This document shows, in pieces, positions 1-64,000 of a stretch of DNA of 64,000 nt. The DNA comes from Planctomycetota bacterium. Its GTDB lineage: Bacteria; Planctomycetota; B15-G4; SIAN01. The notes beneath the pieces were generated by a model that was not told where the DNA came from, ran no database searches, and saw nothing but the letters and a program-made list of their open reading frames with translations. A program made the translations under genes and the position numbers. The stretch lies in the NCBI GenBank assembly GCA_009691715.1, contig SIAN01000023.1:3059-67058 (forward strand). The letters run 5' to 3'. Positions within the stretch are counted from its first letter, which is position 1. Each line of letters starts with the position of its first letter.

Positions 1-1366
<1,366 letters not shown>

Positions 1367-1495
1367 AAGGATGAGACCTTTGCCGCATCGCGCAAGCGAT
1401 GTGAGCTTGTCGACCAGCACCCATCGGTCAGGCCGTTCCTGTTCTTTTTCGAGCCACGCCCTCGGGCGTGACTCGTAGTTTCGTCACGATCGCGC

Positions 1496-1572
1496 GCACC
1501 CGTAGCTCAGCTGGTTAGAGCACGCGCCTGATAAGCGCGAGGTAAGTGGTTCGAATCCACTCGGGTGCACCA
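1496..1572 (+). tRNA. tRNA-Ile (anticodon GAU), CCA encoded
   Basis: Cloverleaf folded by hand. Acceptor gcacccg/cgggtgc, D-arm tagctcagctggttagagc, anticodon loop ctGATaa, T-arm agtggttcgaatccact. Classical 16S-23S spacer position. Confidence 0.95.
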
Positions 1573-1648
1573 TGAATGGTGCATCGAGATTCGAATCGCG
1601 ATCGTGGCGCGGACACCGCATCTCCCGTCGGGCTAATTGCAGTGCGTC

Positions 1649-1724
1649 GGGGGCGTAGCTCAGTTGGTAGAGCATCAGCTTTGCAAGCTGAGGGTCGCGG
1701 GTTCGAATCCTGTCGCCTCCACCA
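1649..1724 (+). tRNA. tRNA-Ala (anticodon UGC), CCA encoded
   Basis: Acceptor gggggcg/cgcctcc with the G3:U70 alanine identity pair, anticodon loop ttTGCaa, T-loop ggttcgaatcc. Lies in the spacer after tRNA-Ile. Confidence 0.95.
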
Positions 1725-1845
1725 CGTCAGGTGGAACTGATCTTTGACAATCCAGTGGCATAAGTATCAAAACCAAAACTCCTTCTATTAGTTTCGTGAG
1801 TCAATTTGAAACACTCGAGCGACTAAACGACAATTAGAAAAGTGT

Positions 1846-4846
<3,001 letters not shown>

Positions 4847-4946
4847 GCTTTTCTTCTACTCCGTGCTGCGGAGTAGATCCGAGAATCGTTCATCGATTCT
4901 GTCGATCCTTGTGCCGCTGGATTTTGTTTGGCAATTCTGACTAAAT

Positions 4947-5057
4947 GCCCGGTGACCATAGCTGGCTGGATACACCCGTTCCCTTCTCGAACACGGAAGT
5001 TAAGCGGTCAGCGCCGATGATATTGGGTCACTCCGAGAAAGTAGGTTGTTGCCGGGC
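4947..5057 (+). rRNA. rrf: 5S rRNA
   Basis: 111 nt. Helix I gcccgg.../...gccgggc, conserved ccgaac-like ctcgaacacggaagttaag and gcgccgatg blocks, followed by a T7 run. Confidence 0.93.
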
Positions 5058-5076
5058 TTTTTTTGTTTTCTATTCG

Positions 5077-5105
5077 CACCCACCGTGATCCGGTGGGTGT
5101 TTTTG
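5077..5105 (+). terminator. Rho-independent terminator of the rrn operon
   Basis: Perfect 9-bp stem cacccaccg / cggtgggtg with a 5-nt loop, followed by tttttgttt. Confidence 0.8.
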
Positions 5106-5133
5106 TTTCTGGTTGCTCGGTGCGGACGGTAGG

Positions 5134-5186
5134 TGTCAAGGTAGTTCTCGCCTCACCGACGTTCACACAGCCCCCGAATCTGCGTG
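5134..5186 (-). mobile_element. Relic of an IS3-family right end (about 53 bp)
   Basis: 46/53 identical to 62549-62601, the terminus plus last codons and stop of the IS3 orfB at the right edge of the window. Both start tgtcaaggtagtt. Confidence 0.7.
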
Positions 5187-5247
5187 TCGTACATTCCGCA
5201 GATCAGCATGTCGATTCGACGGCAACCGGCGTACCGAGCTCAACTGT

Positions 5248-5769
5248 TCATCGGTACGCCGTTTCAGGCACTCCCAGCAGTTGAAGGATCTGTGTCTGTC
5301 GAGCGGTGAGTTCGGGCGGGAAGTTCTGAGCGCGTGCTCGGGTGAATGAAGGACGCTGCGCTGGACCGAGGAGAACAGGCGGAAGACCTGCTCGGCGGTG
5401 GGGTGCCTCTGCCTTCGTTGCTCCGGGTAGAGCGGCAGATCCTCGATCCCCTGCTGTCGCATTGCGCGTCTCACCTCGCGTTCGATCAGCGCCTGAACCA
5501 GGAACGCCAGGAAGTAGAGGTAGAAGAGCGCTTCGACCCGCCCTTCGTTCTTGAGCAGCACGGGCGCGATCTCGAAGACGGACTTGAACTGCTCGAACCG
5601 CTTCTCGAGGGCGGGCTGGCGCTTATGCGTGGCGAGCCCATCCTTCGACTCGAGCGCGCGGTCATTGGTGAGGAGGGGGTACATGCCGTCGGTGTGGTGG
5701 TCGTAGGCGACGGCGGCGTCGTCGGTTGCCCACTCGGGGATCCAGGCGCAGCGGGTCTGTGAGCGGTCA
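5248..5769 (-). pseudogene. IS1634/IS4-like DDE transposase, C-terminal fragment
   Basis: Translation ...AWIPEWATDDAAVAYDHHTDGMYPLLTND...VEALFYLYFLAFLVQALIEREVR. The last about 25 codons (PPELTARQTQILQLLGVPETAYR*, stop at 5248-5250) are readable only after a frame change. Not contiguous with the N-terminal fragment. Confidence 0.6.
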
Positions 5770-6601
5770 TGTCAAATGCCCCCCCCTGCGGTCATGAAAC
5801 GTGCCCCCCCTGAATTGAGGTCACGGGGCCGTGCCAGGCCGCGTCGGCACGCCGCCCAAATCCTCGAAGGCGCGCCGGATCACGCCGAGGAAAGTCGGGA
5901 CCGTCTGATCGAGCACCAGCTCGTAGTACGAGTAGCGGCTGTAGCAGAGCGTCAGCGCGAACAGCCACACCCGCCGCTTCACGCCGCCCACGTCGAGCGC
6001 AGCGATCTCGCCGAAGTCGATCTGCGCCTCCTCGCCCGGCGCGAAGTGCAACCGGCAGTAGACCTCTGGCTCGACCTAGCGCAGCGTGCGCACCATGCGC
6101 TTCACCGTCTCGTAGCTCGCACCTGCCACTTGGAAGTCCGCTGTCGCGCTCAAGTCCTGGAAGATCTGCACCGCCGACAAGCCCTGCATGACCTTGGCCT
6201 CGATGTCATCGAGGAAGCGATCGAGCTTGCGCGGCACCGCCGCCCGCAGCGGTTCTTGCGCCCCGCGCGCAATGCAGCGGATGTACCTGCGGACCGTCCG
6301 CACATCGACTCCGAGCCGATGTGCGATCGCCTTCTTCGGCACGCACTCCTCGTGGAGCGCGCGCACGGACAGCAACGTACTCATCGAAATCACCTCGCGT
6401 CTCCCCGCGATCACGAGCGCAAGGCTCGATCGCGGGACCCATTGAAGTCACGCCGCTGGCGATGACCTCCAGGGGATCCCTGCCGCGCGCGGCGGGTGCC
6501 GCTCCGGTCGCCCTACGCAGCCCCCGCCAGCCCTCGCTCCGCCTTCACGATGCTCGAGCGAACGACTGCGACGGGGGGGGCACGCTTGGTGACCGGTAAC
6601 A
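5770..6601 (-). mobile_element. Internally deleted IS21-family element (about 832 bp) inserted in the IS1634-like transposase gene
   Basis: Both ends start TGT and carry G/C-octamer repeats. Left end: tgtcaaatgcccccccc..ggtcatgaaacgtgccccccc. Right end (reverse complement): tgttaccggtcaccaagcgtgcccccccc. It encloses a truncated istA. Confidence 0.6.
5821..6384 (-). pseudogene. istA: IS21-family IstA transposase, truncated, with an in-frame TAG
   Basis: MSTLLSVRALHEECVPKKAIAHRLGVDVRTVRRYI (HTH) ...YETVKRMVRTLR-TAG(6076-6078)-VEPEVYCRLHFAPGEEAQIDFGE...LTLCYSRYSY. The frame then runs into the element terminus after GGVP. Only about 188 of 400-500 expected codons remain. Confidence 0.7.
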
Positions 6602-7156
6602 GTCCGGGCGATGATCCTTGGAATGTCCGTACGTGATGCCGGGCGCACGCTGCCTGCGCAGGAAGCGATCGCTGTCGTGCTGGTACTGGCCGGCGAAGCG
6701 GATCGAGGTCGAATCATTGTGCAGTTCGTCGAAGCCGAGGTCGAAGCGAGCATGGACGGCGAGGATGACCTCGGTCAGGAGCGTGCCGCGATCGGCGTCG
6801 AACAGGCGATCGAGGGCGCGGCCGATCTGATCGTCGTGCAGCCGCTGCGCCTGATCCGGCGTGAGCCCGAAGGCCTCGGGCGCGAACTCGCTGACGGTCT
6901 CGTGCTGGCGGTAGATCGGCTCGCGCTGGACCAAGATCGAGCGCAGGAGCACCAGGAGTCCGGAAGCGTAGGGCAAGGCGCAGCGACGATCCCGCGTGGG
7001 AACGAAGCGCTCGAGGATCTCGGCGAGCCCGATCCGGTCGAGGAAGTGGTTGAGTAGCGGCAGAGGACCGAGCCGCTCCCACTTCAGCGAAGCGGCCGCG
7101 AGATCGGCGAAGGAACCGGCTGGGCCCATCTTGACCTCGTCCGTGTCTGACATCAT
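6602..7156 (-). pseudogene. IS1634/IS4-like transposase, N-terminal fragment
   Basis: MMSDTDEVKMGP...LPLLNHFLDRIGLAEILERFVP...HNDSTSIRFAGQY...ITYGHSKDHRPD. The frame then continues straight into the IS21-like terminus (tgttaccgg). Confidence 0.65.
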
Positions 7157-7200
7157 AGTAGGAGTCAGACTATCGACCGTCAGGCGAGACCAAGAAGTCG

Positions 7201-7536
7201 ATGAGCCTCTCCTCCGAACTGCAACTACGCATCGCCGCGCTACAGCGGGCGCTGGAGCCGATGGACTACGCCTGCTCCGGCTCGCTCTTCACCCGAACCA
7301 GGCTCTGTGGCAAATCCAACTGCCACTGCGCTACCGATCCCGACGCACGGCACGGCCCGTACTTCACTTGGGCCCACCGCGACCGCGATCGCATCGTGCA
7401 TCACATCCTCACCCGCGAACAAGCCCAAGTCGTAAGGCGCGCCATCCTCCACCAGCGCACCCTCCGTAAACTGCTCGCACAATGGGATCGTGAAAGCACC
7501 GTCGCCATTCTTGCCATGCGCGAAAGCAACTCCTGA
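7201..7536 (+). CDS. Small Cys-rich protein divergent from the IS1634-like transposase (transposon-associated; I recall it as DUF6788-like, unverified)
   Basis: 111-aa ORF with CSGS...CGKSNCHC...GPYFTW motifs and coding-like GC3. Transcribed divergently 44 bp from the transposase start. Confidence 0.5.
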   Translation: MSLSSELQLRIAALQRALEPMDYACSGSLFTRTRLCGKSNCHCATDPDARHGPYFTWAHRDRDRIVHHILTREQAQVVRRAILHQRTLRKLLAQWDRESTVAILAMRESNS

Positions 7537-7627
7537 AACAGCAGGGGCTTGCGCGATCACGACTTCGACGCGGAGATCTGCGGAGTGTAGGTGGTGACGC
7601 TCCTGCTTTCGGAGCAAGACGCGCAGG

Positions 7628-7760
7628 TACAAGAATCCCGGCGCCGAAACCATCTGGAAGGGTCTCGAACGCCTCACCGATATCACCACCGCCTACCAAC
7701 GGTTTCTGTCCACCGCGTAGCCAGCCGTGTCCAGCGGGAGGACTTGTGGGGTACGGTCAG
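7628..7760 (+). mobile_element. Relic of an unclassified IS: last 29 transposase codons plus a terminal 42 bp
   Basis: Encodes YKNPGAETIWKGLERLTDITTAYQRFLSTA*, then ...gacttgtggggtacggtcag. 128/133 identical to the reverse complement of 62317-62449. Confidence 0.7.
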
Positions 7761-7870
7761 ATGATTGACGCCCCCTTGGTTGGTAGTCGCCTACCAAAAA
7801 CGGTCAGCGTCGCACCGCCTCGCTGCCGAAGCGGGTTGCCGCAAACTGCGGCTCGAACGGAAGTTGCGGA

Positions 7871-7946
7871 TGGTGGAGCGTATGGGGATCGAACCCATGA
7901 CCTTCAGACTGCCAGCCTGACGCTCTCCCAGCTGAGCTAACGCCCC
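7871..7946 (-). tRNA. tRNA-Ala (anticodon GGC), CCA encoded
   Basis: Reverse complement ggggcgttagctcagctgggagagcgtcaggctGGCagtctgaaggtcatgggttcgatccccatacgctccacca. G3:U70 present and the cloverleaf is regular. Confidence 0.93.
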
Positions 7947-8196
7947 ACGCGGTCGGTGATCGGTTCGTCGCGGCGACGGTGTTGGGGCACCGGCGTGGTC
8001 CGCTCGACGAGCGGGCGGACCGCGGCGAAGGGGCGAGATTAAACCGTCCGGCGGGCGGCGGGGGAAGGAGGCAGGGCGACGCTCATGGGGCGCTCGTGTG
8101 CGCGCATCGTTCGGCGGGCCGCTGCACCGGCAGCGCTAACCTCCCGCGCTTCGCCTGCGGTCGCGGGCGCACGCAGTAGATGCAGGAACGACTCCG

Positions 8197-9768
8197 ATGA
8201 GCGACGGCGGCAAGGGTCATGGCGGCGATGGCGGCAAAGGCGGGCCGCAAGCGGCAGGCGCGGCCGGAGCTGGCGGCGGCGGTGCGAAGGGCGGGAGCTC
8301 GCAGCTCGGCGTGACGCCGCGTGCGACGAGCTTCACCGACTGGTACCAGGATCTGGTCCTGAAGGCGCAGCTCGCCGACCATTCGCCGGTGCGCGGCTGC
8401 ATGGTGGTGCGGCCGTACGGTTGGGCGCTGTGGGAGCGGATCCGCGAGACGTTCGACCGCTTCTTCAAGGAGACGGGGCACGAGAACGCGCAGTTCCCGC
8501 TGTTCATCCCGCTGTCGTTCCTGGCCAAGGAGGCGAGCCACGTCGAGGGCTTCGCGAAGGAGTGCGCCGTCGTCACGCACTACCGCCTGAAGGCCGGCCC
8601 GAACGGCATCGAGCCCGATCCCGACAGCAAGCTCGAAGAGCCGTTGATCGTGCGGCCGACCAGCGAGACGATCATCGGCTCGATGTACGCCAAATGGGTC
8701 CAGAGCTGGCGCGATCTGCCGATCCTGATCAACCAGTGGGCGAACGTCGTGCGCTGGGAGATGCGCACGCGGCTGTTCCTGCGCACGACCGAGTTCTTCT
8801 GGCAGGAGGGGCACACCGCGCACGAGACCGAGAAGGAAGCGGTCGCCGAGACGCTGCAGATGATCGAGGTCTATCGCAGGGTCGCCGAGGAGTACCTCGC
8901 GATGCCGGTGCTGGTCGGGAGGAAGAGCGCGGCCGAGCGGTTCGCCGGCGCGGTCGACACCTGGTGCATCGAGGCGCTGATGCAGGACGGCAAGGCGCTG
9001 CAGGCGGGAACGTCGCACTTCCTCGGCCAGAACTTCGCGAAGGCGTTCGAGATCCAGTTCGCCGGCCGCGATGGGCAGCGGCAGCACGCGTGGACGACGT
9101 CGTGGGGCGTGTCGACGCGGCTGATCGGCGGGCTGGTGATGACCCACAGCGACGACAAGGGGCTGGTGTTGCCGCCGCGTCTGGCACCGATCCAGGCGGT
9201 CGTGATCCCGATCTGGCGCAAGGACGAAGAGAAGGCGGCGGTGATGAGCTACGTCGACGGCTTCGTCGGCAAGTTGAAGAGTGCCGGCGTGCGCGTCCAC
9301 GTCGACGATCGCGAGCATTTCAAGCCGGGCTACAAGTTCAACGACTGGGAGCTGCGCGGCGTGCCGCTGCGGCTCGAGGTTGGGCCGCGCGATGTGGCCG
9401 CGGCCAAGTGCGTGATGGCGCGGCGCGACGGTGGCGAGAAGCAGATCGTTGACGTCGCCGGGCTCGAGACGCGGCTGCCGGCGTTGCTCGAAGAGATTCA
9501 GGCTGCGATGTTCGCCAAGGCCAAGGCGTTCCGCGATGCGAGCATCCATCGGGCGGCGACGTACGAGGAACTGGTGAAGACGCTCGAAGAGAAGGGCGGC
9601 TTCGTGCTGGCGCCGTGGGATGGCGACGCGGCGGTCGAGGCGACGATCAAGGAGCAGTGCAAGGCGACGATTCGGTGCATCCGCGATGAAGACCGCGGAC
9701 CTGAAGTGCCGGCGATCGTGACGGGAACGCCGACGGCGCAGTGGGTGGTGTTCGCGAAGGCCTACTAA
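8197..9768 (+). CDS. proS: Prolyl-tRNA synthetase, archaeal/eukaryote-like type (no INS editing domain)
   Basis: TPRATSFTDWYQDLVLKAQLADHSPVRGCMVVRPYGWALWE..., class II motifs (FRTTEFFWQEGHTAH, GTSHFLGQNFAKAF), C-terminal ...FAKAY. The 35-aa Gly-rich N-terminus may not be translated; an alternative GTG lies just before TPRATSF. Confidence 0.93.
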   Translation: MSDGGKGHGGDGGKGGPQAAGAAGAGGGGAKGGSSQLGVTPRATSFTDWYQDLVLKAQLADHSPVRGCMVVRPYGWALWERIRETFDRFFKETGHENAQFPLFIPLSFLAKEASHVEGFAKECAVVTHYRLKAGPNGIEPDPDSKLEEPLIVRPTSETIIGSMYAKWVQSWRDLPILINQWANVVRWEMRTRLFLRTTEFFWQEGHTAHETEKEAVAETLQMIEVYRRVAEEYLAMPVLVGRKSAAERFAGAVDTWCIEALMQDGKALQAGTSHFLGQNFAKAFEIQFAGRDGQRQHAWTTSWGVSTRLIGGLVMTHSDDKGLVLPPRLAPIQAVVIPIWRKDEEKAAVMSYVDGFVGKLKSAGVRVHVDDREHFKPGYKFNDWELRGVPLRLEVGPRDVAAAKCVMARRDGGEKQIVDVAGLETRLPALLEEIQAAMFAKAKAFRDASIHRAATYEELVKTLEEKGGFVLAPWDGDAAVEATIKEQCKATIRCIRDEDRGPEVPAIVTGTPTAQWVVFAKAY

Positions 9769-10188
9769 GCCGTTGCTGCTGACGGCGGCGGAACCGCCGC
9801 AGCAGAACGGCGCGCCGGCGAGATGGCGCGGCGCGCCACTCGCCTCTCGGGGTTTGCAGCAGGCGAAGCGGCGCGGCGCGCGCTTCGCTGCTGAGACCCA
9901 GCACCGCGCGAGATGGCGCTGGACGGGGGGAGGCGCCGCCGAATGAGGGCGGTGGAACGCGGCGGGCCGACTGAAGCGGCGGCGGGGATGGGGTCGGACG
10001 TCGTGATCAGTTCGGGGGTTGGCGCAGCGACGTTTTGATCCGGGTTTGAATCGTCGGCCTGATCCGCACCGTTGAAACTTGGAGCGACGAACGGTTGCGG
10101 GCCGGCGAGTGCGAACGACGAAGCGCAAGTTCGCGCGGACGGCAGACAGAACCACTGGCTCGGACCGGATCGCGCCGGGAGATCTCAC

Positions 10189-10612
10189 GTGGCGGCCACA
10201 ATCACCCTCTCCGAATGCGTCCATGTCGTGCGCTCGCCCGAGTTCGTCTGGGACTTCACGCAAGACTTTTCGCGGCGGCGATCGTGGGATTCCTCGGTGC
10301 TCGAAGCGACGGTGATTTCGAGTTCGCCGGCGCCGGTGGACGGTCGCTCTTCTTCGGTATCGGCAATTCGAGCGGCCGAACCAGACGAGCCTCGTGATGG
10401 AGGTCGAGGCGTCGCCGCTCGTGATCGGTGGGGGCGGTTCGTGGAACTACGAACCGGCGGGCGATGGCACCCAGTGGACGCAGTCAAACACGTTGATCCT
10501 CAAACCAGGACTGCTCGGGCGACTCGCGACGCCGATCGTCCGGTGGATGCTCCGCTCTTCGACGCGTGCGGCGATGCGGAAAGCCAAGGAGTTGATGGAG
10601 TCCGCTGGGTGA
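10189..10612 (+). pseudogene. SRPBCC (polyketide cyclase/START-like) family gene with a 1-nt frame disruption near 10315
   Basis: Frame 1 reads ITLSECVHVVRSPEFVWDFTQDFSRRRSWDSSVLEATV up to 10314. The family-typical continuation FRVRRRRWTVALLRYRQFERPNQTSLVMMEVEASPLVIGGGGSWNYEPAGDGTQWTQSNTLILKPG...AMRKAKELMESAG is in the +1 frame from 10316. Joined length is about 140 aa, as expected for the fold. Confidence 0.65.
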
Positions 10613-10624
10613 GATTTGCGGCTC

Positions 10625-12310
10625 TCACTCCTGCTTGATCGGAGGCGCCGGCCGCACGAACGCAAACCGCTTCATCGCCACCCGCTCCGGCTCGCTCGCG
10701 CCCTCGGTCACCCGGATCTTCTGATCCATCGCGACGCTGGTGAACTTCTGCCGAGTGTTCGACGCCGGCCACCAGGTCTCGATCGAGTCGATCGCGGTCG
10801 CGTCACCGAGTCCGATCTCCTGCTGCAGCGAGGAGGCGCCGAAGCTGCCGCCGCTGCCGCCGGTGACGCGGATCGTGCGATCGCCGGCGGGAGTCTTCAC
10901 GTGCACGGCGATCTTGGTGCCGATGCCGGCGCGGTTGCTCTTCGTGCCGACCAGTTCGACGGTGAGCCAGTGGTTCGTGTTGCCGGGGTTCTCGAGCAGG
11001 ATGCGGCGGAAGAAGTCGCCTTCATAGGCGCCGCCGAGCACCTCGTAGACGTCTTGGTCGCCGTCGTTGTCGAAGTCGGCGAAGGCGACGCCGTGGCCTT
11101 TCTGCAGGTGGCCGAAGCCGCCGTGGGTCGTGATGTCCAAAAAGCGCCGGCCGCCGTCGTTCTTCAGCGCGCGGTTGGGCAGCAACGTGCGGTAGTCAGG
11201 ATCGCCGTTGCCGAAGACCGCGTCGAGCCAGCCGTCGTTGTCGAGGTCGCCGAAGTTGCAGCCCATGGTGAGGATCACATGGTCGAGGCCGATTTCGCCG
11301 CCGATCTCGTCGTAACGACCGTTGCCGCGATTGCGGTAGAGCGCGCTCGGTTCAGAGTGGAGCGGCAGGCCGAGCAGCATCCGGCCGACGTCGTCCGCCT
11401 GCCGCTTGCTCAGGTCGACATAGGAAGCACACAGCAGGTCATCGTCGCCGTCGTTGTCCCAGTCGAACGACCAGCACGGAAAGCTGCGCTCTGGCCCCGC
11501 GATGCCCGCTTTCTTCGAGATATCCTCGAAGCGCAAGCCGGCCTGTTCGGCGGTCGGTGGCACGTTGCGCAGCAGGCGGTTGTCGTCGCCCATCACGGAC
11601 AGGAAGAGGTCGGGCCGGCCATCGCCATCGGCATCGGTCGCGGTCACGCCCTTGACGAAGTGCTCGAGCGCGACGCCTGCTTCGACCGCGACGTCCTTCC
11701 ACGTCCCGTCGCGCTGATTGCGCCAGAGCTCGCACGGATACTTGGAGTCCGGTCCGCCGGTCTCGCAGCCGACGAACAAGTCAAGCCAGCCGTCGAGGTC
11801 GAAGTCCGCCACCGCCACTGTCTGTGTCGGCTTCTCCGTGGCAATGCCAGCAGCGAAACTCACGTCGTCGAAGCGGAAGCCGCCGCGATTGAGCAAGAGC
11901 GACTTCGGCAGTTCGCCGACCTGGCGCATCCAGCCGCCGCGCGGCACGAAGACGTCGACCAGCCCGTCGTTGTTGAAGTCTCCCGACACGAGGTTCAGCC
12001 CGCCGACCAGGCCATCGAGGCCGGCGTCGTGCGTCCGCTCCTCGAACGTCCCGTCGCCGTTGCTGCGCCAGACGCGCAGCGGATCGGCAAGCCCCCACGA
12101 CGACGCCATCACGTCGATGAATCCGTCACGGTCGAAGTCGTCGGCGACCACGCCGCCCGACAGCCCCTCGACCGAAAGACCGGCTCCTTGCGCCACATCG
12201 ACGAACCGCGCGAACGGCGCTTCGGAGGTGAACGCGTCAGGCGGCAGTCGGCGCGCGATCGGGACGCCTTCGGGCCAGCGGCCGAGCGCCATCGCCGCGA
12301 GATTGAGCAA
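10625..12310 (-). CDS. CRTAC1-family protein, main part (FG-GAP/VCBS repeats plus ASPIC/UnbV C-terminal domain). Same gene as 12311-12910, interrupted by TGA.
   Basis: Repeated DFDxDGxxD(L/V) motifs (DFDRDGFIDV, DFNNDGLVDV, DFDLDGWLDL, DADGDGRPDL, DWDNDGDDDL, DLDNDGWLDA, DFDNDGDQDV). C-terminal NHWLTVELVGTKSNRAGIGTKIAV...GGSGGSFGASSLQQEIGLG. Confidence 0.85.
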   Translation of the reverse strand: MLNLAAMALGRWPEGVPIARRLPPDAFTSEAPFARFVDVAQGAGLSVEGLSGGVVADDFDRDGFIDVMASSWGLADPLRVWRSNGDGTFEERTHDAGLDGLVGGLNLVSGDFNNDGLVDVFVPRGGWMRQVGELPKSLLLNRGGFRFDDVSFAAGIATEKPTQTVAVADFDLDGWLDLFVGCETGGPDSKYPCELWRNQRDGTWKDVAVEAGVALEHFVKGVTATDADGDGRPDLFLSVMGDDNRLLRNVPPTAEQAGLRFEDISKKAGIAGPERSFPCWSFDWDNDGDDDLLCASYVDLSKRQADDVGRMLLGLPLHSEPSALYRNRGNGRYDEIGGEIGLDHVILTMGCNFGDLDNDGWLDAVFGNGDPDYRTLLPNRALKNDGGRRFLDITTHGGFGHLQKGHGVAFADFDNDGDQDVYEVLGGAYEGDFFRRILLENPGNTNHWLTVELVGTKSNRAGIGTKIAVHVKTPAGDRTIRVTGGSGGSFGASSLQQEIGLGDATAIDSIETWWPASNTRQKFTSVAMDQKIRVTEGASEPERVAMKRFAFVRPAPPIKQE

Positions 12311-12910
12311 TCAACGTGAGCCAGTGTCTTGCGGGCGCTTGTCGAGGATCTCGCTCAATAGCTCGAACGCCTTCTGCGCCCCGCGCGGCACCTGGTGGTG
12401 CGCCGCCTCGGAGAACGGTGCGATGCAACTCTCCGGACCATGGCGCGCGAGGCAGTTCTCCTGCTCGCCGAGCCGCAGCCACGCGATCGCGAGCAGGCTC
12501 TCGATCTCTTCGAGCGTCGCCGGCGCGGTGGGGTGGGTGCTTTTCGCGAGTCGCTCGCGTTGCACTTCGAGCAGTGCCACCGCCTCCTCGGTCCGGCCGA
12601 TGTTGAGTACCTGTCGCGCCCGCTGCAGTTCGAGCGGACCGGTCCGCTGCTTTGGCGCGCTCAGGAGCTCTGCTTCAATCCCCGCCAGGAGCTTCGTGTT
12701 GGAGAAGATGCTGCCCGCCACCGCATCCGTGGCGGCGCGCGCCAAAAGCCGTTTCGCCATCGCGATCGTCCCGGCGGTGCGCGGATCGTCCGACTGGATG
12801 GGCCCGATCGGCTCATCCGCCGTCAGCGGCATCGGGAGGAAGTTCGCGCATACGAGCAAGATCGACGTCGCCATCCGGCGCCGCGTGGCGTTCGATTCGA
12901 GGATTGGCAT
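12311..12910 (-). CDS. N-terminal signal peptide plus helical/TPR-like part of the CRTAC1-family gene, ending at an in-frame TGA
   Basis: MATSILLVCANFLPMPLTA signal-like segment. Ends ...KRPQDTGSR-TGA, and the next codons read LLNLAAMALGRWPEGVP in the same frame. Confidence 0.7.
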   Translation of the reverse strand: MPILESNATRRRMATSILLVCANFLPMPLTADEPIGPIQSDDPRTAGTIAMAKRLLARAATDAVAGSIFSNTKLLAGIEAELLSAPKQRTGPLELQRARQVLNIGRTEEAVALLEVQRERLAKSTHPTAPATLEEIESLLAIAWLRLGEQENCLARHGPESCIAPFSEAAHHQVPRGAQKAFELLSEILDKRPQDTGSR

Positions 12911-13118
12911 GACGAGCTTTTACGGGAAAACGGCCTTTGCGGCATGTCGGGTTACCTCGGCGGAGCGCCACAACTCACCCATGTCGTCTGCTTGACAGCC
13001 TCGCGCGTCCTTGACGGCGCGGCTACATTCGTGCCGCTCCCATTGCCGCGTTGTCGGTGCTGCACGGTCGTCGATCCGAGGTTTCGTCGTCGCCGCCAGC
13101 ATCTGCGAGGACTTCACC

Positions 13119-14096
13119 GTGCGCCTGTCGTGGTTCGCAGAGCTGTTCGGCAAGAAGAAGCAACCGACCGCCCCGACGGCGACTGCGCCGTCGGCGAAGC
13201 TTCCCCGCTACCGCGGCGAGGCCGCGCGCGGTGAGACGGCGTCGTCCTCGCGCACGCCACCGCACGCGCGCGCCGCGGAGCCCGAGCTGATCGTGCCGCG
13301 CCGGCAGCAGGCGCACGGCGCGACGGCATCGGGCGCGAGTCAAGCGGCGGCGCCAACGGCGCGGTCGCAGGCTGAATCAGGGTCGTCGAGCGCGGCCGTC
13401 TTCGCCGATGCGTCGCGCGACGCCGTGCAGGCGGACCATCGCGGCAATGCGGACCATCGCGGCAATGGCGACGGGCGCGCCAGCAACGACGCGCACGCCA
13501 GCAGCTCCGAGCAGCTGGTCAGGACCAGCAAGATGGCGCCGCAGGAGGAGCTCGCGCTCAAGGTGAGCGACGGACTGAAGATCCTCACGACGCTGCTTTC
13601 CTCGATCGACGAAAAGATGGTCCAGCAGCACCGCGCGACCGAGCTCGTCGCGGAGCGGCTGCAGGCTTTGCCGCGCGTCCTCGAAGGGTTGGTCGAAGCG
13701 GAGCGGATGAACATCGAGACGCTGCGCGACTTGCGCGGCTCGATGGACAAGCAGGGCGAGGCAGCGCTGGCGGCGAGCGCGAAGCTCGAGCAGTTACCGA
13801 CGATCGTCGGCGGCATCGGCGACCGGATCGACAAGCAGACCGACAAGCAGTCCGAGGCGGCAGCTTCGGTGAAGACCTCGGTCGAGTCGGTCGGGCAATC
13901 GGTGCGCGGCCTCGTCGACGGCGCTCAGCGCACGCAGAACAGCCTGATCACCGAATTTCGCCGCGGTCAGGACGATCAGCGCCAGCGCCTCGAAGAGCTG
14001 GTCGAGCGCCAGCGCAAGACGATCACGATCGTCGCGGTCATCGGTGCCTTCGTGGTCATCGCCGTCTTCATCGTGCTGGCGCGACTGCCGAAGTAG
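13119..14096 (+). CDS. Tail-anchored coiled-coil protein of unknown function
   Basis: GTG start giving (M)RLSWFAELFGKKKQ. Disordered Ala/Ser/Arg-rich region, long heptad-like helical region, and a C-terminal TM segment ITIVAVIGAFVVIAVFIVLARL. Confidence 0.6.
   Translation: MRLSWFAELFGKKKQPTAPTATAPSAKLPRYRGEAARGETASSSRTPPHARAAEPELIVPRRQQAHGATASGASQAAAPTARSQAESGSSSAAVFADASRDAVQADHRGNADHRGNGDGRASNDAHASSSEQLVRTSKMAPQEELALKVSDGLKILTTLLSSIDEKMVQQHRATELVAERLQALPRVLEGLVEAERMNIETLRDLRGSMDKQGEAALAASAKLEQLPTIVGGIGDRIDKQTDKQSEAAASVKTSVESVGQSVRGLVDGAQRTQNSLITEFRRGQDDQRQRLEELVERQRKTITIVAVIGAFVVIAVFIVLARLPK
13431..13466. repeat. Perfect 2x18-bp in-frame tandem duplication (ADHRGN x2)
   Basis: gcggaccatcgcggcaat repeated twice without mismatch. 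Confidence 0.95.
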
Positions 14097-14213
14097 GCGC
14101 GTCCCGAACGCTGCGGAGACTGCCCGATTCTGTCGCGCGTCGCCGACGCCTGTTCCCGCTTCGCCGCGCGCTGGCTGCCGAGCCCGTTCGCGTTCGCGCT
14201 GCTGCTGACGGGT

Positions 14214-15539
14214 GTGGCGTTCGCTGCTGGCATGGCGGTCGGCCGACCCGATGGCCAGTCGCTGCTGGCGCGCGCGGTCGATCTGATGCACTACTGGTAC
14301 GGCCGCGAGAAATCTCCTGGCGGCTTCACCTCGGTCAGTGGTTTCAGCTTCGCGCTGCAGATCTGCCTCGTCCTGGCGACGGGACATGCGCTGGCTGCTG
14401 CGTCGCCCGTGGCGCGCGCGCTGCAGCGCCTCGCCCGCCTGCCGAAGGGGGAGCCCTCCGCCGCCGCGCTGACGGCGCTGGTGGCGATGCTCTCTTCGTG
14501 GCTCAATTGGGGCTTCGGACTGGTCGTGGGCGCCCTCTTCGCCCGCGAGGTCTATCGCGTCGCGCGCGATCGCGGCGAGCGTTGGAACTACCCGCTCTTC
14601 GGCGCCGCCGGCTTCGTTGGACTGATGGTCTGGCACGGCGGATTGTCGGGGTCGGCGCCGCTAGCGGTCGCGCAGCCAACGCACGATTTCGCCGCGATCT
14701 ACGGGGTGGTGCCGACGGCGAAGACGTTGTTCGCGCCCTTGAATCTCGCCCTGAACGGCGCGCTCCTGCTTGCCGTGCCGCTGCTGTTCGCGGCGCTCGC
14801 GCGAGCCGGCGCGCAGCGATCGCTGCCGCGGCAGATCTGGGCCGTGCCGGGAGATGTGGTGAGCGGCAGTGCGGAGGCTCCCGCGACGCCAGCCGAGCGA
14901 CTCGACCACTCCCGAGTGATCGCTGGCGCGATCGTGCTCCTCGCCGGCGGCAGCGTCGCGTCGCTGATCGCGCAGAAGGGTTTCGCCGGTGCGATCTCGT
15001 TGCCGAGCATGATCGTGCTCTTCCTCGCGCTTGGGGTCTTGGCGCATGGCAGCGCGGCGCGTTACGGGCGGGCGTTCGGCGAGGCCGGCAGCGAACTCTC
15101 CGCCATCCTGCTGCAGTTCCCGTTCTATTACGGGATCCTCGGCGTGCTGACGGAGAGCGGCGTCGGCCGTGAACTCGCGCTAGGTGTGACCGGATGCGCA
15201 CGCGGACTCGCAGACCTCGGCTTGCCGGTCGCGACGGCCTACTCCTGGCTGACGTTCGGCGCGGCGTGCGTCCTTAATATGTTCGTGCCATCGGGCGGTG
15301 GGCAGTGGGCGATCCAGGGCGGGATCGCCGGCGAAAGCGCCGTGGCCCTCGGACTCGATCCGACCCGCGCGGTGATGCTGGTCGCGTACGGTGACGAGGC
15401 GAGCAACATGGTGCAGCCGTTCTGGGCGCTGGGGATGCTCGCGATCACCGGGCTGAAGGTCAGCGAGATCCTGGCCTACTCCGGTCTGGTGATGGTCTTG
15501 GCGATGCCGGTCTTCTTGCTGGCGTTAGCAGTGTTCTGA
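14214..15539 (+). CDS. Short-chain fatty acid transporter (AtoE/TIGR00366-like) membrane protein
   Basis: Multi-TM protein with SGFSFALQICLVLATGHALA, WGFGLVVGALFAREV, VWHGGLSGSAPL, NMFVPSGGGQWAIQG, YGDEASNMVQPFWALG. The family-like N-terminus (SRFAARWLPSPFAFALLLT) lies upstream in frame without an ATG/GTG/TTG. Confidence 0.8.
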   Translation: MAFAAGMAVGRPDGQSLLARAVDLMHYWYGREKSPGGFTSVSGFSFALQICLVLATGHALAAASPVARALQRLARLPKGEPSAAALTALVAMLSSWLNWGFGLVVGALFAREVYRVARDRGERWNYPLFGAAGFVGLMVWHGGLSGSAPLAVAQPTHDFAAIYGVVPTAKTLFAPLNLALNGALLLAVPLLFAALARAGAQRSLPRQIWAVPGDVVSGSAEAPATPAERLDHSRVIAGAIVLLAGGSVASLIAQKGFAGAISLPSMIVLFLALGVLAHGSAARYGRAFGEAGSELSAILLQFPFYYGILGVLTESGVGRELALGVTGCARGLADLGLPVATAYSWLTFGAACVLNMFVPSGGGQWAIQGGIAGESAVALGLDPTRAVMLVAYGDEASNMVQPFWALGMLAITGLKVSEILAYSGLVMVLAMPVFLLALAVF

Positions 15540-15808
15540 AACCGATCTAGGTGCGGAATCAGCCGTGCGATGCCGCACGAAATGTTGTTACGCAATCGCG
15601 CGCAGTGGCATAGAAAGGGACGCCTCCCCGGGGGAATGACGCGGGGAGCGCCTCCCCTCGCTAGGCCGCCAGCCTGGTTTCGAGCTTGAGGCGCACACCG
15701 GGAACATCGGCTTGCCACTTCGAGCGGAGCATCGCCGTGTCGCCGGGCGCGTCGTCGCCAGTCGGTGCGCGCGTCGAACCGCCAGTCTGAAACGCGGAGC
15801 AACGCGAG

Positions 15809-18163
15809 ATGGCGCGATTGACGATCTCGGGACCGGACGGTGCACGCGACGTCGTGCTCGGCGACAAGTTGGTGATCGGCCGAGTCGAGGGCGCTGACCT
15901 GGTCCTCGACGACAAGGGCATCTCGCGGCGCCACTGCGAGTTCGAGCGGCGTGGCGACGGCTACGTCGTGCGCGATCTCGGCAGCAGCAACGGCACGTTG
16001 GTGAACGGCGACAAGATCACGGAACGCCCGCTCGTCGCCGGCGATCGCGTCCGCGTCGGTGGCGTGACGCTCACCTACGCGACCGCCGACGCCGACGCGC
16101 TGCTGCGATTCGTCGCCGGCGAGCACGCTGGCCGCGACGTGCCGCTGTCGGGAGCGCGCACGACACTCGGGCGACGGCCGGAGAACGCAGTCGCGTTCGT
16201 CGATGTGAAGGTCTCCGGCGTCCACCTCGAAATCGTTCGTGAAGACGACGGCTACGTGCTGCGCGACCTTGGCAGCACCAACGGCACGCTGCTCGACGGC
16301 AAGAGAGTGACGACCGAAGTCGCGCTGTCACACGGCGATCGCGTCCAGATCGGCGCGAGCGAGTTCCGTTTCGTCGACTCGCGGCGCGGCGAATTGGCGG
16401 CCGGCGGAGTATCGAGGAATGAGGTCAGTGCAGCGGGCGGCGGAGCGGCACACGCGGCGACGCTGCCACCGCAGAAGAGCAAGGTGGGCGCGATTCTGAG
16501 CCTTGCGGGTGTCGCGCTCGCAGTCGGCGGTGCAGGAGCGTGGTACTTCATGCAGGGCCAGGAGGCGCCGCCAGCCAGCGGACGGCAGGCACCGGCCGCG
16601 CCGAGCGGCACGCTGCTGGTCGAAGATTGGTCGTTCGAACTGCCCGGCGAAGTCGATTCGCTGTGGGGCGCTGAACTTGGCGCCGGCTTCAGTGCCCGGC
16701 GCGGCCGGGCGGCGTCGGGCAGCTACGCGCTCGTCGCGTCCGTCGCCGACGGGCAGGCAACGGCATCGCGGCGGCAGCGCGTGGCGCTCGCGTCGTCACG
16801 TCCGCTGCACGCGAGCGGCCAGCTCTCCGCCGATGACGGGGCGCTCGGCTCGGTCGCACTGCGCTTCCTCGGCGACGATGCGGATGGTGCGACGCCGCGT
16901 CAGTGGAGCGTCGTGCTCGCGACCAGCAACGCAGCCGGGTTCGCGTCGTTCGAGTGCGACGTCGACGTGCCGGCATGGGCCACCGGCGTCGAGGTGGTCG
17001 TCGTGGCTCGTGGCACCGGCGAGGTGGCGCTCGACGATCTGGCGTTGACGCCGGGCAGCGCGCCCACCGGCCGAGCCGCGTTCGGCGACCTCGCGTTGGC
17101 ACCGCGCGGGCCGGCGAGCTGGTTCGTCGACTATCACGCGCCGCTGCTCGAACTGTTCGAGCCGACGGGCGAGGGCGCGATCGCGGCGGCAGAACTCAGT
17201 GCAGAAGAGGACGGCGCGAGGCGCAGCGGTTCAGTGGCGAAGGGCGCGCTGCCGCCTGGCGCTTTCTTGGCGCCGGCGAAGCAGGACGGCGCCGCGTTCG
17301 CGCTCGATCCGGGACGCGCGCCATTCGCGGCGAGCGGGTTTGCATTCGAGCTGGCACCGGAGCTCGCGGCCCGCGGCGTGACGCTGTTGGGCGAACTGCC
17401 CACCGATCGCCGCTTCGGCCCGTTCGTCGCCGAAGGCGTGAAGCAACTGCTGCTCGGCGCCGCCGCGGAGCGCTTCGAGATCGCGCTCTCCGCCGCGACG
17501 AAGGTGACTGCGACCCAGCGCGGCGATGTGCTGCGGATCGAGCTCGCTCTGTCGGCGCCGTTGCGCGTGACGCTGCGCAGCGACTTCACTGCGGAGCGCG
17601 CCGAGGCGTCCGTGCTGGTCGCCAAGGCGCAGGAGGAATGGCGCGCGGGCAAAGCCGGCACCGCGCTCGGTCGATTGCGGGAGATTCGGGAACGCCTGCC
17701 GCACGACGACAAGGCGGTCGACACGGCGCGCAAGCTGGAGAGCGAGATCGTGCCGAAGCTCGAGGCCGAGTTGGCGGTCATCGACGCTGAGGCGACTGGC
17801 GCCGAATTCCTCGGCAGCCTCGATCACTACCGGAGCACTCTGGCGCGCGCGCGCGCGGTGCTGCCGCAGGCGGAGGGGATCGACTCGGCGCGCGCACTCG
17901 CGGCGCGAGTCGAGCGCATGCAGGCGCAAGCCGCAGTCATGGAGCGCGAGCGGCGGGAAGAAGAGGCCGCGCGACTGTTCCGATTGGCGAGGGCCTATCA
18001 GGCGCAGCTCGAGCCGGCGCCCTTGCGACCGGCGACCGCCGCCGAATTGCTGGCCGAATTGCAGCGGAGCTACGGCGACACCACGGCCGCGCGCGAAGCT
18101 CGCGGCGAGACTGCGCCGGAGCCGGTGAACGTCGAACGCGGCTCGATCGAAGGGGGAAACTGA
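15809..18163 (+). CDS. Membrane protein with two N-terminal FHA domains, one TM helix and a large C-terminal (periplasmic?) region
   Basis: FHA1: LVIGRVEGADLVLDDKGISRRHCEF...YVVRDLGSSNGTLVNG. FHA2: TTLGRRPENAVAFVDVKVSGVHLEI...YVLRDLGSTNGTLLDG. TM: VGAILSLAGVALAVGGAGAWYF. Then a beta-rich segment and a helical C-terminus. Confidence 0.88.
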   Translation: MARLTISGPDGARDVVLGDKLVIGRVEGADLVLDDKGISRRHCEFERRGDGYVVRDLGSSNGTLVNGDKITERPLVAGDRVRVGGVTLTYATADADALLRFVAGEHAGRDVPLSGARTTLGRRPENAVAFVDVKVSGVHLEIVREDDGYVLRDLGSTNGTLLDGKRVTTEVALSHGDRVQIGASEFRFVDSRRGELAAGGVSRNEVSAAGGGAAHAATLPPQKSKVGAILSLAGVALAVGGAGAWYFMQGQEAPPASGRQAPAAPSGTLLVEDWSFELPGEVDSLWGAELGAGFSARRGRAASGSYALVASVADGQATASRRQRVALASSRPLHASGQLSADDGALGSVALRFLGDDADGATPRQWSVVLATSNAAGFASFECDVDVPAWATGVEVVVVARGTGEVALDDLALTPGSAPTGRAAFGDLALAPRGPASWFVDYHAPLLELFEPTGEGAIAAAELSAEEDGARRSGSVAKGALPPGAFLAPAKQDGAAFALDPGRAPFAASGFAFELAPELAARGVTLLGELPTDRRFGPFVAEGVKQLLLGAAAERFEIALSAATKVTATQRGDVLRIELALSAPLRVTLRSDFTAERAEASVLVAKAQEEWRAGKAGTALGRLREIRERLPHDDKAVDTARKLESEIVPKLEAELAVIDAEATGAEFLGSLDHYRSTLARARAVLPQAEGIDSARALAARVERMQAQAAVMERERREEEAARLFRLARAYQAQLEPAPLRPATAAELLAELQRSYGDTTAAREARGETAPEPVNVERGSIEGGN

Positions 18164-18164
18164 G

Positions 18165-19907
18165 ATGGGCGCGCGCGGATGCGGGATTGATGAAGGCAGC
18201 GCGACCGTCAAGGTCGTTGAGGTCGAGCTGAAGGACGGTGCGCTGGTCCCGGTCGGGGCGTTGGCGCTGCCGGCGGTCGAGACCGGCCTCGACTCGGCGG
18301 CGCTGCAGAGCGCGATGAAGCAGAGCGGCATGAAGTCGCGCCAAGCGGTCCTGGGTCTCACCGGCAAGGACCTGGTGATCAAGTACCAGCAGGTCCCGCC
18401 GGTCGCAGACTTCCAGCTGAAGAAGATCGTCGCGTTCGAGCTCGACGAGATCCGCAAGCAGTCGGGCGACAAACTCGCCGCTGACTTCAACGTGATGCCG
18501 TCGCGTGCCGACCTCACCAGCGACGACATCGTGCTGATGGCGTTGTCGCGCGAGCAGCGCATCGAGGATCGCTCGGCCGCGCTGGCTCGGGCGGGCGTCA
18601 CGACCCGCCACTTCACGCCCAACGCCATCGCGCTCTACCACGCGTTCCGTGCCTTCGGGCCGGCGACCAGCGGCGACGTGTTGGTCGTTTCGATCGGAAA
18701 GCAGTCGTCCGACTTCGCGGTGATCCGCGACGGCGATCTGCTCTACGCCCGCAGCGTCGGCACCGGCGGCGACGTGCTAACTGACGCCATCGCGGCCGAG
18801 TTCGGCGTCAGCAAGGCGAAGGCGGAGAGCCTGAAGCGCGAACTTGGTGACCTGCGGCCGCGCGACAAGCGGGCCGGCCTGTCGCAGCAGGCGGAGAAGG
18901 TGAGTTACGCGCTCGAGGGCGCCGCCGGCCGGCTGTTCAGCATGGTGCAGTCGACGCTGCAGTTGGCCAAGGGCCAGATGCAGCTGAACCAGCTCGAGAT
19001 CAGCAAAGCCTGGATCACCGGCGGTAGTGCGGTGATGAAGGGGCTCGACGAATACCTTTCGGGCAACCTCGGCGTGCCGGTGCAGCGGTTCGATCCGCTG
19101 GCGGAGGCAGGAGTCGCGGTCGAAGGCGCCGGCACGCTCGACCTTGCGGTCGCGGCCGGACTCGCGGTCATGGCGGCCGACGGCGAATCGTGGTCGGTCG
19201 AGCTCCTCACCGCCGCAGAGAAGACTCGGCGCGATTGGACCAAGAAGCACGTCTTCACTGTCGCCGCGCTGGTGGCGGTGCTGGCCTACCTGGGCGTCTA
19301 CGCGTGGCAATGCCAGTCGCGCCACGACTTGGCGTTTCGACAGGCGAGCAGGGTCACCCTTGAGTGGAAGAAACGACAAGCCAACAGCACGTCGGTCGAG
19401 CGGCTCCGCGGCGAGCGCGGCGACCTCGCGGCGAAGGTCGACCTGCTGGAGAAGCGCAAGGCGGCCGGCGACGGACTGGTGCGCGCGCTCGGGATGTTGT
19501 CGACCCAACTGCCGGAGGATCTCTGGGTGACCGAGCTCGAGCTTGAGATGCTCGAGTCGAAGGCGGCGGCGAAAGACAAGGTGGCGAAGAAGCCGATGAT
19601 CGTCGTCGACGGCGCCGGCAAGTCGCGCGGCACGCGGTCGATCGACGACAGCTACCTCGCCTTCGTCGACACGGTGCGCGCCCTCGACGCGAAGATCGAT
19701 TGGAAGCCGGCGGACATCATCGAGACCCAGACGGTCAAGGGTGGCCAGGTCGAATATCGGCTGAACCTCACCTGGCTCACCGAGCCGGCGGCCAAAGTCG
19801 TGGACGACGCGGCGGCGGACGACACGGCAGGGCCGTCGAAGAGCCCGCCGAAGAATCCATCGAAGAGTTCCACGAACAATGCGGCCAAGCCGTCGGGAGG
19901 CAACTGA
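18165..19907 (+). CDS. PilM-like actin-fold domain fused to a PilN-like TM/periplasmic domain (GspL-like architecture)
   Basis: N-terminus CGIDEGSATVKVVEVELKDG, as in PilM GxDxGSxxxKxV. TM at VFTVAALVAVLAYLGVYAW, then a coiled coil and LPEDLWVTELEL (PilN-like). Starts 1 nt after the FHA gene stop. Confidence 0.75.
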   Translation: MGARGCGIDEGSATVKVVEVELKDGALVPVGALALPAVETGLDSAALQSAMKQSGMKSRQAVLGLTGKDLVIKYQQVPPVADFQLKKIVAFELDEIRKQSGDKLAADFNVMPSRADLTSDDIVLMALSREQRIEDRSAALARAGVTTRHFTPNAIALYHAFRAFGPATSGDVLVVSIGKQSSDFAVIRDGDLLYARSVGTGGDVLTDAIAAEFGVSKAKAESLKRELGDLRPRDKRAGLSQQAEKVSYALEGAAGRLFSMVQSTLQLAKGQMQLNQLEISKAWITGGSAVMKGLDEYLSGNLGVPVQRFDPLAEAGVAVEGAGTLDLAVAAGLAVMAADGESWSVELLTAAEKTRRDWTKKHVFTVAALVAVLAYLGVYAWQCQSRHDLAFRQASRVTLEWKKRQANSTSVERLRGERGDLAAKVDLLEKRKAAGDGLVRALGMLSTQLPEDLWVTELELEMLESKAAAKDKVAKKPMIVVDGAGKSRGTRSIDDSYLAFVDTVRALDAKIDWKPADIIETQTVKGGQVEYRLNLTWLTEPAAKVVDDAAADDTAGPSKSPPKNPSKSSTNNAAKPSGGN

Positions 19908-20686
19908 TGGACCTCGCGGATATCTGGCAGCAGCACAAGCGATTCATCCTGCTGGTGGCGAGCGCGTTGCTCCTGCTGCTGGTGGGGCGCGGCGTGATCC
20001 ACTCGAAGTGGGACTACGAAACGGTGGTCGTGTCGTCGGCCCGGACCACGGGCGTGATGAGCAAGGCGGAGAAGGTGCCCGACGAGGTGGTGCGCGCGCT
20101 GCAGGAAGAGGTGACGGCGCTGCGCTCCCGTTATGCGGCGCTGGCGACGACGATGCGCCACAAGCCGCAGGAGGCGTTCATCGTCCCGGCGGGAGAGAGC
20201 AACCCGCGCTCGTACTTCTTCCGGCGTCACAGCGAGACGAAGTCGGCGTTGATCGAGGCGGCGGAACGGCAGGACATCCGCGTGCCCGAGGCGCTCGGCT
20301 TGAAAGACATGGCGCCGACCGAGCCCGACGAGATCCGTCGGCAGTTGGTGGCGCTCGATGTCGTGCAACAGGTCGTGATCGAGTCGATCGGCGCGGGCGT
20401 GCGGCGCATCACGACGATCCAGATCGAGGACGCCAGCAAGGGCCGCAGCAAGGCGTCGAGCTTCCTCGCCGACCTGCGCGTGCGCTTCACCATCGTCGGC
20501 GGTGAGAAGTCGATTCGCACGCTGGTGATCGGGTTGGTCGATGGCGCGGCGCGCGGACAGGCCGCGTTCCTTGCGATCGATCAGGCGCGGCTGAAGCCGG
20601 TCAAGGGCGAGCTCGGGATGCTGGAGCTCGACCTCACGGCGGCGGCGCTGCAGATCGACAAGAGCGCGGACGAGGAGACGCCGTGA
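19907..20686 (+). CDS. PilO/GspM-like bitopic assembly protein
   Basis: MDLADIWQQHKRFILLVASALLLLLVG TM, coiled coil, C-terminal alpha/beta region. ATG shares 1 nt with the upstream TGA. Confidence 0.6.
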   Translation: MDLADIWQQHKRFILLVASALLLLLVGRGVIHSKWDYETVVVSSARTTGVMSKAEKVPDEVVRALQEEVTALRSRYAALATTMRHKPQEAFIVPAGESNPRSYFFRRHSETKSALIEAAERQDIRVPEALGLKDMAPTEPDEIRRQLVALDVVQQVVIESIGAGVRRITTIQIEDASKGRSKASSFLADLRVRFTIVGGEKSIRTLVIGLVDGAARGQAAFLAIDQARLKPVKGELGMLELDLTAAALQIDKSADEETP

Positions 20687-23469
20687 TGGCGCGCCCAGGC
20701 AAGGAACAGACCTTCTTCTTCGCCAGCATCGGCCTCACCGGCCTGCTGGCAACGTTGCTGCTGACAGAAGAGTTCAAGACGCTGCCGATCCCCGCCGGCA
20801 AGGCGTTCAACCGCGACCTGCTCGACGCGCGCGGCGTGCCGACGGCCCCGCGCGGCGCCTTGCACGACCGCAGTTTCGCGCGCGACGGGCGCGAGGCATT
20901 CCGCGAGCCGCGCGACTGGCTGCCGCTGCCGGCGGTCAACCTCGAACGGCCGCCGCTGCGCGACCCGGCCTATGTGCCGCCGCCGACGCTGCCCGCGGCG
21001 AGCCTGTCGCGTCTAGGGATCTATCGGCAGGCGACGAACGTGACGGCGCACGAGTTCGCGGGCGAAGGCGCCAACGCCGCCGGCGATGGCGCGGCGGAGG
21101 AGGAAGCGCGTGCGCCGGCATCGGCGGCGGCTGCCAGTGCGGCGCCGGGCGCGAATAGCAGCGCCGCGAATGGCGCCGCGAGCGGAAGCAGGTCGCCAAG
21201 TGCTTCCGGCGCGGGGCAGGGTGGCGCGCCGCTGCTATCGCGCGACGAAGAGTTCCAGAAGAAGTACGACTGGCTTGACCTCGCGCTCGACGCGAAGCCG
21301 TGGTACGTCGTCATCAAGAACGCCGACAAGTTCGGGCTGCTCGACGGCACCGCGACGGAGATCGAGTTCACCCGGATCAACCCGGTGACGGGCCGCGTGA
21401 TGATCGGCGGCAAGCTGCCGTTCGAACGGCTGAAGCCCGGCGGGATTCACTTCGCCGAGACGCCGTTCAATCGCGCCGAACTGAAGCTGCGCGAGGTGCG
21501 TGAATCGCAGTGGGGTCCGACGACGTTGCCGCACCTGCTCGACGCGGCGGCGGCGGCGATCGCGCTCGGGATCGGCGATCCAGCGTGCTACCGCTCCGCC
21601 ATCGCCAGGCTCGAGAAGTGGCTCACGATCGATCTGAAGCAGGCGCGCACGTACGAACTGCTCGCCGACGCCAAGGCGGCGTTGCTCGATTTCGAGGGCG
21701 AGTTGCTGATGCTGCGGCGGGCCGAGGCGGCCGGAGTCGAAGGCGCCGGACTCGCAGTGCGGCACGCCCGTTGGCTGGCGCGAGTGGGGGCGCGCGCCGG
21801 AGCGCTCGCGCGGTTGGCGGCGACCGTGCAACGCTTCCCGACCGATCGCGACGCGCATCTGGCCTACGGCCGCGCGCTGCTCGACGAAGGCTCGCCGGCG
21901 AGCGTCGACCTCGCGGTGCAGCGGTTCGCGCAGGCGGAGCAGGCGTCGAACTCGATGGAGCAGCGCATCGAGGTGATCGCGGAGACGGTCAGCGCGCTGC
22001 TCGAACGCGGCGATGCGGCGCGCGCTCTCGACGAAAGCAAACGGATCCTCAAGATCGATCCGCAGTCGGTCGTGGGCCTGCGATTGCAGGGGGCGACCGA
22101 GTTCGCGCTCGGCCTCCTGACCGAGGCCGAAGCCGACTTCGGGCGGATGGCGGGCGCCGCTCGCAACGTCGGCGAAGAGGGCGAGGCACTGCTGTCGCTC
22201 GGTGTCGTGCGCACGCGGATCGGCACGTTCGACTTGGCGCGAGACGATCTTGCGCGGGCGCCGCAACGCGATCCGCTCTTGGCCGGCGCGGCGGCGGTGG
22301 CGGAGGCGGAGCTGCTTGCCGTCACTGGGCACCTTGATCAGGCCGTGACGCGCGCTCGCGATGCTTTCGCCCGCGCGCCCGACGACGCCTTCGTCGGTTA
22401 TTTCCTCGGCCGTCTGCTCCGACAGTCAGGCGATCTGGAGGGCGCCCGCGCCGAGCTGCGTCGGGCGCTCGACCTCGGCGCCGGCTTCCCCGACCTGTTC
22501 AACGAGCTCGGCTTCGTCGCGTTGTCGCAAGGTGTCGCCGATGATGCGCGGCGCTACTTCATCGAGTCGCTGGCGCGCGAGGAGCGCGACGAAACGCGGC
22601 TGCTGCTGGCGCATGCGCACCTGCTGGCCGGCGACTTGGCGCGCGCGCGGTCGCTGTTCGAGCAGCTCCAGTCGAAGAAGACCACCAGCGAGTCGCTGCT
22701 CGGCCAGGCGTTCTGCGCCTACCGTTCCGGCGACAGCGCCACCGCGCAGCAAGGTTGGCTGCAGGTGCGCGACGAGCTGAAGGGCGCGCCGACGGAAGAC
22801 GTCGCCTACGCGACCAAGTGGTTGGCGGCGGTACAGGACCTCGAGAGCAAGCAGGTCTGGGACGACGCGCTGCAGTGGAGCGAGGTCGGCAATGGCTGGG
22901 ATGCGACCACGAGCTTCGGGCCCGAGCTCAAGTCGACACCGCCGGGCAACGTGCGCATCTCTGGGACGCAGAAAGCGCCCGCCGACGTCGGCAACTGGAC
23001 CATTTTGAAGCGCGAGGTCGAGCTGTCGCTCTACCACGAGTTCGAGGTCGAGTGCTCGTTCGCGCCGGAGCACAAGGGGCGGATGGGGATGGGGCTGGTG
23101 CACTACCAGCCGGGAGCCGCCGGTCAGCCGCCGCGCGTCCGCGCCGCGTTGACGATCGCGCTCGATGTCGACGGCACGGTCTGGCTGCAGCGCTGCGAGC
23201 ACCCGGGCGACGAGGAGTTCAAGAAGATCGGCACGCACACCGTGAAGCCGGGCGACACGGCACGAATCACGCTGCGGCGGAGCGAGCGCGGGAACGAGAA
23301 GTTCCAGTTCCTGCTCGACGGCGCGCCGATCACCGAGGTGGTCGAGATGGCGCCGTGGAAGGGGCGCACGCGGCAGGGCGTCGCGGCGCTTTTCTTCGGC
23401 TCGGCACCAGCGGGCAAGACGTGCGACTTGAAGCTCGAACGGGCGCGGCGCATCGAGTTCTTGCCGTGA
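20683..23469 (+). CDS. TM-anchored TPR-repeat protein with a C-terminal lectin-like beta-sandwich domain
   Basis: N-terminal TM FFFASIGLTGLLATLLLT. Central degenerate TPR/helical repeats (about aa 330-700). The C-terminal about 200 aa are beta-rich (ILKREVELSLYHEFEVECSF...TIALDVDGTVWLQ...FQFLLDGAPI). Start GTG 20683 or ATG 20686 overlaps the upstream stop. Confidence 0.8.
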   Translation: MMARPGKEQTFFFASIGLTGLLATLLLTEEFKTLPIPAGKAFNRDLLDARGVPTAPRGALHDRSFARDGREAFREPRDWLPLPAVNLERPPLRDPAYVPPPTLPAASLSRLGIYRQATNVTAHEFAGEGANAAGDGAAEEEARAPASAAAASAAPGANSSAANGAASGSRSPSASGAGQGGAPLLSRDEEFQKKYDWLDLALDAKPWYVVIKNADKFGLLDGTATEIEFTRINPVTGRVMIGGKLPFERLKPGGIHFAETPFNRAELKLREVRESQWGPTTLPHLLDAAAAAIALGIGDPACYRSAIARLEKWLTIDLKQARTYELLADAKAALLDFEGELLMLRRAEAAGVEGAGLAVRHARWLARVGARAGALARLAATVQRFPTDRDAHLAYGRALLDEGSPASVDLAVQRFAQAEQASNSMEQRIEVIAETVSALLERGDAARALDESKRILKIDPQSVVGLRLQGATEFALGLLTEAEADFGRMAGAARNVGEEGEALLSLGVVRTRIGTFDLARDDLARAPQRDPLLAGAAAVAEAELLAVTGHLDQAVTRARDAFARAPDDAFVGYFLGRLLRQSGDLEGARAELRRALDLGAGFPDLFNELGFVALSQGVADDARRYFIESLAREERDETRLLLAHAHLLAGDLARARSLFEQLQSKKTTSESLLGQAFCAYRSGDSATAQQGWLQVRDELKGAPTEDVAYATKWLAAVQDLESKQVWDDALQWSEVGNGWDATTSFGPELKSTPPGNVRISGTQKAPADVGNWTILKREVELSLYHEFEVECSFAPEHKGRMGMGLVHYQPGAAGQPPRVRAALTIALDVDGTVWLQRCEHPGDEEFKKIGTHTVKPGDTARITLRRSERGNEKFQFLLDGAPITEVVEMAPWKGRTRQGVAALFFGSAPAGKTCDLKLERARRIEFLP

Positions 23470-23489
23470 GCGGAGTTCCTGCCGTGCAA

Positions 23490-24137
23490 ATGAACTCCAA
23501 ACAGCTGAATGCCGGGGCGGTGCGCGACCGCCGAGCCGGCTTCACGCTGGTCGAGATCCTGGCCGTCCTCGCGATCCTGTCGCTGCTGATGGCCCTGTCG
23601 GTCGTCGGGTTCCAGAAGTTCAAGGAGCGGGGTTACGTCACCAAGACCCACTCGACGATGGCGGAGCTTCGAATGAAGATCACCAACTACGAGTCGAAGT
23701 TCGGAGCTCCGCCGCCCGACACGCTGGCGGCGCTGAAGGTGCGCGCCGACAACGACCTGAACGAAGGCGCCGAGGCGCTGTTCGCCGCGCTCCATCTGAA
23801 GGGCTTCCCGGAAGGCGACAACGTCGAGGAGGAGTCGCTCGGCAACAGCGACGAGGACTCGACGGCGACGCCCTATCACCGCGACGCGGGTGTGAGTCAG
23901 TTGCTCGAAGTGATGGATGGTTGGGGCAATCCGATTGCCTACTTCGCGCCGTCCGGTTACGGCAAGGAACAGCGCTACCTCATGAGCGAGCCGGCGGATC
24001 CCAACGACCCCGAGCAGCGCGTCTCCGCGCAGAAGTCGACCAAGACCGGTGCCTTCGCCAACGCCGACACCTTCCAACTGATCTCCGCGGGAACCGACGG
24101 GCTATTCGGGACCGATGACGATGAGACGAACTTCTGA
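23490..24137 (+). CDS. GspG/PulG-like major pseudopilin
   Basis: Class III signal RRAG|FTLVEILAVLAILSLLMAL (Glu+5). C-terminal hallmarks DGWGNPIAYF and LISAGTDGLFGTDDDETNF. Confidence 0.88.
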   Translation: MNSKQLNAGAVRDRRAGFTLVEILAVLAILSLLMALSVVGFQKFKERGYVTKTHSTMAELRMKITNYESKFGAPPPDTLAALKVRADNDLNEGAEALFAALHLKGFPEGDNVEEESLGNSDEDSTATPYHRDAGVSQLLEVMDGWGNPIAYFAPSGYGKEQRYLMSEPADPNDPEQRVSAQKSTKTGAFANADTFQLISAGTDGLFGTDDDETNF

Positions 24138-25215
24138 GCGGATTGCGGCCGGATGCAGCGCTCGACCACGCGCGACGCGCGCCGGCCGAGGCGGGTTCAC
24201 GTTGATCGAGATGCTGGTCGTGATGTCGATCCTGGGCGTGCTGATGGGTCTGTCAGTCGCAGCGTTCCAGCGCAGCGTCCCGCGCCGTGATCTTGCGCGT
24301 CGCGCCGTCCTCGACGCGTTGCGTCAGGCGCGACTGTTCGCCATCGCCGAGAACGCGCCCGCAACCGTCCGGCTCGATCCCGGCAACGAGGTCGATTCGA
24401 GCAGCGCGAACGCGTGGCCGACGGTCGGTGCGCTCGGCCGCAAGACGGTCGGCTGCTGGCACCTCGAAGGGACCGATCTTGCGGGCTGGCCGAACGATCT
24501 GCGTGCCGCCGGAGCGGAGGAGGAGGCGCGCGGCGCCTTCGGCCACGCGCTGCTCCTCAGCGCCGACGAACCGTCGTGGCTCGAAGCACCGATCGTGCCG
24601 GCGTTCGAGTCGATGAACGGCTTCGCCCTCGAATGCTTCCTCAAGTGCGACCGCCTGCGCAGCCAGCTCCTGTTCAGCAAGGGCCGCGCGATCGCGCTGC
24701 GGCAGGAGAGCGGTGGGGCGCTGACGTTGCAGGTGCAAGTCGAAGGGCGCGACGACGACGGCGAGCCCAAGGCGACCTACCAGAGCGTCAGCTCGCCGAC
24801 CGGCGTGGTGCCGGCCGGACGCTGGTTCAAGCTGGCGGCCACGTTCGACGGGTTGCAGTTGCGCCTCGCGGTCGACGACGCGGTCGTCGCCGAGTTGGCG
24901 CTGCAGCAGCGGATGGCGTTCCTCACCGATGCCGGGGTCGCGCTGCTCATCGGCGCCTATGACGAAGCGGCCGGGATCTCCGTCGACGAGTTCAAGTGGG
25001 GCATTTTCACCGGGGACACGCACGAGCTGCGCGACATGGAGCTCGGGCCGGTGGAGTCAGGCGCCCGATTCGTGCGCTTCGGTCCCGACGGCGCGCTCGA
25101 TCCCCGTTTCCATCAGGCGCCGGTCAACCTGCTGTTGCTCACGCCGACAAGCGATCCCGAAAAGAAGCCGATCGAGACGTGGGTGCGCGTGGGGCTGCTC
25201 GGAGACGTGCAATGA
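24115..25215 (+). CDS. Prepilin-type protein (GspH-like N-terminus) fused to a LamG/concanavalin-like domain
   Basis: GRGG|FTLIEMLVVMSILGVLMGL. LamG-like segment FALECFLKCDRLRSQLLFSKG...LTLQVQVEG...GRWFKLAATFDGLQLRLAVDD. Overlaps the upstream gene by 23 nt and the downstream gene by ATGA. Confidence 0.82.
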   Translation: MTMRRTSERIAAGCSARPRATRAGRGGFTLIEMLVVMSILGVLMGLSVAAFQRSVPRRDLARRAVLDALRQARLFAIAENAPATVRLDPGNEVDSSSANAWPTVGALGRKTVGCWHLEGTDLAGWPNDLRAAGAEEEARGAFGHALLLSADEPSWLEAPIVPAFESMNGFALECFLKCDRLRSQLLFSKGRAIALRQESGGALTLQVQVEGRDDDGEPKATYQSVSSPTGVVPAGRWFKLAATFDGLQLRLAVDDAVVAELALQQRMAFLTDAGVALLIGAYDEAAGISVDEFKWGIFTGDTHELRDMELGPVESGARFVRFGPDGALDPRFHQAPVNLLLLTPTSDPEKKPIETWVRVGLLGDVQ

Positions 25216-28200
25216 AGACCCGTGGCGTCGCCTTGCCGCTGGTGCTGGCGGTGCTGGTCTGTCTGGTCGCGGTAGCGATTCCGTTCGCGTTGTCGATGCA
25301 GCACGAGCAGGGTGGCGTCGCCTACCGGACGCACGAAGACGAGGCGCGGCGCGCGGCGATGGCGGTGCGCGACATGGCGCTGGCGCATCTCGGTGCCACA
25401 GCGCCCGACCGTGACGACACGCCCTGGGTCGATTCACTGGCCGAGCTCGACGTCGATGTCGCGGCACGCGCCGATGACCTCGCAATCCTGAATTTGGGGC
25501 CGCGCGGACGGCTGCTGTCGGCGAGCGTCGAGGATCAGTCGGGGCGAGTCGACATCAACTGCTCGAACCTCTTCCTCACCGCGCGCCTGCTCGGCATGGC
25601 GACGACGCTGTCGTCGAAACTGACTCCCGACGACAAGCAGTTCCGGCTGTCGGATGGCGACTTCCTCGCCGACTCCGGCTTCCTCTGGATCGACGGCGAG
25701 GTCACCTACTACCAGCGCCGGGAAGGCAGCACGATCCACGACTTCCAGCGGCCGGCGATCGTGCCGGGCGTCTGGGAACCGCCGCTCCTCCCGACGGAGC
25801 CGAGGGAGTTCGCGGCCGGCACACAGGTGATCGACTTCCGGGCCTGGATGGTGGCGGCCTGGCCGTGGAAGGCGCAGGCCGGCATCGAGTCGCGCTTCGA
25901 GTCGATCACCCATCCGCTCGCGATCGCCAACTTCGGCCGCGGCGCGCTCGGGCCGGCGGAACGTGCGCGGCTCGAGCAGTTCGCCACGATTTGGTCCGCG
26001 GATGGCGGGCGCGATCGGTTCGGCAACGCGCAGCGGATCCTCACCTCGATCATCGCCGGCGAGACCCAGCAGATTCGCATCGAGCAGGGGCAGTTCGTCG
26101 GCGCTGGCATGCTGGCGCGGATCACGACGTTCGGCGGTCGCGAGGTCGAGTACGGCTTCGTGCTGCGCAGCCAGGAGCGGGGCGAGTTCGCGGAACTGAC
26201 ATTCGAGATGGCGCCGCGCATCAGCGTGGATGCCGGGCAGGCGAAGGTCGAGTTCCTGCTGCCGCGTCCGGTGAACGTCAACAGTTGCACGCGTGAGACG
26301 CTGGCCCTGCTGCTCGAAGGGCTGCAGATGCGCGGCGGCGGCAAGTCGGTCAATCGCGACACGGCGGAGCTGGTCGCGGCGCGGATCGTGCAGGCGCGTC
26401 CGCTCGATGGGATGCGGAGCCTGATCGTCCTGCTTGATGAAATGGTGGAGCGGGAGAAGGTCCTCGATGGCGCGCACCGCGTCGCGATCCTCAGGAACGC
26501 CGAACACTCCGGCTGCTACGACCTCGAATTCGGCACCGCGCCGTTTTGCTACGCCACCGACGGTGTCGTCGACGTGCGCGCCGCCGCCAGCTTGAACTGG
26601 GAGAACGGTCGCGAGCAGGCGCGTGCGCTAGTGCGCGAAGTCGTCGCGACTGCCGCTGCCGGAGTCGGCGCGCGGATCGCGAAGACGCAGCGTGATTTCG
26701 ACGAGCCGTGGCGCATCAGCCGGCTCGCGCGCGGGTGGACCACGTTTCCGGAGAACCTCAACTTTTGGTCCGGTGGCATCGGGTCGGCCGATCCGCCGAG
26801 CCGGCTGATCGCGATGGCGTCGCCGCGGCTCCGGTTTCCGATCGAGGAGATGAGGGACTCCGCCGTGCGACTCGCGCCGGCGTGGTACGACCTCGAGGCG
26901 ATGCCGGCCGACCGCACCTGGCACTTCGACGGCCGGCGCGACGACTTCGAGTCGGACGATCCCGACGGCTGGCGCCTCTCCGACGGGCCGATCGCGCTGA
27001 ACACCAACGGCAACAGTCCCGGCGTCGCGATGACGCAGAACCTCTCCGGCATCGAACGGCCGAAGCCCTTCGGCATCTCGATGTGGTGGAACCCGGGCAC
27101 CAACCTGACGATCGAGCAGACGCTGTTCGACTGGCAGTGCAACTCCGCGGTGGCGGTCTCCGGGCTTTCCGATCGCGTGCGACTGCGAATGGTTGCCGCC
27201 AAGCTCGAACTCGAGGTGGACGATGCGTTCTTGCGCGCGTCGGAGGACGATCTCTACACCGCGAAGATCGTCTACGACTTCACCGATGGCTTGCCGCTCG
27301 AAGGCGACACCTGGTACCACGTGACGGCGTTCTGCCGCGGCAATCGCGCCGGCCAGATGAGCCTCTGGGTCGACGGCAAGCCGCGCGGCAAGTACAGCCA
27401 CTACGCGCGCACCACCGGTGCCTTCACCGCCAGCGCGCAGGGGGCGAACCGGATCGCGATCGACCCGAAGCGCCTCGCCAACGGCACGGCAAAGTTCCCG
27501 CCGCGCGGCGCGGTGCGGATCAACAACGACGTCTTCGAGTACTCGTCGGTGAACGCGTCGAACTTCACCGTGCAATACGACCAGGACAACCGCTTCGGCG
27601 GCATCCGGCCGGCGCCCCCGCTGCAACTGCAGTCGGCCGCGACCAGCGCCGGGACGCAGGCGACCTCATCGACCAATCATCCGGCGACCAGCGGTGTCGA
27701 ACTCTACGGGTACGCCGCGCGACTCGACTCCGACCTGCCGGCCGGCGAGGTCACGCTCGACAGCAACGGCCTCGGCGAGTTCGGCGTGGCGATGGTGTCG
27801 CCGGCGATGGGGCAGGCGAACATCGAGGTGGCAGTCACGAACCCGGGACCGCCTCCGCTCGGCGGCAACAACCCGAGCATCACGCTCGGGCGCGGTTTCG
27901 ATTCCGACGCGACCACGATCCTGGTGTCGGCGCTCGATGGCGGGAAACTGCCCAGCAGCAAGCCGCCGCTCAGCAGGAACGGCGGGTACGCCGCGCTGGT
28001 CGGCTACTACTTCGGCACGCTCACGCCGAACGACCCGACCAGCCGCGATGAGGGCGGCACGCTCGAGTCGACCCAATCGACGACGGGCAGTTGGATCCAG
28101 GGCGTCGAGATCATTCACTACGGGGCGTTCGACGGCGCGCAGTTGACCAAGGTGGTGCGCGGCCAGTCGCTCAAGTCGGCGGAGATCAAGTCGACCGATC

Positions 28201-30311
28201 TGGCCGAGTACGACGACCAAGCGGTCCCGTCGGGCGGCGGGATCAACACGATCTACCACTTCACCGACAAGCACGCGTGGGTCGTGGTCCCCGACAAGCA
28301 GACCTTCGCCGCCTACACGGCGCCGTTCTTCACCATCCTGGTGGTGCCGCTCAGCGTGATCGTGTCCGGCAGCCCGAAGCTCGCGCTGTTGGTGCCGGAG
28401 CAGCAGAATCCCGGCTTCGATCGCTGCGAGATGGCGCAGATCGGCTCGCCGACTTCCCACGGCGTGTTCGATCCGACCGAGTGGATCCGCTACGACGCGA
28501 TCGTGCAGGATCAGAACGGGCGGTGGAACCTGCTGCGTGCCGACCCGAAGCGCCTCGGCGCGGCCGAGTCGTTCGCGTCGTCGACGCGGCGACCCTCCGG
28601 CCAATCCAACGCCTTCGACGGCAACGGCGCCGCCGACTACCTCCTCGCCATCGCCTCCAACCCGTTGAGCTACGCGATGAGCAGCGCCGCCTACGAGGAC
28701 TTCGTCGAGGCGCTGAATCAGGAGAGCCTCTACGGCGGCGATCCGGACAACAACAGTGGCGGGCATCGACTCGCCTTCCGCGGCGTGCTCGACACCGGCT
28801 ACAAGGACAAGGAGCACGAAGGCGGCGAGTCGATCTACCCGGTCTGGCGCACCTCGCGCACCGGACCCAAGCCGGGCCGCTACGACGAGATCACCATCGT
28901 CGGCAGCAACCGCGAGCCGCCCGAGCGCCACTTCCTCAACTACGCCTGGTGCAACGACAGCGCCGAGGACTGGAGCGGTTCGTGCCACTGCGCGCTGTTG
29001 GCGGAAGGGGCGGGCACGAAGTTCGTCCGCACCCAGAATCTCGGCGTGCAGGCGACCAGCGCCACCAACGTCGCGGCCAACATCGCCTGGTACGGTGACT
29101 CGCGGAACTTCGCCCGCATCCTCAAGTTCCCGTCGGGCGAACTGCCGAGCCTCGCCGATCCGGGCAGTCAGATCACCATCGGCGGCAGCCTTGGCGGGAC
29201 CGGTGGAGCGGGCGCCGCGGGTGGCGCCGGTGAAGGTGCCAAGATCGACGAAGTGCGCGTGTTCGCGACCGACGATCCGCAGCCGATCATGTCGCACGGC
29301 CTGCACGTGCTGAACCGTGAATTGACCGCGACCGAGCAGGACCGCTTCGAGATCGGCGACGATCTCCTACGCTTCCCGCACCAGACCTCCGGCAGCATCG
29401 GCGCGACGCCGAACCTGCACGGCGACGCCTCGGTCTGGCAGATCGGCGACGAGTTCATCGTCTGCGGCGAACGGCAGATGGGACAACCAGTGGTGCAGGA
29501 AATCGCGCCGGATGGTCGGATCAAGTTCTCCGGCACCGACGACTTCTACGTCGCCGGCTACCACGCGCAGGGCGAGATGCTGCAGGTGCTGCCGTGGCTG
29601 GTGATGACCCGACTTGCGGCAGGCATGTCGAGCGGCGACTCGGAGATCGCGCTCAACGACCCGGCGGGGTTTCCGCCGAAGGGCTGCGTGATGATCGATC
29701 AGGAGGTACTCGCCTACACCTCGCGGCAGTTCGGCGGCGGTGGCGGCAGCGGGCAGGCGCTCTATGTGCCGACGTTCCTCGCCGACCCCGACGGCCGCTC
29801 AAGCCAGTCGCGCGGGGAAGCGGCGTTCCGCGGCCGTTTCGGCACGCCAGTGATGACCCACTCGGCCGACGCCGTCGTTTTCTTCTGGAACTACCGCTAC
29901 GCCGACGGCTACCACGAGCGCTGCGACATCCCCGAGATGGCGACGCTGGAGATGCCGTTCGCCGCGCGCCGCGGCCTGTTCCACGCGCTGTCGTGGATCG
30001 AGCAGAAGAGCGACCCGTTGGTGAAGCTGATCGCCACCGTGCGCGTGCAGGGACAAGGCGGATTCACCGGCGATCCCGAAGACGATCCCGACCTGTTCGT
30101 GTTCGACCAGCCGGGGACGCGCGAGCGGCCGAACCGGATCGACCGCCAAGGCGACCTGCTGCGCGTCCGCTTCAACGTCGACTACCTCGACGGCGCGCTC
30201 GATTCGGTCGACTTCACCAAGAACTCGTGGAAGCGCGCGCCGCTGATCGAAATCGTGAGCGTCGAGCAACTCGCCGGCCGCGTGGTCGAACTGCACGAGG
30301 AGTCGCGCTGA
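25212..30311 (+). CDS. Giant (1699 aa) GspK-like minor pseudopilin with a large C-terminal extension containing a LamG-like domain
   Basis: N-terminus MKTRGVALPLVLAVLVCLVAVAI (GspK-type RGxAL, no Glu+5). VEDQSGRVDINCSNL (GspK DExGkiNiN motif). PVNVNSCTRETLALLLEGL...TAELVAARIVQARPLDGMRSL (HhH/SAM-like). LamG-like FGISMWWNPG...TWYHVTAFCRGNRAGQMSLWVDGKPRG. Real start is ATG 25212 (ATGA overlap), not ORF-track 24996. Confidence 0.85.
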   Translation: MKTRGVALPLVLAVLVCLVAVAIPFALSMQHEQGGVAYRTHEDEARRAAMAVRDMALAHLGATAPDRDDTPWVDSLAELDVDVAARADDLAILNLGPRGRLLSASVEDQSGRVDINCSNLFLTARLLGMATTLSSKLTPDDKQFRLSDGDFLADSGFLWIDGEVTYYQRREGSTIHDFQRPAIVPGVWEPPLLPTEPREFAAGTQVIDFRAWMVAAWPWKAQAGIESRFESITHPLAIANFGRGALGPAERARLEQFATIWSADGGRDRFGNAQRILTSIIAGETQQIRIEQGQFVGAGMLARITTFGGREVEYGFVLRSQERGEFAELTFEMAPRISVDAGQAKVEFLLPRPVNVNSCTRETLALLLEGLQMRGGGKSVNRDTAELVAARIVQARPLDGMRSLIVLLDEMVEREKVLDGAHRVAILRNAEHSGCYDLEFGTAPFCYATDGVVDVRAAASLNWENGREQARALVREVVATAAAGVGARIAKTQRDFDEPWRISRLARGWTTFPENLNFWSGGIGSADPPSRLIAMASPRLRFPIEEMRDSAVRLAPAWYDLEAMPADRTWHFDGRRDDFESDDPDGWRLSDGPIALNTNGNSPGVAMTQNLSGIERPKPFGISMWWNPGTNLTIEQTLFDWQCNSAVAVSGLSDRVRLRMVAAKLELEVDDAFLRASEDDLYTAKIVYDFTDGLPLEGDTWYHVTAFCRGNRAGQMSLWVDGKPRGKYSHYARTTGAFTASAQGANRIAIDPKRLANGTAKFPPRGAVRINNDVFEYSSVNASNFTVQYDQDNRFGGIRPAPPLQLQSAATSAGTQATSSTNHPATSGVELYGYAARLDSDLPAGEVTLDSNGLGEFGVAMVSPAMGQANIEVAVTNPGPPPLGGNNPSITLGRGFDSDATTILVSALDGGKLPSSKPPLSRNGGYAALVGYYFGTLTPNDPTSRDEGGTLESTQSTTGSWIQGVEIIHYGAFDGAQLTKVVRGQSLKSAEIKSTDLAEYDDQAVPSGGGINTIYHFTDKHAWVVVPDKQTFAAYTAPFFTILVVPLSVIVSGSPKLALLVPEQQNPGFDRCEMAQIGSPTSHGVFDPTEWIRYDAIVQDQNGRWNLLRADPKRLGAAESFASSTRRPSGQSNAFDGNGAADYLLAIASNPLSYAMSSAAYEDFVEALNQESLYGGDPDNNSGGHRLAFRGVLDTGYKDKEHEGGESIYPVWRTSRTGPKPGRYDEITIVGSNREPPERHFLNYAWCNDSAEDWSGSCHCALLAEGAGTKFVRTQNLGVQATSATNVAANIAWYGDSRNFARILKFPSGELPSLADPGSQITIGGSLGGTGGAGAAGGAGEGAKIDEVRVFATDDPQPIMSHGLHVLNRELTATEQDRFEIGDDLLRFPHQTSGSIGATPNLHGDASVWQIGDEFIVCGERQMGQPVVQEIAPDGRIKFSGTDDFYVAGYHAQGEMLQVLPWLVMTRLAAGMSSGDSEIALNDPAGFPPKGCVMIDQEVLAYTSRQFGGGGGSGQALYVPTFLADPDGRSSQSRGEAAFRGRFGTPVMTHSADAVVFFWNYRYADGYHERCDIPEMATLEMPFAARRGLFHALSWIEQKSDPLVKLIATVRVQGQGGFTGDPEDDPDLFVFDQPGTRERPNRIDRQGDLLRVRFNVDYLDGALDSVDFTKNSWKRAPLIEIVSVEQLAGRVVELHEESR

Positions 30312-31522
30312 TGGCACCGCGCTGCGCCACTCGCCGCTCTGCGGCGAATCGATCGTCGCGTGCCGGCATGACACTCGTCGAGCTGATGGCCGCGATGACG
30401 ATCTTCCTCGGCCTTGCGGGAATGGTGCTGCAGGTGATGGGCGGCGGGCTCGACCTGTGGGTGACCGGCGAGCGCACGCGCGACGAGGGCGAGCAGGCGA
30501 GCGCGTTGCTCGACCGCATCTCCGCCGAACTGCGCCACGCCGTCGCCACCGACAGCGGTGAAGGCGAGCCGCGGGTGAAGTTCCTCTGCGACACGATCAC
30601 GCAGGACACCGATGGCGACGGGACGCACGACTTCCGGGCGCAACGACTGCTGTTCGTGCGCCGCCTGAGCGAAGAGCGCGTGCATCCGCCGTTGGTCGCG
30701 GCCGGCACGCACGAGCAGGGGGCGCAGCCGTTCGTGGGCGCGATCGAGTCGGCGGACGCCCGCTTCCAGGCGACTGAAGGACTGGTCGAGCAGGCGTTGC
30801 TCGCGCAACCTGACATGCGCGTCGGCTACGAAGGGCGGATCGTGCTGTGGCGGGCGCTGCGCAGCCCGATCGGTGGGCCGGAGAGTTTCTTCGCCAACGC
30901 GTTGCGCGATGGTGGAGGCCTCGATCGCGCGCCGCTCGAACCGCTGGCCGAAAACGTGCTGCTGTTCGCACTGGGGTTCCTCTCCGACAACGTGAACGAA
31001 AGCGTTGAAGATCCGGCCGCCCTGCCGGGCGACGCGCGCGGCCCGCAGTTCGTCTGGGATTCGACGCGCGGGATCCTGCCGCCGGGCGATGGCTTCACCG
31101 GTTTCCGTCAGGCGCGCAGCAACGCCTCGTTGAAGGACGCGGACGACGACGTCTTCCCGACGGCGGTGCGCATCACCGTCATCGTGGCGCCGCCTCCTGG
31201 CGAAGCGCCGCAGGCCGAGATCCAAAACGACATCCCGGCCTCGGCCGGCACGGTGCGCGTTGAGCTCCGGAATGGCCGCCACCTGAAGAAGCTCGGCGAC
31301 ATTGCGCGGTTGCTGAAGCTCGGCCACGAATGGGTCGAAGTCGCGGAGACCGACGGCGCCTCGCTGCTGATCACGCAGCGCGGACTGCTCGGCACGGCGC
31401 CCGCCATCCACCTCGCCGGCACCAAAGTGTTGGTCGGCCAGCGCTTCGAGCGGATCGTGTCGCTGCCCTGCGGGCGCGGCGACCTGATCTCGCGCGAGAT
31501 CGACCGCGGAGTGCAGCGATGA
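30311..31522 (+). CDS. GspJ-like minor pseudopilin (403 aa)
   Basis: SSRAG|MTLVELMAAMTIFLGLAGMVL class III signal with Glu+5. ATG shares 1 nt with the upstream TGA. Confidence 0.75.
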   Translation: MAPRCATRRSAANRSSRAGMTLVELMAAMTIFLGLAGMVLQVMGGGLDLWVTGERTRDEGEQASALLDRISAELRHAVATDSGEGEPRVKFLCDTITQDTDGDGTHDFRAQRLLFVRRLSEERVHPPLVAAGTHEQGAQPFVGAIESADARFQATEGLVEQALLAQPDMRVGYEGRIVLWRALRSPIGGPESFFANALRDGGGLDRAPLEPLAENVLLFALGFLSDNVNESVEDPAALPGDARGPQFVWDSTRGILPPGDGFTGFRQARSNASLKDADDDVFPTAVRITVIVAPPPGEAPQAEIQNDIPASAGTVRVELRNGRHLKKLGDIARLLKLGHEWVEVAETDGASLLITQRGLLGTAPAIHLAGTKVLVGQRFERIVSLPCGRGDLISREIDRGVQR

Positions 31523-32007
31523 ACGCGGCACGCCATGTGGCGCACGTTTCGGCGCACGTTTTGGAGTGCGGTGCTCCTCGCCGTCGCGACGCCGGCTTCA
31601 CGCTGCTCGAGGTGATGGCGGCGCTGTCGATCTTCCTGGTCGGCATCGTCAGCGTGCTGGCACTGCTGTCGACCGGGACCCGGCTGCATCAGGATTCGCG
31701 CGCGATGGCGATTGCGGCCGATGCGGCCGAGGAGATCCTGCTGCGCGCGACCAGCGAGCTCTCGGAGCTGGCCTCGGCGGAGGGCGCCGCGTTGCCGGAA
31801 CTCGCGACCGCGCAGCCGGTGCCGGGTCGCCCGGGACTGAGCTACCAATGGCGCGTCATCACCGCGCCAGAAGGCGGGCTGTACCGCCTGCTGGTCGAGG
31901 TGAGCTGGCAGCAGGGCGGCAAGCGCCGCACGCAGCAGCTCGAACGGGTTCTGCCGCGGCTGCGCTCGCCGAGCGCCGACGCGGCGAAGCTGCTGGCGGA
32001 ACGGTGA
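31519..32007 (+). CDS. GspI-like minor pseudopilin (162 aa)
   Basis: RRDAG|FTLLEVMAALSIFLVGIVSVLAL. Small size and C-terminal beta region (YRLLVEVSWQQGG) typical of GspI. ATGA overlap with the upstream gene. Confidence 0.75.
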   Translation: MNAARHVAHVSAHVLECGAPRRRDAGFTLLEVMAALSIFLVGIVSVLALLSTGTRLHQDSRAMAIAADAAEEILLRATSELSELASAEGAALPELATAQPVPGRPGLSYQWRVITAPEGGLYRLLVEVSWQQGGKRRTQQLERVLPRLRSPSADAAKLLAER

Positions 32008-32117
32008 GGCAGGACGGTGAGCCAGGACACTGAGACCAGGCCGTTGAGTTCGCGACGCACGACGATCAAGCTCGAAGTGGCGACGGCTTCGCCGGCCGTC
32101 GATCCGGAGGATGGACG

Positions 32118-33656
32118 ATGAAGATGGACATCGGCTGCAGGTTTGCGTTTGCGTTGCTGCTGTCGGTCGCGCCCCGCGCGGCGGCCGGCACAAACCCTGA
32201 CGGAGCGCCCGAGGTGATCCGACTCAAGGTCGGTACCGAGGTCGTGATCGAGGTGCTCGAGTTCGACGAGGCCAAGGGCGTGCGCGCCCGTCGCGTCGAC
32301 GACGGCGCACTGCTCGATCTCACCTTCGACCAGATGGTGGCCGAGGACGCGCAGCGCATTCGCGCCGGGAAGGGCTACTTGCCCGACGAGCCCGAGCCGG
32401 TGCTGGTCGACGCGATGCGGGTGAAGCTGATGGGTGGCGAGGAGTTCACTGGGATCATCGTCGAGCAGGGGAACGAGACCCTCACGCTGCGGCGCGGCAC
32501 GCAGACCTGGCCGTTGAAGCGGGCCGGCGTCCGCTCAATCACGCCGGTGCAGGTCGACGCGCTCGAGGTCTACGACGGAGAGGAGCTCTACGCGCAAGAG
32601 CTTGCCAAGCGCAATCCGCGGTTGGCGCTCGACCACTACAACCTCGCGCTCTTCTGCGAGAGCCTGCAGTTGTGGGTCCGCGCCAAGGAACACCTAGCGC
32701 AGGTCACGACGATCGAGCCGGGCTTCAAGGCCACCATCATCGACGGCAAGATCAAGCGTGCGACGCTGCGACTCGAGTCGGGCGAGGACTCGCTGCTGCT
32801 CGGCAAGGCGCAGCGCCTGGCGCAGCGCGACAATTACGACGCCGCGCTCAAGGCCGTCGACGACTTCCTGGAGAAGAAGCCCGGCTCGGCGCTGCGGGCC
32901 GAGTTCGAAAAGCAGCGGCGCCTGATCGCGGTGAGCCGCGAGAAGTGGCTGAAGCAGGAGGTCATCGTCCACTTCTTCAAATACGCCGAACGCGTCGCGC
33001 GCACGGTCGCCGGAGAGAAGGAGATCGGCGTCAAGCAGGCGCGCCAGCGCATGGAGCTCGAGGGGACGACCCTCATCATCGAGGCGACGTCGAAGTGGCT
33101 CAAAGTGCCGTCGGGCGAAGTCCAGGCGCAGTGGGAGGATCCGAAGCGCTTGACCGCGTCGCCGCACTACGCGAGCTACGGCGCCGGGACGTTCACGATC
33201 GGTTCGGTCGAGCAGATCCAGAAGGGGCTGGTGGCGCAGGCCGAGACCGCGAAGAAGGCGGATCCTGCCGCCGGCAACGCGGGCGCCGAGCAGGGCGACT
33301 ACCTCGAGAAGATCAAGAAGATCCTCGAGCAGAAGAAGAAGGAGGCCGACGAAGCCGCCAAGAACAAAGGCAAGCCGAAGGCTCCGCAGAAGCGCGGCCC
33401 GGAGATCGCCGACGTTCCGCCAACCGACGACGAGTGGTGGGCGACGGCCAGCAGCGACGAACGGGTCCAATACCTGATGGCGTGGTGGGCTGACCACGAC
33501 CCGCACGTGCAGATCATGAAGGTCGGCGCAACCGCCTGCCCGCAGTGCGCCGGCGAAGGGCTGATCCGTTTCTTCGATCGCAACGGCGACAACAAGTTCG
33601 TGCCGTGCTCGCGCTGCAAGAGTCTCGGCATCGACCGCACGCTGCGATTCCACTGA
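32118..33656 (+). CDS. Secreted protein of unknown function with a Lys-rich linker and a C-terminal CxxCxGxG / CxxC zinc-ribbon-like motif
   Basis: Signal peptide MKMDIGCRFAFALLLSVAPRAAAG. GGAGG RBS upstream. C-terminus ACPQCAGEGLIRFFDRNGDNKFVPCSRCKSLG. Confidence 0.7.
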   Translation: MKMDIGCRFAFALLLSVAPRAAAGTNPDGAPEVIRLKVGTEVVIEVLEFDEAKGVRARRVDDGALLDLTFDQMVAEDAQRIRAGKGYLPDEPEPVLVDAMRVKLMGGEEFTGIIVEQGNETLTLRRGTQTWPLKRAGVRSITPVQVDALEVYDGEELYAQELAKRNPRLALDHYNLALFCESLQLWVRAKEHLAQVTTIEPGFKATIIDGKIKRATLRLESGEDSLLLGKAQRLAQRDNYDAALKAVDDFLEKKPGSALRAEFEKQRRLIAVSREKWLKQEVIVHFFKYAERVARTVAGEKEIGVKQARQRMELEGTTLIIEATSKWLKVPSGEVQAQWEDPKRLTASPHYASYGAGTFTIGSVEQIQKGLVAQAETAKKADPAAGNAGAEQGDYLEKIKKILEQKKKEADEAAKNKGKPKAPQKRGPEIADVPPTDDEWWATASSDERVQYLMAWWADHDPHVQIMKVGATACPQCAGEGLIRFFDRNGDNKFVPCSRCKSLGIDRTLRFH

Positions 33657-33796
33657 CAGTCCACCACACCTTCAGTCGGTCGCGGGGACCGAAGGTCGAG
33701 CTCGCCACGCCGGGCGCCGGCGCCGGCGCTAATGTCGGCGCCTCGCTTCGCTCCTGTCGCTGCTGATTGGCGGCGGGGAGATCGGTTGGGTGAGGA

Positions 33797-34855
33797 GTGC
33801 GTGTGGGGTTGGCCCGACGCCGTTGGCTCGCAGTCGCAGGCACGAGCGTGATGGCGACTCTCGCCGTCGCGTGCGTCGGAGCGTCCACCGAGCCGCGCGA
33901 GTCGGCGCTGCCGCATTCGCAACGCGGCGCGAACGGTGCGCCCGCGGAGCGCAGCAACGCTTCGCGCGACGGCACCCAAGCGGAGCGCCAAAGCGCTCCG
34001 CTCACCAGCACCCAAGCGGAGCGCCAAAGCGCTCCGCTCACCAGCGCCGTAGCGATGGTCGATGGTGTGCCGATCGGGTCGGCGGCGGCGTTCCGGTTGT
34101 TGCTGCTGTCGGTGCCGGATGAGGCCAACAACGCGGTGCGTCAATTGGTGTTGGACCAGCTTGCAGCAGCCGAATCCGGCGCGGCTGGCGTCCGCGTGCC
34201 CGACGCCGTGCTCGAGCGCGAACTCGCGCGGCTCCTCACCGATCAAGAGCGGAAGATCGCCGAGGCGTCCCGCGGCAGCCGCGACCTCACGGCGCATGTG
34301 AAGGCGACCTGGGGAATCACGCGCGAGGCGTACGACGCGCTCGCGCGCTCGACGCTCGAACGGTCGCTGCGGCTCGAACGGGTGGTCCTGCACGAGCTCT
34401 GCCGCCATCCGCGGGTGCAGTTGCGGCTGCTGCGGGTGAAGGAGCGCGCGCTGGCCGAGGAGGTCGCGCGCAAGCTTGACCAAGGCGCTGATTTCGCGGC
34501 GCTGGCGCGGCAGCACTCGGAAGATGGCAGCGCGCGCGAGGGCGGCGTCTATCCGCCGCTCCCGTCCGACCTGCCGTCGCCGCTGTTCGACCATACGGAA
34601 AACCTCGCGGACGGTGAGCGCACCGCAGTGCACGAGGTCGCGACCGCCGATGGCCCTCGCTGGCGCATCGTGCAGTTGTTGGCGCGGTTGCCGGCGGACG
34701 ACCGGCCGCTGGCGGAGCGGAACGCGGCGATCGAAGCGCTGCTCGACGGCCGGGCGCTGGCGCCTCCGGAGCTCGAGGCGTGGATGCGGGTCATGGAAGA
34801 GCGGCACCAGATCCGCTTCCTCGGAGTGGAAGGTGAACTCGATGAGCGACGCTGA
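33797..34855 (+). CDS. Lipoprotein with a PpiC/parvulin-type peptidyl-prolyl isomerase domain (SurA/PrsA-like)
   Basis: Lipobox MATLAVAC. Parvulin-like LRLLRVKERALAEEVARKLDQGADFAALARQHSEDGSAREGGVYPPL. Contains a perfect 2x36-bp duplication. Confidence 0.75.
   Translation: MRVGLARRRWLAVAGTSVMATLAVACVGASTEPRESALPHSQRGANGAPAERSNASRDGTQAERQSAPLTSTQAERQSAPLTSAVAMVDGVPIGSAAAFRLLLLSVPDEANNAVRQLVLDQLAAAESGAAGVRVPDAVLERELARLLTDQERKIAEASRGSRDLTAHVKATWGITREAYDALARSTLERSLRLERVVLHELCRHPRVQLRLLRVKERALAEEVARKLDQGADFAALARQHSEDGSAREGGVYPPLPSDLPSPLFDHTENLADGERTAVHEVATADGPRWRIVQLLARLPADDRPLAERNAAIEALLDGRALAPPELEAWMRVMEERHQIRFLGVEGELDERR
33973..34044. repeat. Perfect 2x36-bp in-frame tandem duplication (TQAERQSAPLTS x2) in the parvulin lipoprotein gene
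   Basis: cacccaagcggagcgccaaagcgctccgctcaccag twice. The unit contains an internal palindrome ggagcgc-caaa-gcgctcc. Confidence 0.95.
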
Positions 34856-35591
34856 GACGTCCTTGCCGAACGCGGATCTGGCGAGCGAGTTCACCGACGA
34901 CTTGCTGCCGATCCTCGAATCGCTGCTGTTCGCGGCGCACGAATCGCTGTCGCCGCAGCGCATGGCGCGCGCGATCGGCCACATCAAGCCCGAGCGGGTG
35001 AGCCGCGGCCTCTCCGCGCTGCAACAGCAGTACGACCAGAAGCGCTCGCCGCTGATGCTCGCCGAGATCGCGGGCGGCTGGCGGCTGGTCACGCGCCCCG
35101 AGTACGCGCCGTTCCTCGCCCGGCTGTTCAGCAAGTCGGAGAAGGAGCGGCTCTCTTCGGCAGCGCTCGAGACCTTGGCGATCGTCGCCTATCGGCAGCC
35201 CGCAACGCGCGCCGAGATCGAGGCCGTCCGCGGCGTGCAAGTCGCGCCGGTGCTGAAACTGCTGCAGGAGCGGCGGCTGGTGAAGATGGTCGGCCGCGCC
35301 GAAGTGGTGGGGCGGCCGCTGCAGTACGGCACCACCAAGAAGTTCCTCGACCACTTCGGGCTGGCCGGCCTCGAGGAACTGCCGAAGGTCTTCCCCGGTC
35401 GCCACCCGAAGGCGCCGCCGGCCGTGGCCGCCGCGGAGACCGCGTCCGACGGCGAGGTCGCGGCGGCCGCGGAGACCGTGTCCGACGGCGAGGTCGCGGC
35501 CGCCGCGGAGACCGCGTCCGACCGGGAGGCCGGACTGGCTGCGGCGGCGCTCGACGATCCGGTCGACGAGGTCGGTCTCAAGATCCGCTGA
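34842..35591 (+). CDS. scpB: Segregation and condensation protein B
   Basis: LLPILESLLFAAHESLSPQRMA...LAEIAGGWRLVTRPEYAPFL...RLSSAALETLAIVAYRQPATRAEIEAVRGV...VGRAEVVGRPLQYGTTKKFLDHFGL. Repetitive acidic tail. Confidence 0.9.
   Translation: MSDAETSLPNADLASEFTDDLLPILESLLFAAHESLSPQRMARAIGHIKPERVSRGLSALQQQYDQKRSPLMLAEIAGGWRLVTRPEYAPFLARLFSKSEKERLSSAALETLAIVAYRQPATRAEIEAVRGVQVAPVLKLLQERRLVKMVGRAEVVGRPLQYGTTKKFLDHFGLAGLEELPKVFPGRHPKAPPAVAAAETASDGEVAAAAETVSDGEVAAAAETASDREAGLAAAALDDPVDEVGLKIR
35430..35523. repeat. About 2.6 copies of a 36-bp in-frame tandem repeat (AAETASDGEVAA) in the scpB tail
   Basis: gccgcggagaccgcgtccgacggcgaggtcgcggcg / ...gtg...gcc / partial third copy. Confidence 0.9.
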
Positions 35592-35793
35592 GGCAGGACC
35601 GCGGTTTTCCGACGAAGTCATGCGCTGGCAGACCGAGCCGCAGTAGGGGTTCATGAATCATCCGGGCTAGACTCCCAGCCCCTTTTCCAAAGCCCACGCT
35701 CCCGGAGAGCGGCGCCTCCGCGCCGGGGACGAACGGCGGCGGCGTGAACCGGCAGTCGTCGGCGTGCCCCTCCTCGGCGAGCGAGAGCGACTC

Positions 35794-37956
35794 ATGGCCT
35801 TCTCCCACTTCCACCGCAATCGCGCCAAGTACCTGGGATTCTTCCTCGTCGCCACGGTCTTCTCGCTGCTGGTGTTCCCGATCACGTCCGAGTTGACCGA
35901 CATGGCCTCGAATTTGTTCGGCAAGACGACCGGGCGCTTCACTTTCACCACCAGCGGCGGCAAGCAGGTGGCGGTCGAGGACGAGACGATCCAGGCGGCA
36001 TCGGTCGAACTCGCCGGCGCGGTCGGGGTCTTCGCCCAGCTCGGCGGCATCGATTCCTACTCGGCGCTCTCCGCTTCAGACCGCACCTATGCGCACCTGA
36101 TTCTGCTGGCTGACGCCGAGGAGCTCGGCATCGCGCCGCCCGCGGGTCGCGCACACGCGCTGATCGACGAATTCAAGCAGTTCGTGCAGCAGCGCAACCC
36201 GACCCGCAAGCTGCTCGTGTCCGAGTGGCACGCGATGCTCGCCCAGATGCGGCTCACCGAGGATCGCCTCGAGTTCCGCCTCGGCGAGCTCGCGCAGGTC
36301 GAGGCGTACGTGCGGGCGATGAAGGGCGTGCGCGTCCTCGATCCGGTTCGTGTGCATCAATTGGCAATGCCGAAGGCGACGCTGGTCACGCTCGATCACG
36401 TCGAGCTGCCGTTTCAGAAGTTCAAGGACGAGCTGCGCGCCGCGCCTCCGGCTGATGCCGACCTCGAAACCTGGTGGAAGGGGCTCGCGGCCGAAGTGAT
36501 CGAGAAGAAGTACACGCGCAGCGAGCGCTACACGATCGATCTGGTTGCGCTCGACGTGGCGGCCTGGGATCCGGCCACGGTCGCCGCCGAGCTGGTGGCG
36601 GCTGATCTTCTGGCGACGCTCGAACTCACTGACGAGGAGTACCTCGCCGATGGCAAGCGCGATGCGTTGCGCTACTTCGGCGATCGCAGCAAGGTTCCGG
36701 CCGCGGCCGCTGATGTCACGCCAGAGGCGCGCGCGAAGATCCTGAAGGACCGCCAGCTCAAGGCGACTTTCGAGAAGCTGCGCGCCGACTTCGACGCGGC
36801 AGTGGCGGCCCTCCCGCCGTTGGTTCCGCCTGCAGCGCTCGCGCCCGACGCTGACGATGCCGCCAAGGAGGCCGCGAAGCTGGCCGCGCAGAAGGTGCAG
36901 GAGGAGCGCGCCGCGACCGAAACCGTCGCGTTCGCCGGAATCGTCGCGAAGTACGGCTTCGCGGTCACGACCGTCGCGGACAAGGAGTCGAAGGAGCTCG
37001 CCGATCTCGATCCGCCGAAGGACACGTCGCTCCAGTTCCTGGTCCGCGGCTTGTCGGCACCCGGCCAAAGCGGCATCCGGACGCAGTCGGTCCTGCCGAC
37101 CGGGGAGCGCATCCATGGCTACTTGGTGCGCAAGGCGGCCGCCGACAAGGACGCCGAGCCGAAGCCCTTCGCCGAGGTGAAGGAGGACGCGCTCGCGCAG
37201 TGGATCGACGAGCACGCCGAGGAGAAGGCGAAGGCGAAGGGCGAAGAGCTCCTCGCGGCGCTCCTGGCGGAGGCCGAGAAGCTGGTGCCGGCCGAGGTCT
37301 TGGACGTCTACAAGGCCGAACTCAAAGCCGGAGTCGAGAAGCTCGACCAAGACAAGGAGCTCGACGACGACCAGCGGACGGTGGCGAAGAAGGCCAAGCA
37401 GTCGGCCTACGTCGGCTTGGTCTCGGGCTACGCCGGCGCCCGCTACGGCGCGCACTTCCTCGACATCGTCAAGTCGCTGGGTCTCGACGCGAAGCGTGTT
37501 GGACCGCACCGCCGCGACGTCTCGAGCAGTTGGTACTTCAACGACCGCTTCAGCGGTGCGGAGCGCTTCCTGTTCAGGCAGAACCGCTTTGCCACCAGTG
37601 CGCAGGACAGCAGCGGCCCCTCGCTGCTTTCGTTGGCGACGGGCGCGGTCCTCAACGAAGTGCTGGTCGACACGGCCAGCGGCGCCGCCTATGTCGCGAT
37701 GGTCGCGTCGAGCGTGCTGCCCGCGGTCGGCGACTTGACCGCGCGCGATCGCCAGCAGGCGGAACGCGATCTGCAGTCGGAGTGGAGCCGGTACGACAAC
37801 CCGTTCATGATGCAATTTCGCCAATTTGCGCCGCCGCCGCCGCCGGCCTACGAGAACCCGTTCGCGATGGTGCAGATCGCTCGGCGCCATCACCCGAAGC
37901 TCCGCGTGAACGACGCGAGCCAGTCGACCGCGGGGGCTTCGCCCTACGGCTACTGA
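35794..37956 (+). CDS. PpiD/SurA-N-like membrane-anchored periplasmic chaperone (no clear parvulin domain seen)
   Basis: MAFSHFHRNRAKYLGFFLVATVFSLLVFPI N-terminal anchor typical of PpiD. Long helical Ala/Lys/Glu-rich body. Confidence 0.6.
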   Translation: MAFSHFHRNRAKYLGFFLVATVFSLLVFPITSELTDMASNLFGKTTGRFTFTTSGGKQVAVEDETIQAASVELAGAVGVFAQLGGIDSYSALSASDRTYAHLILLADAEELGIAPPAGRAHALIDEFKQFVQQRNPTRKLLVSEWHAMLAQMRLTEDRLEFRLGELAQVEAYVRAMKGVRVLDPVRVHQLAMPKATLVTLDHVELPFQKFKDELRAAPPADADLETWWKGLAAEVIEKKYTRSERYTIDLVALDVAAWDPATVAAELVAADLLATLELTDEEYLADGKRDALRYFGDRSKVPAAAADVTPEARAKILKDRQLKATFEKLRADFDAAVAALPPLVPPAALAPDADDAAKEAAKLAAQKVQEERAATETVAFAGIVAKYGFAVTTVADKESKELADLDPPKDTSLQFLVRGLSAPGQSGIRTQSVLPTGERIHGYLVRKAAADKDAEPKPFAEVKEDALAQWIDEHAEEKAKAKGEELLAALLAEAEKLVPAEVLDVYKAELKAGVEKLDQDKELDDDQRTVAKKAKQSAYVGLVSGYAGARYGAHFLDIVKSLGLDAKRVGPHRRDVSSSWYFNDRFSGAERFLFRQNRFATSAQDSSGPSLLSLATGAVLNEVLVDTASGAAYVAMVASSVLPAVGDLTARDRQQAERDLQSEWSRYDNPFMMQFRQFAPPPPPAYENPFAMVQIARRHHPKLRVNDASQSTAGASPYGY

Positions 37957-38240
37957 GGCGGCGGAAGCCGGCCGCTCGGTTGGTCAGGCGCAGGCGGCAC
38001 CGGGTCGTAGCCCGAACCGCCGAACGGCTGGCACCGAGCGACGCGCCAGAGACCGAGCCACGCACCCTTCGCGGCGCCGTGCGTCTCCACCGCCGCACTG
38101 AAGTAGTGCGAGCAGGACGGGTGGAAGCGGCATTGAACCGGCACGATCCAGGCGAACGTGCGTTGATAGAAGTGCACGGCCGCCAGCAGTAGTCGGCGGG
38201 CGAATCGTCGATCGTTCAAACGGGTGGAGCCGCCGTTCAC
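37950..38240 (-). CDS. yidD: Membrane protein insertion efficiency factor YidD
   Basis: LLLAAVHFYQRTFAWIVPVQCRFHPSCSHYFSAAVETHGAAKGAWLGLWRVARCQPFGGSGYDPVP. ATGA overlap with rnpA. Confidence 0.92.
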   Translation of the reverse strand: MNGGSTRLNDRRFARRLLLAAVHFYQRTFAWIVPVQCRFHPSCSHYFSAAVETHGAAKGAWLGLWRVARCQPFGGSGYDPVPPAPDQPSGRLPPPQ

Positions 38241-38620
38241 GGTGGGGTGGTCCGGGGCCGCGATGGCGCGTGGCGGGCGGCGCGCCCTACGGCGTCCTGA
38301 AGCGCTCGGCGCGCACCGGCCAGGTCGTCGGGGAAGCGACCGGGTTGCGGCAGTGCGATCAGGTCGAGGGCTGGCAAGTTCGCCTTCTCCAACCGGAACG
38401 CCTCGCGCAACAGGCGCCGCGCGCGGTTCCGGTGCACGGCGTTCCCGAATCGGCGCGACGTGACCAAGCCGAGACGCGCGTGGCCCACCGCGGCGTCATG
38501 CACGTAGACGACCAACCCCTTGGCAAACGCCTTGCGACCGCCCTCGAAGGCGCGATCGAACTCGGGCTTGTGCAGGACTCGGTCGGTGCGCCGGAAACGC
38601 AGGTCCTGAGTGTGGGTCAC
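38237..38620 (-). CDS. rnpA: Ribonuclease P protein component
   Basis: LHKPEFDRAFEGGRKAF...ARLGLVTSRRFGNAVHRNRARRLLREAFR. GTGA overlap with the upstream gene. Confidence 0.9.
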   Translation of the reverse strand: MTHTQDLRFRRTDRVLHKPEFDRAFEGGRKAFAKGLVVYVHDAAVGHARLGLVTSRRFGNAVHRNRARRLLREAFRLEKANLPALDLIALPQPGRFPDDLAGARRALQDAVGRAARHAPSRPRTTPP

Positions 38621-39654
38621 GGGCCGCCGGCCGGCGATGCGGTGCGCTTCTCCGCCATCCGCGCCCGCAGTCGTGTCAGCGCTGTGACCGCCTTGCCGAC
38701 GGTGCTGTCGAGCGCGCCCGCCGACAGTTCGATGAACTTCTCGTAGTCGCGGATGGCGTTTTCATCGTCGGCGAGTTGTTCGCGGATCGCCGCGCGCGAA
38801 AAGTAATCGGCCGCGCCGAGCGCGCCGAACTTCTCAAGCTGCAGCATCGCGCTCGACGCCGAAGCGAAATCGCCATTCCGGTAGGACAGGATCGCGAGCT
38901 CGCGGCAGAGGCGCTGCCCGCGCGAGACGTTCATCAGTCGGTCGCGGTCGGTCCGCTCGCGCTCCGACTCGCCCATCGGCTGCGAGAGCTGCGCCGCGAA
39001 GACCTTGTCGGCCGCCTCGATCTTGTTGAGCGCGTCGAGCGCGTGGGTGACGAACGGCGCGTCGGCGCCCTCGTCGAGGTCGAGGAGCGCCAGATGGAAC
39101 GGGACGTCGCAAGGGGTGTTCTTCTTCACGCCCGACGCTGCGGCGGCCCGTTCGAGCGCCACCCGCGAGCGGGCGCGCAGGTCGGCGATCTCGGCTGCGA
39201 CCTCGGCGGGCTTCGGCGGATCCTTGAGTGCCGCGCGGGTGCGCGCGAGCTGCTGCAGCGCCATCCCGAGACCCATGTCGACCCGCCAGTCGTCGGCCCC
39301 GAACGCTCCGCCCATTTCTTCGAATTGCGCGACCGCAGCTTTGAGCTTCTTTGCCTCGGCCTGGCGCAGCAGCGAATAGCCGAGCGTCAGCTGCAGATTC
39401 TCATTCCCCGGGTCGAGCCCGAGGCCGCGCCGGCACTGGTCCTCGCAGCGCGCGAAGTCGGCGGCGTCGTAATACGCCTTCGAACTCACCTGATGCGAGA
39501 TCAGCCGGTTCTCCTCCTCCATCGAGAGGCATCCCGACGGAACGAGAAGACTCAGCAAGAAGAGCGGCAACAGGACGAACGTCGCGGGGGCTCGATCAGC
39601 TCGCCGACTTGCGGTCCTCGTCGCTGCACATCCAGGGCGAGTTCTGCAGCTCAT
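38617..39654 (-). CDS. TPR-like lipoprotein
   Basis: Signal plus lipobox FVLLPLFLLSLLVPSGC. Helical repeat body. The ATG at 39654 overlaps the ndk 3' end by 59 nt, so the start is uncertain. Confidence 0.65.
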   Translation of the reverse strand: MSCRTRPGCAATRTASRRADRAPATFVLLPLFLLSLLVPSGCLSMEEENRLISHQVSSKAYYDAADFARCEDQCRRGLGLDPGNENLQLTLGYSLLRQAEAKKLKAAVAQFEEMGGAFGADDWRVDMGLGMALQQLARTRAALKDPPKPAEVAAEIADLRARSRVALERAAAASGVKKNTPCDVPFHLALLDLDEGADAPFVTHALDALNKIEAADKVFAAQLSQPMGESERERTDRDRLMNVSRGQRLCRELAILSYRNGDFASASSAMLQLEKFGALGAADYFSRAAIREQLADDENAIRDYEKFIELSAGALDSTVGKAVTALTRLRARMAEKRTASPAGGP

Positions 39655-40072
39655 ACTTCAGGAGCTCCTCGGGCTTGAAGAACAGCTCGATCTCGTGCGC
39701 CGCCGACTCGGGGCTGTCCGAGCCGTGCACGAGGTTCATGCCCTTGCTGGCGGTGAAGTCGCCGCGGATGGTGCCCGGCTCGGCCTTGTAGCCGAACGTG
39801 GCGCCCATCAGCTTGCGCGACGCTTCGATGCAGAACGGTCCCTCGAAACAGAGCACCAGCACCGGGCCCCTCGTCATGTACTCGACGAGGCCGGGATAGA
39901 AGGGCTTGGCCTGGTGCGGCTCGTAGTGCTTCTCGACCAGGGCGCGCGGCAGGACCTGCAACTTGGTGCCGACGACCTTCAGCCCCTTCTCCTCGAAACG
40001 GGTCAGGATGCGTCCCATCAGGCCGCGCTGCACGGCGTCCGGCTTCAGGATGATGAGGGTGCGTTCGATCAT
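39596..40072 (-). CDS. ndk: Nucleoside diphosphate kinase
   Basis: MIERTLIILKPDAVQRGLMGRILTRFEEKGLKVVG...TIRGDFTASKGMNLVHGSDSPESAAHEIELFF. The ORF-track upstream extension (to 40648) is non-coding read-through. Confidence 0.95.
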   Translation of the reverse strand: MIERTLIILKPDAVQRGLMGRILTRFEEKGLKVVGTKLQVLPRALVEKHYEPHQAKPFYPGLVEYMTRGPVLVLCFEGPFCIEASRKLMGATFGYKAEPGTIRGDFTASKGMNLVHGSDSPESAAHEIELFFKPEELLKYELQNSPWMCSDEDRKSAS

Positions 40073-40228
40073 CGCGCTGGCTCTCTGCTCTTGAGTTCGT
40101 GGGAGATCGGGGCGTCGGAAGGGGCCGGGAGCATAGCGACGTGGGTAGCATCGCGCCCCGCGGCCGGCAACCCCTGCCCCGGGGCAGCACGCCACCTCGC
40201 GGCAACGCCGTTTCAAGGAGCACGCACG

Positions 40229-40687
40229 ATGTGCAATGCCGCCCATTGGCTCGCGCTGGCGCTGGTCAGCGCCGCCGGCTGCGTGCAACTCGAACCCGGC
40301 GGCGACGTGCGCGAGGAGGGGCTGCCAGAGCCGGACGTCTTCGACGTGATCCGCGCGTCCAACTCGAAAGCGGCGGTCGACCAGTTGCGTGACCGCCACT
40401 TCCGCGAACTCGAGCATGCGCGCCTGCTCGAAGCGCGCATCGGTGAGCTGATCGCCGCCGAAGAGGGGCTCGCCGCGGAGCACCAAGAGCGGCTGCGTTC
40501 GCTCCAGCAGATCCAGGATCAGCTGCGCAAGCTCGCGGAGGAGCAGGCGGTCACGGCGCGTGCGCTCGAGGTCGCTCGCCAATCCAATGCCGAGCTCGAG
40601 AAGGCGCTGCAGGAAGCGCAGGCGAAGCGTGCCGAGATCGAGGCGCAAGCTGCGACGGCGGGAGCTGGCAAGCCCGGCGGCGGCTGA
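40229..40687 (+). CDS. Coiled-coil lipoprotein
   Basis: AAGGAG RBS at 40215-40220. Lipobox LALALVSAAGC. Remainder is a heptad-rich helix. Confidence 0.6.
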   Translation: MCNAAHWLALALVSAAGCVQLEPGGDVREEGLPEPDVFDVIRASNSKAAVDQLRDRHFRELEHARLLEARIGELIAAEEGLAAEHQERLRSLQQIQDQLRKLAEEQAVTARALEVARQSNAELEKALQEAQAKRAEIEAQAATAGAGKPGGG

Positions 40688-40711
40688 TCCCCGTCGGCAG
40701 AGCCCGTTCTT

Positions 40712-41182
40712 TCAGCGATCGTCGATCGGGAGCGCCGCCGGCTCTTCGCCGACGCGCAGCGCAGCGAAGACCTTCGACAGCGCGGCGGACTGCAGCGCGA
40801 TGTTGTGCGAGCCGGGGATCAGCTGCACCTGCATGTGGCAGTCGGCGCGGTCGACCGCGACGATCTGGTAGGTGCGGCGCGTGCCGTCGCGGCAGACGAT
40901 CTCGACCCCGTTCCAGTCGCCGTGCTGGCCGAGCACGTCCTTGAAGCCCGACAACCGCTTGCTGTCGCCGCCCGCACCCTCCGCGCAGGCGAACGCGTTC
41001 ATCCGCGTGACCGAGTTCTCGAGCAGCTTCTTGGCCGACACGCGGTTCTCCCCGCTCGGGAAGACACGCACGATGATGGTCGAGCGCAGGTCCTCGATCA
41101 GTTGCAGACGCAGGCGCAGCACGTGGTCGCCGAGCAGCGGCGTCGCGGCGAGATCGGCGGGGATCACCACCTCGATCGGCAC
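40712..41182 (-). CDS. Hypothetical protein; start unresolved
   Basis: Coding-like frame ...GKTLKDGIFRPESVPIEVVIPADL...QIVAVDRADCHMQVQLIPG...PIDDR*. The coding signal extends upstream to the stop of the preceding gene (41217) with no canonical start. GTG 41182 is the first candidate. It may be a frameshifted continuation of 41217-42215. Confidence 0.4.
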   Translation of the reverse strand: MPIEVVIPADLAATPLLGDHVLRLRLQLIEDLRSTIIVRVFPSGENRVSAKKLLENSVTRMNAFACAEGAGGDSKRLSGFKDVLGQHGDWNGVEIVCRDGTRRTYQIVAVDRADCHMQVQLIPGSHNIALQSAALSKVFAALRVGEEPAALPIDDR

Positions 41183-41216
41183 CGACTCAGGCCGGAAGAT
41201 CCCGTCCTTCAGCGTC

Positions 41217-42215
41217 TTACCAGCGTGGATTGGCCTCGACCAATGCCGCGTGGTAAGGGCGGCCGGGCGTGAGGTAGATCGCGCGCTGGTGATTGAGGCG
41301 TAGCGGCGCAGCCGAGGCATCGGTAGCCGTCGGGGAGGGGTCGGCTGGAAACTCGACCTCGGCGTACATCGCCTGCACGAAAGCGGGCGGAGCTTTCTCG
41401 AACGGCATCGGCGTCTGCAGGAACTCCGACGAAGGCATCGAGATGTCGCTGTAGAGCAATTCACCGAGCGACTGGTCGATGGTCGGGTCGTAGAGCATCA
41501 ACTCGAGCACGGCGTCGTCGGCGGGATCGAGGAGGAGCAGCTTGTCGAGCGCGGCGCCGGGTGGCGCGCGCGGTACGGCGACGAACGGCTCCGGCAGCTT
41601 GAGCGAGAAATGGAGCTCGGCGGTGGCGTCGTAGATGCGCCGCGAGCGGTCGATGAGCGCCGCCTTCGCCGCATCGTGCTCGTAGATCGCGGCGATCTTC
41701 AGCGTCGAGCCGCCAAGCTTCGCCGCGATCGGCTTCAGGACGACCGTCTCGCAGGTCTGCTCACGGATCGCGCTGCCATCGCAGCATTGCACGGCGTCGA
41801 TCGTGCGCCGAACGTCGACGACGAAGCAGTCCCCGACTCGCTCCGCCCGCTCGACCTCGGCGCCGAACGTGACTTCGCGGTGGGTCTCGAGGAATCCGTC
41901 GAACCGCTCGATCAGTTCGGCCGCCGTCTTCACCCCGAAGTCGGGAGCCTCGAAGTCCGGAGTGAATGCGGCGATCGCCTCCGCCAGCGCTGACGCGCGC
42001 AGCTCCTCGGTCGGGTTCTCGACCGCCGCCGTCGCGCGGGCGAGGATGCGACGATCCGTCTCGTGCAGCAGATCGCGGATGCGATCGACTTCCGGCGCGG
42101 TGGCGACGCGGCGGCTCGGGGCGCCGCCTTGCGGCTCCGGATCGAAGGCAGACCGCGCCAACTCGGGGGTGCGACAGCATGCGAGGGTCAGGAAGAGCAA
42201 CAGCTCGATCGCCAT
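41217..42215 (-). CDS. Lipoprotein of unknown function in the ECF operon
   Basis: MAIELLLFLTLAC lipobox at ATG 42215, 2 nt after the stop of the anti-sigma reading frame. 332 aa. Confidence 0.6.
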   Translation of the reverse strand: MAIELLLFLTLACCRTPELARSAFDPEPQGGAPSRRVATAPEVDRIRDLLHETDRRILARATAAVENPTEELRASALAEAIAAFTPDFEAPDFGVKTAAELIERFDGFLETHREVTFGAEVERAERVGDCFVVDVRRTIDAVQCCDGSAIREQTCETVVLKPIAAKLGGSTLKIAAIYEHDAAKAALIDRSRRIYDATAELHFSLKLPEPFVAVPRAPPGAALDKLLLLDPADDAVLELMLYDPTIDQSLGELLYSDISMPSSEFLQTPMPFEKAPPAFVQAMYAEVEFPADPSPTATDASAAPLRLNHQRAIYLTPGRPYHAALVEANPRW

Positions 42216-42217
42216 CG

Positions 42218-42824
42218 TCACTCCCCGCGGTCGGGCGCGGTGCCCGCGGATTCGGCCCGCTTCCCGCGTTGCGCCGCGCGGTAGGAACCGTCGCGCGTGG
42301 GGCGCACGTCGTCGGAGAAGCTGCCAGTCGGGTCGCTGCGCAGGCCAGGTTCGAAGTTGGCTGGCGCGATCGGGATCGAAGGTTGGCGAGCCGGATCGGC
42401 CGCGCCGCTCTGCATGACGGACGGCAGCGCGGTCGGTCGACCGCGTGACTGCCACAGGCCAAACGCGAGCAAGGTGACCGACAGTCAGTACCAACGCGGC
42501 TGCCGCTCGCGGAACGTGGATCGGCCGGAACGCCCATTCGAGCAGTTGGCGACGGCGACGGGCAGCCCTCGTCTCCTGTTCGAGCCGGCGAATCAGTTGA
42601 TCGGCGAAAGTCTCAGAGGGGTCGGGTGCCTGCCAGGCGATCCACACGCTTTGCGAATGGCGCGCCTCCTCGAGATGGTCGGTGCACTCAATGCAGCGCG
42701 CCAGATGGCGTTCGATGCGCGCCGCGAGCCACGGTTCGAGGTCGCCGCCGATCAGGTGGTGGAGCGAACCGGTCGTCTCGGCGCAGTTCGCGATCGGACC
42801 GTCGCCCTGGACGCCGGCGAGCAC
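42218..42824 (-). pseudogene. zf-HC2 anti-sigma factor (copy 2) with a frame disruption inside its TM segment (about 42470)
   Basis: (M)LAGVQGDGPIANCAETTGSLHHLIGGDLEPWLAARIERHLARCIECTDHL (H-x3-C-x2-C). TM AAAALVLTVGH, then the coding signal moves to the other frame: LLAFGLWQSRGRPTALPSVMQ...DRGE*, stop 42218-42220. Confidence 0.6.
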
Positions 42825-42845
42825 GCCCTCGAAGAAACTGCGGTC

Positions 42846-43043
42846 ATCGCGTCCGGCGAGCGGCGCGGGGGTGCCAGCAGAGCAGCAGATCGTCGAGACG
42901 ATCGACCTCGAGCAGCACTGCCTCGCAGCGCTCGCAGAGGTTGGCGTGGTCGTCGAACGCAGCGCGCGCGGCGGCCCGCAGTTCGTGCCGGAAGTGGAGT
43001 TCCTAGCGGAAGGCGTCGCAGTCCATCGGTCGTTGCACGCTCA
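42846..43043 (-). pseudogene. Small zf-HC2 protein (copy 1) with an in-frame TAG at codon 14
   Basis: MSVQRPMDCDAFR-TAG(43003-43005)-ELHFRHELRAAARAAFDDHANLCERCEAVLLEV.... ATGA overlap with the sigma factor stop. Confidence 0.55.
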
Positions 43044-43630
43044 TGACTGCTCTCCATCGAGATCGAGCAGGAGATGGCGCAGACGGAACCGGAGCGCCTC
43101 CTTCGCGCGATGAATTCGCGACTTGATCGTTCCCTCGGAAAGCAGGAGATCTCGGCGATCTCCGCATAGGCGAGCCCTTCGTATTCGCGCAGCACGAACG
43201 CGAGCTTCTGCTCGCGCGGCAACAGGTCGACGGCGCGCGCGATCGAGTGCTGGATCTCCCGCGCCGACAGTTCGTCGCCGGGCGTGCGCGTCGGCGCGAT
43301 GATCGGCAGCGTTCCGCCGTCGGCCCCACCGTTGAGCGAGACGGTCGGCAAGCGGCGGCGCTTCAGAACGTCGAAGCAGTAGTTCTTCACGAAGGTGAAG
43401 ACCCAGCTCGACAAGCGAGTGCCGCGTTGCGAGTCGAACTGCGGTAGCGCGCAAAACAGCTTGATGAAAATGTCCTGGGTGATGTCCTCGACGTCGGCGG
43501 CGAAGCGGGTGCCCACCAGTCGCCAGACGGTGTGGTGGATCGGCCGCTCGTAGGTGTCGACGAAGGCGCGATAGGCGCCGAGATCGCCGCCGCGCGCCAG
43601 CTCGAGCGTTTGCAGGTCGAGGTCTTCCAT
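43041..43630 (-). pseudogene. ECF-type sigma-70 factor with a 1-nt frame disruption near 43148
   Basis: Regions 2 and 4: AYRAFVDTYERPIHHTVWRLVG...EDITQDIFIKLF...SWVFTFVKNYCFDVLKRRR...LPREQKLAFVLREYEGLAYAEIAEI. The helix-turn-helix continues only in the -1 frame: LLLSEGTIKSRIHRAKEALRFRL...GEQS*. Confidence 0.7.
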
Positions 43631-43855
43631 CGGGCCCCAGTCGCGCGCGTGGCCTCGGAGGGCACCCGCGGCGTCACCCCGTAAGAGAGGCGCGCGTGTT
43701 CGTTCCGCCAGTTTTCCGGGCGACCACCCCGTTGGGAACGGCCGGCTGCCCGAAACTCCTTCGGTTGGCCCTAGCCGCGGGCACCGCTATCGTCCCGCGT
43801 TCCTTTTCTGGAAGGGATTTCGGGGGCGAGCGAGAGGGGGACGAGCGAGACGCAG

Positions 43856-44137
43856 TTGGGCGACCGAAGAGCTGTTCGGACTCTGGCACAAGGGTTCGCC
43901 GTGGCCAGCGGCCTCGGGGTCGTCTTCGCCGCGGCGGTGGCGGTCGGGGTGTTCGGCGGCATGGCGATCGACCGGGCGTGCGGCTGGCGACCGATCGTCT
44001 GCACGATCCTGTTCGGCATCGTCGGTGGCGCGGCCGGCTTCAGGATCGTGCTCACGACATTGGCGGCACTCGAGCGATCGCGGCCTCCGGCTGCTCCTCC
44101 GAAAGTGGGTTCGCCGCCGGATGAGAGGTCGGGATGA
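43856..44137 (+). CDS. AtpZ/AtpR-like small membrane protein preceding the ATP synthase operon
   Basis: Two hydrophobic helices (GLGVVFAAAVAVGVFGGMAID, IVCTILFGIVGGAAGF). TTG start. Positioned at the head of the atp operon. Confidence 0.55.
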   Translation: MGDRRAVRTLAQGFAVASGLGVVFAAAVAVGVFGGMAIDRACGWRPIVCTILFGIVGGAAGFRIVLTTLAALERSRPPAAPPKVGSPPDERSG

Positions 44138-44427
44138 CGGTGGTCTTGCAGGTGATCGCAGTTGCGGTGGGAACGGTGGCGCTTGTTCTTGGCAGCGCTC
44201 CGCTGCTGGCGCGCGGATTGCGACTCGATGGCCTGAAAGCGCAGCTCGCAGCGATGGCTGTGCGACTTTTCCTAGCGGTCCTCGTGGCGCTCGGTCTCGG
44301 ACTGAGTCGGCTCGAGCATCGCATTGCGTTGGTTTTCACGGTAGGTGCGGCTTACTTCGCGGCGACGTTGGTCGACGGGGTACGCCACTTCCGCCGGCGC
44401 GAGTTGAAGCGGGAGCTTGAAGGGTGA
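44134..44427 (+). CDS. atpI: ATP synthase protein I-like membrane protein
   Basis: 97-aa hydrophobic ORF overlapping both neighbours by 4 nt, directly upstream of atpB. Confidence 0.55.
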   Translation: MTVVLQVIAVAVGTVALVLGSAPLLARGLRLDGLKAQLAAMAVRLFLAVLVALGLGLSRLEHRIALVFTVGAAYFAATLVDGVRHFRRRELKRELEG

Positions 44428-45389
44428 TGCAGCTGGCGGCGATGCAACTGGCGATCTCGCTGTGGACCGATGCCTTCGCCTGCGGCCTCACCGCCATGCA
44501 GCACGCGGCCGCCATGCAGCACGCGGCCGGCAGCCCCGAGGCGGCGACCGCGAAGTTGCCGCCGGCCGAGATGATGAGCGAGGTCTACGGCCACCTCTTC
44601 GCCCACCCCTACACGCATGCGCCATACGCGCAGCTCGGGCCGATCCAGTTCCACTTCACCAACCACAATCTGGCTCTGCTGCTGGCGGCCGCGATCGTGC
44701 TGGTTGCGTTCGGCTGGCTCGCCCGCAGGCGCAGGAAGGATCCGATCGCGCGCGGGCCGCTGCAGAACTGCCTCGAGGCGCTGGTCGTGTTCGTGAAGAA
44801 CGACATGGTCTACGCCAGCATGGGCGAGCACCACGGGCGGCGCTTCCTGCCGCTCTTCCTGACCCAGTTCTTCTGCATCCTGTTCATGAACCTGTTCGGC
44901 ATCCTGCCGAACTTCGATTTCTTCCGTTCGATGTACTTCCCGACCACCGCGACAGCCAACATCTGGGTCACGGCCGGACTCGCCCTCACCACCTTCACCG
45001 CGATCCTCTACGGCGCGATCAAGGAGCAGGGCTTCAAGCACTTCGTGGTCGGACTCGCCCCGCCGATCCACCTCGGCGACGCCCCGGCGATGAAGGCGAT
45101 GCGGGTGGCGATCCTCTGCATCATGTATCCGATCGAGGTGCTCGGCCTGCTGATCAAGCCGATCGCGCTCACCATTCGTCTGTTCGCGAACATGGTGGGC
45201 GGCCACTTGGCGATGTTGACGGTCTACGGGCTGATCTACCTGTTCCAGAGCTACGCGATTGGTGCGGTCGGCGTCGGGTTCAACGTCTTCCTGACGTTCC
45301 TGGAGTTGCTGGTCGCGTTCCTGCAGGCCTACATCTTCACTTACCTTTCGATTCTTTTCGTCGGCGCCGCGGTCCATCCGGAGCACTGA
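44424..45389 (+). CDS. atpB: F0 ATP synthase subunit a
   Basis: ...IKPIALTIRLFANMVGGHLAM...LELLVAFLQAYIFTYLSILFVG (essential Arg in LTIRLFANM). N-terminal extension contains the MQHAAA duplication. Confidence 0.93.
   Translation: MMQLAAMQLAISLWTDAFACGLTAMQHAAAMQHAAGSPEAATAKLPPAEMMSEVYGHLFAHPYTHAPYAQLGPIQFHFTNHNLALLLAAAIVLVAFGWLARRRRKDPIARGPLQNCLEALVVFVKNDMVYASMGEHHGRRFLPLFLTQFFCILFMNLFGILPNFDFFRSMYFPTTATANIWVTAGLALTTFTAILYGAIKEQGFKHFVVGLAPPIHLGDAPAMKAMRVAILCIMYPIEVLGLLIKPIALTIRLFANMVGGHLAMLTVYGLIYLFQSYAIGAVGVGFNVFLTFLELLVAFLQAYIFTYLSILFVGAAVHPEH
44493..44528. repeat. Perfect 2x18-bp in-frame tandem duplication (AMQHAA x2) in the atpB N-terminal extension
   Basis: gccatgcagcacgcggcc twice. 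Confidence 0.95.
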
Positions 45390-45480
45390 TCGGAACGCGG
45401 CGCGGGCGCAGTTCGCTGGACTAGGTTTTTCACGGGATTGGCAGCTCCGCAAGGAGCGCTCTGAATCGGAGAACTCTGCG

Positions 45481-45771
45481 ATGGATCTGCTCGTTTCGCT
45501 GATGACGCTCGTGGCCGAGAAGACCGACCCCGACACCTGGACGAGGTACGACTTCGGACTGAACAAGGCGATGGCGGCGCTCGGCGCCGGCCTCTGCATC
45601 ATCGGCGGCGGCTTCGGCATCGGCCGGCTCGCAGCGTCGGCGATGGAGAGCATCTCGCGTCAGCCGGAAGCTGCGGGCGACATCCGCGGCGGAATGATCC
45701 TGGCGGCGGCGCTCATCGAAGGCGTCACGCTGCTCGCGATCATCACCTGCATCCTTGCCATCGTCCTCTGA
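45481..45771 (+). CDS. atpE: F0 ATP synthase subunit c
   Basis: GAGLCIIGGGFGIGRLAASAMESISRQPEAAGDIRGGMILAAALIEGVTLLAIITCILAI (GxGxGxG and carboxylate Glu). The about 30-aa N-terminal extension may reflect an earlier-than-real start. Confidence 0.9.
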   Translation: MDLLVSLMTLVAEKTDPDTWTRYDFGLNKAMAALGAGLCIIGGGFGIGRLAASAMESISRQPEAAGDIRGGMILAAALIEGVTLLAIITCILAIVL

Positions 45772-45882
45772 TCGACCGCGTTGCGGGCACCTCGCCGTGA
45801 AGCGCGGCGCCCGCGACCGTGGTTCCTTCGACCGATCGCAGCGTGGGATCCGCCGTGCGTGGCGGCTCCGCGGAGCACTGGC

Positions 45883-46407
45883 ATGATCGCGAGTTCGTTT
45901 GCACTTCTCATCGACTGGCACCCGCTCAAGTTCGACCCCGGGACGCTGTTCTGGACCTGGGCCGTCTTCGGGGTGGTCGTCTTCGTTATCTCGAAGTTCG
46001 CGTGGAAGCCGCTGATCGCGGCGCTCGAGGCGCGGGAGAAGAAGATCGAGGACGGGATCCTGAAGGCCGAGCGCGCCGAAGCTGAGGCGAAGCGGGCCGC
46101 AGCGGAGACCGAGGCCAAGCTGCGGGAGGCCTTCGTCAAGGCCGACCAGATCGTCGAGGAGACCCGTGCCCGCGGCGAAAAGCTCGCCAAAGAGCTCGAA
46201 TCGGAGGCGCGCTCCGCCGCCGACAAGGTGCTGCAGCGGGCGCGCGAGGAGATCACGCTCGCGAAGCAGCAGGCGGTCGAGGAGATGCGCGTGCTGGCGG
46301 TCGACCTCGCCTTGGAGGCGGCTTCGAGCGTGGTGGGTCGCGCCATGAACCAGGACGACCACCGTCGACTGGCCGGTGCCGCGATCGACCAGATGAAGCG
46401 CGGGTGA
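45883..46407 (+). CDS. atpF: F0 ATP synthase subunit b
   Basis: TLFWTWAVFGVVVFVISKFAWKPLIAALEAREKKIEDGI, then a long charged helix. Confidence 0.88.
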   Translation: MIASSFALLIDWHPLKFDPGTLFWTWAVFGVVVFVISKFAWKPLIAALEAREKKIEDGILKAERAEAEAKRAAAETEAKLREAFVKADQIVEETRARGEKLAKELESEARSAADKVLQRAREEITLAKQQAVEEMRVLAVDLALEAASSVVGRAMNQDDHRRLAGAAIDQMKRG

Positions 46408-46414
46408 ACCGACC

Positions 46415-46969
46415 GTGACGGAACGCACCATCGCCCGCCGTTACATCCGCGCGCTGTTCGGGCTCGCGCTCGAGCAGGGGGACGTCGGCAATGTGCTGCG
46501 CGACCTCGAGCGGCTGTCCGCGAAGCTGGCGCAGGAGCCGGCGGCGCTCGCAGCGCTGCTCGACCCGCGCACCGGCAGGATCGCAAAACAGGCGCTGCTC
46601 GAGCGGTTGCTGGCCGACGCCACGCGGCCGCTGACCCGCGACTTCGCCGCGTTCCTGGTCGATCGCGGGCGCGAGCGGATCCTCCTGATCGCGGTCGAAG
46701 AGTTGGCCGCGATGGGGAACGAGCATCGCGGGGCGGCAGTCGCCGAGGTGGTTTCGGCGGCGCCACTCGATGCCGACGCGCGCGCGGCGCTGGTGGCGCG
46801 GCTCGCCGAGATGACGCATCTGACGATCACGCTGGACGAGAAAGTCGACGCTTCGCTCCTTGGTGGCATGCGCGTGAAGGTGGGTTCCATGCTGCTCGAC
46901 GCGTCGGCCAGCCGCCGACTCGCCGGGTTGCGCGACGATCTGCTGCGCGTGGCGCTGCCCTCTCGCTGA
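46415..46969 (+). CDS. atpH: F1 ATP synthase subunit delta (OSCP)
   Basis: IARRYIRALFGLALEQGD...LGGMRVKVGSMLLDASASRRL. GTG start. Position between atpF and atpA. Confidence 0.88.
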   Translation: MTERTIARRYIRALFGLALEQGDVGNVLRDLERLSAKLAQEPAALAALLDPRTGRIAKQALLERLLADATRPLTRDFAAFLVDRGRERILLIAVEELAAMGNEHRGAAVAEVVSAAPLDADARAALVARLAEMTHLTITLDEKVDASLLGGMRVKVGSMLLDASASRRLAGLRDDLLRVALPSR

Positions 46970-46986
46970 CGGCCCTCTCGCTGACT
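46957..46986. repeat. 2x15-bp tandem duplication spanning the atpH stop codon
   Basis: gccctctcgctgac(g) gccctctcgctgac(t). The first copy carries the atpH TGA. Followed by gaccgact-type short repeats. Confidence 0.85.
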
Positions 46987-47062
46987 GCCCGCTTGCGGAA
47001 TTGCACGGACCGCTGGTTCGACTGACCGACTGACCGACCGACTGCTTCACAGGAAACTGCCG

Positions 47063-50988
<3,926 letters not shown>

Positions 50989-50995
50989 GCCGCCC

Positions 50996-51415
50996 ATGGC
51001 CTCCACCGCTTTCGACTTCGAGGTGATCACGCCCGAGGGATCAGCGTTCCGCGGCCGCGTCACTGCGCTGCGGCTCACCGGCCGCGAGGGCACGTTCGGC
51101 GTGCTGGCGCGCCACGCGCCGATGGTCGCCGCGCTTGATTCCGGCGTGCTGCGCGCCCGCCACGAGGACGGCAAGGAGCGCGCGTTCGCGGTGGGCGAAG
51201 GTTTCGTCGAAGTCCGTCGGACCGGCGTGCGCGTGCTCGTCGATTTCTGCAACTCGAAGAGCAAGATCGATGTGTCGCGCGCCGAGAAGGCGAAGACGCG
51301 GGCCAAGGAGCGCGCGCGCAACCGCGACTCGAAGTTCGACCATGCGCGCGCCGAGGCGGCGCTGAAGCGAGCGATGGCGCGACTGTCGACTGCGGGTCTG
51401 CCCGGCCTCGAGTGA
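50996..51415 (+). CDS. atpC: F1 ATP synthase subunit epsilon
   Basis: FDFEVITPEGSAFRGRVTALRLTGREGTFGVLARHAPMVAAL, directly after atpD. Confidence 0.93.
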   Translation: MASTAFDFEVITPEGSAFRGRVTALRLTGREGTFGVLARHAPMVAALDSGVLRARHEDGKERAFAVGEGFVEVRRTGVRVLVDFCNSKSKIDVSRAEKAKTRAKERARNRDSKFDHARAEAALKRAMARLSTAGLPGLE

Positions 51416-51482
51416 CGATCCGCGCGCGCGAGCGCGTTCTCGTGCGGCGCTATGCTCCCGCGCTTCCTGCTGGAGCGCGACG

Positions 51483-53294
51483 ATGAGTCCTGGCGGTGGC
51501 GCTGCGAGTCCTGGCGGTAGGGCCTTCACCCGACGTACGCACACCTGCGGCGAACTGCGCGCGGAGCATGCCTCGCAGCGCGTGACCCTGAACGGGTGGA
51601 TCCACACCACTCGCGACCACGCGCATTTCGTGTTCGCCGACCTGCGCGACCGTTACGGGCTCACGCAGATTTTCTTCGGCGACGCCATCGCGAACCTGCT
51701 CGCCGAGGCGAAGACCCTGCGCCCCGAAGATGTTGTCGCCGTGACCGGGACGGTGCGCGCGCGACCCGCCGAGAACGTCAACGCCGAGCGCGCGACCGGC
51801 GCCGTCGAGTTGATCGTCGACGCGCTCGAGATCCTCAATCGCGCCAAGACACCGCCCTTCGAGATCCGCGACGACGCGAAGATCTCCGAGGAGGTGCGGC
51901 TCAAGTACCGCTACCTCGATCTGCGCCGGCCCTCGATGCAGCGCAATCTGCTGTTCCGCCATCGCTTCATGCAGGCGATCCGCGACGACTTCACGAAGCA
52001 GGACTTCATCGAGGTCGAGACCCCGTTCCTGACCAAGGCGACGCCCGAGGGCGCGCGCGAGTACTTCGTGCCGAGCCGCCTCTATCCGGGCCATTGCTAC
52101 GCGCTGCCGCAGTCGCCGCAGATCTTCAAGCAACTGCTGATGGTGGCCGGCTACGACAAGTACTTCCAGATCGCGCGCTGCATGCGCGACGAGGACCTGC
52201 GCGCCGATCGCCAGCCCGAGTTCACGCAACTCGATCTTGAGATGAGCTTCCCCGACGAAGAGCTCATCTACGAGACGGTCGAGTCGGCGATCGTGCACGC
52301 GGTGAAGGTGACGCTCGGGATCGGTTTGCCGCGCCCGTTCCGGCGGATCACCCACGCCGAATCGATGCTGCGCTACGGCTGCGACAAGCCCGATCTGCGC
52401 AACCAGTTGGTGATCTCAGACCTCTCCGCGGAAGCGAAGAGCAGCGAGTTCAAGATCTTCCGCGGCGCCGTCGATGCGGGCGGCGCGCTGCGCGCGTTGC
52501 GCGTGCCGGGCGGCGAGGCGCTGTCGCGCAAGGAGATCGAGGGGCTCGAAGGCAAGGCGAAGGAACTCGGCGCGAAGGGACTGGCGTGGACCAAGCTCGA
52601 CGCGACCGGCAAGCCGGCGGGTGGCGTGGCGAAGGGGCTCGAGGATGGGGCGGGCAAGGCGATGCTGGCGCGGCTTTGCGCCGCGCCGGGCGATCTGCTG
52701 CTGTTCGTGGCCGACCGCGTGAAGGTCGTCTGCGCCGCGCTCGACACGGTGAGACGCGCGCTCGGCGAGCGTTTCGGCGGGGTGAGGAAGGGCGTGCTCG
52801 AGCCGTGCTGGGTGGTCGAGTTCCCGCTGTTCGAGTTCGATGAGGAAGCGCACCATTTCGTCGCGGCGCACCACCCGTTCACGACTCCGATCGAGCAGTA
52901 CGAGGGGCAGATCACCAAGGAGCCGGGTGCCGTCAAGGCGCGCGCCTACGACCTGGTGATGAATGGCTGGGAGCTCGGCTCCGGGTCGATCCGGATCCAC
53001 GACCGGGCACTGCAGGAGCGCGTGTTCACGGCCGTCGGCGTGGCGCCCGAGGTTGCTGAGCGCAAGTTCGGCTTCATGCTCGGAGCATTCGACTACGGCG
53101 CCCCGCCGCATGGAGGGATCGGAATCGGTCTCGACCGCCTGATCGCGCTCCTGCTCGAGCAGGACAACATCCGCGAGGTGATCGCGTTCCCGAAGACGGC
53201 GACCGCGACTTGCCTCATGACCGGTGCGCCGACGCTGGCCGACGAGCGCGCGACCCGCGACCTAAAGCTCCGGTTCGAACTGCCGCCCACCTAG
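51483..53294 (+). CDS. aspS: Aspartyl-tRNA synthetase (bacterial type)
   Basis: RTHTCGELR..., LRYRYLDLRR, FYALPQSPQIFKQLLM, FQIARCMRDEDLRADRQPEFTQLDLEMSF, GGIGIGLDRLIALL. Ends in TAG. Confidence 0.97.
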   Translation: MSPGGGAASPGGRAFTRRTHTCGELRAEHASQRVTLNGWIHTTRDHAHFVFADLRDRYGLTQIFFGDAIANLLAEAKTLRPEDVVAVTGTVRARPAENVNAERATGAVELIVDALEILNRAKTPPFEIRDDAKISEEVRLKYRYLDLRRPSMQRNLLFRHRFMQAIRDDFTKQDFIEVETPFLTKATPEGAREYFVPSRLYPGHCYALPQSPQIFKQLLMVAGYDKYFQIARCMRDEDLRADRQPEFTQLDLEMSFPDEELIYETVESAIVHAVKVTLGIGLPRPFRRITHAESMLRYGCDKPDLRNQLVISDLSAEAKSSEFKIFRGAVDAGGALRALRVPGGEALSRKEIEGLEGKAKELGAKGLAWTKLDATGKPAGGVAKGLEDGAGKAMLARLCAAPGDLLLFVADRVKVVCAALDTVRRALGERFGGVRKGVLEPCWVVEFPLFEFDEEAHHFVAAHHPFTTPIEQYEGQITKEPGAVKARAYDLVMNGWELGSGSIRIHDRALQERVFTAVGVAPEVAERKFGFMLGAFDYGAPPHGGIGIGLDRLIALLLEQDNIREVIAFPKTATATCLMTGAPTLADERATRDLKLRFELPPT

Positions 53295-53419
53295 ACGTTT
53301 TGGGGGCGCCGTCGCCGAGCCCAATCCCGTGACACGCGGATCAGGAACTTTCGATCGAACGCTCGCCGGTCGGGCTTCAAGGCGCGACCCGGAGCGAACT
53401 GCAGGACAGGAATCAATCC

Positions 53420-55336
53420 ATGGCTGAGACGATCCGCGTCACCTTGCCCGACGGAAAAGTGATCGAGCCGGCGAAGGGCATCAACCTCGGCGATCTCGCG
53501 CGATCCATCGCGATCTCGCTCGGCAAGAAGGCGATCGCGGCGGTGGTCGACGGCCAGACCCGCGATCTGCATGTCGGCCTCGATCACGACGCCACGGTGA
53601 AGTTCGTGACCGAGGCGGACGCCGAAGCGCAGGACGTCGTGCGCCACAGTTGCGCCCATCTGCTGGCGCAGGCGGTGAAGCGGCTCTACCCGGAGGCGAA
53701 GTTCGGGGTCGGGCCGGTGATCGAGAGCGGTTTCTACTACGACATGGAACTGCCGCATCAGCTTGAGCCCGAGGACTTGGAGAAGATCGAGGCGGAGATG
53801 AAGGCGGCGGCGGCGGCCGACTTCCCGTTGAAGCGCAGCACGCTCTCGCGTGACGGCGCGTTGCAGTGGGCCAACGAGCGCGCCGACCCCTACAAGCACG
53901 AGCTCATCTCCGACCTGCCGGCGGACGTGACCATCAGCCTCTATTCGCAGGGCGAGTTCACCGACCTGTGCACCGGGCCGCACGTGCCGACGACGGGACG
54001 CCTCAAGCATTTCAAGTTGCTCTCGATCGCAGGCGCCTATTGGCGCGGCGACGAGAAGCGGCCGGTGCTGCAGCGCATCTACGGAACGGCGTTCGTCGAC
54101 GCCAAGTCGCTCGAAGAACACTTGAAGGCGCGCGAGGAGGCCGTGCGCCGAGACCATCGCAAGGTCGGCAAGGAACTCGGCCTGTTCATGTTCCATCCGC
54201 TCGCGCCGGCGAGCCCGTTCTTCCTGCCGAAGGGCGCGTGGCTCTACAACGCGCTGGTCGCCTACGTGCGCGGCCTCTACCAGGAGTTCGGCTACCAGGA
54301 GGTCGTGACGCCGCAGATCTTCGCGACCGAACTGTTCAAGATCTCGGGTCACTACGACAACTACAAAGAGAACATGTACTTCACGACGGCCGAGGAGCGG
54401 GAGTTTGGCGTCAAGCCGATGAACTGCCCGGCCCATGCGCTGATGTTCGGCGCGAAGGGGCGCAGCTATCGCGAGCTGCCGTTGCGCTTCGCCGATTTCG
54501 GCCGGCTCCATCGCTTCGAACGCAGTGGCGTCGTCGCCGGCCTCACCCGCGTGCGCACCTTCGCGCAGGACGACGGCCACATCTTCATGGCGCAGGAGAG
54601 CATCGGCGACGAGACCGAGAGCTTCTTTGCCCTGCAGCACCGGATCTACAAGGACCTGCGCCTGCCCGACCCGACGGTGTTGGTCGGCACCCGTCCGCCG
54701 AAGTCGGTCGGATCGGACGAGCTCTGGCAGAAGGCGGAGAGCACGCTGCTGGCGCAACTCGAACGGCTCGGCCAGAAGTACACGCTCAATCCGGGCGATG
54801 GCGCCTTCTACGGCCCGAAGATCGACTTCCAGGTCCGCGATGCGATCGGGCGGGCGTGGCAGCTCTCCACGTTCCAGCTCGACTTCAACATGGCCGAGCG
54901 CTTCGACCTCCACTACAACGCGCAGGATGGGACGGCCAAGCGGCCGGTGGTGGTGCATCGGGCGATGCTCGGCTCGCTCGAGCGGTTCATCGGCGTCTAT
55001 CTCGAGCACGTCGCCGGCAACCTTCCGGTGTGGCTGTCACCGGTCCAGGCGAAGGTGCTGACGGTAATGACCGACGTAGTGCCGTATGCGCGCGAGGTCG
55101 TCAGTCGGCTCGCCGCCGAGGGTTTCCGGGTCGAACTTGACGATCGACCCGAGAAGATCGGGGCGAAGATCCGCGACGGGGCGCTCGAAAAAGTGCCCTA
55201 CCTGCTGGTGATCGGGGCCCGTGAGCGCGATAGCGGGGCGGTCGCGATTCGTGAGCGAAGCGTGGGGGACCAGGGCGCCACGCCGCTGGCCAGCTTCATC
55301 GAGCGCCTCAAGGCAGAAGTCGCGGCGAAGCGGTGA
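53420..55336 (+). CDS. thrS: Threonyl-tRNA synthetase
   Basis: TGS domain start MAETIRVTLPDGKV, HSCAHLLAQAV, RDHRKVGKELGLF, FGRLHRFERSGVVAGLTRVRTFAQDDGHIF, RPVVVHRAMLGSLERFIGV. Confidence 0.97.
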   Translation: MAETIRVTLPDGKVIEPAKGINLGDLARSIAISLGKKAIAAVVDGQTRDLHVGLDHDATVKFVTEADAEAQDVVRHSCAHLLAQAVKRLYPEAKFGVGPVIESGFYYDMELPHQLEPEDLEKIEAEMKAAAAADFPLKRSTLSRDGALQWANERADPYKHELISDLPADVTISLYSQGEFTDLCTGPHVPTTGRLKHFKLLSIAGAYWRGDEKRPVLQRIYGTAFVDAKSLEEHLKAREEAVRRDHRKVGKELGLFMFHPLAPASPFFLPKGAWLYNALVAYVRGLYQEFGYQEVVTPQIFATELFKISGHYDNYKENMYFTTAEEREFGVKPMNCPAHALMFGAKGRSYRELPLRFADFGRLHRFERSGVVAGLTRVRTFAQDDGHIFMAQESIGDETESFFALQHRIYKDLRLPDPTVLVGTRPPKSVGSDELWQKAESTLLAQLERLGQKYTLNPGDGAFYGPKIDFQVRDAIGRAWQLSTFQLDFNMAERFDLHYNAQDGTAKRPVVVHRAMLGSLERFIGVYLEHVAGNLPVWLSPVQAKVLTVMTDVVPYAREVVSRLAAEGFRVELDDRPEKIGAKIRDGALEKVPYLLVIGARERDSGAVAIRERSVGDQGATPLASFIERLKAEVAAKR

Positions 55337-55493
55337 CGCCGACCTCCAGCCGGGCCGTGACCGGCGGACACCTTGATCGTTGGCGCGAACGCCCCTAGGA
55401 TGCCGCGCCCCTTTCCACGGACCGTGGGAAAGGTGAAGACCCGCGGGCTCCCCGGGCGCCTTCTCGGCGCTTCGGGACCGAGCTGCCCGCGGG

Positions 55494-56306
55494 TTGCGTT
55501 TTGCATCGACGGAGGGACCGCGTACGACCACGCAGCATCAATACCGCATCAATGACATGATCCGCATCCGCCAGGTGCGGCTCATCGATGACACCGGCGC
55601 CATGGTCGGCGTCGTCGACACCGAGATGGCGCGGCAGATGGCCTACGACAAGGGGCTCGACCTAGTCGAGGTCTCGCCGGAAGCGCGCCCGCCGGTGTGC
55701 AAGGTGATGGACTACGGCAAGTTCCTCTACACGCTGAAGAAGAAGGAGCACGATTCCAAGCGCAAGCAGCGCAAGGTCGAGACCAAGGAGATCCGGCTGC
55801 GCCCGAAGATCGCCGACCACGATGTCGGCTACAAGGCGAAGCAGGCGCGCGACTTCCTCGCGGATGGCGACAAGGTGCAGGTCACGATGTTGTTCCGTGG
55901 CCGCGAGATGTCGCACATGGACGTCGCCCGAACGGTGATGGACTCGTTCATCACCCAACTCGCCGACATCTCCAAGGTCGAGCGGGCTGGTCGTCTTGAA
56001 GGTCGCCGCCTCTCGATCCTGCTGCTCTCAACGGCGCCGCCGAAACCGCACGACGCGGGGCGCAACGCCGACAAGCACCCGGGCTCTGCGAAACACGACG
56101 GCACCGCAAGCAAGGACGGCGATCACGATGATCGCCACGAGAGTCAGACCAAGCACGACGATCAGACCAAGGACAACGCCCACCCGCCCGAAGGACCCCA
56201 AACACCGCCTCAAACCGACGCCGCGACGCAGAGCGTCGATGCCACGATCGCCCGGACCCCGCCGGTGGAACCATCTCTACCGTCGGAACCGCCTGCGGCG
56301 AATTGA
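55494..56306 (+). CDS. infC: Translation initiation factor IF-3 with a low-complexity C-terminal extension of about 85 aa; start codon uncertain
   Basis: [24 protein letters not shown]...[26 protein letters not shown]...[42 protein letters not shown]. The protein must start upstream of RIND (TTG 55494 is the only canonical candidate), so ATG 55557 is too late. Confidence 0.9.
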
Positions 56307-56364
56307 CTGCTGCGGCGCCAACCCGGCGCCAGACCGTGACCGAGCGCCCCCGGAGATTCCTGCC

Positions 56365-56565
56365 GTGCCGAAGATGAAGACCAAGAAGTCGCTGAAACGC
56401 CGGATCAAGGTGACCGGCACCGGCAAGCTCATGCACCATCGCGAGGGGCGTCGCCACTTGCAGTCGGGCAAGCGCGCGAAGCGCCGGCGAAAGCTCCGCA
56501 AGCCCAAGATCGTCCCGAAGCACTACTACAAGGCCTACATGCAACTGTTGAGCCCGAGCCTCTGA
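56365..56565 (+). CDS. rpmI: Ribosomal protein L35
   Basis: (GTG)[31 protein letters not shown].... GGAG RBS at 56352-56355. Confidence 0.93.
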
Positions 56566-56680
56566 GCCTGGGCGAAGCACGCCGTTCGCCTCTCGCACGA
56601 ACTGAATTGACTGAAGTGAAACTGTCCGAAGTGAAGCCGTCGTCGACCTGAAGTCCTGACGATTCCTGGAGTGATCCGCC

Positions 56681-57040
56681 ATGCCGCGCGTTCGCAGCGT
56701 CGTGACCCGCCTCAAGCGCCGCAAGCGCTTGCTGAAGCGGGTGAAGGGGTTCCGCGGGAGCCTCAACCACAAGAAGCGTCAGGCACGCGCGTTCTCGATC
56801 CGTGCCGATCGCTACGCCTTCCGTGACCGTCGCAACAAGAAGCGCGATTTCCGTCGGCTCTGGATCATCCGGATCTCGGCGGCGCTCACGGATCGCGGGA
56901 TCTCCTACTCGCAGTTCATGAACGGGCTGAAGAAGGCGGAGATCACGGTCAACCGCAAGGTGCTTGCGGCGATCGCGATCGACGCGCCCGGCCAGTTCGA
57001 CGAGTTCGTCGCCAAGGCGAAGGCCGCGATCGCGGCCTGA
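56681..57040 (+). CDS. rplT: Ribosomal protein L20
   Basis: MPRVRSVVTRLKRRKRLLKRVKGFRG...RDRRNKKRDFRRLWIIRISAA. Confidence 0.97.
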   Translation: MPRVRSVVTRLKRRKRLLKRVKGFRGSLNHKKRQARAFSIRADRYAFRDRRNKKRDFRRLWIIRISAALTDRGISYSQFMNGLKKAEITVNRKVLAAIAIDAPGQFDEFVAKAKAAIAA

Positions 57041-57078
57041 CGTCGGCGCCGCGGTCGCTCCGGATTCGCCCACTGCAG

Positions 57079-57150
57079 CGCGGCCAAGCACCGCAACGCG
57101 GCCCAGAATGGCAGCGCGGCCCAGAATGGCAGCGCGGCCCGATGGTTTGC
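57079..57150. repeat. Four tandem 18-bp units in the rplT-pheS intergenic region (two central copies identical)
   Basis: cgcggccaagcaccgcaa / cgcggcccagaatggcag / cgcggcccagaatggcag / cgcggcccgatggtttgc. Confidence 0.9.
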
Positions 57151-57173
57151 GGGGGCGGATCCGGAAGAGAACG

Positions 57174-58205
57174 ATGAGCGAGCCGATCCTCCAGTCGATC
57201 CGCGACATCGAGTCGCGTGCGCATGCCGCGATCGCGGTCGCGGTGGCGATCGAGACGCTGCAAGCGATCGAGCGCGACGTGCTCGGCAAGACCGGGCAGT
57301 TGTCGCAGATCCTGCGCGGACTCAAGGACCTCGACGACTCCGGCAAGAAATCGGTCGGTCAGGCCGGGAACGTCGCGAAGCGCGCCCTCGAGGCAGCGCT
57401 CTCGCAGCGCAAGTCGGCCCTCGAGTCTGCGGTGATCGCGGAAGCGCTTGCGCGCGATCGGATCGATCCCACCGAGCCGGCGCCGCGCCGCCACGCCGGA
57501 CACGAGCATCCGGTGAAGAGCGTGATGCGTGAACTCGAAGATCTGTTCGAGTCGATGGGATTCACGATCGTCGATGGGCCCGAAATCGAGACCGACTACT
57601 TCAACTTCGAGGCGTTGAACATCCCGCCGAACCATCCGGCGCGTGACACGCAGGACACGTTCTACGTCGAAGGCGGCCACGTGTTGCGCACCCACACGTC
57701 GGGATTGCAGGTACGTGCGATGCGGAAATACGGTGCGCCGCTGCGGGTCGTTTCGCCAGGTCGGGTCTTCCGCAACGAGACGCAGGATGCGTCGCATGAG
57801 CACACCTTCCATCAGCTCGAAGGACTGGTCGTCGACGAGGGCATCTCCGTTGCGCACCTGAAAGCGGTGCTCGACGAGCTGCTGGAGCGGATCTTCGGAG
57901 AGCGCGTCGCGACGCGGTTGCGGCCGCATCACTTCCCATTCGTCGAGCCCGGGCTCGAGCTCGATTTCCAGTGCCGGCTCTGTGGTGGCAAGGGCTGCGC
58001 GACCTGCAAGCAGACTGGCTGGATCGAGCTGTGCGGGTGCGGGATGGTGCATCCGAAGGTGCTGGCCGCGGGCAACGTCGACCCCGAGAAGTTCAGCGGC
58101 TTCGCGTTCGGGCTCGGCATCGACCGCCTCACGATGATGCGTCACGCGATCTCCGACATCCGCTGGATGATGTCGGGCGATCTGCGCTTCCTGAGGCAGT
58201 TCTGA
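57174..58205 (+). CDS. pheS: Phenylalanyl-tRNA synthetase alpha subunit
   Basis: HPVKSVMRELEDLFESMGF...NFEALNIPPNHPARDTQDTFY...VLRTHTSGLQVR...GRVFRNE...FHQLEGLVVD...FPFVEPGLELD...AFGLGIDRLTMM. Confidence 0.97.
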   Translation: MSEPILQSIRDIESRAHAAIAVAVAIETLQAIERDVLGKTGQLSQILRGLKDLDDSGKKSVGQAGNVAKRALEAALSQRKSALESAVIAEALARDRIDPTEPAPRRHAGHEHPVKSVMRELEDLFESMGFTIVDGPEIETDYFNFEALNIPPNHPARDTQDTFYVEGGHVLRTHTSGLQVRAMRKYGAPLRVVSPGRVFRNETQDASHEHTFHQLEGLVVDEGISVAHLKAVLDELLERIFGERVATRLRPHHFPFVEPGLELDFQCRLCGGKGCATCKQTGWIELCGCGMVHPKVLAAGNVDPEKFSGFAFGLGIDRLTMMRHAISDIRWMMSGDLRFLRQF

Positions 58206-58206
58206 G

Positions 58207-60630
58207 ATGAAGCTCTCGCTGCGCTGGCTCACCGAGCACGTCGACCTCGCCGGAATCGCGCCGGACGAAATCGGCCGCCAGCTGACCATGAAGACGGCGC
58301 TGATCGAGGGCGTCCTGCGCCTCGGCGCGGGTCTCGAGAAAGTGTTGGTTGGCCTGGTCGTGGAGCGGGAGAAGCATCCGAACGCGGATCGCCTTTCGTG
58401 CTGCAAGGTCGATGTCGGCAGCGGGACGTTGGTCGATGTCGTCTGCGGCGCGCCGAATGTCGCGGCGGGGCAGAAGATCGCGTACGCGCCGGTTGGAGCG
58501 ACGCTGCCGAGCGGGCTCACGCTCGAGGCGCGCAAGATTCGCGGCGCGATGAGCCACGGGATGATCTGCTCGACTGACGAACTCGGCCTCGGCGGCAATC
58601 ACGACGGGATCCTGGTGCTGCCGGAGGAGGCGCCGATCGGCGCGCCGTTCCGCGAGTACTTCGGCGTCGACGATGTGATCTTCGAGATCGACAACAAGTC
58701 GATCACGCACCGGGCCGATCTCTGGGGCCACTACGGCTTCGCGCGTGAGCTTGCGGCGATCTTCGGCCGCGAGCTCCGGCCGCTTCCGATCGACGCGACG
58801 CTGCGCGCCGAGCCGGACGGCTTCGACCTCCGTGTCGAAGATCCGATCGGCTGCCCGGGCTACTTGGGCCTCCAGGTGGACCTGGGTTCAGGCGCTGCAG
58901 GAATTCCCGCAACTCCGCGTTGGATGGCACGTCGACTCGAGGCGGTCGGGATGCGGCCGGTTTCGTTGCTGGTCGACTTGAGCAACTACGTAATGCTCGA
59001 GATCGGGCAGCCGACCCATCCGTTTGACCAGGATCGGCTGCAAGGCCCTCGGATCGTCGTGCGCCGTGCGCGCGAGGGCGAGAAGCTCACGACGCTTGAC
59101 GGCCAAAGTCGCGAGCTGACGCCGGAGGACGTGGTCATCGCCGATGGCGAGCGCGGAGTCGCGATCGCCGGCGTGATGGGTGGGCGAGAGAGCGAGGTCT
59201 CGGCGAGCACGCAGCGGGTCTTCCTCGAATCGGCGAGCTTCGAAGCGGCTCGGGTGCGGCGGACCTCGTCGCGGCTCGGATTGCGCAGCGAGGCAGTCGC
59301 GCGGTTCGAGAAGACGCTGGATGCCACGTTGCCGGAACAGGCGATTCGGCGCTATTCGCACCTGCTGAAGCAAGTCGCGACGTCGGCCATCGTGCGCGCG
59401 GGTTTCGCGGCGGCCGGTGGCGAACAGGCGCGCACGGTGACGCTCGCGCTGCGTCCAGAGCGCGCGCGCTCCAAGCTCGGGATGGAGCTTGGTGTCGAGG
59501 AGATGGCGGCCCGACTGCGGTCGATCGCGTTCGAGGTGCGTGCCGACGGTGACCGGCTCTCGGTCACGGTGCCGGCGTTCCGTGCGCGGCGCGACGTCAC
59601 CTGCGAGGACGACCTGATCGAAGAAGTCGGGCGCCTGTCGGGATACGAGCGAGCGTTGCCGTCGCTACCGCGACTCGCGGTGAAGCCGGCGATGCGAAAT
59701 GCGTTGCGACGGATCGAGCGGTTGGCCGTGCGCTGCCTCGTCCACGAGTGCGGCTACGCCGAGACCATGGGTTACAGCTTCGCGTCGGACCGTCAGGTCG
59801 CGAACTACCACGTCGGAGAGCCTGAATCCGGTTTCGTCCACCTCCAGAACTCGCTGACGGTCGACGCCACGCGCATGCGGAGGAGCCTCATGCCGGGGTT
59901 GCTGGACGCGGCGCGACGCAACCTGGTCGAATTTGACGACGTCCGGCTGTTCGACGCCGGGCGCGAGTACCTCCCGCGTCGAGCGGCCGACGGCGTCGAC
60001 CCGGATGGTCTGCCGGTCGAACGACGCGTGCTTTCACTGCTGCGGACGACTCGCGGCGGCGGAGTTGACGGGTTGCTGCTAACGGCGCGCGGCGATGTCG
60101 AGCGGTTGCTCGATCGTCTGGACGTGGCGTGGCAAGGCCGCGCGCCGACGACCCCACCGCCGGCATTTGCGCATCCAGGACGCACGATCGAGATCGCCGT
60201 AGAAGGCCGCACGGTGGGGGTGATCGCGCAGCTTCATCCCGAAGTGGCGCGCCGGTTCGAGATCGCCGAATCCGCGGTTGCGGCCGAGATCGACCTCGAC
60301 CGGATCGTCGCCGAGTCGCGCGCGACGCGCCGGATGCGCCCTCTGTCTCCATTCCCGCCAACACGGCGCGATCTCGCCTTCGAGACCCCCGAGTCGGTCG
60401 CGGTAGCCGATGTCCTACGCGAGATCCGCGAGGCGGCCGGGGAGTCGCTCCTCGAACTCGAGCTGTTCGACGTCTACCGCGGCAAGAACTTGGCGCCAGG
60501 ACATCGTTCGCTCGCGTTCCGACTGGTCTATCGGGCGCACGATCGAACGCTCTCGGATGCCGAGATCGAGCCGTTGCAGCAGCGAATCGTCGAGCGTTTG
60601 GCGAGGCAGGGGCTCAAGCTCCGCAGCTGA
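58207..60630 (+). CDS. pheT: Phenylalanyl-tRNA synthetase beta subunit
   Basis: MKLSLRWLTEHVDL..., tRNA-binding domain KHPNADRLSCCKVDVG, B3/4 and B5 regions, C-terminal FDVYRGKNLAPGHRSLAFRLVYRAHDRTLSD. Confidence 0.97.
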   Translation: MKLSLRWLTEHVDLAGIAPDEIGRQLTMKTALIEGVLRLGAGLEKVLVGLVVEREKHPNADRLSCCKVDVGSGTLVDVVCGAPNVAAGQKIAYAPVGATLPSGLTLEARKIRGAMSHGMICSTDELGLGGNHDGILVLPEEAPIGAPFREYFGVDDVIFEIDNKSITHRADLWGHYGFARELAAIFGRELRPLPIDATLRAEPDGFDLRVEDPIGCPGYLGLQVDLGSGAAGIPATPRWMARRLEAVGMRPVSLLVDLSNYVMLEIGQPTHPFDQDRLQGPRIVVRRAREGEKLTTLDGQSRELTPEDVVIADGERGVAIAGVMGGRESEVSASTQRVFLESASFEAARVRRTSSRLGLRSEAVARFEKTLDATLPEQAIRRYSHLLKQVATSAIVRAGFAAAGGEQARTVTLALRPERARSKLGMELGVEEMAARLRSIAFEVRADGDRLSVTVPAFRARRDVTCEDDLIEEVGRLSGYERALPSLPRLAVKPAMRNALRRIERLAVRCLVHECGYAETMGYSFASDRQVANYHVGEPESGFVHLQNSLTVDATRMRRSLMPGLLDAARRNLVEFDDVRLFDAGREYLPRRAADGVDPDGLPVERRVLSLLRTTRGGGVDGLLLTARGDVERLLDRLDVAWQGRAPTTPPPAFAHPGRTIEIAVEGRTVGVIAQLHPEVARRFEIAESAVAAEIDLDRIVAESRATRRMRPLSPFPPTRRDLAFETPESVAVADVLREIREAAGESLLELELFDVYRGKNLAPGHRSLAFRLVYRAHDRTLSDAEIEPLQQRIVERLARQGLKLRS

Positions 60631-61107
60631 ACTGGCGACGCGGGCCAGCCCGGACCGCTCGGCTATAGTTTCAGCACGCCGTCGGCAGTTGCCGGCGATG
60701 ACGAGTTCCCCGACCCGATCGCACTGGCGAAGGCACCAAGAACGAAGTCGTGGCGCCTCTGCCGTGTTCGACGCTCGCGTCAATGCTTGAACCTTGATCG
60801 ATTCACCTGGGAGCCGAATCCGCGGCAGCAGGACATGCCGTCCATCGCGTGACGGACTTCCGTGCCTGCCGGGTGGGCACCCCCCTCGTTCTCAGGTTCG
60901 AGTGCGCGCCTAGAGCGACGGCACAATGGCGGAGGTGTTTTCTTCGGCTTCAGGTCCGCGGATCGAGGGGGGTTTTCGGGCGTAGAGCCCTTGCTAGAGT
61001 CGCGTAGTCGCTCTGCGGGCGCACAGGCGGTGCGCTTCGGGACGACAGACGCAGCCTGCGCTTCAACGGTGCGGGCGGTCGTGTGGCGAGCGGGGAGGTC
61101 GTCGGCC

Positions 61108-62226
61108 ATGCGGAAGTGGTTGGTCGCGCTGGTGCTGCTTGGGGTCGGCACCGCGGGCGCGATAAAGATCTGGAGAGAACGCGCCAGTCCAGGCTCGATC
61201 GAACCTCGCGACGATGACGACGTGGCAGCCGCTCCGAAAGAAGTGGTTGACGACGGAGATGTCGCCGAGGCGCCCATCGTCGAACACGACGGCGTGTCGC
61301 TCGATCTCTCAACTCAGGTGCCGGAAGTCGAGCTGACGCCGGTCACGACAGAATCAGCCGCAGAGAGGCCAACCGGGGCTCCAATTGAGCCGAACGCGTC
61401 TGGGCCCGCTGTCGCCGCGGCAGCACCGGATGGCGGAATCGAAGATCAGCCGGGCGGCGCAACAAAATTCGCTGAGGGCGAAGCGCGGCGGAAGGCGATC
61501 GGTCTGGTCGATGCGGCGGGGAAGCATTCCGATCCGATCGAGCAGACCCGACTCCTCTCGGAGGCGGTGCTGAGCGGCTCGCTCGATCGCGAAAGCGAGG
61601 CGAAGGCCTACCAGACGTTGCTCGAGGCGCATCAGCGAGGGTTGTTGAGCCCGCGCGTGCACGATCGGTGTTTGCTAGTCGAAGTCGTCGACGGTGACAG
61701 CCTCTGGAGGATTTGCAAACGCGTTGCGAAGGACGGTCATGCAGGCGTGACGCCGGGGCTGATCCAACTCGTCAACGGAATGACCAGCGATCGAATCAGG
61801 GCCGGCGCGAAACTGAAGATTCCGAATGCGCCAGTCTCGATCTTGGTGGAAAAGTCGAAGTACCGACTCAGCGTGTTGATCGGCGATCTGCTGATGCGCC
61901 GCTACCTCGTCGGGATTGGCAAGGACAACAAGACTCCCGAAGGCGACTTCACGATCAAGTCACGATTGGTCGATCCGCCGTGGTTCCCTCCAGGCGGAGG
62001 CCAGATTCCGGCGGGGGATCCAGAAAACGTGCTCGGCACCCGCTGGCTCGGATTCGCGGAAAAGCCAGGATTCGCTGATGCCGCGACGTTCGGCATCCAC
62101 GGCACTCGCGAGGATGATTCGATCGGGACGCAGTCCTCGAATGGGTGCGTTCGGATGCACAATCAAGAGGTTGAGGAACTATTCGAATGGATCGGAGAAG
62201 GCGTGACGGTGACGATCCAGCCCTAG
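61108..62226 (+). CDS. LysM domain plus YkuD-type L,D-transpeptidase
   Basis: GGGGAGG RBS, TM/signal MRKWLVALVLLGVGTAGAI, LysM (VEVVDGDSLWRICKRV...IRAGAKLKIP), YkuD catalytic motif FGIHGT...SNGCVRMHN. Ends in TAG. Confidence 0.9.
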   Translation: MRKWLVALVLLGVGTAGAIKIWRERASPGSIEPRDDDDVAAAPKEVVDDGDVAEAPIVEHDGVSLDLSTQVPEVELTPVTTESAAERPTGAPIEPNASGPAVAAAAPDGGIEDQPGGATKFAEGEARRKAIGLVDAAGKHSDPIEQTRLLSEAVLSGSLDRESEAKAYQTLLEAHQRGLLSPRVHDRCLLVEVVDGDSLWRICKRVAKDGHAGVTPGLIQLVNGMTSDRIRAGAKLKIPNAPVSILVEKSKYRLSVLIGDLLMRRYLVGIGKDNKTPEGDFTIKSRLVDPPWFPPGGGQIPAGDPENVLGTRWLGFAEKPGFADAATFGIHGTREDDSIGTQSSNGCVRMHNQEVEELFEWIGEGVTVTIQP

Positions 62227-62316
62227 TCGATTCGGCGGCGCCCACCGGCGTGTTCACGATGGACCGACGCGCGCAGAAAGCCCTCCACTGTCTCATCGAT
62301 CGCACCCCCTAGCCAC

Positions 62317-62548
62317 CTGACCGTACCCCACAAGTCCCCCCGCTGAACACTGCTGGCTACGCGGTGGACAGGAACAGTTGGTAGGCGGTGGTGATATCGG
62401 TGAGGCGTTCGAGACCCTTCCAGATGGTTTCGGCGCCGGGATTCTTGTAGCCGAGGAAGCCGGGAAGTCGCCGAGGAAGGCGATCGTCAGCACCGCCTTT
62501 TGCAGCGTGGGCGGCACTGCGGGCGGGGTGCGGGTGCGTTGCGGTGGG
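62317..62548 (-). mobile_element. Second, longer relic of the unclassified IS seen at 7628-7760, truncated by the IS3 insertion
   Basis: 62317-62449 is 128/133 identical to the reverse complement of 7628-7760 (GYKNPGAETIWKGLERLTDITTAYQLFLSTA* plus terminus ...ggtacggtcag). Upstream coding-like LQKAVLTIAFLGDF sits in another frame. Ends where the IS3 terminus tgtcaagg begins (62549). Confidence 0.7.
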
Positions 62549-62577
62549 TGTCAAGGTAGTTGTCGCCTCACTCACGT

Positions 62578-63656
62578 TCACGCAGCCCCCGAGGCTGTGT
62601 GAGGTTCTTCAGGCGAGTTGAGGTACACGATCTCCTGCCGCGTCCAGTCGCGGAGCTTGCCGGACCAGCGCTCGGGATGGCGCTGCCGCGCGGCTTGCCA
62701 CACACGCGCTCGCCGGGTCAGGATCTCGCGATCGAGACCGCGGTGGCGTTCTCGCGGGGTCACGAAGCGGATTCCGGAGTGGCGGTGCTCGGTGTTGTAC
62801 CAGGCCACGAAGCGATCGACCCAGAGCTGCGCGGACGCGACCGATGCGAAGGAGCCGTCCGGATAGTCGGGACGGTACTAGAGCGTCCGGAAGAGCGACT
62901 CAATGTAGGGGTTGTCATCGCTCACGCTCGGTCGGCTGTACGACGCGATCACGCCGAGTTGCTCGAGCTTCACCTTGAGCGTTGCGCCCTTCATCGTGGC
63001 GCCGTTGTCGGCGTGCAGGATCCGCGGCTGCTCCACTACGCCTTCACGTTGACACGCCGCTTCGATCAGCTTCGCCGCCAAGGTGCTGCATTCCCGATCG
63101 TGCACTTCCGCGGCGACGATCTTGCGGCTGAAGAGATCCACCACGAGGTACAGGTAGACGAAGATTCCGCGGACCGGCGTACGCAGGTAGGTGATGTCCC
63201 AGCACCAGACCTGGTTCGGCGCGCTTGCCTTGAGCCGCGGCTTCGCCCGCGACTGCGGCGGACGCACCGCGCTTCGATGGGCAAGCTGCCCGCGCTCACG
63301 CAGCAGACGGTAGAGCGAGCGATCCGACGCGATGTACATGCCGCGGTCCGCCAGCCGCGGCACGATCTGTTTGGGCGACAGATCTCTGAACTCCGCAGAA
63401 TTGGCGATCGCGAGCAGTCTTTCGCGCTCAGCAGGGCTCAGCCGATTCCGCGGCGCCGACCGCGGACCGGCGCGTCGATCGCCGCCCGCTTGACGCTGCC
63501 AGCGCTCGAGCGTGCGCAGCGCGATTCCAAGCTCCGCGCACACGCGCTTCGCTCGCGCGCCGCTGCCGACTGCCTCTCCAAGCAGCCCGAAGATCATCGC
63601 GCGTTCCGCTTCGAGGTGGCGTCGTCCTCGTCCCCCAAGAGCGCCTCCAGTTTTTT
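62578..63656 (-). pseudogene. IS3 orfB (DDE transposase) with an in-frame TAG
   Basis: ...DNPYIESLFRTL-TAG(62878-62880)-YRPDYPDGSFASVASAQLWVDRFVAWYNTEHRHSGIRF. The family consensus is FRTLKY, so AAG to TAG is the simplest change. Confidence 0.8.
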
Positions 63657-63968
63657 TCGGAGCGCCAGCAGCGCCGTGACCTCCGCCAGCGCGCGATCCT
63701 TGCGCAAAAGCTCTTTCTCCAGCGCACGGATGCGCTGCAGCTCCTTCGACGCGACCACACGCTTCGGGCCGTGCGTCGTGAGTGCATCCTTCACCGCCGC
63801 GCGCCAGCTCTCGAGCTGCGCCGCGTGCAGCCCGCGCTCGCGCAGGAAGCCGCCGAGCTGTTCCTCGCGCAGGCCCGCCGCCGCTTGCACGACCGCGAGC
63901 TTCTCCTATGCCGTCCACTGCCGCGGGCTCTTCTCCCCCTTCGTGTCGTTTGGCTGCTGCGTGTTCAT
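63594..63968 (-). pseudogene. IS3 orfA with an in-frame TAG at codon 21
   Basis: MNTQQPNDTKGEKSPRQWTA-TAG(63906-63908)-EKLAVVQAAAGLREEQLGGFLRERGLH.... The family consensus at this spot is W(T/S)xEEK, so GAG to TAG is the simplest change. Confidence 0.8.
63650..63656 (-). promoter_or_regulatory. Programmed -1 ribosomal frameshift site (A AAA AAA) of the IS3 element
   Basis: The element strand reads cgaAAAAAAActg in the orfA frame (RKKL). The orfB frame is -1 (PKKTGG). Classical IS3-family heptamer. Confidence 0.75.
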
Positions 63969-64000
63969 GCGCGGCACCGTAGGCGCCGCCGCGCGCCAAC

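Follow-up and report, generated by a model that had tools for sequence, protein, structure and literature searches.

A conserved Planctomycetota operon headed by an FHA protein, proposed as the lineage-specific half of a type IV filament machine

Within the 64,000-nucleotide stretch of DNA analysed here (the window), nine genes at 15809-32007 on the + strand form an intact operon. We propose, with a probability of about 0.6, that it encodes the lineage-specific half of a Planctomycetota type IV filament (T4F) machine, with a motor supplied in trans, a lectin-type tip and FHA-based phospho-control. The original prediction of a T4F module is borne out by family and fold evidence, whilst the function of the machine in adhesion or secretion is unproven. 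The features discussed below are (coordinates, strand, description, basis):

15564..15579, +, terminator-like hairpin 3′ of the upstream SCFA-transporter gene (consensus scan only)
15809..18163, +, g1, 784-aa bitopic double-FHA protein (Pfam FHA, TM prediction, profile matches)
18165..19907, +, g2, 580-aa PilM-PilN fusion with GspL-like topology (Pfam PilM_2 1e-22; AF2; Foldseek)
19907..20686, +, g3, 259-aa bitopic PilO/GspM-class protein (AF2 fold; Foldseek)
20683..23469, +, g4, 928-aa bitopic TM-anchored TPR protein (Pfam TPR families; orthologue consensus)
23490..24137, +, g5, 215-aa GspG-family prepilin, G|FTLVE (N_methyl 1e-7; T2SSG in orthologues)
24115..25215, +, g6, 366-aa modular prepilin, G|FTLIE, with a GspH-like N-terminus (N_methyl 1e-7; Laminin_G_3 2e-5)
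25212..30311, +, g7, 1,699-aa GspK-family protein (NCBIfam GspK 0.0017; Pfam T2SSK in orthologues)
30311..31522, +, g8, 403-aa prepilin, G|MTLVE (N_methyl 5e-4, below cutoff; TIGR02532)
31519..32007, +, g9, 162-aa prepilin, G|FTLLE, GspI/PilV-class small minor pilin (N_methyl 3e-7; orthologue alignment)
32118..33656, +, g10, 512-aa secreted protein with a signal peptide, outside 15809-32007 (synteny in relatives)

The nine same-strand genes had been described as touching or overlapping, and an ORF check confirmed this: the reading frames contain zero internal stops and are spaced, from g1 to g9, by +1, -1, -4, +20, -23, -4, -1 and -4 nt. Since GC3 is 0.84-0.89 in all nine, we take these frames to be the coding ones. 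The terminator-like hairpin after the SCFA-transporter gene indicates that a new transcription unit begins with g1; a consensus scan of 15540-15808 found neither a sigma-70-like nor a sigma-54-like promoter. At the other end, g10 is probably a tenth, syntenic gene of the operon. It follows g9 in two related loci (L090 and L091, with a 4-nt overlap in L091), and weak homologues lie 3′ of the pilin genes in three more (L064, L075 and L084). It has a C-terminal CxxCxGxG...CxxC motif and no Pfam family, and its homologues are annotated as 'hypothetical' or 'TPR repeat protein'.

The synteny search that had been proposed found the g1-g7 order in at least 80 GTDB species genomes of Planctomycetota, including the cultured Engelhardtia mirabilis, with PilM identity falling to ~28%; g8-g10 are kept wherever visible. 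Because it recurs in 80 independent genomes, the gene order is not due to chance. The operon genes are under purifying selection, as had been suggested, with dN/dS values of 0.30-0.51 for g1-g7, similar to that of the neighbouring functional transporter gene. The accompanying claim that neighbouring accessory genes are broken did not hold: ScpB, NDK and atpD are intact, and the only broken neighbours among those checked are IS remnants (6545-7156 and 62878-63999). Apparent overlaps of neighbouring genes arise because ORF listings over-extend N-termini. The absence of motor genes in cis might be expected of a decaying, non-functional T4F remnant that has lost its motor. However, all nine ORFs are intact over their combined 16 kb, their starts and stops are translationally coupled and selection on them matches that on a functional neighbour; the order kept across the species above effectively refutes decay, to which we give almost no weight.

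The first four genes encode inner-membrane parts. That an FHA protein heads the operon is upheld, and its phosphothreonine-binding residues are intact. In g1, two cytoplasmic FHA domains (~1-92 and ~97-190; Pfam FHA 5e-39 over two stretches) precede a TM segment (226-244), a periplasmic beta-sandwich and a helical C-terminus. The GR, SxxH and NG residues are invariant in 28 orthologues, and the g1 profile matches the GarA FHA domain at 1e-25. The beta-sandwich appears similar to carbohydrate-binding modules (CBM-like), with profile positions 206-431 matching the CBM of hyaluronate lyase (4d0q, 1.9e-7) and the CBM22 of xylanase Y (1.5e-4).

The PilM/N/O-like assignments also stand. The g2 product has an actin-like PilM domain (1-340), a long helix with a TM segment (363-381) and coiled coil, and a beta-beta-alpha-beta-beta periplasmic domain (453-536). 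The best Foldseek matches to its AF2 model (pLDDT 84) were PilM of Pseudomonas aeruginosa (5eou, 2.5e-24), Myxococcus xanthus (3jc8_Ma) and Thermus thermophilus (2ych); the NCBIfam Amuc_1101_fam score was 130 bits, below the cutoff of 650. The g3 product (TM 13-31, helices, then a C-terminal alpha-beta-beta-alpha-beta-beta domain) matched no family by sequence, and T2SSM_b gave one match (3.6e-4) to an unspecified protein in a mixed set that includes 28 g3 sequences. By Foldseek, its predicted structure, with a pLDDT of only 72, is closest to Akkermansia Amuc_1100 (6lad/6kny, 2e-8, TM-score normalised to target 0.62-0.73), followed by PilO (2rjz, 1e-4; 3jc8_Oa) and the C-terminal domain of PulM. 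In g4, an N-terminal TM segment (10-28) and a conserved proline-rich stretch precede TPRs (~360-700) and a beta-rich C-terminal domain of ~200 residues that is possibly ConA-like. A PDB profile search with g4 returned TPR proteins only, and its NCBIfam matches to PilW (2.7e-13) and Tgl (6e-8) were each below cutoff.

The remaining five genes encode the filament subunits. Four carry the class III signals with Glu+5 exactly as first read (g5, RRAG|FTLVE; g6, GRGG|FTLIE; g8, SRAG|MTLVE; g9, RDAG|FTLLE). The fifth, g7, starts MKTRGVALPLVLAVL and its N-terminus (RGVALPLVLAVL) lacks Glu5; orthologues conserve this GspK-type N-terminus, in line with the original prediction. The predicted T2SS-like character of the subunits was recovered with Pfam profiles. 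T2SSG was found in 19/32 g5 orthologues (best 6e-7), and T2SSK in 15/29 N-terminal g7 orthologues (3e-5) and 9/27 independent g7 family representatives (6e-6). For g5, the probable major filament subunit, NCBIfam gspG matched the N-terminal part only (2e-7, below cutoff). We take the g5 C-terminus (...LISAGTDGLFGTDDDETNF) to resemble the GspG Ca-binding loop. The g6 product carries a concanavalin A-like (Laminin_G_3) lectin-type module, seen in 19/23 orthologues (best 8e-13), and its matches to GspH (1.9e-7) and Verru_Chthon D (5.5e-9) were each below the NCBIfam cutoff.

The g7 protein has the GspK signature motifs ED..G.(I/V)D(L/I)N and PVN.NTA, and its profile aligns with XcpX (5vtm) at PVNxNTA. 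A LamG-like module lies at ~615-735 (LamG is also found in 10/27 g7 relatives). The conserved body of ~1,000 residues recurs in 371 representative clusters, nearly all of 1,570-2,040 aa; a PDB search found no sequence relatives of it and its fold was not recognised. We consider g7 a probable tip subunit or adhesin. For g8, the TIGR02532 score of 18.1 bits exceeds the cutoff of 16.3; its orthologues align end to end with a conserved WDSTRG...DDDVFP motif, and a PDB search found no relatives past the pilin N-terminus. The matches of g9 to NCBIfam PilV (5e-5) and GspI (8e-5) cover the N-terminal part only and are below cutoff. As neither protein shows anything diagnostic past the pilin N-terminus, the labels J (GspJ/PilW-class) for g8 and I for g9 are tentative, coming from prepilin signal, size and position only. 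The window proteins lie below curated cutoffs for GspG, GspH, GspI, GspK, PilW and Amuc_1101, and several family assignments draw their support from orthologue sets or predicted folds.

These affinities raise the possibility, an unlikely one, that the operon is part of a true T2SS: a pseudopilus and assembly platform, with gspD, gspE, gspF and gspO elsewhere. Here g2/g3 would be GspL/GspM, g1 or g4 a GspC substitute, and a periplasmic piston would expel folded exoproteins. T2SS genes are scattered over several loci in Legionella and Acinetobacter. The major and K subunits fall in T2SS Pfam families, a G/H/K/J/I five-pilin set is the T2SS complement, PulM is among the structural matches of g3, and g2 has GspL's one-chain cytoplasmic-TM-periplasmic topology. 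However, the cytoplasmic domain of g2 is PilM-type rather than GspL-type by Foldseek, Pfam and NCBIfam found no GspC-type HR or PDZ domain in any operon protein, and a periplasmic piston under a secretin could hardly accommodate a K subunit of 1,700 residues with lectin-like modules. There was also no operon-linked secretin across ~80 genomes (commonest families, 161 upstream ORFs). T4P minor pilins, as in Thermus, can likewise resemble T2SS pseudopilins (PMC5131608).

The claimed absence of motor, platform, secretin and peptidase genes in cis was reproduced by Pfam and six-frame scans. T2SSE, T2SSF, Secretin and Peptidase_A24 were found neither among GC3-picked candidate ORFs from ~5 kb to 64 kb (a scan that left out a few short ORFs and atpD) nor among the commonest families of the 161 upstream ORFs in relatives. 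No GspE-type Walker A box or GGGDxK peptidase motif was found in the window and 89 loci, and no such machine genes lie downstream of the operon in the relatives examined. None was located for this MAG, whose contig is only 67 kb. Treating the missing motor as an anomaly was overstated: genes for type IVa pili are usually spread over several loci, prepilin peptidases are exchangeable between systems (PMC6668835), and Engelhardtia has a different locus for PilB, PilC, PilD, PilT/U, PilQ, PilM and PilO (bioRxiv 10.1101/817700, Tables S2/S3), which makes the absence less odd. We infer that the ATPase motor, platform protein, peptidase and outer-membrane pore are encoded at other loci. An alignment complex of its own (PilMN/O) used with the ATPase and platform of another system has little precedent.

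It is improbable that there is no separate machine and that the operon instead equips the cell's canonical T4aP with an alternative minor-pilin/tip-adhesin set and accessory factors, in the way that Myxococcus has multiple minor-pilin/PilY1 clusters. The Engelhardtia T4aP table lists one PilA-like gene plus machine genes and no fimU-pilVWXY1-type minor pilins (bioRxiv 10.1101/817700), and H/I/J/K-type minor pilins prime T4aP assembly, with large tip proteins docking on K-type subunits (bioRxiv 10.64898/2026.02.14.705861). A mere tip set would nonetheless not need a second alignment complex. The operon has its own PilM-PilN fusion, PilO-class protein and GspG-family major subunit, all co-conserved with the pilins in ~80 genomes, and Engelhardtia already encodes PilM and PilO as separate genes in its T4aP locus.

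The recurrent carbohydrate-binding-type folds (CBM-like g1, LamG in g6 and g7, possibly ConA-like g4) might instead reflect a device for polysaccharide export or handling. Weak 3keto-disac_hyd/Laminin_G matches also occurred in a few unspecified proteins when g4 C-termini, the periplasmic parts of g1 and homologues of g10 were searched as one set. Cyanobacterial Hps pseudopilins work with the T4P motor, and a motorless pseudopilin set resembles Hps. However, the faint match of g9 to NCBIfam HpsB (0.015) is not significant and no linked glycosyltransferase, Wzx/Wzy or ABC exporter gene was found in the window or relatives, leaving this explanation very improbable.

Phospho-regulation of the machine is suggested by genes upstream in relatives, where 19 loci have a same-strand Hanks-type kinase and 16 have a sigma-54 activator, in some cases of FHA-GAF type. 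The linkage to the kinase could be plain synteny, since RadC/RsmE-type genes intervene between kinase and g1. The 64-kb window contains neither such a Ser/Thr kinase gene nor an FHA-bearing sigma-54 activator gene, and no phosphatase gene lies near the operon.

In the T4F machine that we propose, g1 (the FHA-TM-CBM-like scaffold), g2, g3 as PilO/GspM-fold partner and g4, reaching into the periplasm, would be four bitopic platform proteins, and assembly would be tied to Ser/Thr phosphorylation through the pair of FHA domains in g1. The I-like g9, J-like g8 and GspK-family g7 may form an initiation or tip complex, which g6 (H-like) would link to the major subunit g5. A large lectin-type tip is probable, given the ~1,200 additional residues fused to g7 and the concanavalin A-like modules found in g6 as well as g7; the putative role of this tip would be to adhere to glycans or capture them. 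Other loci would supply the hexameric ATPase, the prepilin peptidase, PilC/GspF and any secretin, either as copies specific to this machine or from the canonical T4aP. On its T2SSG and T2SSK affinities, the filament could equally be a secretion pseudopilus or an adhesive pilus.

No curated family, and no published description in the literature searched, covers the operon, and all named homologues are annotated "hypothetical protein". There is precedent for a lectin-module minor pilin at a pilus tip in Streptococcus sanguinis PilC (PMC9934059) and for K-type subunits or large tip proteins licensing assembly (bioRxiv 10.64898/2026.02.14.705861). The operon is real and under selection, and represents a lineage-specific form of a known type of machine, distinguished by its FHA scaffold, its TPR protein and its 1,700-residue GspK fusion.

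The nine plus-strand genes at 15809-32007 (g1-g9) are open reading frames with no internal stops, and the spacing at their junctions is as the original prediction gave it (+1, -1, -4, +20, -23, -4, -1 and -4 nt). The GC3 of these frames (0.84-0.89) identifies them as the coding ones; the G+C content of the window is ~68%. A terminator-like hairpin lies 3' of the transporter gene that precedes g1. Around the operon the window holds housekeeping genes (ProRS, ATP synthase, AspRS, ThrRS, IF3, PheST, RNase P protein and NDK) and the following features:

1-5057, rRNA operon (16S cut at the window start, tRNA-Ile, tRNA-Ala, 23S, 5S)
6545-7156, minus strand, DUF4277 transposase-type ORF, insertion-sequence remnant
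7871-7946, minus strand, tRNA-Ala(GGC), separate from the rRNA operon
32118-33656, plus strand, g10, a 512-aa secreted protein with a C-terminal DnaJ-like CxxCxGxG...CxxC motif
60753-60939, 6S RNA gene
62878-63999, minus strand, rve-integrase ORF, insertion-sequence remnant, stopping 1 nt before the window edge

Several neighbouring genes had been described as broken. Those checked, insertion-sequence remnants excepted, proved intact, atpD among them; the apparent overlaps between neighbours come from over-extended ORF calls. The two remnants are the only damaged-looking genes seen near the operon. In the deposited GenBank record, g2, g3 and g10 carry the locus tags EXS13_10520, EXS13_10525 and EXS13_10555. 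Only five tags remain for the six genes in between (g4-g9), and one pilin gene is probably without annotation there.

The pilin-class genes are g5-g9. We found the predicted class III signals with Glu at +5 in g5 (G|FTLVE), g6 (G|FTLIE), g8 (G|MTLVE) and g9 (G|FTLLE), and these G|(F/M)TLxE signals are backed by N_methyl or TIGR02532 matches. The locus thus encodes several class III signal proteins, as expected of a member of the type IV filament (T4F) superfamily. Against the gspG model (TIGR01710), g5 scored 31 bits (cutoff 88.85) over its N-terminal part only, and Pfam T2SSG was matched by 19 of 32 g5 orthologues, at up to 6e-7; g5 is a probable GspG-family prepilin. The g6 prepilin carries a Laminin_G_3 module that is also present in 19/23 orthologues. 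g8 and g9 are recognised as prepilins by signal, size and position only. Scores against the Verru_Chthon D model (TIGR02596, cutoff 70 bits; g6, 36.4 bits) and the Verru_Chthon C model (TIGR02599, cutoff 256.5; g8, g6 and g5, 12-17 bits) came from the N-terminal pilin helix only and fell below the curated cutoffs, and we rejected membership of that cassette.

The remaining pilin-class protein, g7, has 1,699 aa. Its N-terminus, MKTRGVALPLVLAVL, lacks Glu5, and the RG(V/I)AL stretch is kept among orthologues. T2SSK was matched by 15/29 orthologous N-termini and by 9/27 independently retrieved representatives of the family, and at the PVNxNTA motif the g7 profile can be aligned with XcpX. These features place g7 in the GspK family as a predicted member, the window protein itself being sub-threshold for GspK. 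The other ~1,200 residues are conserved and contain a LamG-like module; a profile search found no relatives of this body in the PDB. The body family comprises 371 representative clusters, nearly all of 1,570-2,040 residues, and every member with a name is called 'hypothetical protein [Planctomycetota bacterium]'. PDB profile searches with g8, g9 and full-length g7 returned nothing past the pilin N-terminal helix. A motif, (I/L)G.E(W/L/V)..Y ... RG..GT....H..G, is common to g7 (~residues 1495-1560) and g8 (~330-380). We discarded a phage tail-tip relation for this motif, the sole match being a non-significant one (E 0.85) of the g8 profile to a domain of phage tip attachment protein J (8rk3).

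The first four genes encode membrane-anchored proteins. In g1 (784 aa), two FHA domains (Pfam 5e-39; 133 bits over two stretches) are followed by a single TM segment and by a periplasmic region whose orthologue profile matches carbohydrate-binding beta-sandwiches (4d0q, 1.9e-7; the CBM22 of xylanase Y, 1.5e-4). The phosphothreonine-binding residues G121, R122, S136, H139, N158 and G159 (GR, SxxH, NG) are invariant in 28 orthologues, and FHA1 has GR, SRRH and NG. With both the domain match (PF00498) and the loop residues in place, g1 is a predicted phosphothreonine-binding protein.

PilM_2 matched g2 (580 aa) with 81 bits against a cutoff of 27. The AF2 model of g2 (pLDDT 84) has an actin-like domain, a very long TM-containing helix and a beta-beta-alpha-beta-beta domain, with PilM of Pseudomonas, Myxococcus and Thermus as top structural matches. 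The matches and the modelled domains together indicate a PilM-PilN fusion with GspL topology, in which the cytoplasmic domain matches PilM and not GspL. Against the Amuc_1101 family (NCBIfam NF045709), g2 scored 130.5 bits (E 9e-38, residues 46-477), below the curated cutoff of 650 bits; it was rejected as a family member and is a distant relative.

Profile searches, including those of the PDB, detected no family for g3, which was resolved by predicted structure only; in a mixed set with 28 g3 sequences among its members, a single protein hit T2SSM_b. The g3 model (pLDDT 72) has a TM segment, helices and an (alpha-beta-beta)x2 domain, and its matches rank as Amuc_1100 of Akkermansia (2e-8), PilO (1e-4) and then PulM. 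On these models, g2 and g3 would together supply the PilM/PilN/PilO alignment proteins of a type IVa pilus (T4aP). g4 is a TM-anchored TPR protein, and its TPR region is similar, below cutoff, to the pilotins PilW and Tgl. There were no PilP, Secretin or Pilin (PF00114) matches in the locus, and neither a GspC-type domain (HR, with or without PDZ) nor a GspD secretin was found in the operon proteins or the window.

The window also contains no T2SSE, T2SSF, Secretin or Peptidase_A24 ORF, as had been claimed, and none of its frames holds a Walker A box of the GspE type or a GGGDxK motif. Nor was a hexameric ATPase of the PilB/GspE family, a PilC/GspF platform protein or a prepilin peptidase found in 89 related loci, where the stretches covered reached at most 10 kb to either side of the gene resembling PilM or g10; no motor, platform, peptidase or secretin gene adjoined the operon in any relative. 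The absence of a motor in cis is therefore real, but it is not the oddity that it was taken for, since T4aP are usually multi-locus and their peptidases exchangeable (PMC6668835), an arrangement ordinary for the T4F superfamily. The T4aP gene tables of the Saltatorellota preprint place PilA-like, PilC, PilB, PilU, PilD, PilT, PilQ, PilO and PilM of Engelhardtia at a separate locus (bioRxiv 10.1101/817700). What the operon contributes is four bitopic proteins of the inner membrane and five of the pilin class; it encodes no protein to process or polymerise them. Peptidase, ATPase, platform and any secretin would have to act in trans. This dispersal could also describe a true type II secretion system (T2SS) with scattered genes, and the G and K family affinities of g5 and g7 would fit. 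We disfavour that reading because the platform is PilM-type, GspC is absent from the window, no secretin is linked and g7 is so large.

A scan for g2 relatives, with one genome per GTDB species, found 94, and 80 genomes were retained. Almost all are Planctomycetota MAGs, together with the cultured Engelhardtia mirabilis Pla133. The order g1-g7 is kept in essentially all 80, down to ~28% PilM identity (tblastn), and where the downstream end is visible it runs g8, g9, g10 and then PPIase-like, ScpB and rnpA, as in the window. In three relatives of 48-68% PilM identity (L003, L090 and L091), window-like synteny (8197-15539 and 33797-43630) extends beyond the operon, upstream through ProRS, an FG-GAP protein and an SCFA transporter, and downstream through PPIase-like, ScpB, SurA_N-like, YidD, RnpA, TPR, NDK and an ECF sigma factor. 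This flanking synteny puts the operon in a stable core-genome region and not in an island.

The dN/dS of g1-g7 against three relatives was 0.30-0.51, similar to that of the adjacent transporter (0.27-0.46) and about twice that of ProRS in the same close relatives (0.17), these NG86 values being rough, since dS is compressed by the strong bias in GC3 and the high divergence. Conservation and selection together exclude the idea that the locus is a decaying remnant. An alternative tip set for a canonical T4aP, and nothing more, is likewise disfavoured, as the operon's own PilMN/O proteins and major subunit are co-conserved.

The tenth gene, g10, matches no Pfam family. It follows g9 in relatives, with a 4-nt overlap in L091, and weak homologues lie 3' of the pilin genes in three distant variants (L064, L075 and L084); g10 is possibly a tenth member of the operon. 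A variant of the operon with a longer PilM-N fusion (620-660 aa) was seen in L064, L075, L076 and L084, and also in L078, L082 and L089. In L075, the sole variant locus with ORFs listed, ORFs of ~446 and ~462 aa stand in place of the giant GspK-type gene.

Two families were the commonest among the 161 flank ORFs upstream of the operon: sigma-54 enhancer-binding proteins (18), of which some begin with FHA-GAF domains, and Hanks-type Ser/Thr kinases (15), one of them in Engelhardtia. In 19 loci, a few kb separate g1 from an upstream gene for a Hanks-type kinase, which is on the operon strand in 18 and on the opposite strand in one (L041). In the two loci examined in detail (L031, which is Engelhardtia, and L073), the kinase sits within a conserved STK-CxxCxxCC-TPR/Peptidase_MA-RadC block. 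The loci with an upstream gene of either kind are:

Sigma-54 activator gene directly upstream of g1: L005, L008 (the activator carrying FHA and GAF domains), L028, L034, L056, L063, L064, L070, L075, L076, L078, L080, L082, L084
Same-strand kinase gene: L026, L031 (Engelhardtia), L032, L033, L042, L045, L046, L051-L053, L059, L071-L073, L077, L086-L088

A -24/-12-like element (GGCAY-N5-TTGC) was found within 600 nt upstream of g1 in 5/14 activator-linked loci compared with 3/52 others. The window has neither a sigma-54 activator nor a -24/-12-like element, we found no sigma-54 or sigma-70 promoter upstream of g1 there, and it encodes no Hanks-type Ser/Thr kinase. That the FHA loops are intact and that a kinase gene recurs in synteny suggests phospho-dependent control. 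The upstream kinase could be the one read by the g1 FHA protein, or could be merely syntenic. An FHA protein built into a PilMNO-type platform may be an unusual regulator; we know of no described example.

In the mechanism that we envisage, g2 and g3 would form a PilMN/O (GspL/M-like) platform that docks an ATPase, and g1 and g4 would carry this platform on across the periplasm. g9, g8 and g7 would form the I-J-K initiation complex, with g6 as its link to the polymer of g5. At the tip, lectin-type modules would be displayed by g6 and the giant g7. These proposed tip roles follow a tip-licensing model, in which I-J recognise a beta-sheet that is completed by a K-class subunit or by a large tip protein (bioRxiv 10.64898/2026.02.14.705861), and they have a precedent in a minor pilin that carries a lectin module at the tip of a pilus (PMC9934059). 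The lectin-type folds are also what speaks for an Hps-like role in polysaccharide export, and they are the only feature in its favour.

The broadest form of our reading is that the operon defines a distinct, phylum-restricted T4F class. Here the usual GspC/PilP-secretin coupling would give way to a phosphothreonine-reading FHA/CBM scaffold and a TPR protein that spans the periplasm, the K subunit would be fused to a 1,200-residue lectin-bearing body, and kinase signalling would gate a giant glycan-binding tip; the tip might underlie some fibre or surface-capture structures of Planctomycetota and of the shapeshifting 'Saltatorellota'. We consider this unlikely as a whole, with a chance of about one in five.

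Planctomycetota are abundant polysaccharide degraders and surface colonisers, and their envelope machines are poorly known. Here, a core-genome operon conserved over a deep clade has gone without annotation, and g3, g8, g10 and the g7 body have no curated family. Since the cultured Engelhardtia mirabilis Pla133 has the same gene order, the operon could be studied there. It also offers an extreme case for the tip-licensing model, with K and the presumed adhesin as one chain, and a caution for annotation: modules of this kind will be overlooked or wrongly classified by model-based detectors that demand an ATPase at or close to the locus.

We found no description of the operon in the open-access and preprint papers searched; the gene tables of the Saltatorellota preprint list canonical T4aP genes only (bioRxiv 10.1101/817700). 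The operon proteins also fell below the curated cutoffs of every specific family tried (GspG, GspH, GspI, GspK, PilW, Amuc_1101 and Verru_Chthon C/D). Compared with the T2SS, the operon shares five pilin-type subunits, among them a probable GspG-family major subunit and a Glu5-less GspK-family subunit, and an L-like protein, paired with an M-like partner, whose single chain runs from a cytoplasmic actin-like domain through a TM segment to a periplasmic ferredoxin-like domain. However, the pilin genes run G-H-K-J-I, the domain found in the L-like protein is of PilM type, and lectin-like modules occur both in K, which has 1,699 residues, and in H. GspC, D, E, F, N and O are absent from the locus and its surroundings in all relatives, and the FHA and TPR proteins are integral, conserved members.

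The likeness to the PilMNOP(Q) set of T4aP lies in the PilM-type actin domain and the PilN- and PilO-type periplasmic domains, and that to the FimU-PilVWXY1E set in a group of minor pilins with a very large, putatively tip-associated protein. As in T4aP, the genes would be spread over several loci, those of the motor lying outside the operon, and the TPR protein recalls the PilF/PilW/Tgl pilotins. In contrast, PilM and PilN are fused here, PilP and PilQ were not detected, the major subunit is probably GspG-type and not PilA-type, and the predicted large tip protein is the K-type pilin itself rather than a separate PilY1 docking on PilX/PilK.

Within the PVC superphylum, the 'pili-like' cluster Amuc_1098-Amuc_1102 of Akkermansia muciniphila provides the best fit to the predicted g3 fold (crystal structures of Amuc_1100, at a sequence identity of only 8-13%) and the best, sub-threshold, match to g2 (the PilM-like Amuc_1101 family, also of ~600 residues). 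That cluster includes a secretin, Amuc_1098, and its published description names no gene for a pseudopilin, FHA or TPR protein (PMC5332112).

The grafting of a concanavalin A-like lectin module onto a pilin moiety, as predicted for g6 and g7, resembles Streptococcus sanguinis PilC (52.8 kDa; PMC9934059), of which g7 is ~3 times the size, and a large K-class subunit that supplies the whole tip in one chain resembles TadG/CpaL. Both parallels are drawn from monoderm T4P or from Tad systems, and glycan binding by the operon proteins is a prediction. With its N-terminal FHA domains, one TM segment and large periplasmic part, g1 is like SctD/YscD of the T3SS, TagH/Fha of the T6SS and Myxococcus GltG; it matches Pfam Yop-YscD_cpl and NCBIfam GltG, TagH and SctD, in the FHA region only and below the family cutoffs. 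It differs in that its periplasmic part is CBM-like and helical rather than composed of ring-building motifs. The operon is thus real, conserved and uncharacterised, yet lies inside the well-known plasticity of T4F: a module that combines T2SS-type filament subunits, the K subunit being fused to a putative adhesin, with a T4aP-type, Amuc_1100/1101-like platform, and that adds a TPR protein and a scaffold bearing FHA domains.

Follow-up and report, generated by a model that had tools for sequence, protein, structure and literature searches.

A 1699-residue GspK-like protein encoded among pilin genes of uncultured Planctomycetota

Described systems and how the locus compares

GspK (PF03934/PF21687, NF037980), the minor pseudopilin K of the T2SS and a member of the ETEC GspI-J-K tip complex, carries Gly at position -1 of its leader and no Glu at position 5, and both traits recur in a giant protein of 1699 aa encoded in the window, the whole 64-kb stretch of DNA that was analysed. 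The two proteins also share, in the same order, a long alpha1 helix, a D-x-x-G-x-x-N-h-N strand, an h-N-V-N-(T/S) motif with a helix-hairpin-helix and a set of closing strands, and the genes of both lie amid G-, H-, I- and J-like ones. E. coli K-12 GspK has 327 aa and the GspK homologues in the comparison alignment have 286-393 aa, in agreement with the preliminary description of the giant as about five times the usual size. Unlike these proteins of about 290-390 aa, the giant has a C-terminal body of ~1200 aa and two barrels inside its GspK-like module, its genes follow the order G-H-K-J-I, and its locus has a PilM-like gene in place of GspL and lacks GspC, D, E and F. A comparable setting is that of the Verru_Chthon cassette (TIGR02596-TIGR02600) of Verrucomicrobia, in which a large protein A (TIGR02600) is encoded with the pseudopilin-like proteins B, C and D. 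Here too a large protein lies amid prepilin-type proteins within the PVC superphylum. However, no member of the giant family matched the cassette models, cassette A included, at E<=0.1, and the matches of the neighbouring proteins stayed under the cutoffs and covered only the generic pilin N-terminus, as illustrated by the H-like protein (36 bits against a cassette-D cutoff of 70).

In type IVa pili, a K-type initiator and a tip adhesin of ~1100-1200 residues are provided by PilK/PilX and PilC/PilY1, or by MshP and MshQ (PMC13533445). The giant would combine the same two elements and its total mass is comparable, but they form one polypeptide with a covalent linkage instead of being joined only by a donated C-terminal strand (PMC13533445), and no PilY1 beta-propeller was detected in it by Pfam or Foldseek. 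CpaL/TadG of Tad pili, a chain of about 600 aa, has a pilin-like N-terminal domain followed by a large region that is not pilin (PMC13533445). The giant is built likewise but lacks TadG or vWA signatures; its conserved extreme C-terminus might return to the pilin sheet. Modular type IV pilins such as PilB (vWA) and PilC (concanavalin-A-like lectin) of S. sanguinis and ComZ of Thermus carry grafted modules, and the most extreme case noted in the survey of these proteins, picked for its domain count, has 860 aa (PMC8179133, PMC6561018). The giant resembles them in having modules grafted on a pilin, a ConA/LamG-type lectin (compare PilC) and insertions within the fold (compare ComZ and GspK). It differs in being much larger, and what is grafted on the pilin is a compact body of several domains to which no family could be assigned. 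Because it lacks the IPR012902/N_methyl signature used in that survey, it would have been missed there.

The gene, its family and its neighbourhood

The giant gene (25212..30311; this and all further coordinates are on the + strand) translates as a single unbroken product of 1699 aa followed by a stop, and its GC content by codon position (0.66/0.50/0.88) is typical for genes of this window, whose GC content is 68%. Two overlaps reported earlier, the ATGA that joins the stop of the upstream H-like gene at 25215 to the start of the giant and the TGATG that joins its own stop to the start of the J-like gene at 30311, were both confirmed; the junction between the J-like and I-like genes (31519-31522) is ATGA too. 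These overlapping stop and start codons suggest translational coupling. Every motif quoted in the preliminary description was found in the translation: MKTRGVALPLVLAVLV (aa 1-16), VEDQSGRVDINCSN (aa 106-119), PVNVNSCTRETLALL (aa 353-367), IVQARPLDGMRSL (aa 392-404), FGISMWWNPG (aa 620-629), TWYHVTAFCRGNRAGQMSLWVDGKPRG (aa 700-726), GGSLGGTGGAGAAGGAGEG (aa 1324-1342) and QFGGGGGSGQA (aa 1506-1516).

The identical protein has been deposited as 'hypothetical protein EXS13_10545 [Planctomycetes bacterium]', and 21 more homologues, 26-72% identical to the giant, can be aligned with it end to end, the length of all 22 being 1671-1760 aa. A profile of the N-terminal 600 aa recovered 1488 cluster representatives at E<=1e-3 (379 at E<=1e-30). 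The best 150 of these representatives and the 22 homologues, with 3 sequences in common, make up a set of 169 family sequences, of which 128, from diverse relatives, have at least 1500 aa. Further, the gene is carried by 65 Planctomycetota MAG loci. Because the deposited protein is identical and the homologues align end to end, the giant is neither a chance frame of high-GC DNA nor a fusion, and it is a real, conserved gene of uncultured Planctomycetota. The idea that the reading frame is an artefact, whether an assembly or frameshift fusion or a spurious high-GC frame, therefore has a negligible probability and is refuted by the homologue data. High GC does yield many long spurious reading frames, but these lie in other frames and nothing of the kind was found for the giant; the uniform length of 22 of 22 homologues, the large relatives and the independent MAG loci exclude the assembly fusion that had been named as a possible objection, and the GC3 of 0.88, in line with the earlier claim of GC3-consistent codons, and the confident prediction of a single compact fold also speak against an artefact.

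The order G-H-giant-J-I is found in the window and in 26 of 26 scored loci, that is, those of the 65 that pass a four-pseudopilin gene-order screen, and these include a homologue of 26% identity on a 5.29-Mb contig. The GspG-like major (pseudo)pilin (23490..24137, 215 aa; GFTLVEIL..., C-terminal SAGTDGLFGTDDDETNF) has N_methyl and gspG matches at its N-terminus, and its profile matches GspG 5wda (E 2.5e-12) and, weakly, the C-terminal loop of GspG. The H-like minor pseudopilin (24115..25215, 366 aa), recognised by N_methyl with GspH and cassette-D matches at the N-terminus, has a LamG-like domain of its own (sub-threshold Laminin_G_3). Downstream, the J-like minor pseudopilin (30311..31522, 403 aa; GMTLVEL motif) ends in one barrel module detected by hhalign and weakly matches phage tail protein J (PDB 8rk3_o, E 1e-3) and PHROG 1101 (E 8e-5), and the small I-like minor pseudopilin (31519..32007, 162 aa; GFTLLEV motif, sub-threshold GspI and PilV matches) has a constant position in the 26 loci. 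The run of + strand genes is headed by a 784-aa protein with two FHA domains (15809..18163; Pfam FHA at E 5e-39, Yop-YscD_cpl at E 9e-37), followed by a 580-aa PilM-like actin-fold protein with a transmembrane segment and a periplasmic part, of PilM-PilN/GspL-like layout (18165..19907; Pfam PilM_2 at E 1e-22, PDB PilM 3jc8 at E 2.6e-15). A 259-aa bitopic protein with no family and a 928-aa TPR protein (19907..23469) are kept between the PilM-like and pilin genes, in the same order in locus L001. The machine for assembly and extrusion was not seen, because the 64-kb window contains no gene for a secretin, an assembly ATPase, a platform protein or a prepilin peptidase.

The GspK-like module and the C-terminal body

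Judged by profile comparison, the N-terminal module is homologous to GspK. In hhalign of the family against a 33-sequence GspK profile, aa 1-120 matched with 96.5-97.5% probability (E 9e-10 to 8e-12), covering alpha1 and the first strand with its D-x-x-G-R-x-(N/D)-hN motif, and a second, independent match connected aa 345-455 (VNVNS/helix-hairpin-helix) with GspK columns 223-277 (90%, E 1.6e-6). Both segments are collinear with canonical GspK. The same query gave no match (probability <=4%) against the co-encoded G-, I- and J-like pseudopilin profiles. The giant differs from GspK in that it reaches no threshold of the curated GspK models, with 18 bits against a cutoff of 130 for NF037980 and no match to Pfam T2SSK; among the 22 homologues, 15 give sub-threshold matches to the GspK HMM (best E 1.4e-6) and 4 match Pfam T2SSK. 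The model of aa 1-480 is well folded in AF2 and places alpha1, a first strand, helical subdomains and the closing strands in the order known from GspK. No confirmation of the homology came from structure comparison: solved GspK is absent among the 50 best Foldseek matches of this model, the best being alignments of barrels only, over ~63-113 columns at E>=4e-3. A search of PDB sequences with the family HMM profiles found no GspK, PilX or PilK chain.

The module begins with a class-III-type leader (MKTRG|VALPL, no Glu at +5) and the long alpha1 (aa 1-62, 25212..25397; motif, AF2, hhalign), which spans aa 7-62 in the model. Across 83 diverse family members the leader keeps G at -1 followed by V/I/F-A-L and no Glu at +5, unlike the four flanking pilins, which carry GFTL(I/V)E. 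The first beta strand (aa 100-119, 25509..25568), with the GspK-type motif S-V-E-D-Q-S-G-R-V-D-I-N, aligns in hhalign with GspK columns 103-123 (D-x-Q-x-x-F-N-L-N), D108 being invariant and G111 nearly so in the homologue alignment. The first copy of a beta-barrel module (aa 128-210, 25593..25841; AF2 strands 130-208) lies inside the GspK-like alpha-domain region and is followed by AF2 helices (aa 209-257, 25836..25982) where GspK has its first SAM-like subdomain; the hhalign match of this segment to GspK columns 188-220 keeps the order and is non-significant (E 0.013). A second barrel insertion (aa 262-352, 25995..26267; AF2 strands 270-349) matched neither GspK nor any of the other barrels in hhalign and is unrelated in sequence to the repeated module. 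Then come VNVNS with the helix-hairpin-helix/SAM-like subdomain (aa 353-431, 26268..26504), found by hhalign and by sub-threshold HHH_3 and T2SSK Pfam matches in homologues, and the closing strands of the pilin-like fold (aa 438-479, 26523..26648; AF2 strands 438-440, 452-462 and 468-479), which align to the C-terminal strands of GspK. The preliminary description had extended the GspK features over the first ~570 aa; the homology stands, but the GspK-like part ends at ~aa 480, because aa 482-565 (26655..26906) form a low-confidence linker when modelled in isolation. This linker is disordered in the N-terminal model (pLDDT <50) and partly ordered against the C-terminal body (59-88).

The C-terminal ~1200 aa are predicted to form one large, mostly unclassified beta-rich body, in which a LamG/CBM-like domain alone is recognisable; AF2 models aa 500-1699 as one compact unit (pLDDT 85.4, pTM 0.84). 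The Gly-rich stretches, previously taken for linkers, are modelled instead as short disordered loops within this body and do not connect independent beads. The LamG-like stretch proved real: a LamG/concanavalin-A-like beta sandwich (aa 567-759, 26910..27488) is matched by Pfam Laminin_G_3 in the giant at aa 615-735 (23.1 bits against a cutoff of 27.6) and in 20 of the 22 homologues (best E 5.5e-9), and its Foldseek matches are agrin, laminin, neurexin LG and CBM40. It is followed by barrel copy 3 (aa 755-840, 27474..27731; hhalign to copies 1, 4 and 5 at 91-97%), with an S/T/Q-rich disordered loop of low pLDDT at aa 796-819, and by a beta-rich region (aa 843-1394, 27738..29393; pLDDT mostly >85) that has a patch of helices at aa ~1112-1168 and a Gly-rich loop at aa 1324-1342 and gave no Pfam or NCBIfam match and no global Foldseek match. 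Copy 4 (aa 1395-1475, 29394..29636) aligns with copies 3 and 5 and the C-terminus of the J-like protein at 91-97%. Copy 5 (aa 1480-1565, 29649..29906), which has a Gly-rich loop and the motif GFPxxG-x-hID-x-E-hh-x-Y ... FRGRFGT-x4-H-x2-x-V, does so with copies 1, 3 and 4 and the J-like C-terminus at 96-97%, and copy 1 with copies 3 and 5 and the J-like C-terminus at 93-97%. The ~70-aa module thus recurs at least 4 times, and its presence in the GspK-like part (one copy), the C-terminal body and the J-like neighbour (one copy) points to joint evolution of the pieces as a single tip assembly. The body closes with a beta-sandwich of long hairpins (aa 1575-1687, 29934..30272; AF2 strands, model residues 1080-1188), within which covariation pairs 1608-1654, 1654-1679 and 1604-1662 were found. 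The extreme C-terminal tail (...RVVELHEESR; aa 1688-1699, 30273..30308) is conserved in about 125 diverse members, ends at a fixed distance past a W-K-x-x-P motif and lies outside any strand, with low pLDDT in the C-terminal-only model.

Candidate roles of the giant

The observed N-terminal homology, absence of Glu5, neighbourhood, conservation of family and length, predicted compact fold and LamG domain are best read, with a probability of about 0.6, as a giant modular tip pilin in which one polypeptide comprises a GspK/PilK-type initiator and an adhesin as large as PilY1. The giant would probably occupy the GspK/PilK position in a lineage-specific type IV filament system of uncultured Planctomycetota, in which the major subunit is GspG-like, the minor subunits resemble H, J and I, and the platform resembles PilM. 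Prepilin peptidase would cleave after Gly5 and the long alpha1 would anchor the protein in the inner membrane; homology and gene order suggest that the ~480-aa module and the I- and J-like subunits form an initiation complex capping the filament. The C-terminal body is probably carried at the filament tip, where this rigid, mostly beta structure with its LamG/CBM-like lectin domain would be the most distal part, a putative ligand-binding head, probably for carbohydrate, and the tip would be extruded past the outer membrane. Precedents for such a tip are the modular pilins, PilC/PilY1, MshQ and CpaL (PMC8179133, PMC13533445).

Counting against the tip adhesin are the curated GspK models that the giant does not reach, the Foldseek (50 best matches) and PDB-sequence searches in which no GspK appeared, and the absence of the assembly genes from the window; in addition, the compact body as modelled may be wider than a secretin channel would let pass. 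This last point also favours a true T2SS pseudopilus that stays periplasmic, in which the giant would keep its GspK-like anchoring and tip position and the body would dock substrates, plug the secretin or serve as an enlarged piston head. The N-terminal module comes nearest to T2SS GspK, the resemblance of the major subunit to GspG extends to a GspG-type C-terminal acidic loop, and enlargement is seen in all minor subunits. Nevertheless, it is not evident that the system is a canonical T2SS, since the platform protein is PilM-like and not GspL-like; with the absence of GspC, D, E and F genes from the locus, and with LamG/CBM-type and phage-fibre-like beta domains that are more typical of exposed binding proteins, this makes the periplasmic pseudopilus rather unlikely. 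More doubtful still is a reading of the pilin-like N-terminus as a GspK relic that stays uncleaved and only anchors the protein in the membrane, and of the giant as an unpolymerised, stationary carbohydrate-binding or scaffold protein of the envelope or periplasm. The unreached curated GspK thresholds, the Foldseek result, the interruption of the module by two barrels and the housekeeping genes around the locus would fit such an anchor. Yet the family strictly keeps the G(-1) cleavage motif along with the GspK-type first strand and the closing strands, and the gene holds a fixed position between H- and J/I-like pilin genes, features not expected of a relic across sequences only 25% identical.

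A giant gene in a filament-subunit locus

The open reading frame at 25212-30311 (+), referred to here as the giant, is a single unbroken frame of 1699 residues whose GC content by codon position (0.66/0.50/0.88) resembles that of the other genes in the 68% GC window. At its 5' end it shares an ATGA with the stop codon of the gene before it, and at its 3' end a TGATG with the start codon of the gene after it. The preliminary description had reported the single frame and both overlaps, and these hold, as do the positions of all the motifs it quoted. An alternative upstream start, the GTG at 24996, is not supported because the homologues begin 5-25 residues ahead of a conserved R-G-(V/I)-A-L motif.

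The identical protein has been deposited as a hypothetical protein from a Planctomycetes MAG. Twenty-one further homologues, with 26-72% identity and lengths that all fall between 1671 and 1760 aa, align over their full length, and the conserved residues in the alignment of these 22 sequences are distributed from M1 through the final residues. All of them carry the database name 'hypothetical protein', the protein falls in no Pfam or NCBIfam family, and literature searches retrieved no paper on the family. When one genome per species was scanned, the giant turned up at 65 loci, all in Planctomycetota MAGs, many of them labelled Phycisphaerales and none from a cultured isolate. An exhaustive search with a profile of aa 1-600 recovered 1488 cluster representatives with E<=1e-3, of which 379 reached E<=1e-30. 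A length of at least 1500 aa was found in 128 of 169 family sequences (the 150 best cluster representatives and the 22 homologues, three being common to both), and the shorter ones are assumed to be contig-end fragments. Of the homologues examined, the one furthest from the giant (26% identity) lies on the 5.29-Mb contig CBDFJQ010000002.1 and keeps the gene order across ~25 kb; the locus is also present on the 3.43-Mb contig JAXMCA010000001.1. End-to-end homologues of 1671-1760 aa, the 65 loci and this shared gene order exclude an assembly fusion, the event that the preliminary description had named as fatal to its reading.

The gene run is headed by a 784-aa protein with two FHA domains (15809-18163, +). 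These domains, at its N-terminus, also match the cytoplasmic FHA-type domain of T3SS YscD, and a TM segment is present; in the distant locus with the 26% identity homologue, the position of this gene is taken by a 562-aa protein without Pfam matches. The next gene (18165-19907, +) encodes a PilM-like protein with an actin-type ATPase fold (Pfam PilM_2, 1e-22; PDB PilM 3jc8, 2.6e-15) followed by a TM helix and a periplasmic part of ~230 residues. It is a PilM-PilN fusion that recalls the architecture of GspL; its score is that of a PilM, and its Pfam matches include no model of the GspL family. A bitopic protein of 259 aa that belongs to no family (19907-20686, +) and a 928-aa TPR protein (20683-23469, +) come next. 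The latter shows sub-threshold likeness to TPR lipoproteins of the PilW, PilF and Tgl type, and its ~200 C-terminal residues beyond the TPR region received no family assignment.

The pilin genes proper comprise a GspG-like major subunit (23490-24137, +; 215 aa), an H-like pseudopilin with a LamG-like domain of its own (24115-25215, +; 366 aa), the giant, a J-like pseudopilin (30311-31522, +; 403 aa) and an I-like pseudopilin (31519-32007, +; 162 aa). The GspG-like subunit, whose own profile hits GspG 5wda (2.5e-12), begins with GFTLVEIL and has a C-terminal acidic loop of the GspG type. All four pilins that flank the giant carry GFTL(I/V)E, including Glu5, which the giant lacks. The junction between the J-like and I-like genes (31519-31522) is again ATGA, and the overlapping stop and start codons, together with the tight packing, suggest that the H-like, giant, J-like and I-like genes are translationally coupled. 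The order G-H-giant-J-I, seen in the window, was found in all 26 loci (of the 65) that passed a screen for the four pseudopilins. The giant thus shares with GspK its company of gspG/H/I/J-like genes, whereas the canonical order is G-H-I-J-K.

Within the window there is no gene for a secretin, an assembly ATPase, a platform protein or a prepilin peptidase, and the rest of it is taken up by an rRNA operon and by genes for tRNA synthetases, ATP synthase and the like. The GspC/D/E/F/L/M set of a T2SS locus is likewise missing from the window, which has the PilM-like fusion in place of GspL. By its gene content, the locus is the part of a type IV filament system that supplies the filament subunits and the alignment complex. 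Its (pseudo)pilins look T2SS-like, and its PilM-like component resembles that of type IVa pili. Directly downstream lies a gene for a 512-aa protein (32118-33656, +) with a probable signal peptide, weak TPR matches and, at its C-terminus, a double C-x-x-C-x-G-x-G-like motif (CPQCAGEG ... CSRCKSLG) that by eye recalls DnaJ-type zinc fingers. A gene of similar length (507 aa) stands at the equivalent position of the distant locus.

GspK-like module and beta-rich body

Curated models do not recognise the N-terminus of the giant. The NCBIfam model NF037980 (T2SS_GspK) covered only aa 4-115, with a score of 18 bits where the cutoff is 130, and there was no match to Pfam T2SSK (PF03934) or T2SSK_1st (PF21687); the one Pfam hit on the protein is a sub-threshold Laminin_G_3. 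Sub-threshold matches recur among the 22 homologues for NF037980 (15/22, best E 1.4e-6), Pfam T2SSK (4/22) and HHH_3 (2/22). Single-sequence hhalign of the giant against E. coli GspK gave a probability of just 37%, and for this reason a canonical GspK profile of 33 sequences, seeded from E. coli K-12 gspK, was compared with the N-terminal profile of the family. Two segments matched it in order. The first, aa 1-120, covers alpha1 and the first strand (S-V-E-D-Q-S-G-R-V-D-I-N), aligns with the GspK N-terminus (D-x-Q-x-x-F-N-L-N) at 96.5-97.5% (E 9e-10 to 8e-12) and shares its D-x-x-G-x-h-N-h-N pattern. The second, aa ~345-455 taken alone, includes VNVNS and the helix-hairpin-helix and aligns with GspK columns 223-277 (90%, E 1.6e-6), which corresponds to the second SAM/HhH-like subdomain. 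For the first such subdomain, broken by a barrel insertion, the alignment falls at the correct intermediate position (aa 205-265 alone against columns 188-220) and is non-significant, with an E of 0.013. The match goes beyond a generic pilin helix, since the same query reached at most 4% with the G-, I- and J-like profiles of the locus. These alignments, which bear out the GspK-like N-terminus of the preliminary description, show a remote yet specific homology to GspK, outside the curated family.

The leader of the giant reads MKTRG|VALPL, with Gly at -1 and no Glu at +5, as in GspK. Across 83 diverse family members, basic residues are followed by G|(V/I/F/L)AL with a hydrophobic residue or Thr at +5. 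A missing Glu5 is the hallmark of GspK, and the lack of a match to the N_methyl signature (IPR012902/PF07963) is what would be expected for a K-type subunit of this kind.

The AF2 model of aa 1-600 has a pLDDT of ~90 across aa 1-480, the GspK-like module. Along the chain, alpha1 (aa 7-62) and the first strand at aa 100-108 are followed by two barrels, each with helices behind it: a small barrel spans aa 130-208 and precedes helices at aa 209-257, and the second spans aa 270-349 and precedes the helical HhH region at aa 361-431. Closing strands at aa 438-479 and a disordered linker (aa 482-565) come last. The predicted arrangement is that of GspK topology plus two barrel insertions. Fold comparison gave no support for the structural similarity to GspK on which the preliminary description had made its reading depend: GspK was absent from the 50 best of 595 Foldseek matches of this model in the PDB. 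The best of these were short barrels at E>=4e-3 (N-terminal barrels of V-/A-ATPases and N-termini of phage tailspikes), and the two large insertions may mask the GspK fold from Foldseek. Nothing relevant came up when PDB sequences were searched by HMM, either with the full-length or with the N-terminal family profile (polyomavirus VP1 at E 0.3, or no match).

The remaining ~1200 residues form the C-terminal body. An AF2 model of aa 500-1699, built on a 50-sequence alignment, shows one compact and nearly all-beta body (mean pLDDT 85.4, pTM 0.84), the exception being a helical patch at ~aa 1112-1168. Low confidence is restricted to an S/T/Q-rich loop (aa 796-819), two Gly-rich stretches and the last few residues; what had been described as Gly-rich linkers are, in the model, loops within the body and not inter-domain linkers. 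The sole domain recognised by Foldseek in the PDB is a LamG/LNS/CBM40-type sandwich at aa ~567-759, which resembles agrin (1pz8, 113 columns aligned at an rmsd of 3.4 A) as well as a sialic-acid-binding CBM40 (6er3), query-normalised TM-scores for the whole body being at most 0.08. Laminin_G_3 (PF13385) scores 23.1 bits on the giant (cutoff 27.6) and matches 20 of the 22 homologues (best E 5.5e-9). With both an HMM match and a beta-sandwich fold, the LamG-like stretch proposed earlier can be assigned to the LamG/concanavalin-A-like superfamily. Against BFVD, the same model retrieved large phage fibre and structural proteins with E down to 3e-8; because the TM-scores were 0.06-0.11 and the rmsd 20-60 A, this resemblance is treated here as confined to individual domains.

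A barrel module of ~65-80 aa, with the signature GFPxxG-x-h-I-D-x-E-h-x-Y ... R-G-x-x-G-T-x4-H-x2-G-x-V, recurs along the giant. Copy 1 lies within the GspK-like module (aa ~140-210), copies 3, 4 and 5 at aa ~755-840, ~1400-1470 and ~1485-1562, a weaker copy at aa ~960-1000, and another at the C-terminus of the J-like pseudopilin (~31250-31519, +). Pairwise hhalign of copies 1, 3, 4 and 5 and the J-like copy gave mostly 91-97%, the weaker pairs being copy 1 with copy 4 (51%) and copy 3 with the J-like copy (80%). The repeated barrel links the parts of the giant to one another and to the J-like neighbour. For the J-like barrel, weak similarity was found to a phage chain named 'tip attachment protein J' (PDB 8rk3_o, E 1e-3) and to the tail protein of PHROG 1101 (E 8e-5). 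The barrels of the giant drew no match of their own, either with a copy-5 profile in PDB sequences or, as single sequences, with copies 1, 4 and 5 in PHROGs.

All the presumed tip subunits are larger than usual: 366 aa for the H-like (~170 aa in E. coli K-12), 403 aa for the J-like (~195 aa in E. coli K-12) and 1699 aa for the K-like giant (usually ~330 aa). Laminin_G_3 scores 25.1 bits (cutoff 27.6) on the H-like pseudopilin (24115-25215, +), which is twice the usual size. As both it and the giant carry a LamG-like domain, two presumed tip subunits bear lectin-type sandwiches.

A candidate filament tip and its rivals

In the GspI-J-K complex, the K-position subunit lacks Glu5 and is topmost, so that nothing stacks above it. 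By homology and gene order, the giant most likely holds this position in the initiation (tip) complex, and a topmost subunit without Glu5 can tolerate a huge extra mass (see also PMC8179133). This would make the C-terminal body, including its LamG/CBM-like domain, the distal head of the filament. The giant qualifies as a modular type IV pilin as defined in PMC8179133, the GspK-like aa 1-480 being followed by LamG and more beta domains. Its closest functional analogues are PilK/PilX with PilC/PilY1, MshP with the ~1200-residue MshQ, and CpaL of Tad pili, a single chain of ~600 aa. In all three, the extreme C-terminal strand completes the sheet of the K-type pilin (PMC13533445). PilC/PilY1 is a non-pilin protein with a PilY1-type propeller, whereas the giant has its own pilin-like N-terminus; no such propeller (IPR008707) was found by Pfam, and no PilY1/PilC appears among the Foldseek PDB matches of aa 500-1699, which led us to reject the giant as a PilY1 homologue. 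It was also rejected as a TadG homologue, no TadG or vWA signature being present. Membership of the Verru_Chthon cassette A family was rejected too, given that none of 22 family members matched TIGR02600, the HMM of Verru_Chthon cassette protein A, at E<=0.1. Literature searches found no paper on these cassettes.

The extreme C-terminus of the giant is conserved and ends a fixed distance past W-K-x-x-P in ~125 diverse members. In the AF2 model, which covers the C-terminal part only, this tail is unpaired. Mutual information gave aa 463-483, the last pilin strand, as the best partner window of the last 11 residues (z ~3, roughly antiparallel), in an analysis (MI-APC, 126 sequences) dominated by subfamily signal and with six control regions coupling equally in DCA. 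Mean-field DCA recovered plausible contacts inside each module, and the pilin couplings of the C-terminal domain were no stronger or more numerous than those of the six control regions.

In a more novel and less likely reading, the giant would be an initiator pilin and a tip adhesin fused in cis, with its conserved extreme C-terminus returning to supply the last strand of the N-terminal pilin sheet. This would close a loop of ~1200 aa, as proposed for CpaL, with about three times the size. The giant and the enlarged H-like (LamG) and J-like (barrel) subunits would then build an organelle resembling a phage tail tip, the polysaccharide-capturing head of planctomycetal surface fibres. The probability of this reading is roughly 0.15. 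The locus could also specify a periplasmic T2SS pseudopilus with the body of the giant as an oversized piston head. The GspG- and GspK-like character of the subunits and the sheer size of the body are in keeping with this, a platform of the PilM type and domains of lectin and fibre-like kind speak against it, and we regard it as a possibility to be taken seriously, if a rather doubtful one. That the giant is a stationary, uncleaved, membrane-anchored envelope protein is harder to reconcile with a strictly conserved cleavage motif, equally conserved pilin strands and a fixed place among pilin genes, and seems distinctly improbable. An artefactual origin of the long frame is refuted by the full-length homologues (1671-1760 aa), the 65 loci and a GC3 of 0.88, and retains practically no likelihood. 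The identity and size given in the preliminary description are largely right, and its T2SS assignment, tip display and ligand binding are unproven.

If the proposed place at the filament tip is real, a K-position cap can bear an adhesin-sized body covalently, as opposed to recruiting a separate PilY1- or MshQ-type protein, and the giant may be the largest pilin-type subunit described so far. A tip of this size would also raise the question of how it gets through, or bypasses, a secretin. Planctomycetota are distinguished by an unusual envelope biology and use of polysaccharides; to our knowledge, their fibres and secretion routes are poorly defined molecularly, and the giant, as a member of a large, widespread and unstudied family, offers a testable handle on their filaments. 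The family extends known themes (modular pilins, the inserted domain of GspK, ComZ, CpaL and PilY1) and founds no new category. Lacking the N_methyl signature and any Pfam assignment except LamG, it would be overlooked by domain-based surveys of modular pilins; it would have been missed by the one in which the most extreme case, picked for domain count, had 860 aa (PMC8179133).

Other features of the window

An rRNA operon at 1-5057 (+) accounts for the reduced GC content (0.56-0.59) at the beginning of the window, over 6 kb; it comprises the 16S rRNA, cut at the window start (1-1364, +), tRNA-Ile (1496-1572, +), tRNA-Ala (1649-1724, +), the 23S rRNA (1846-4846, +) and the 5S rRNA (4948-5057, +). 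Upstream of the filament locus, the gene at 10625-12310 (-) encodes FG-GAP/VCBS-type repeats and an ASPIC/UnbV domain and has no evident tie to the filament genes. A 6S/SsrS RNA gene, whose score of 66 bits is above the Rfam gathering threshold, lies at 60753-60939 (+).
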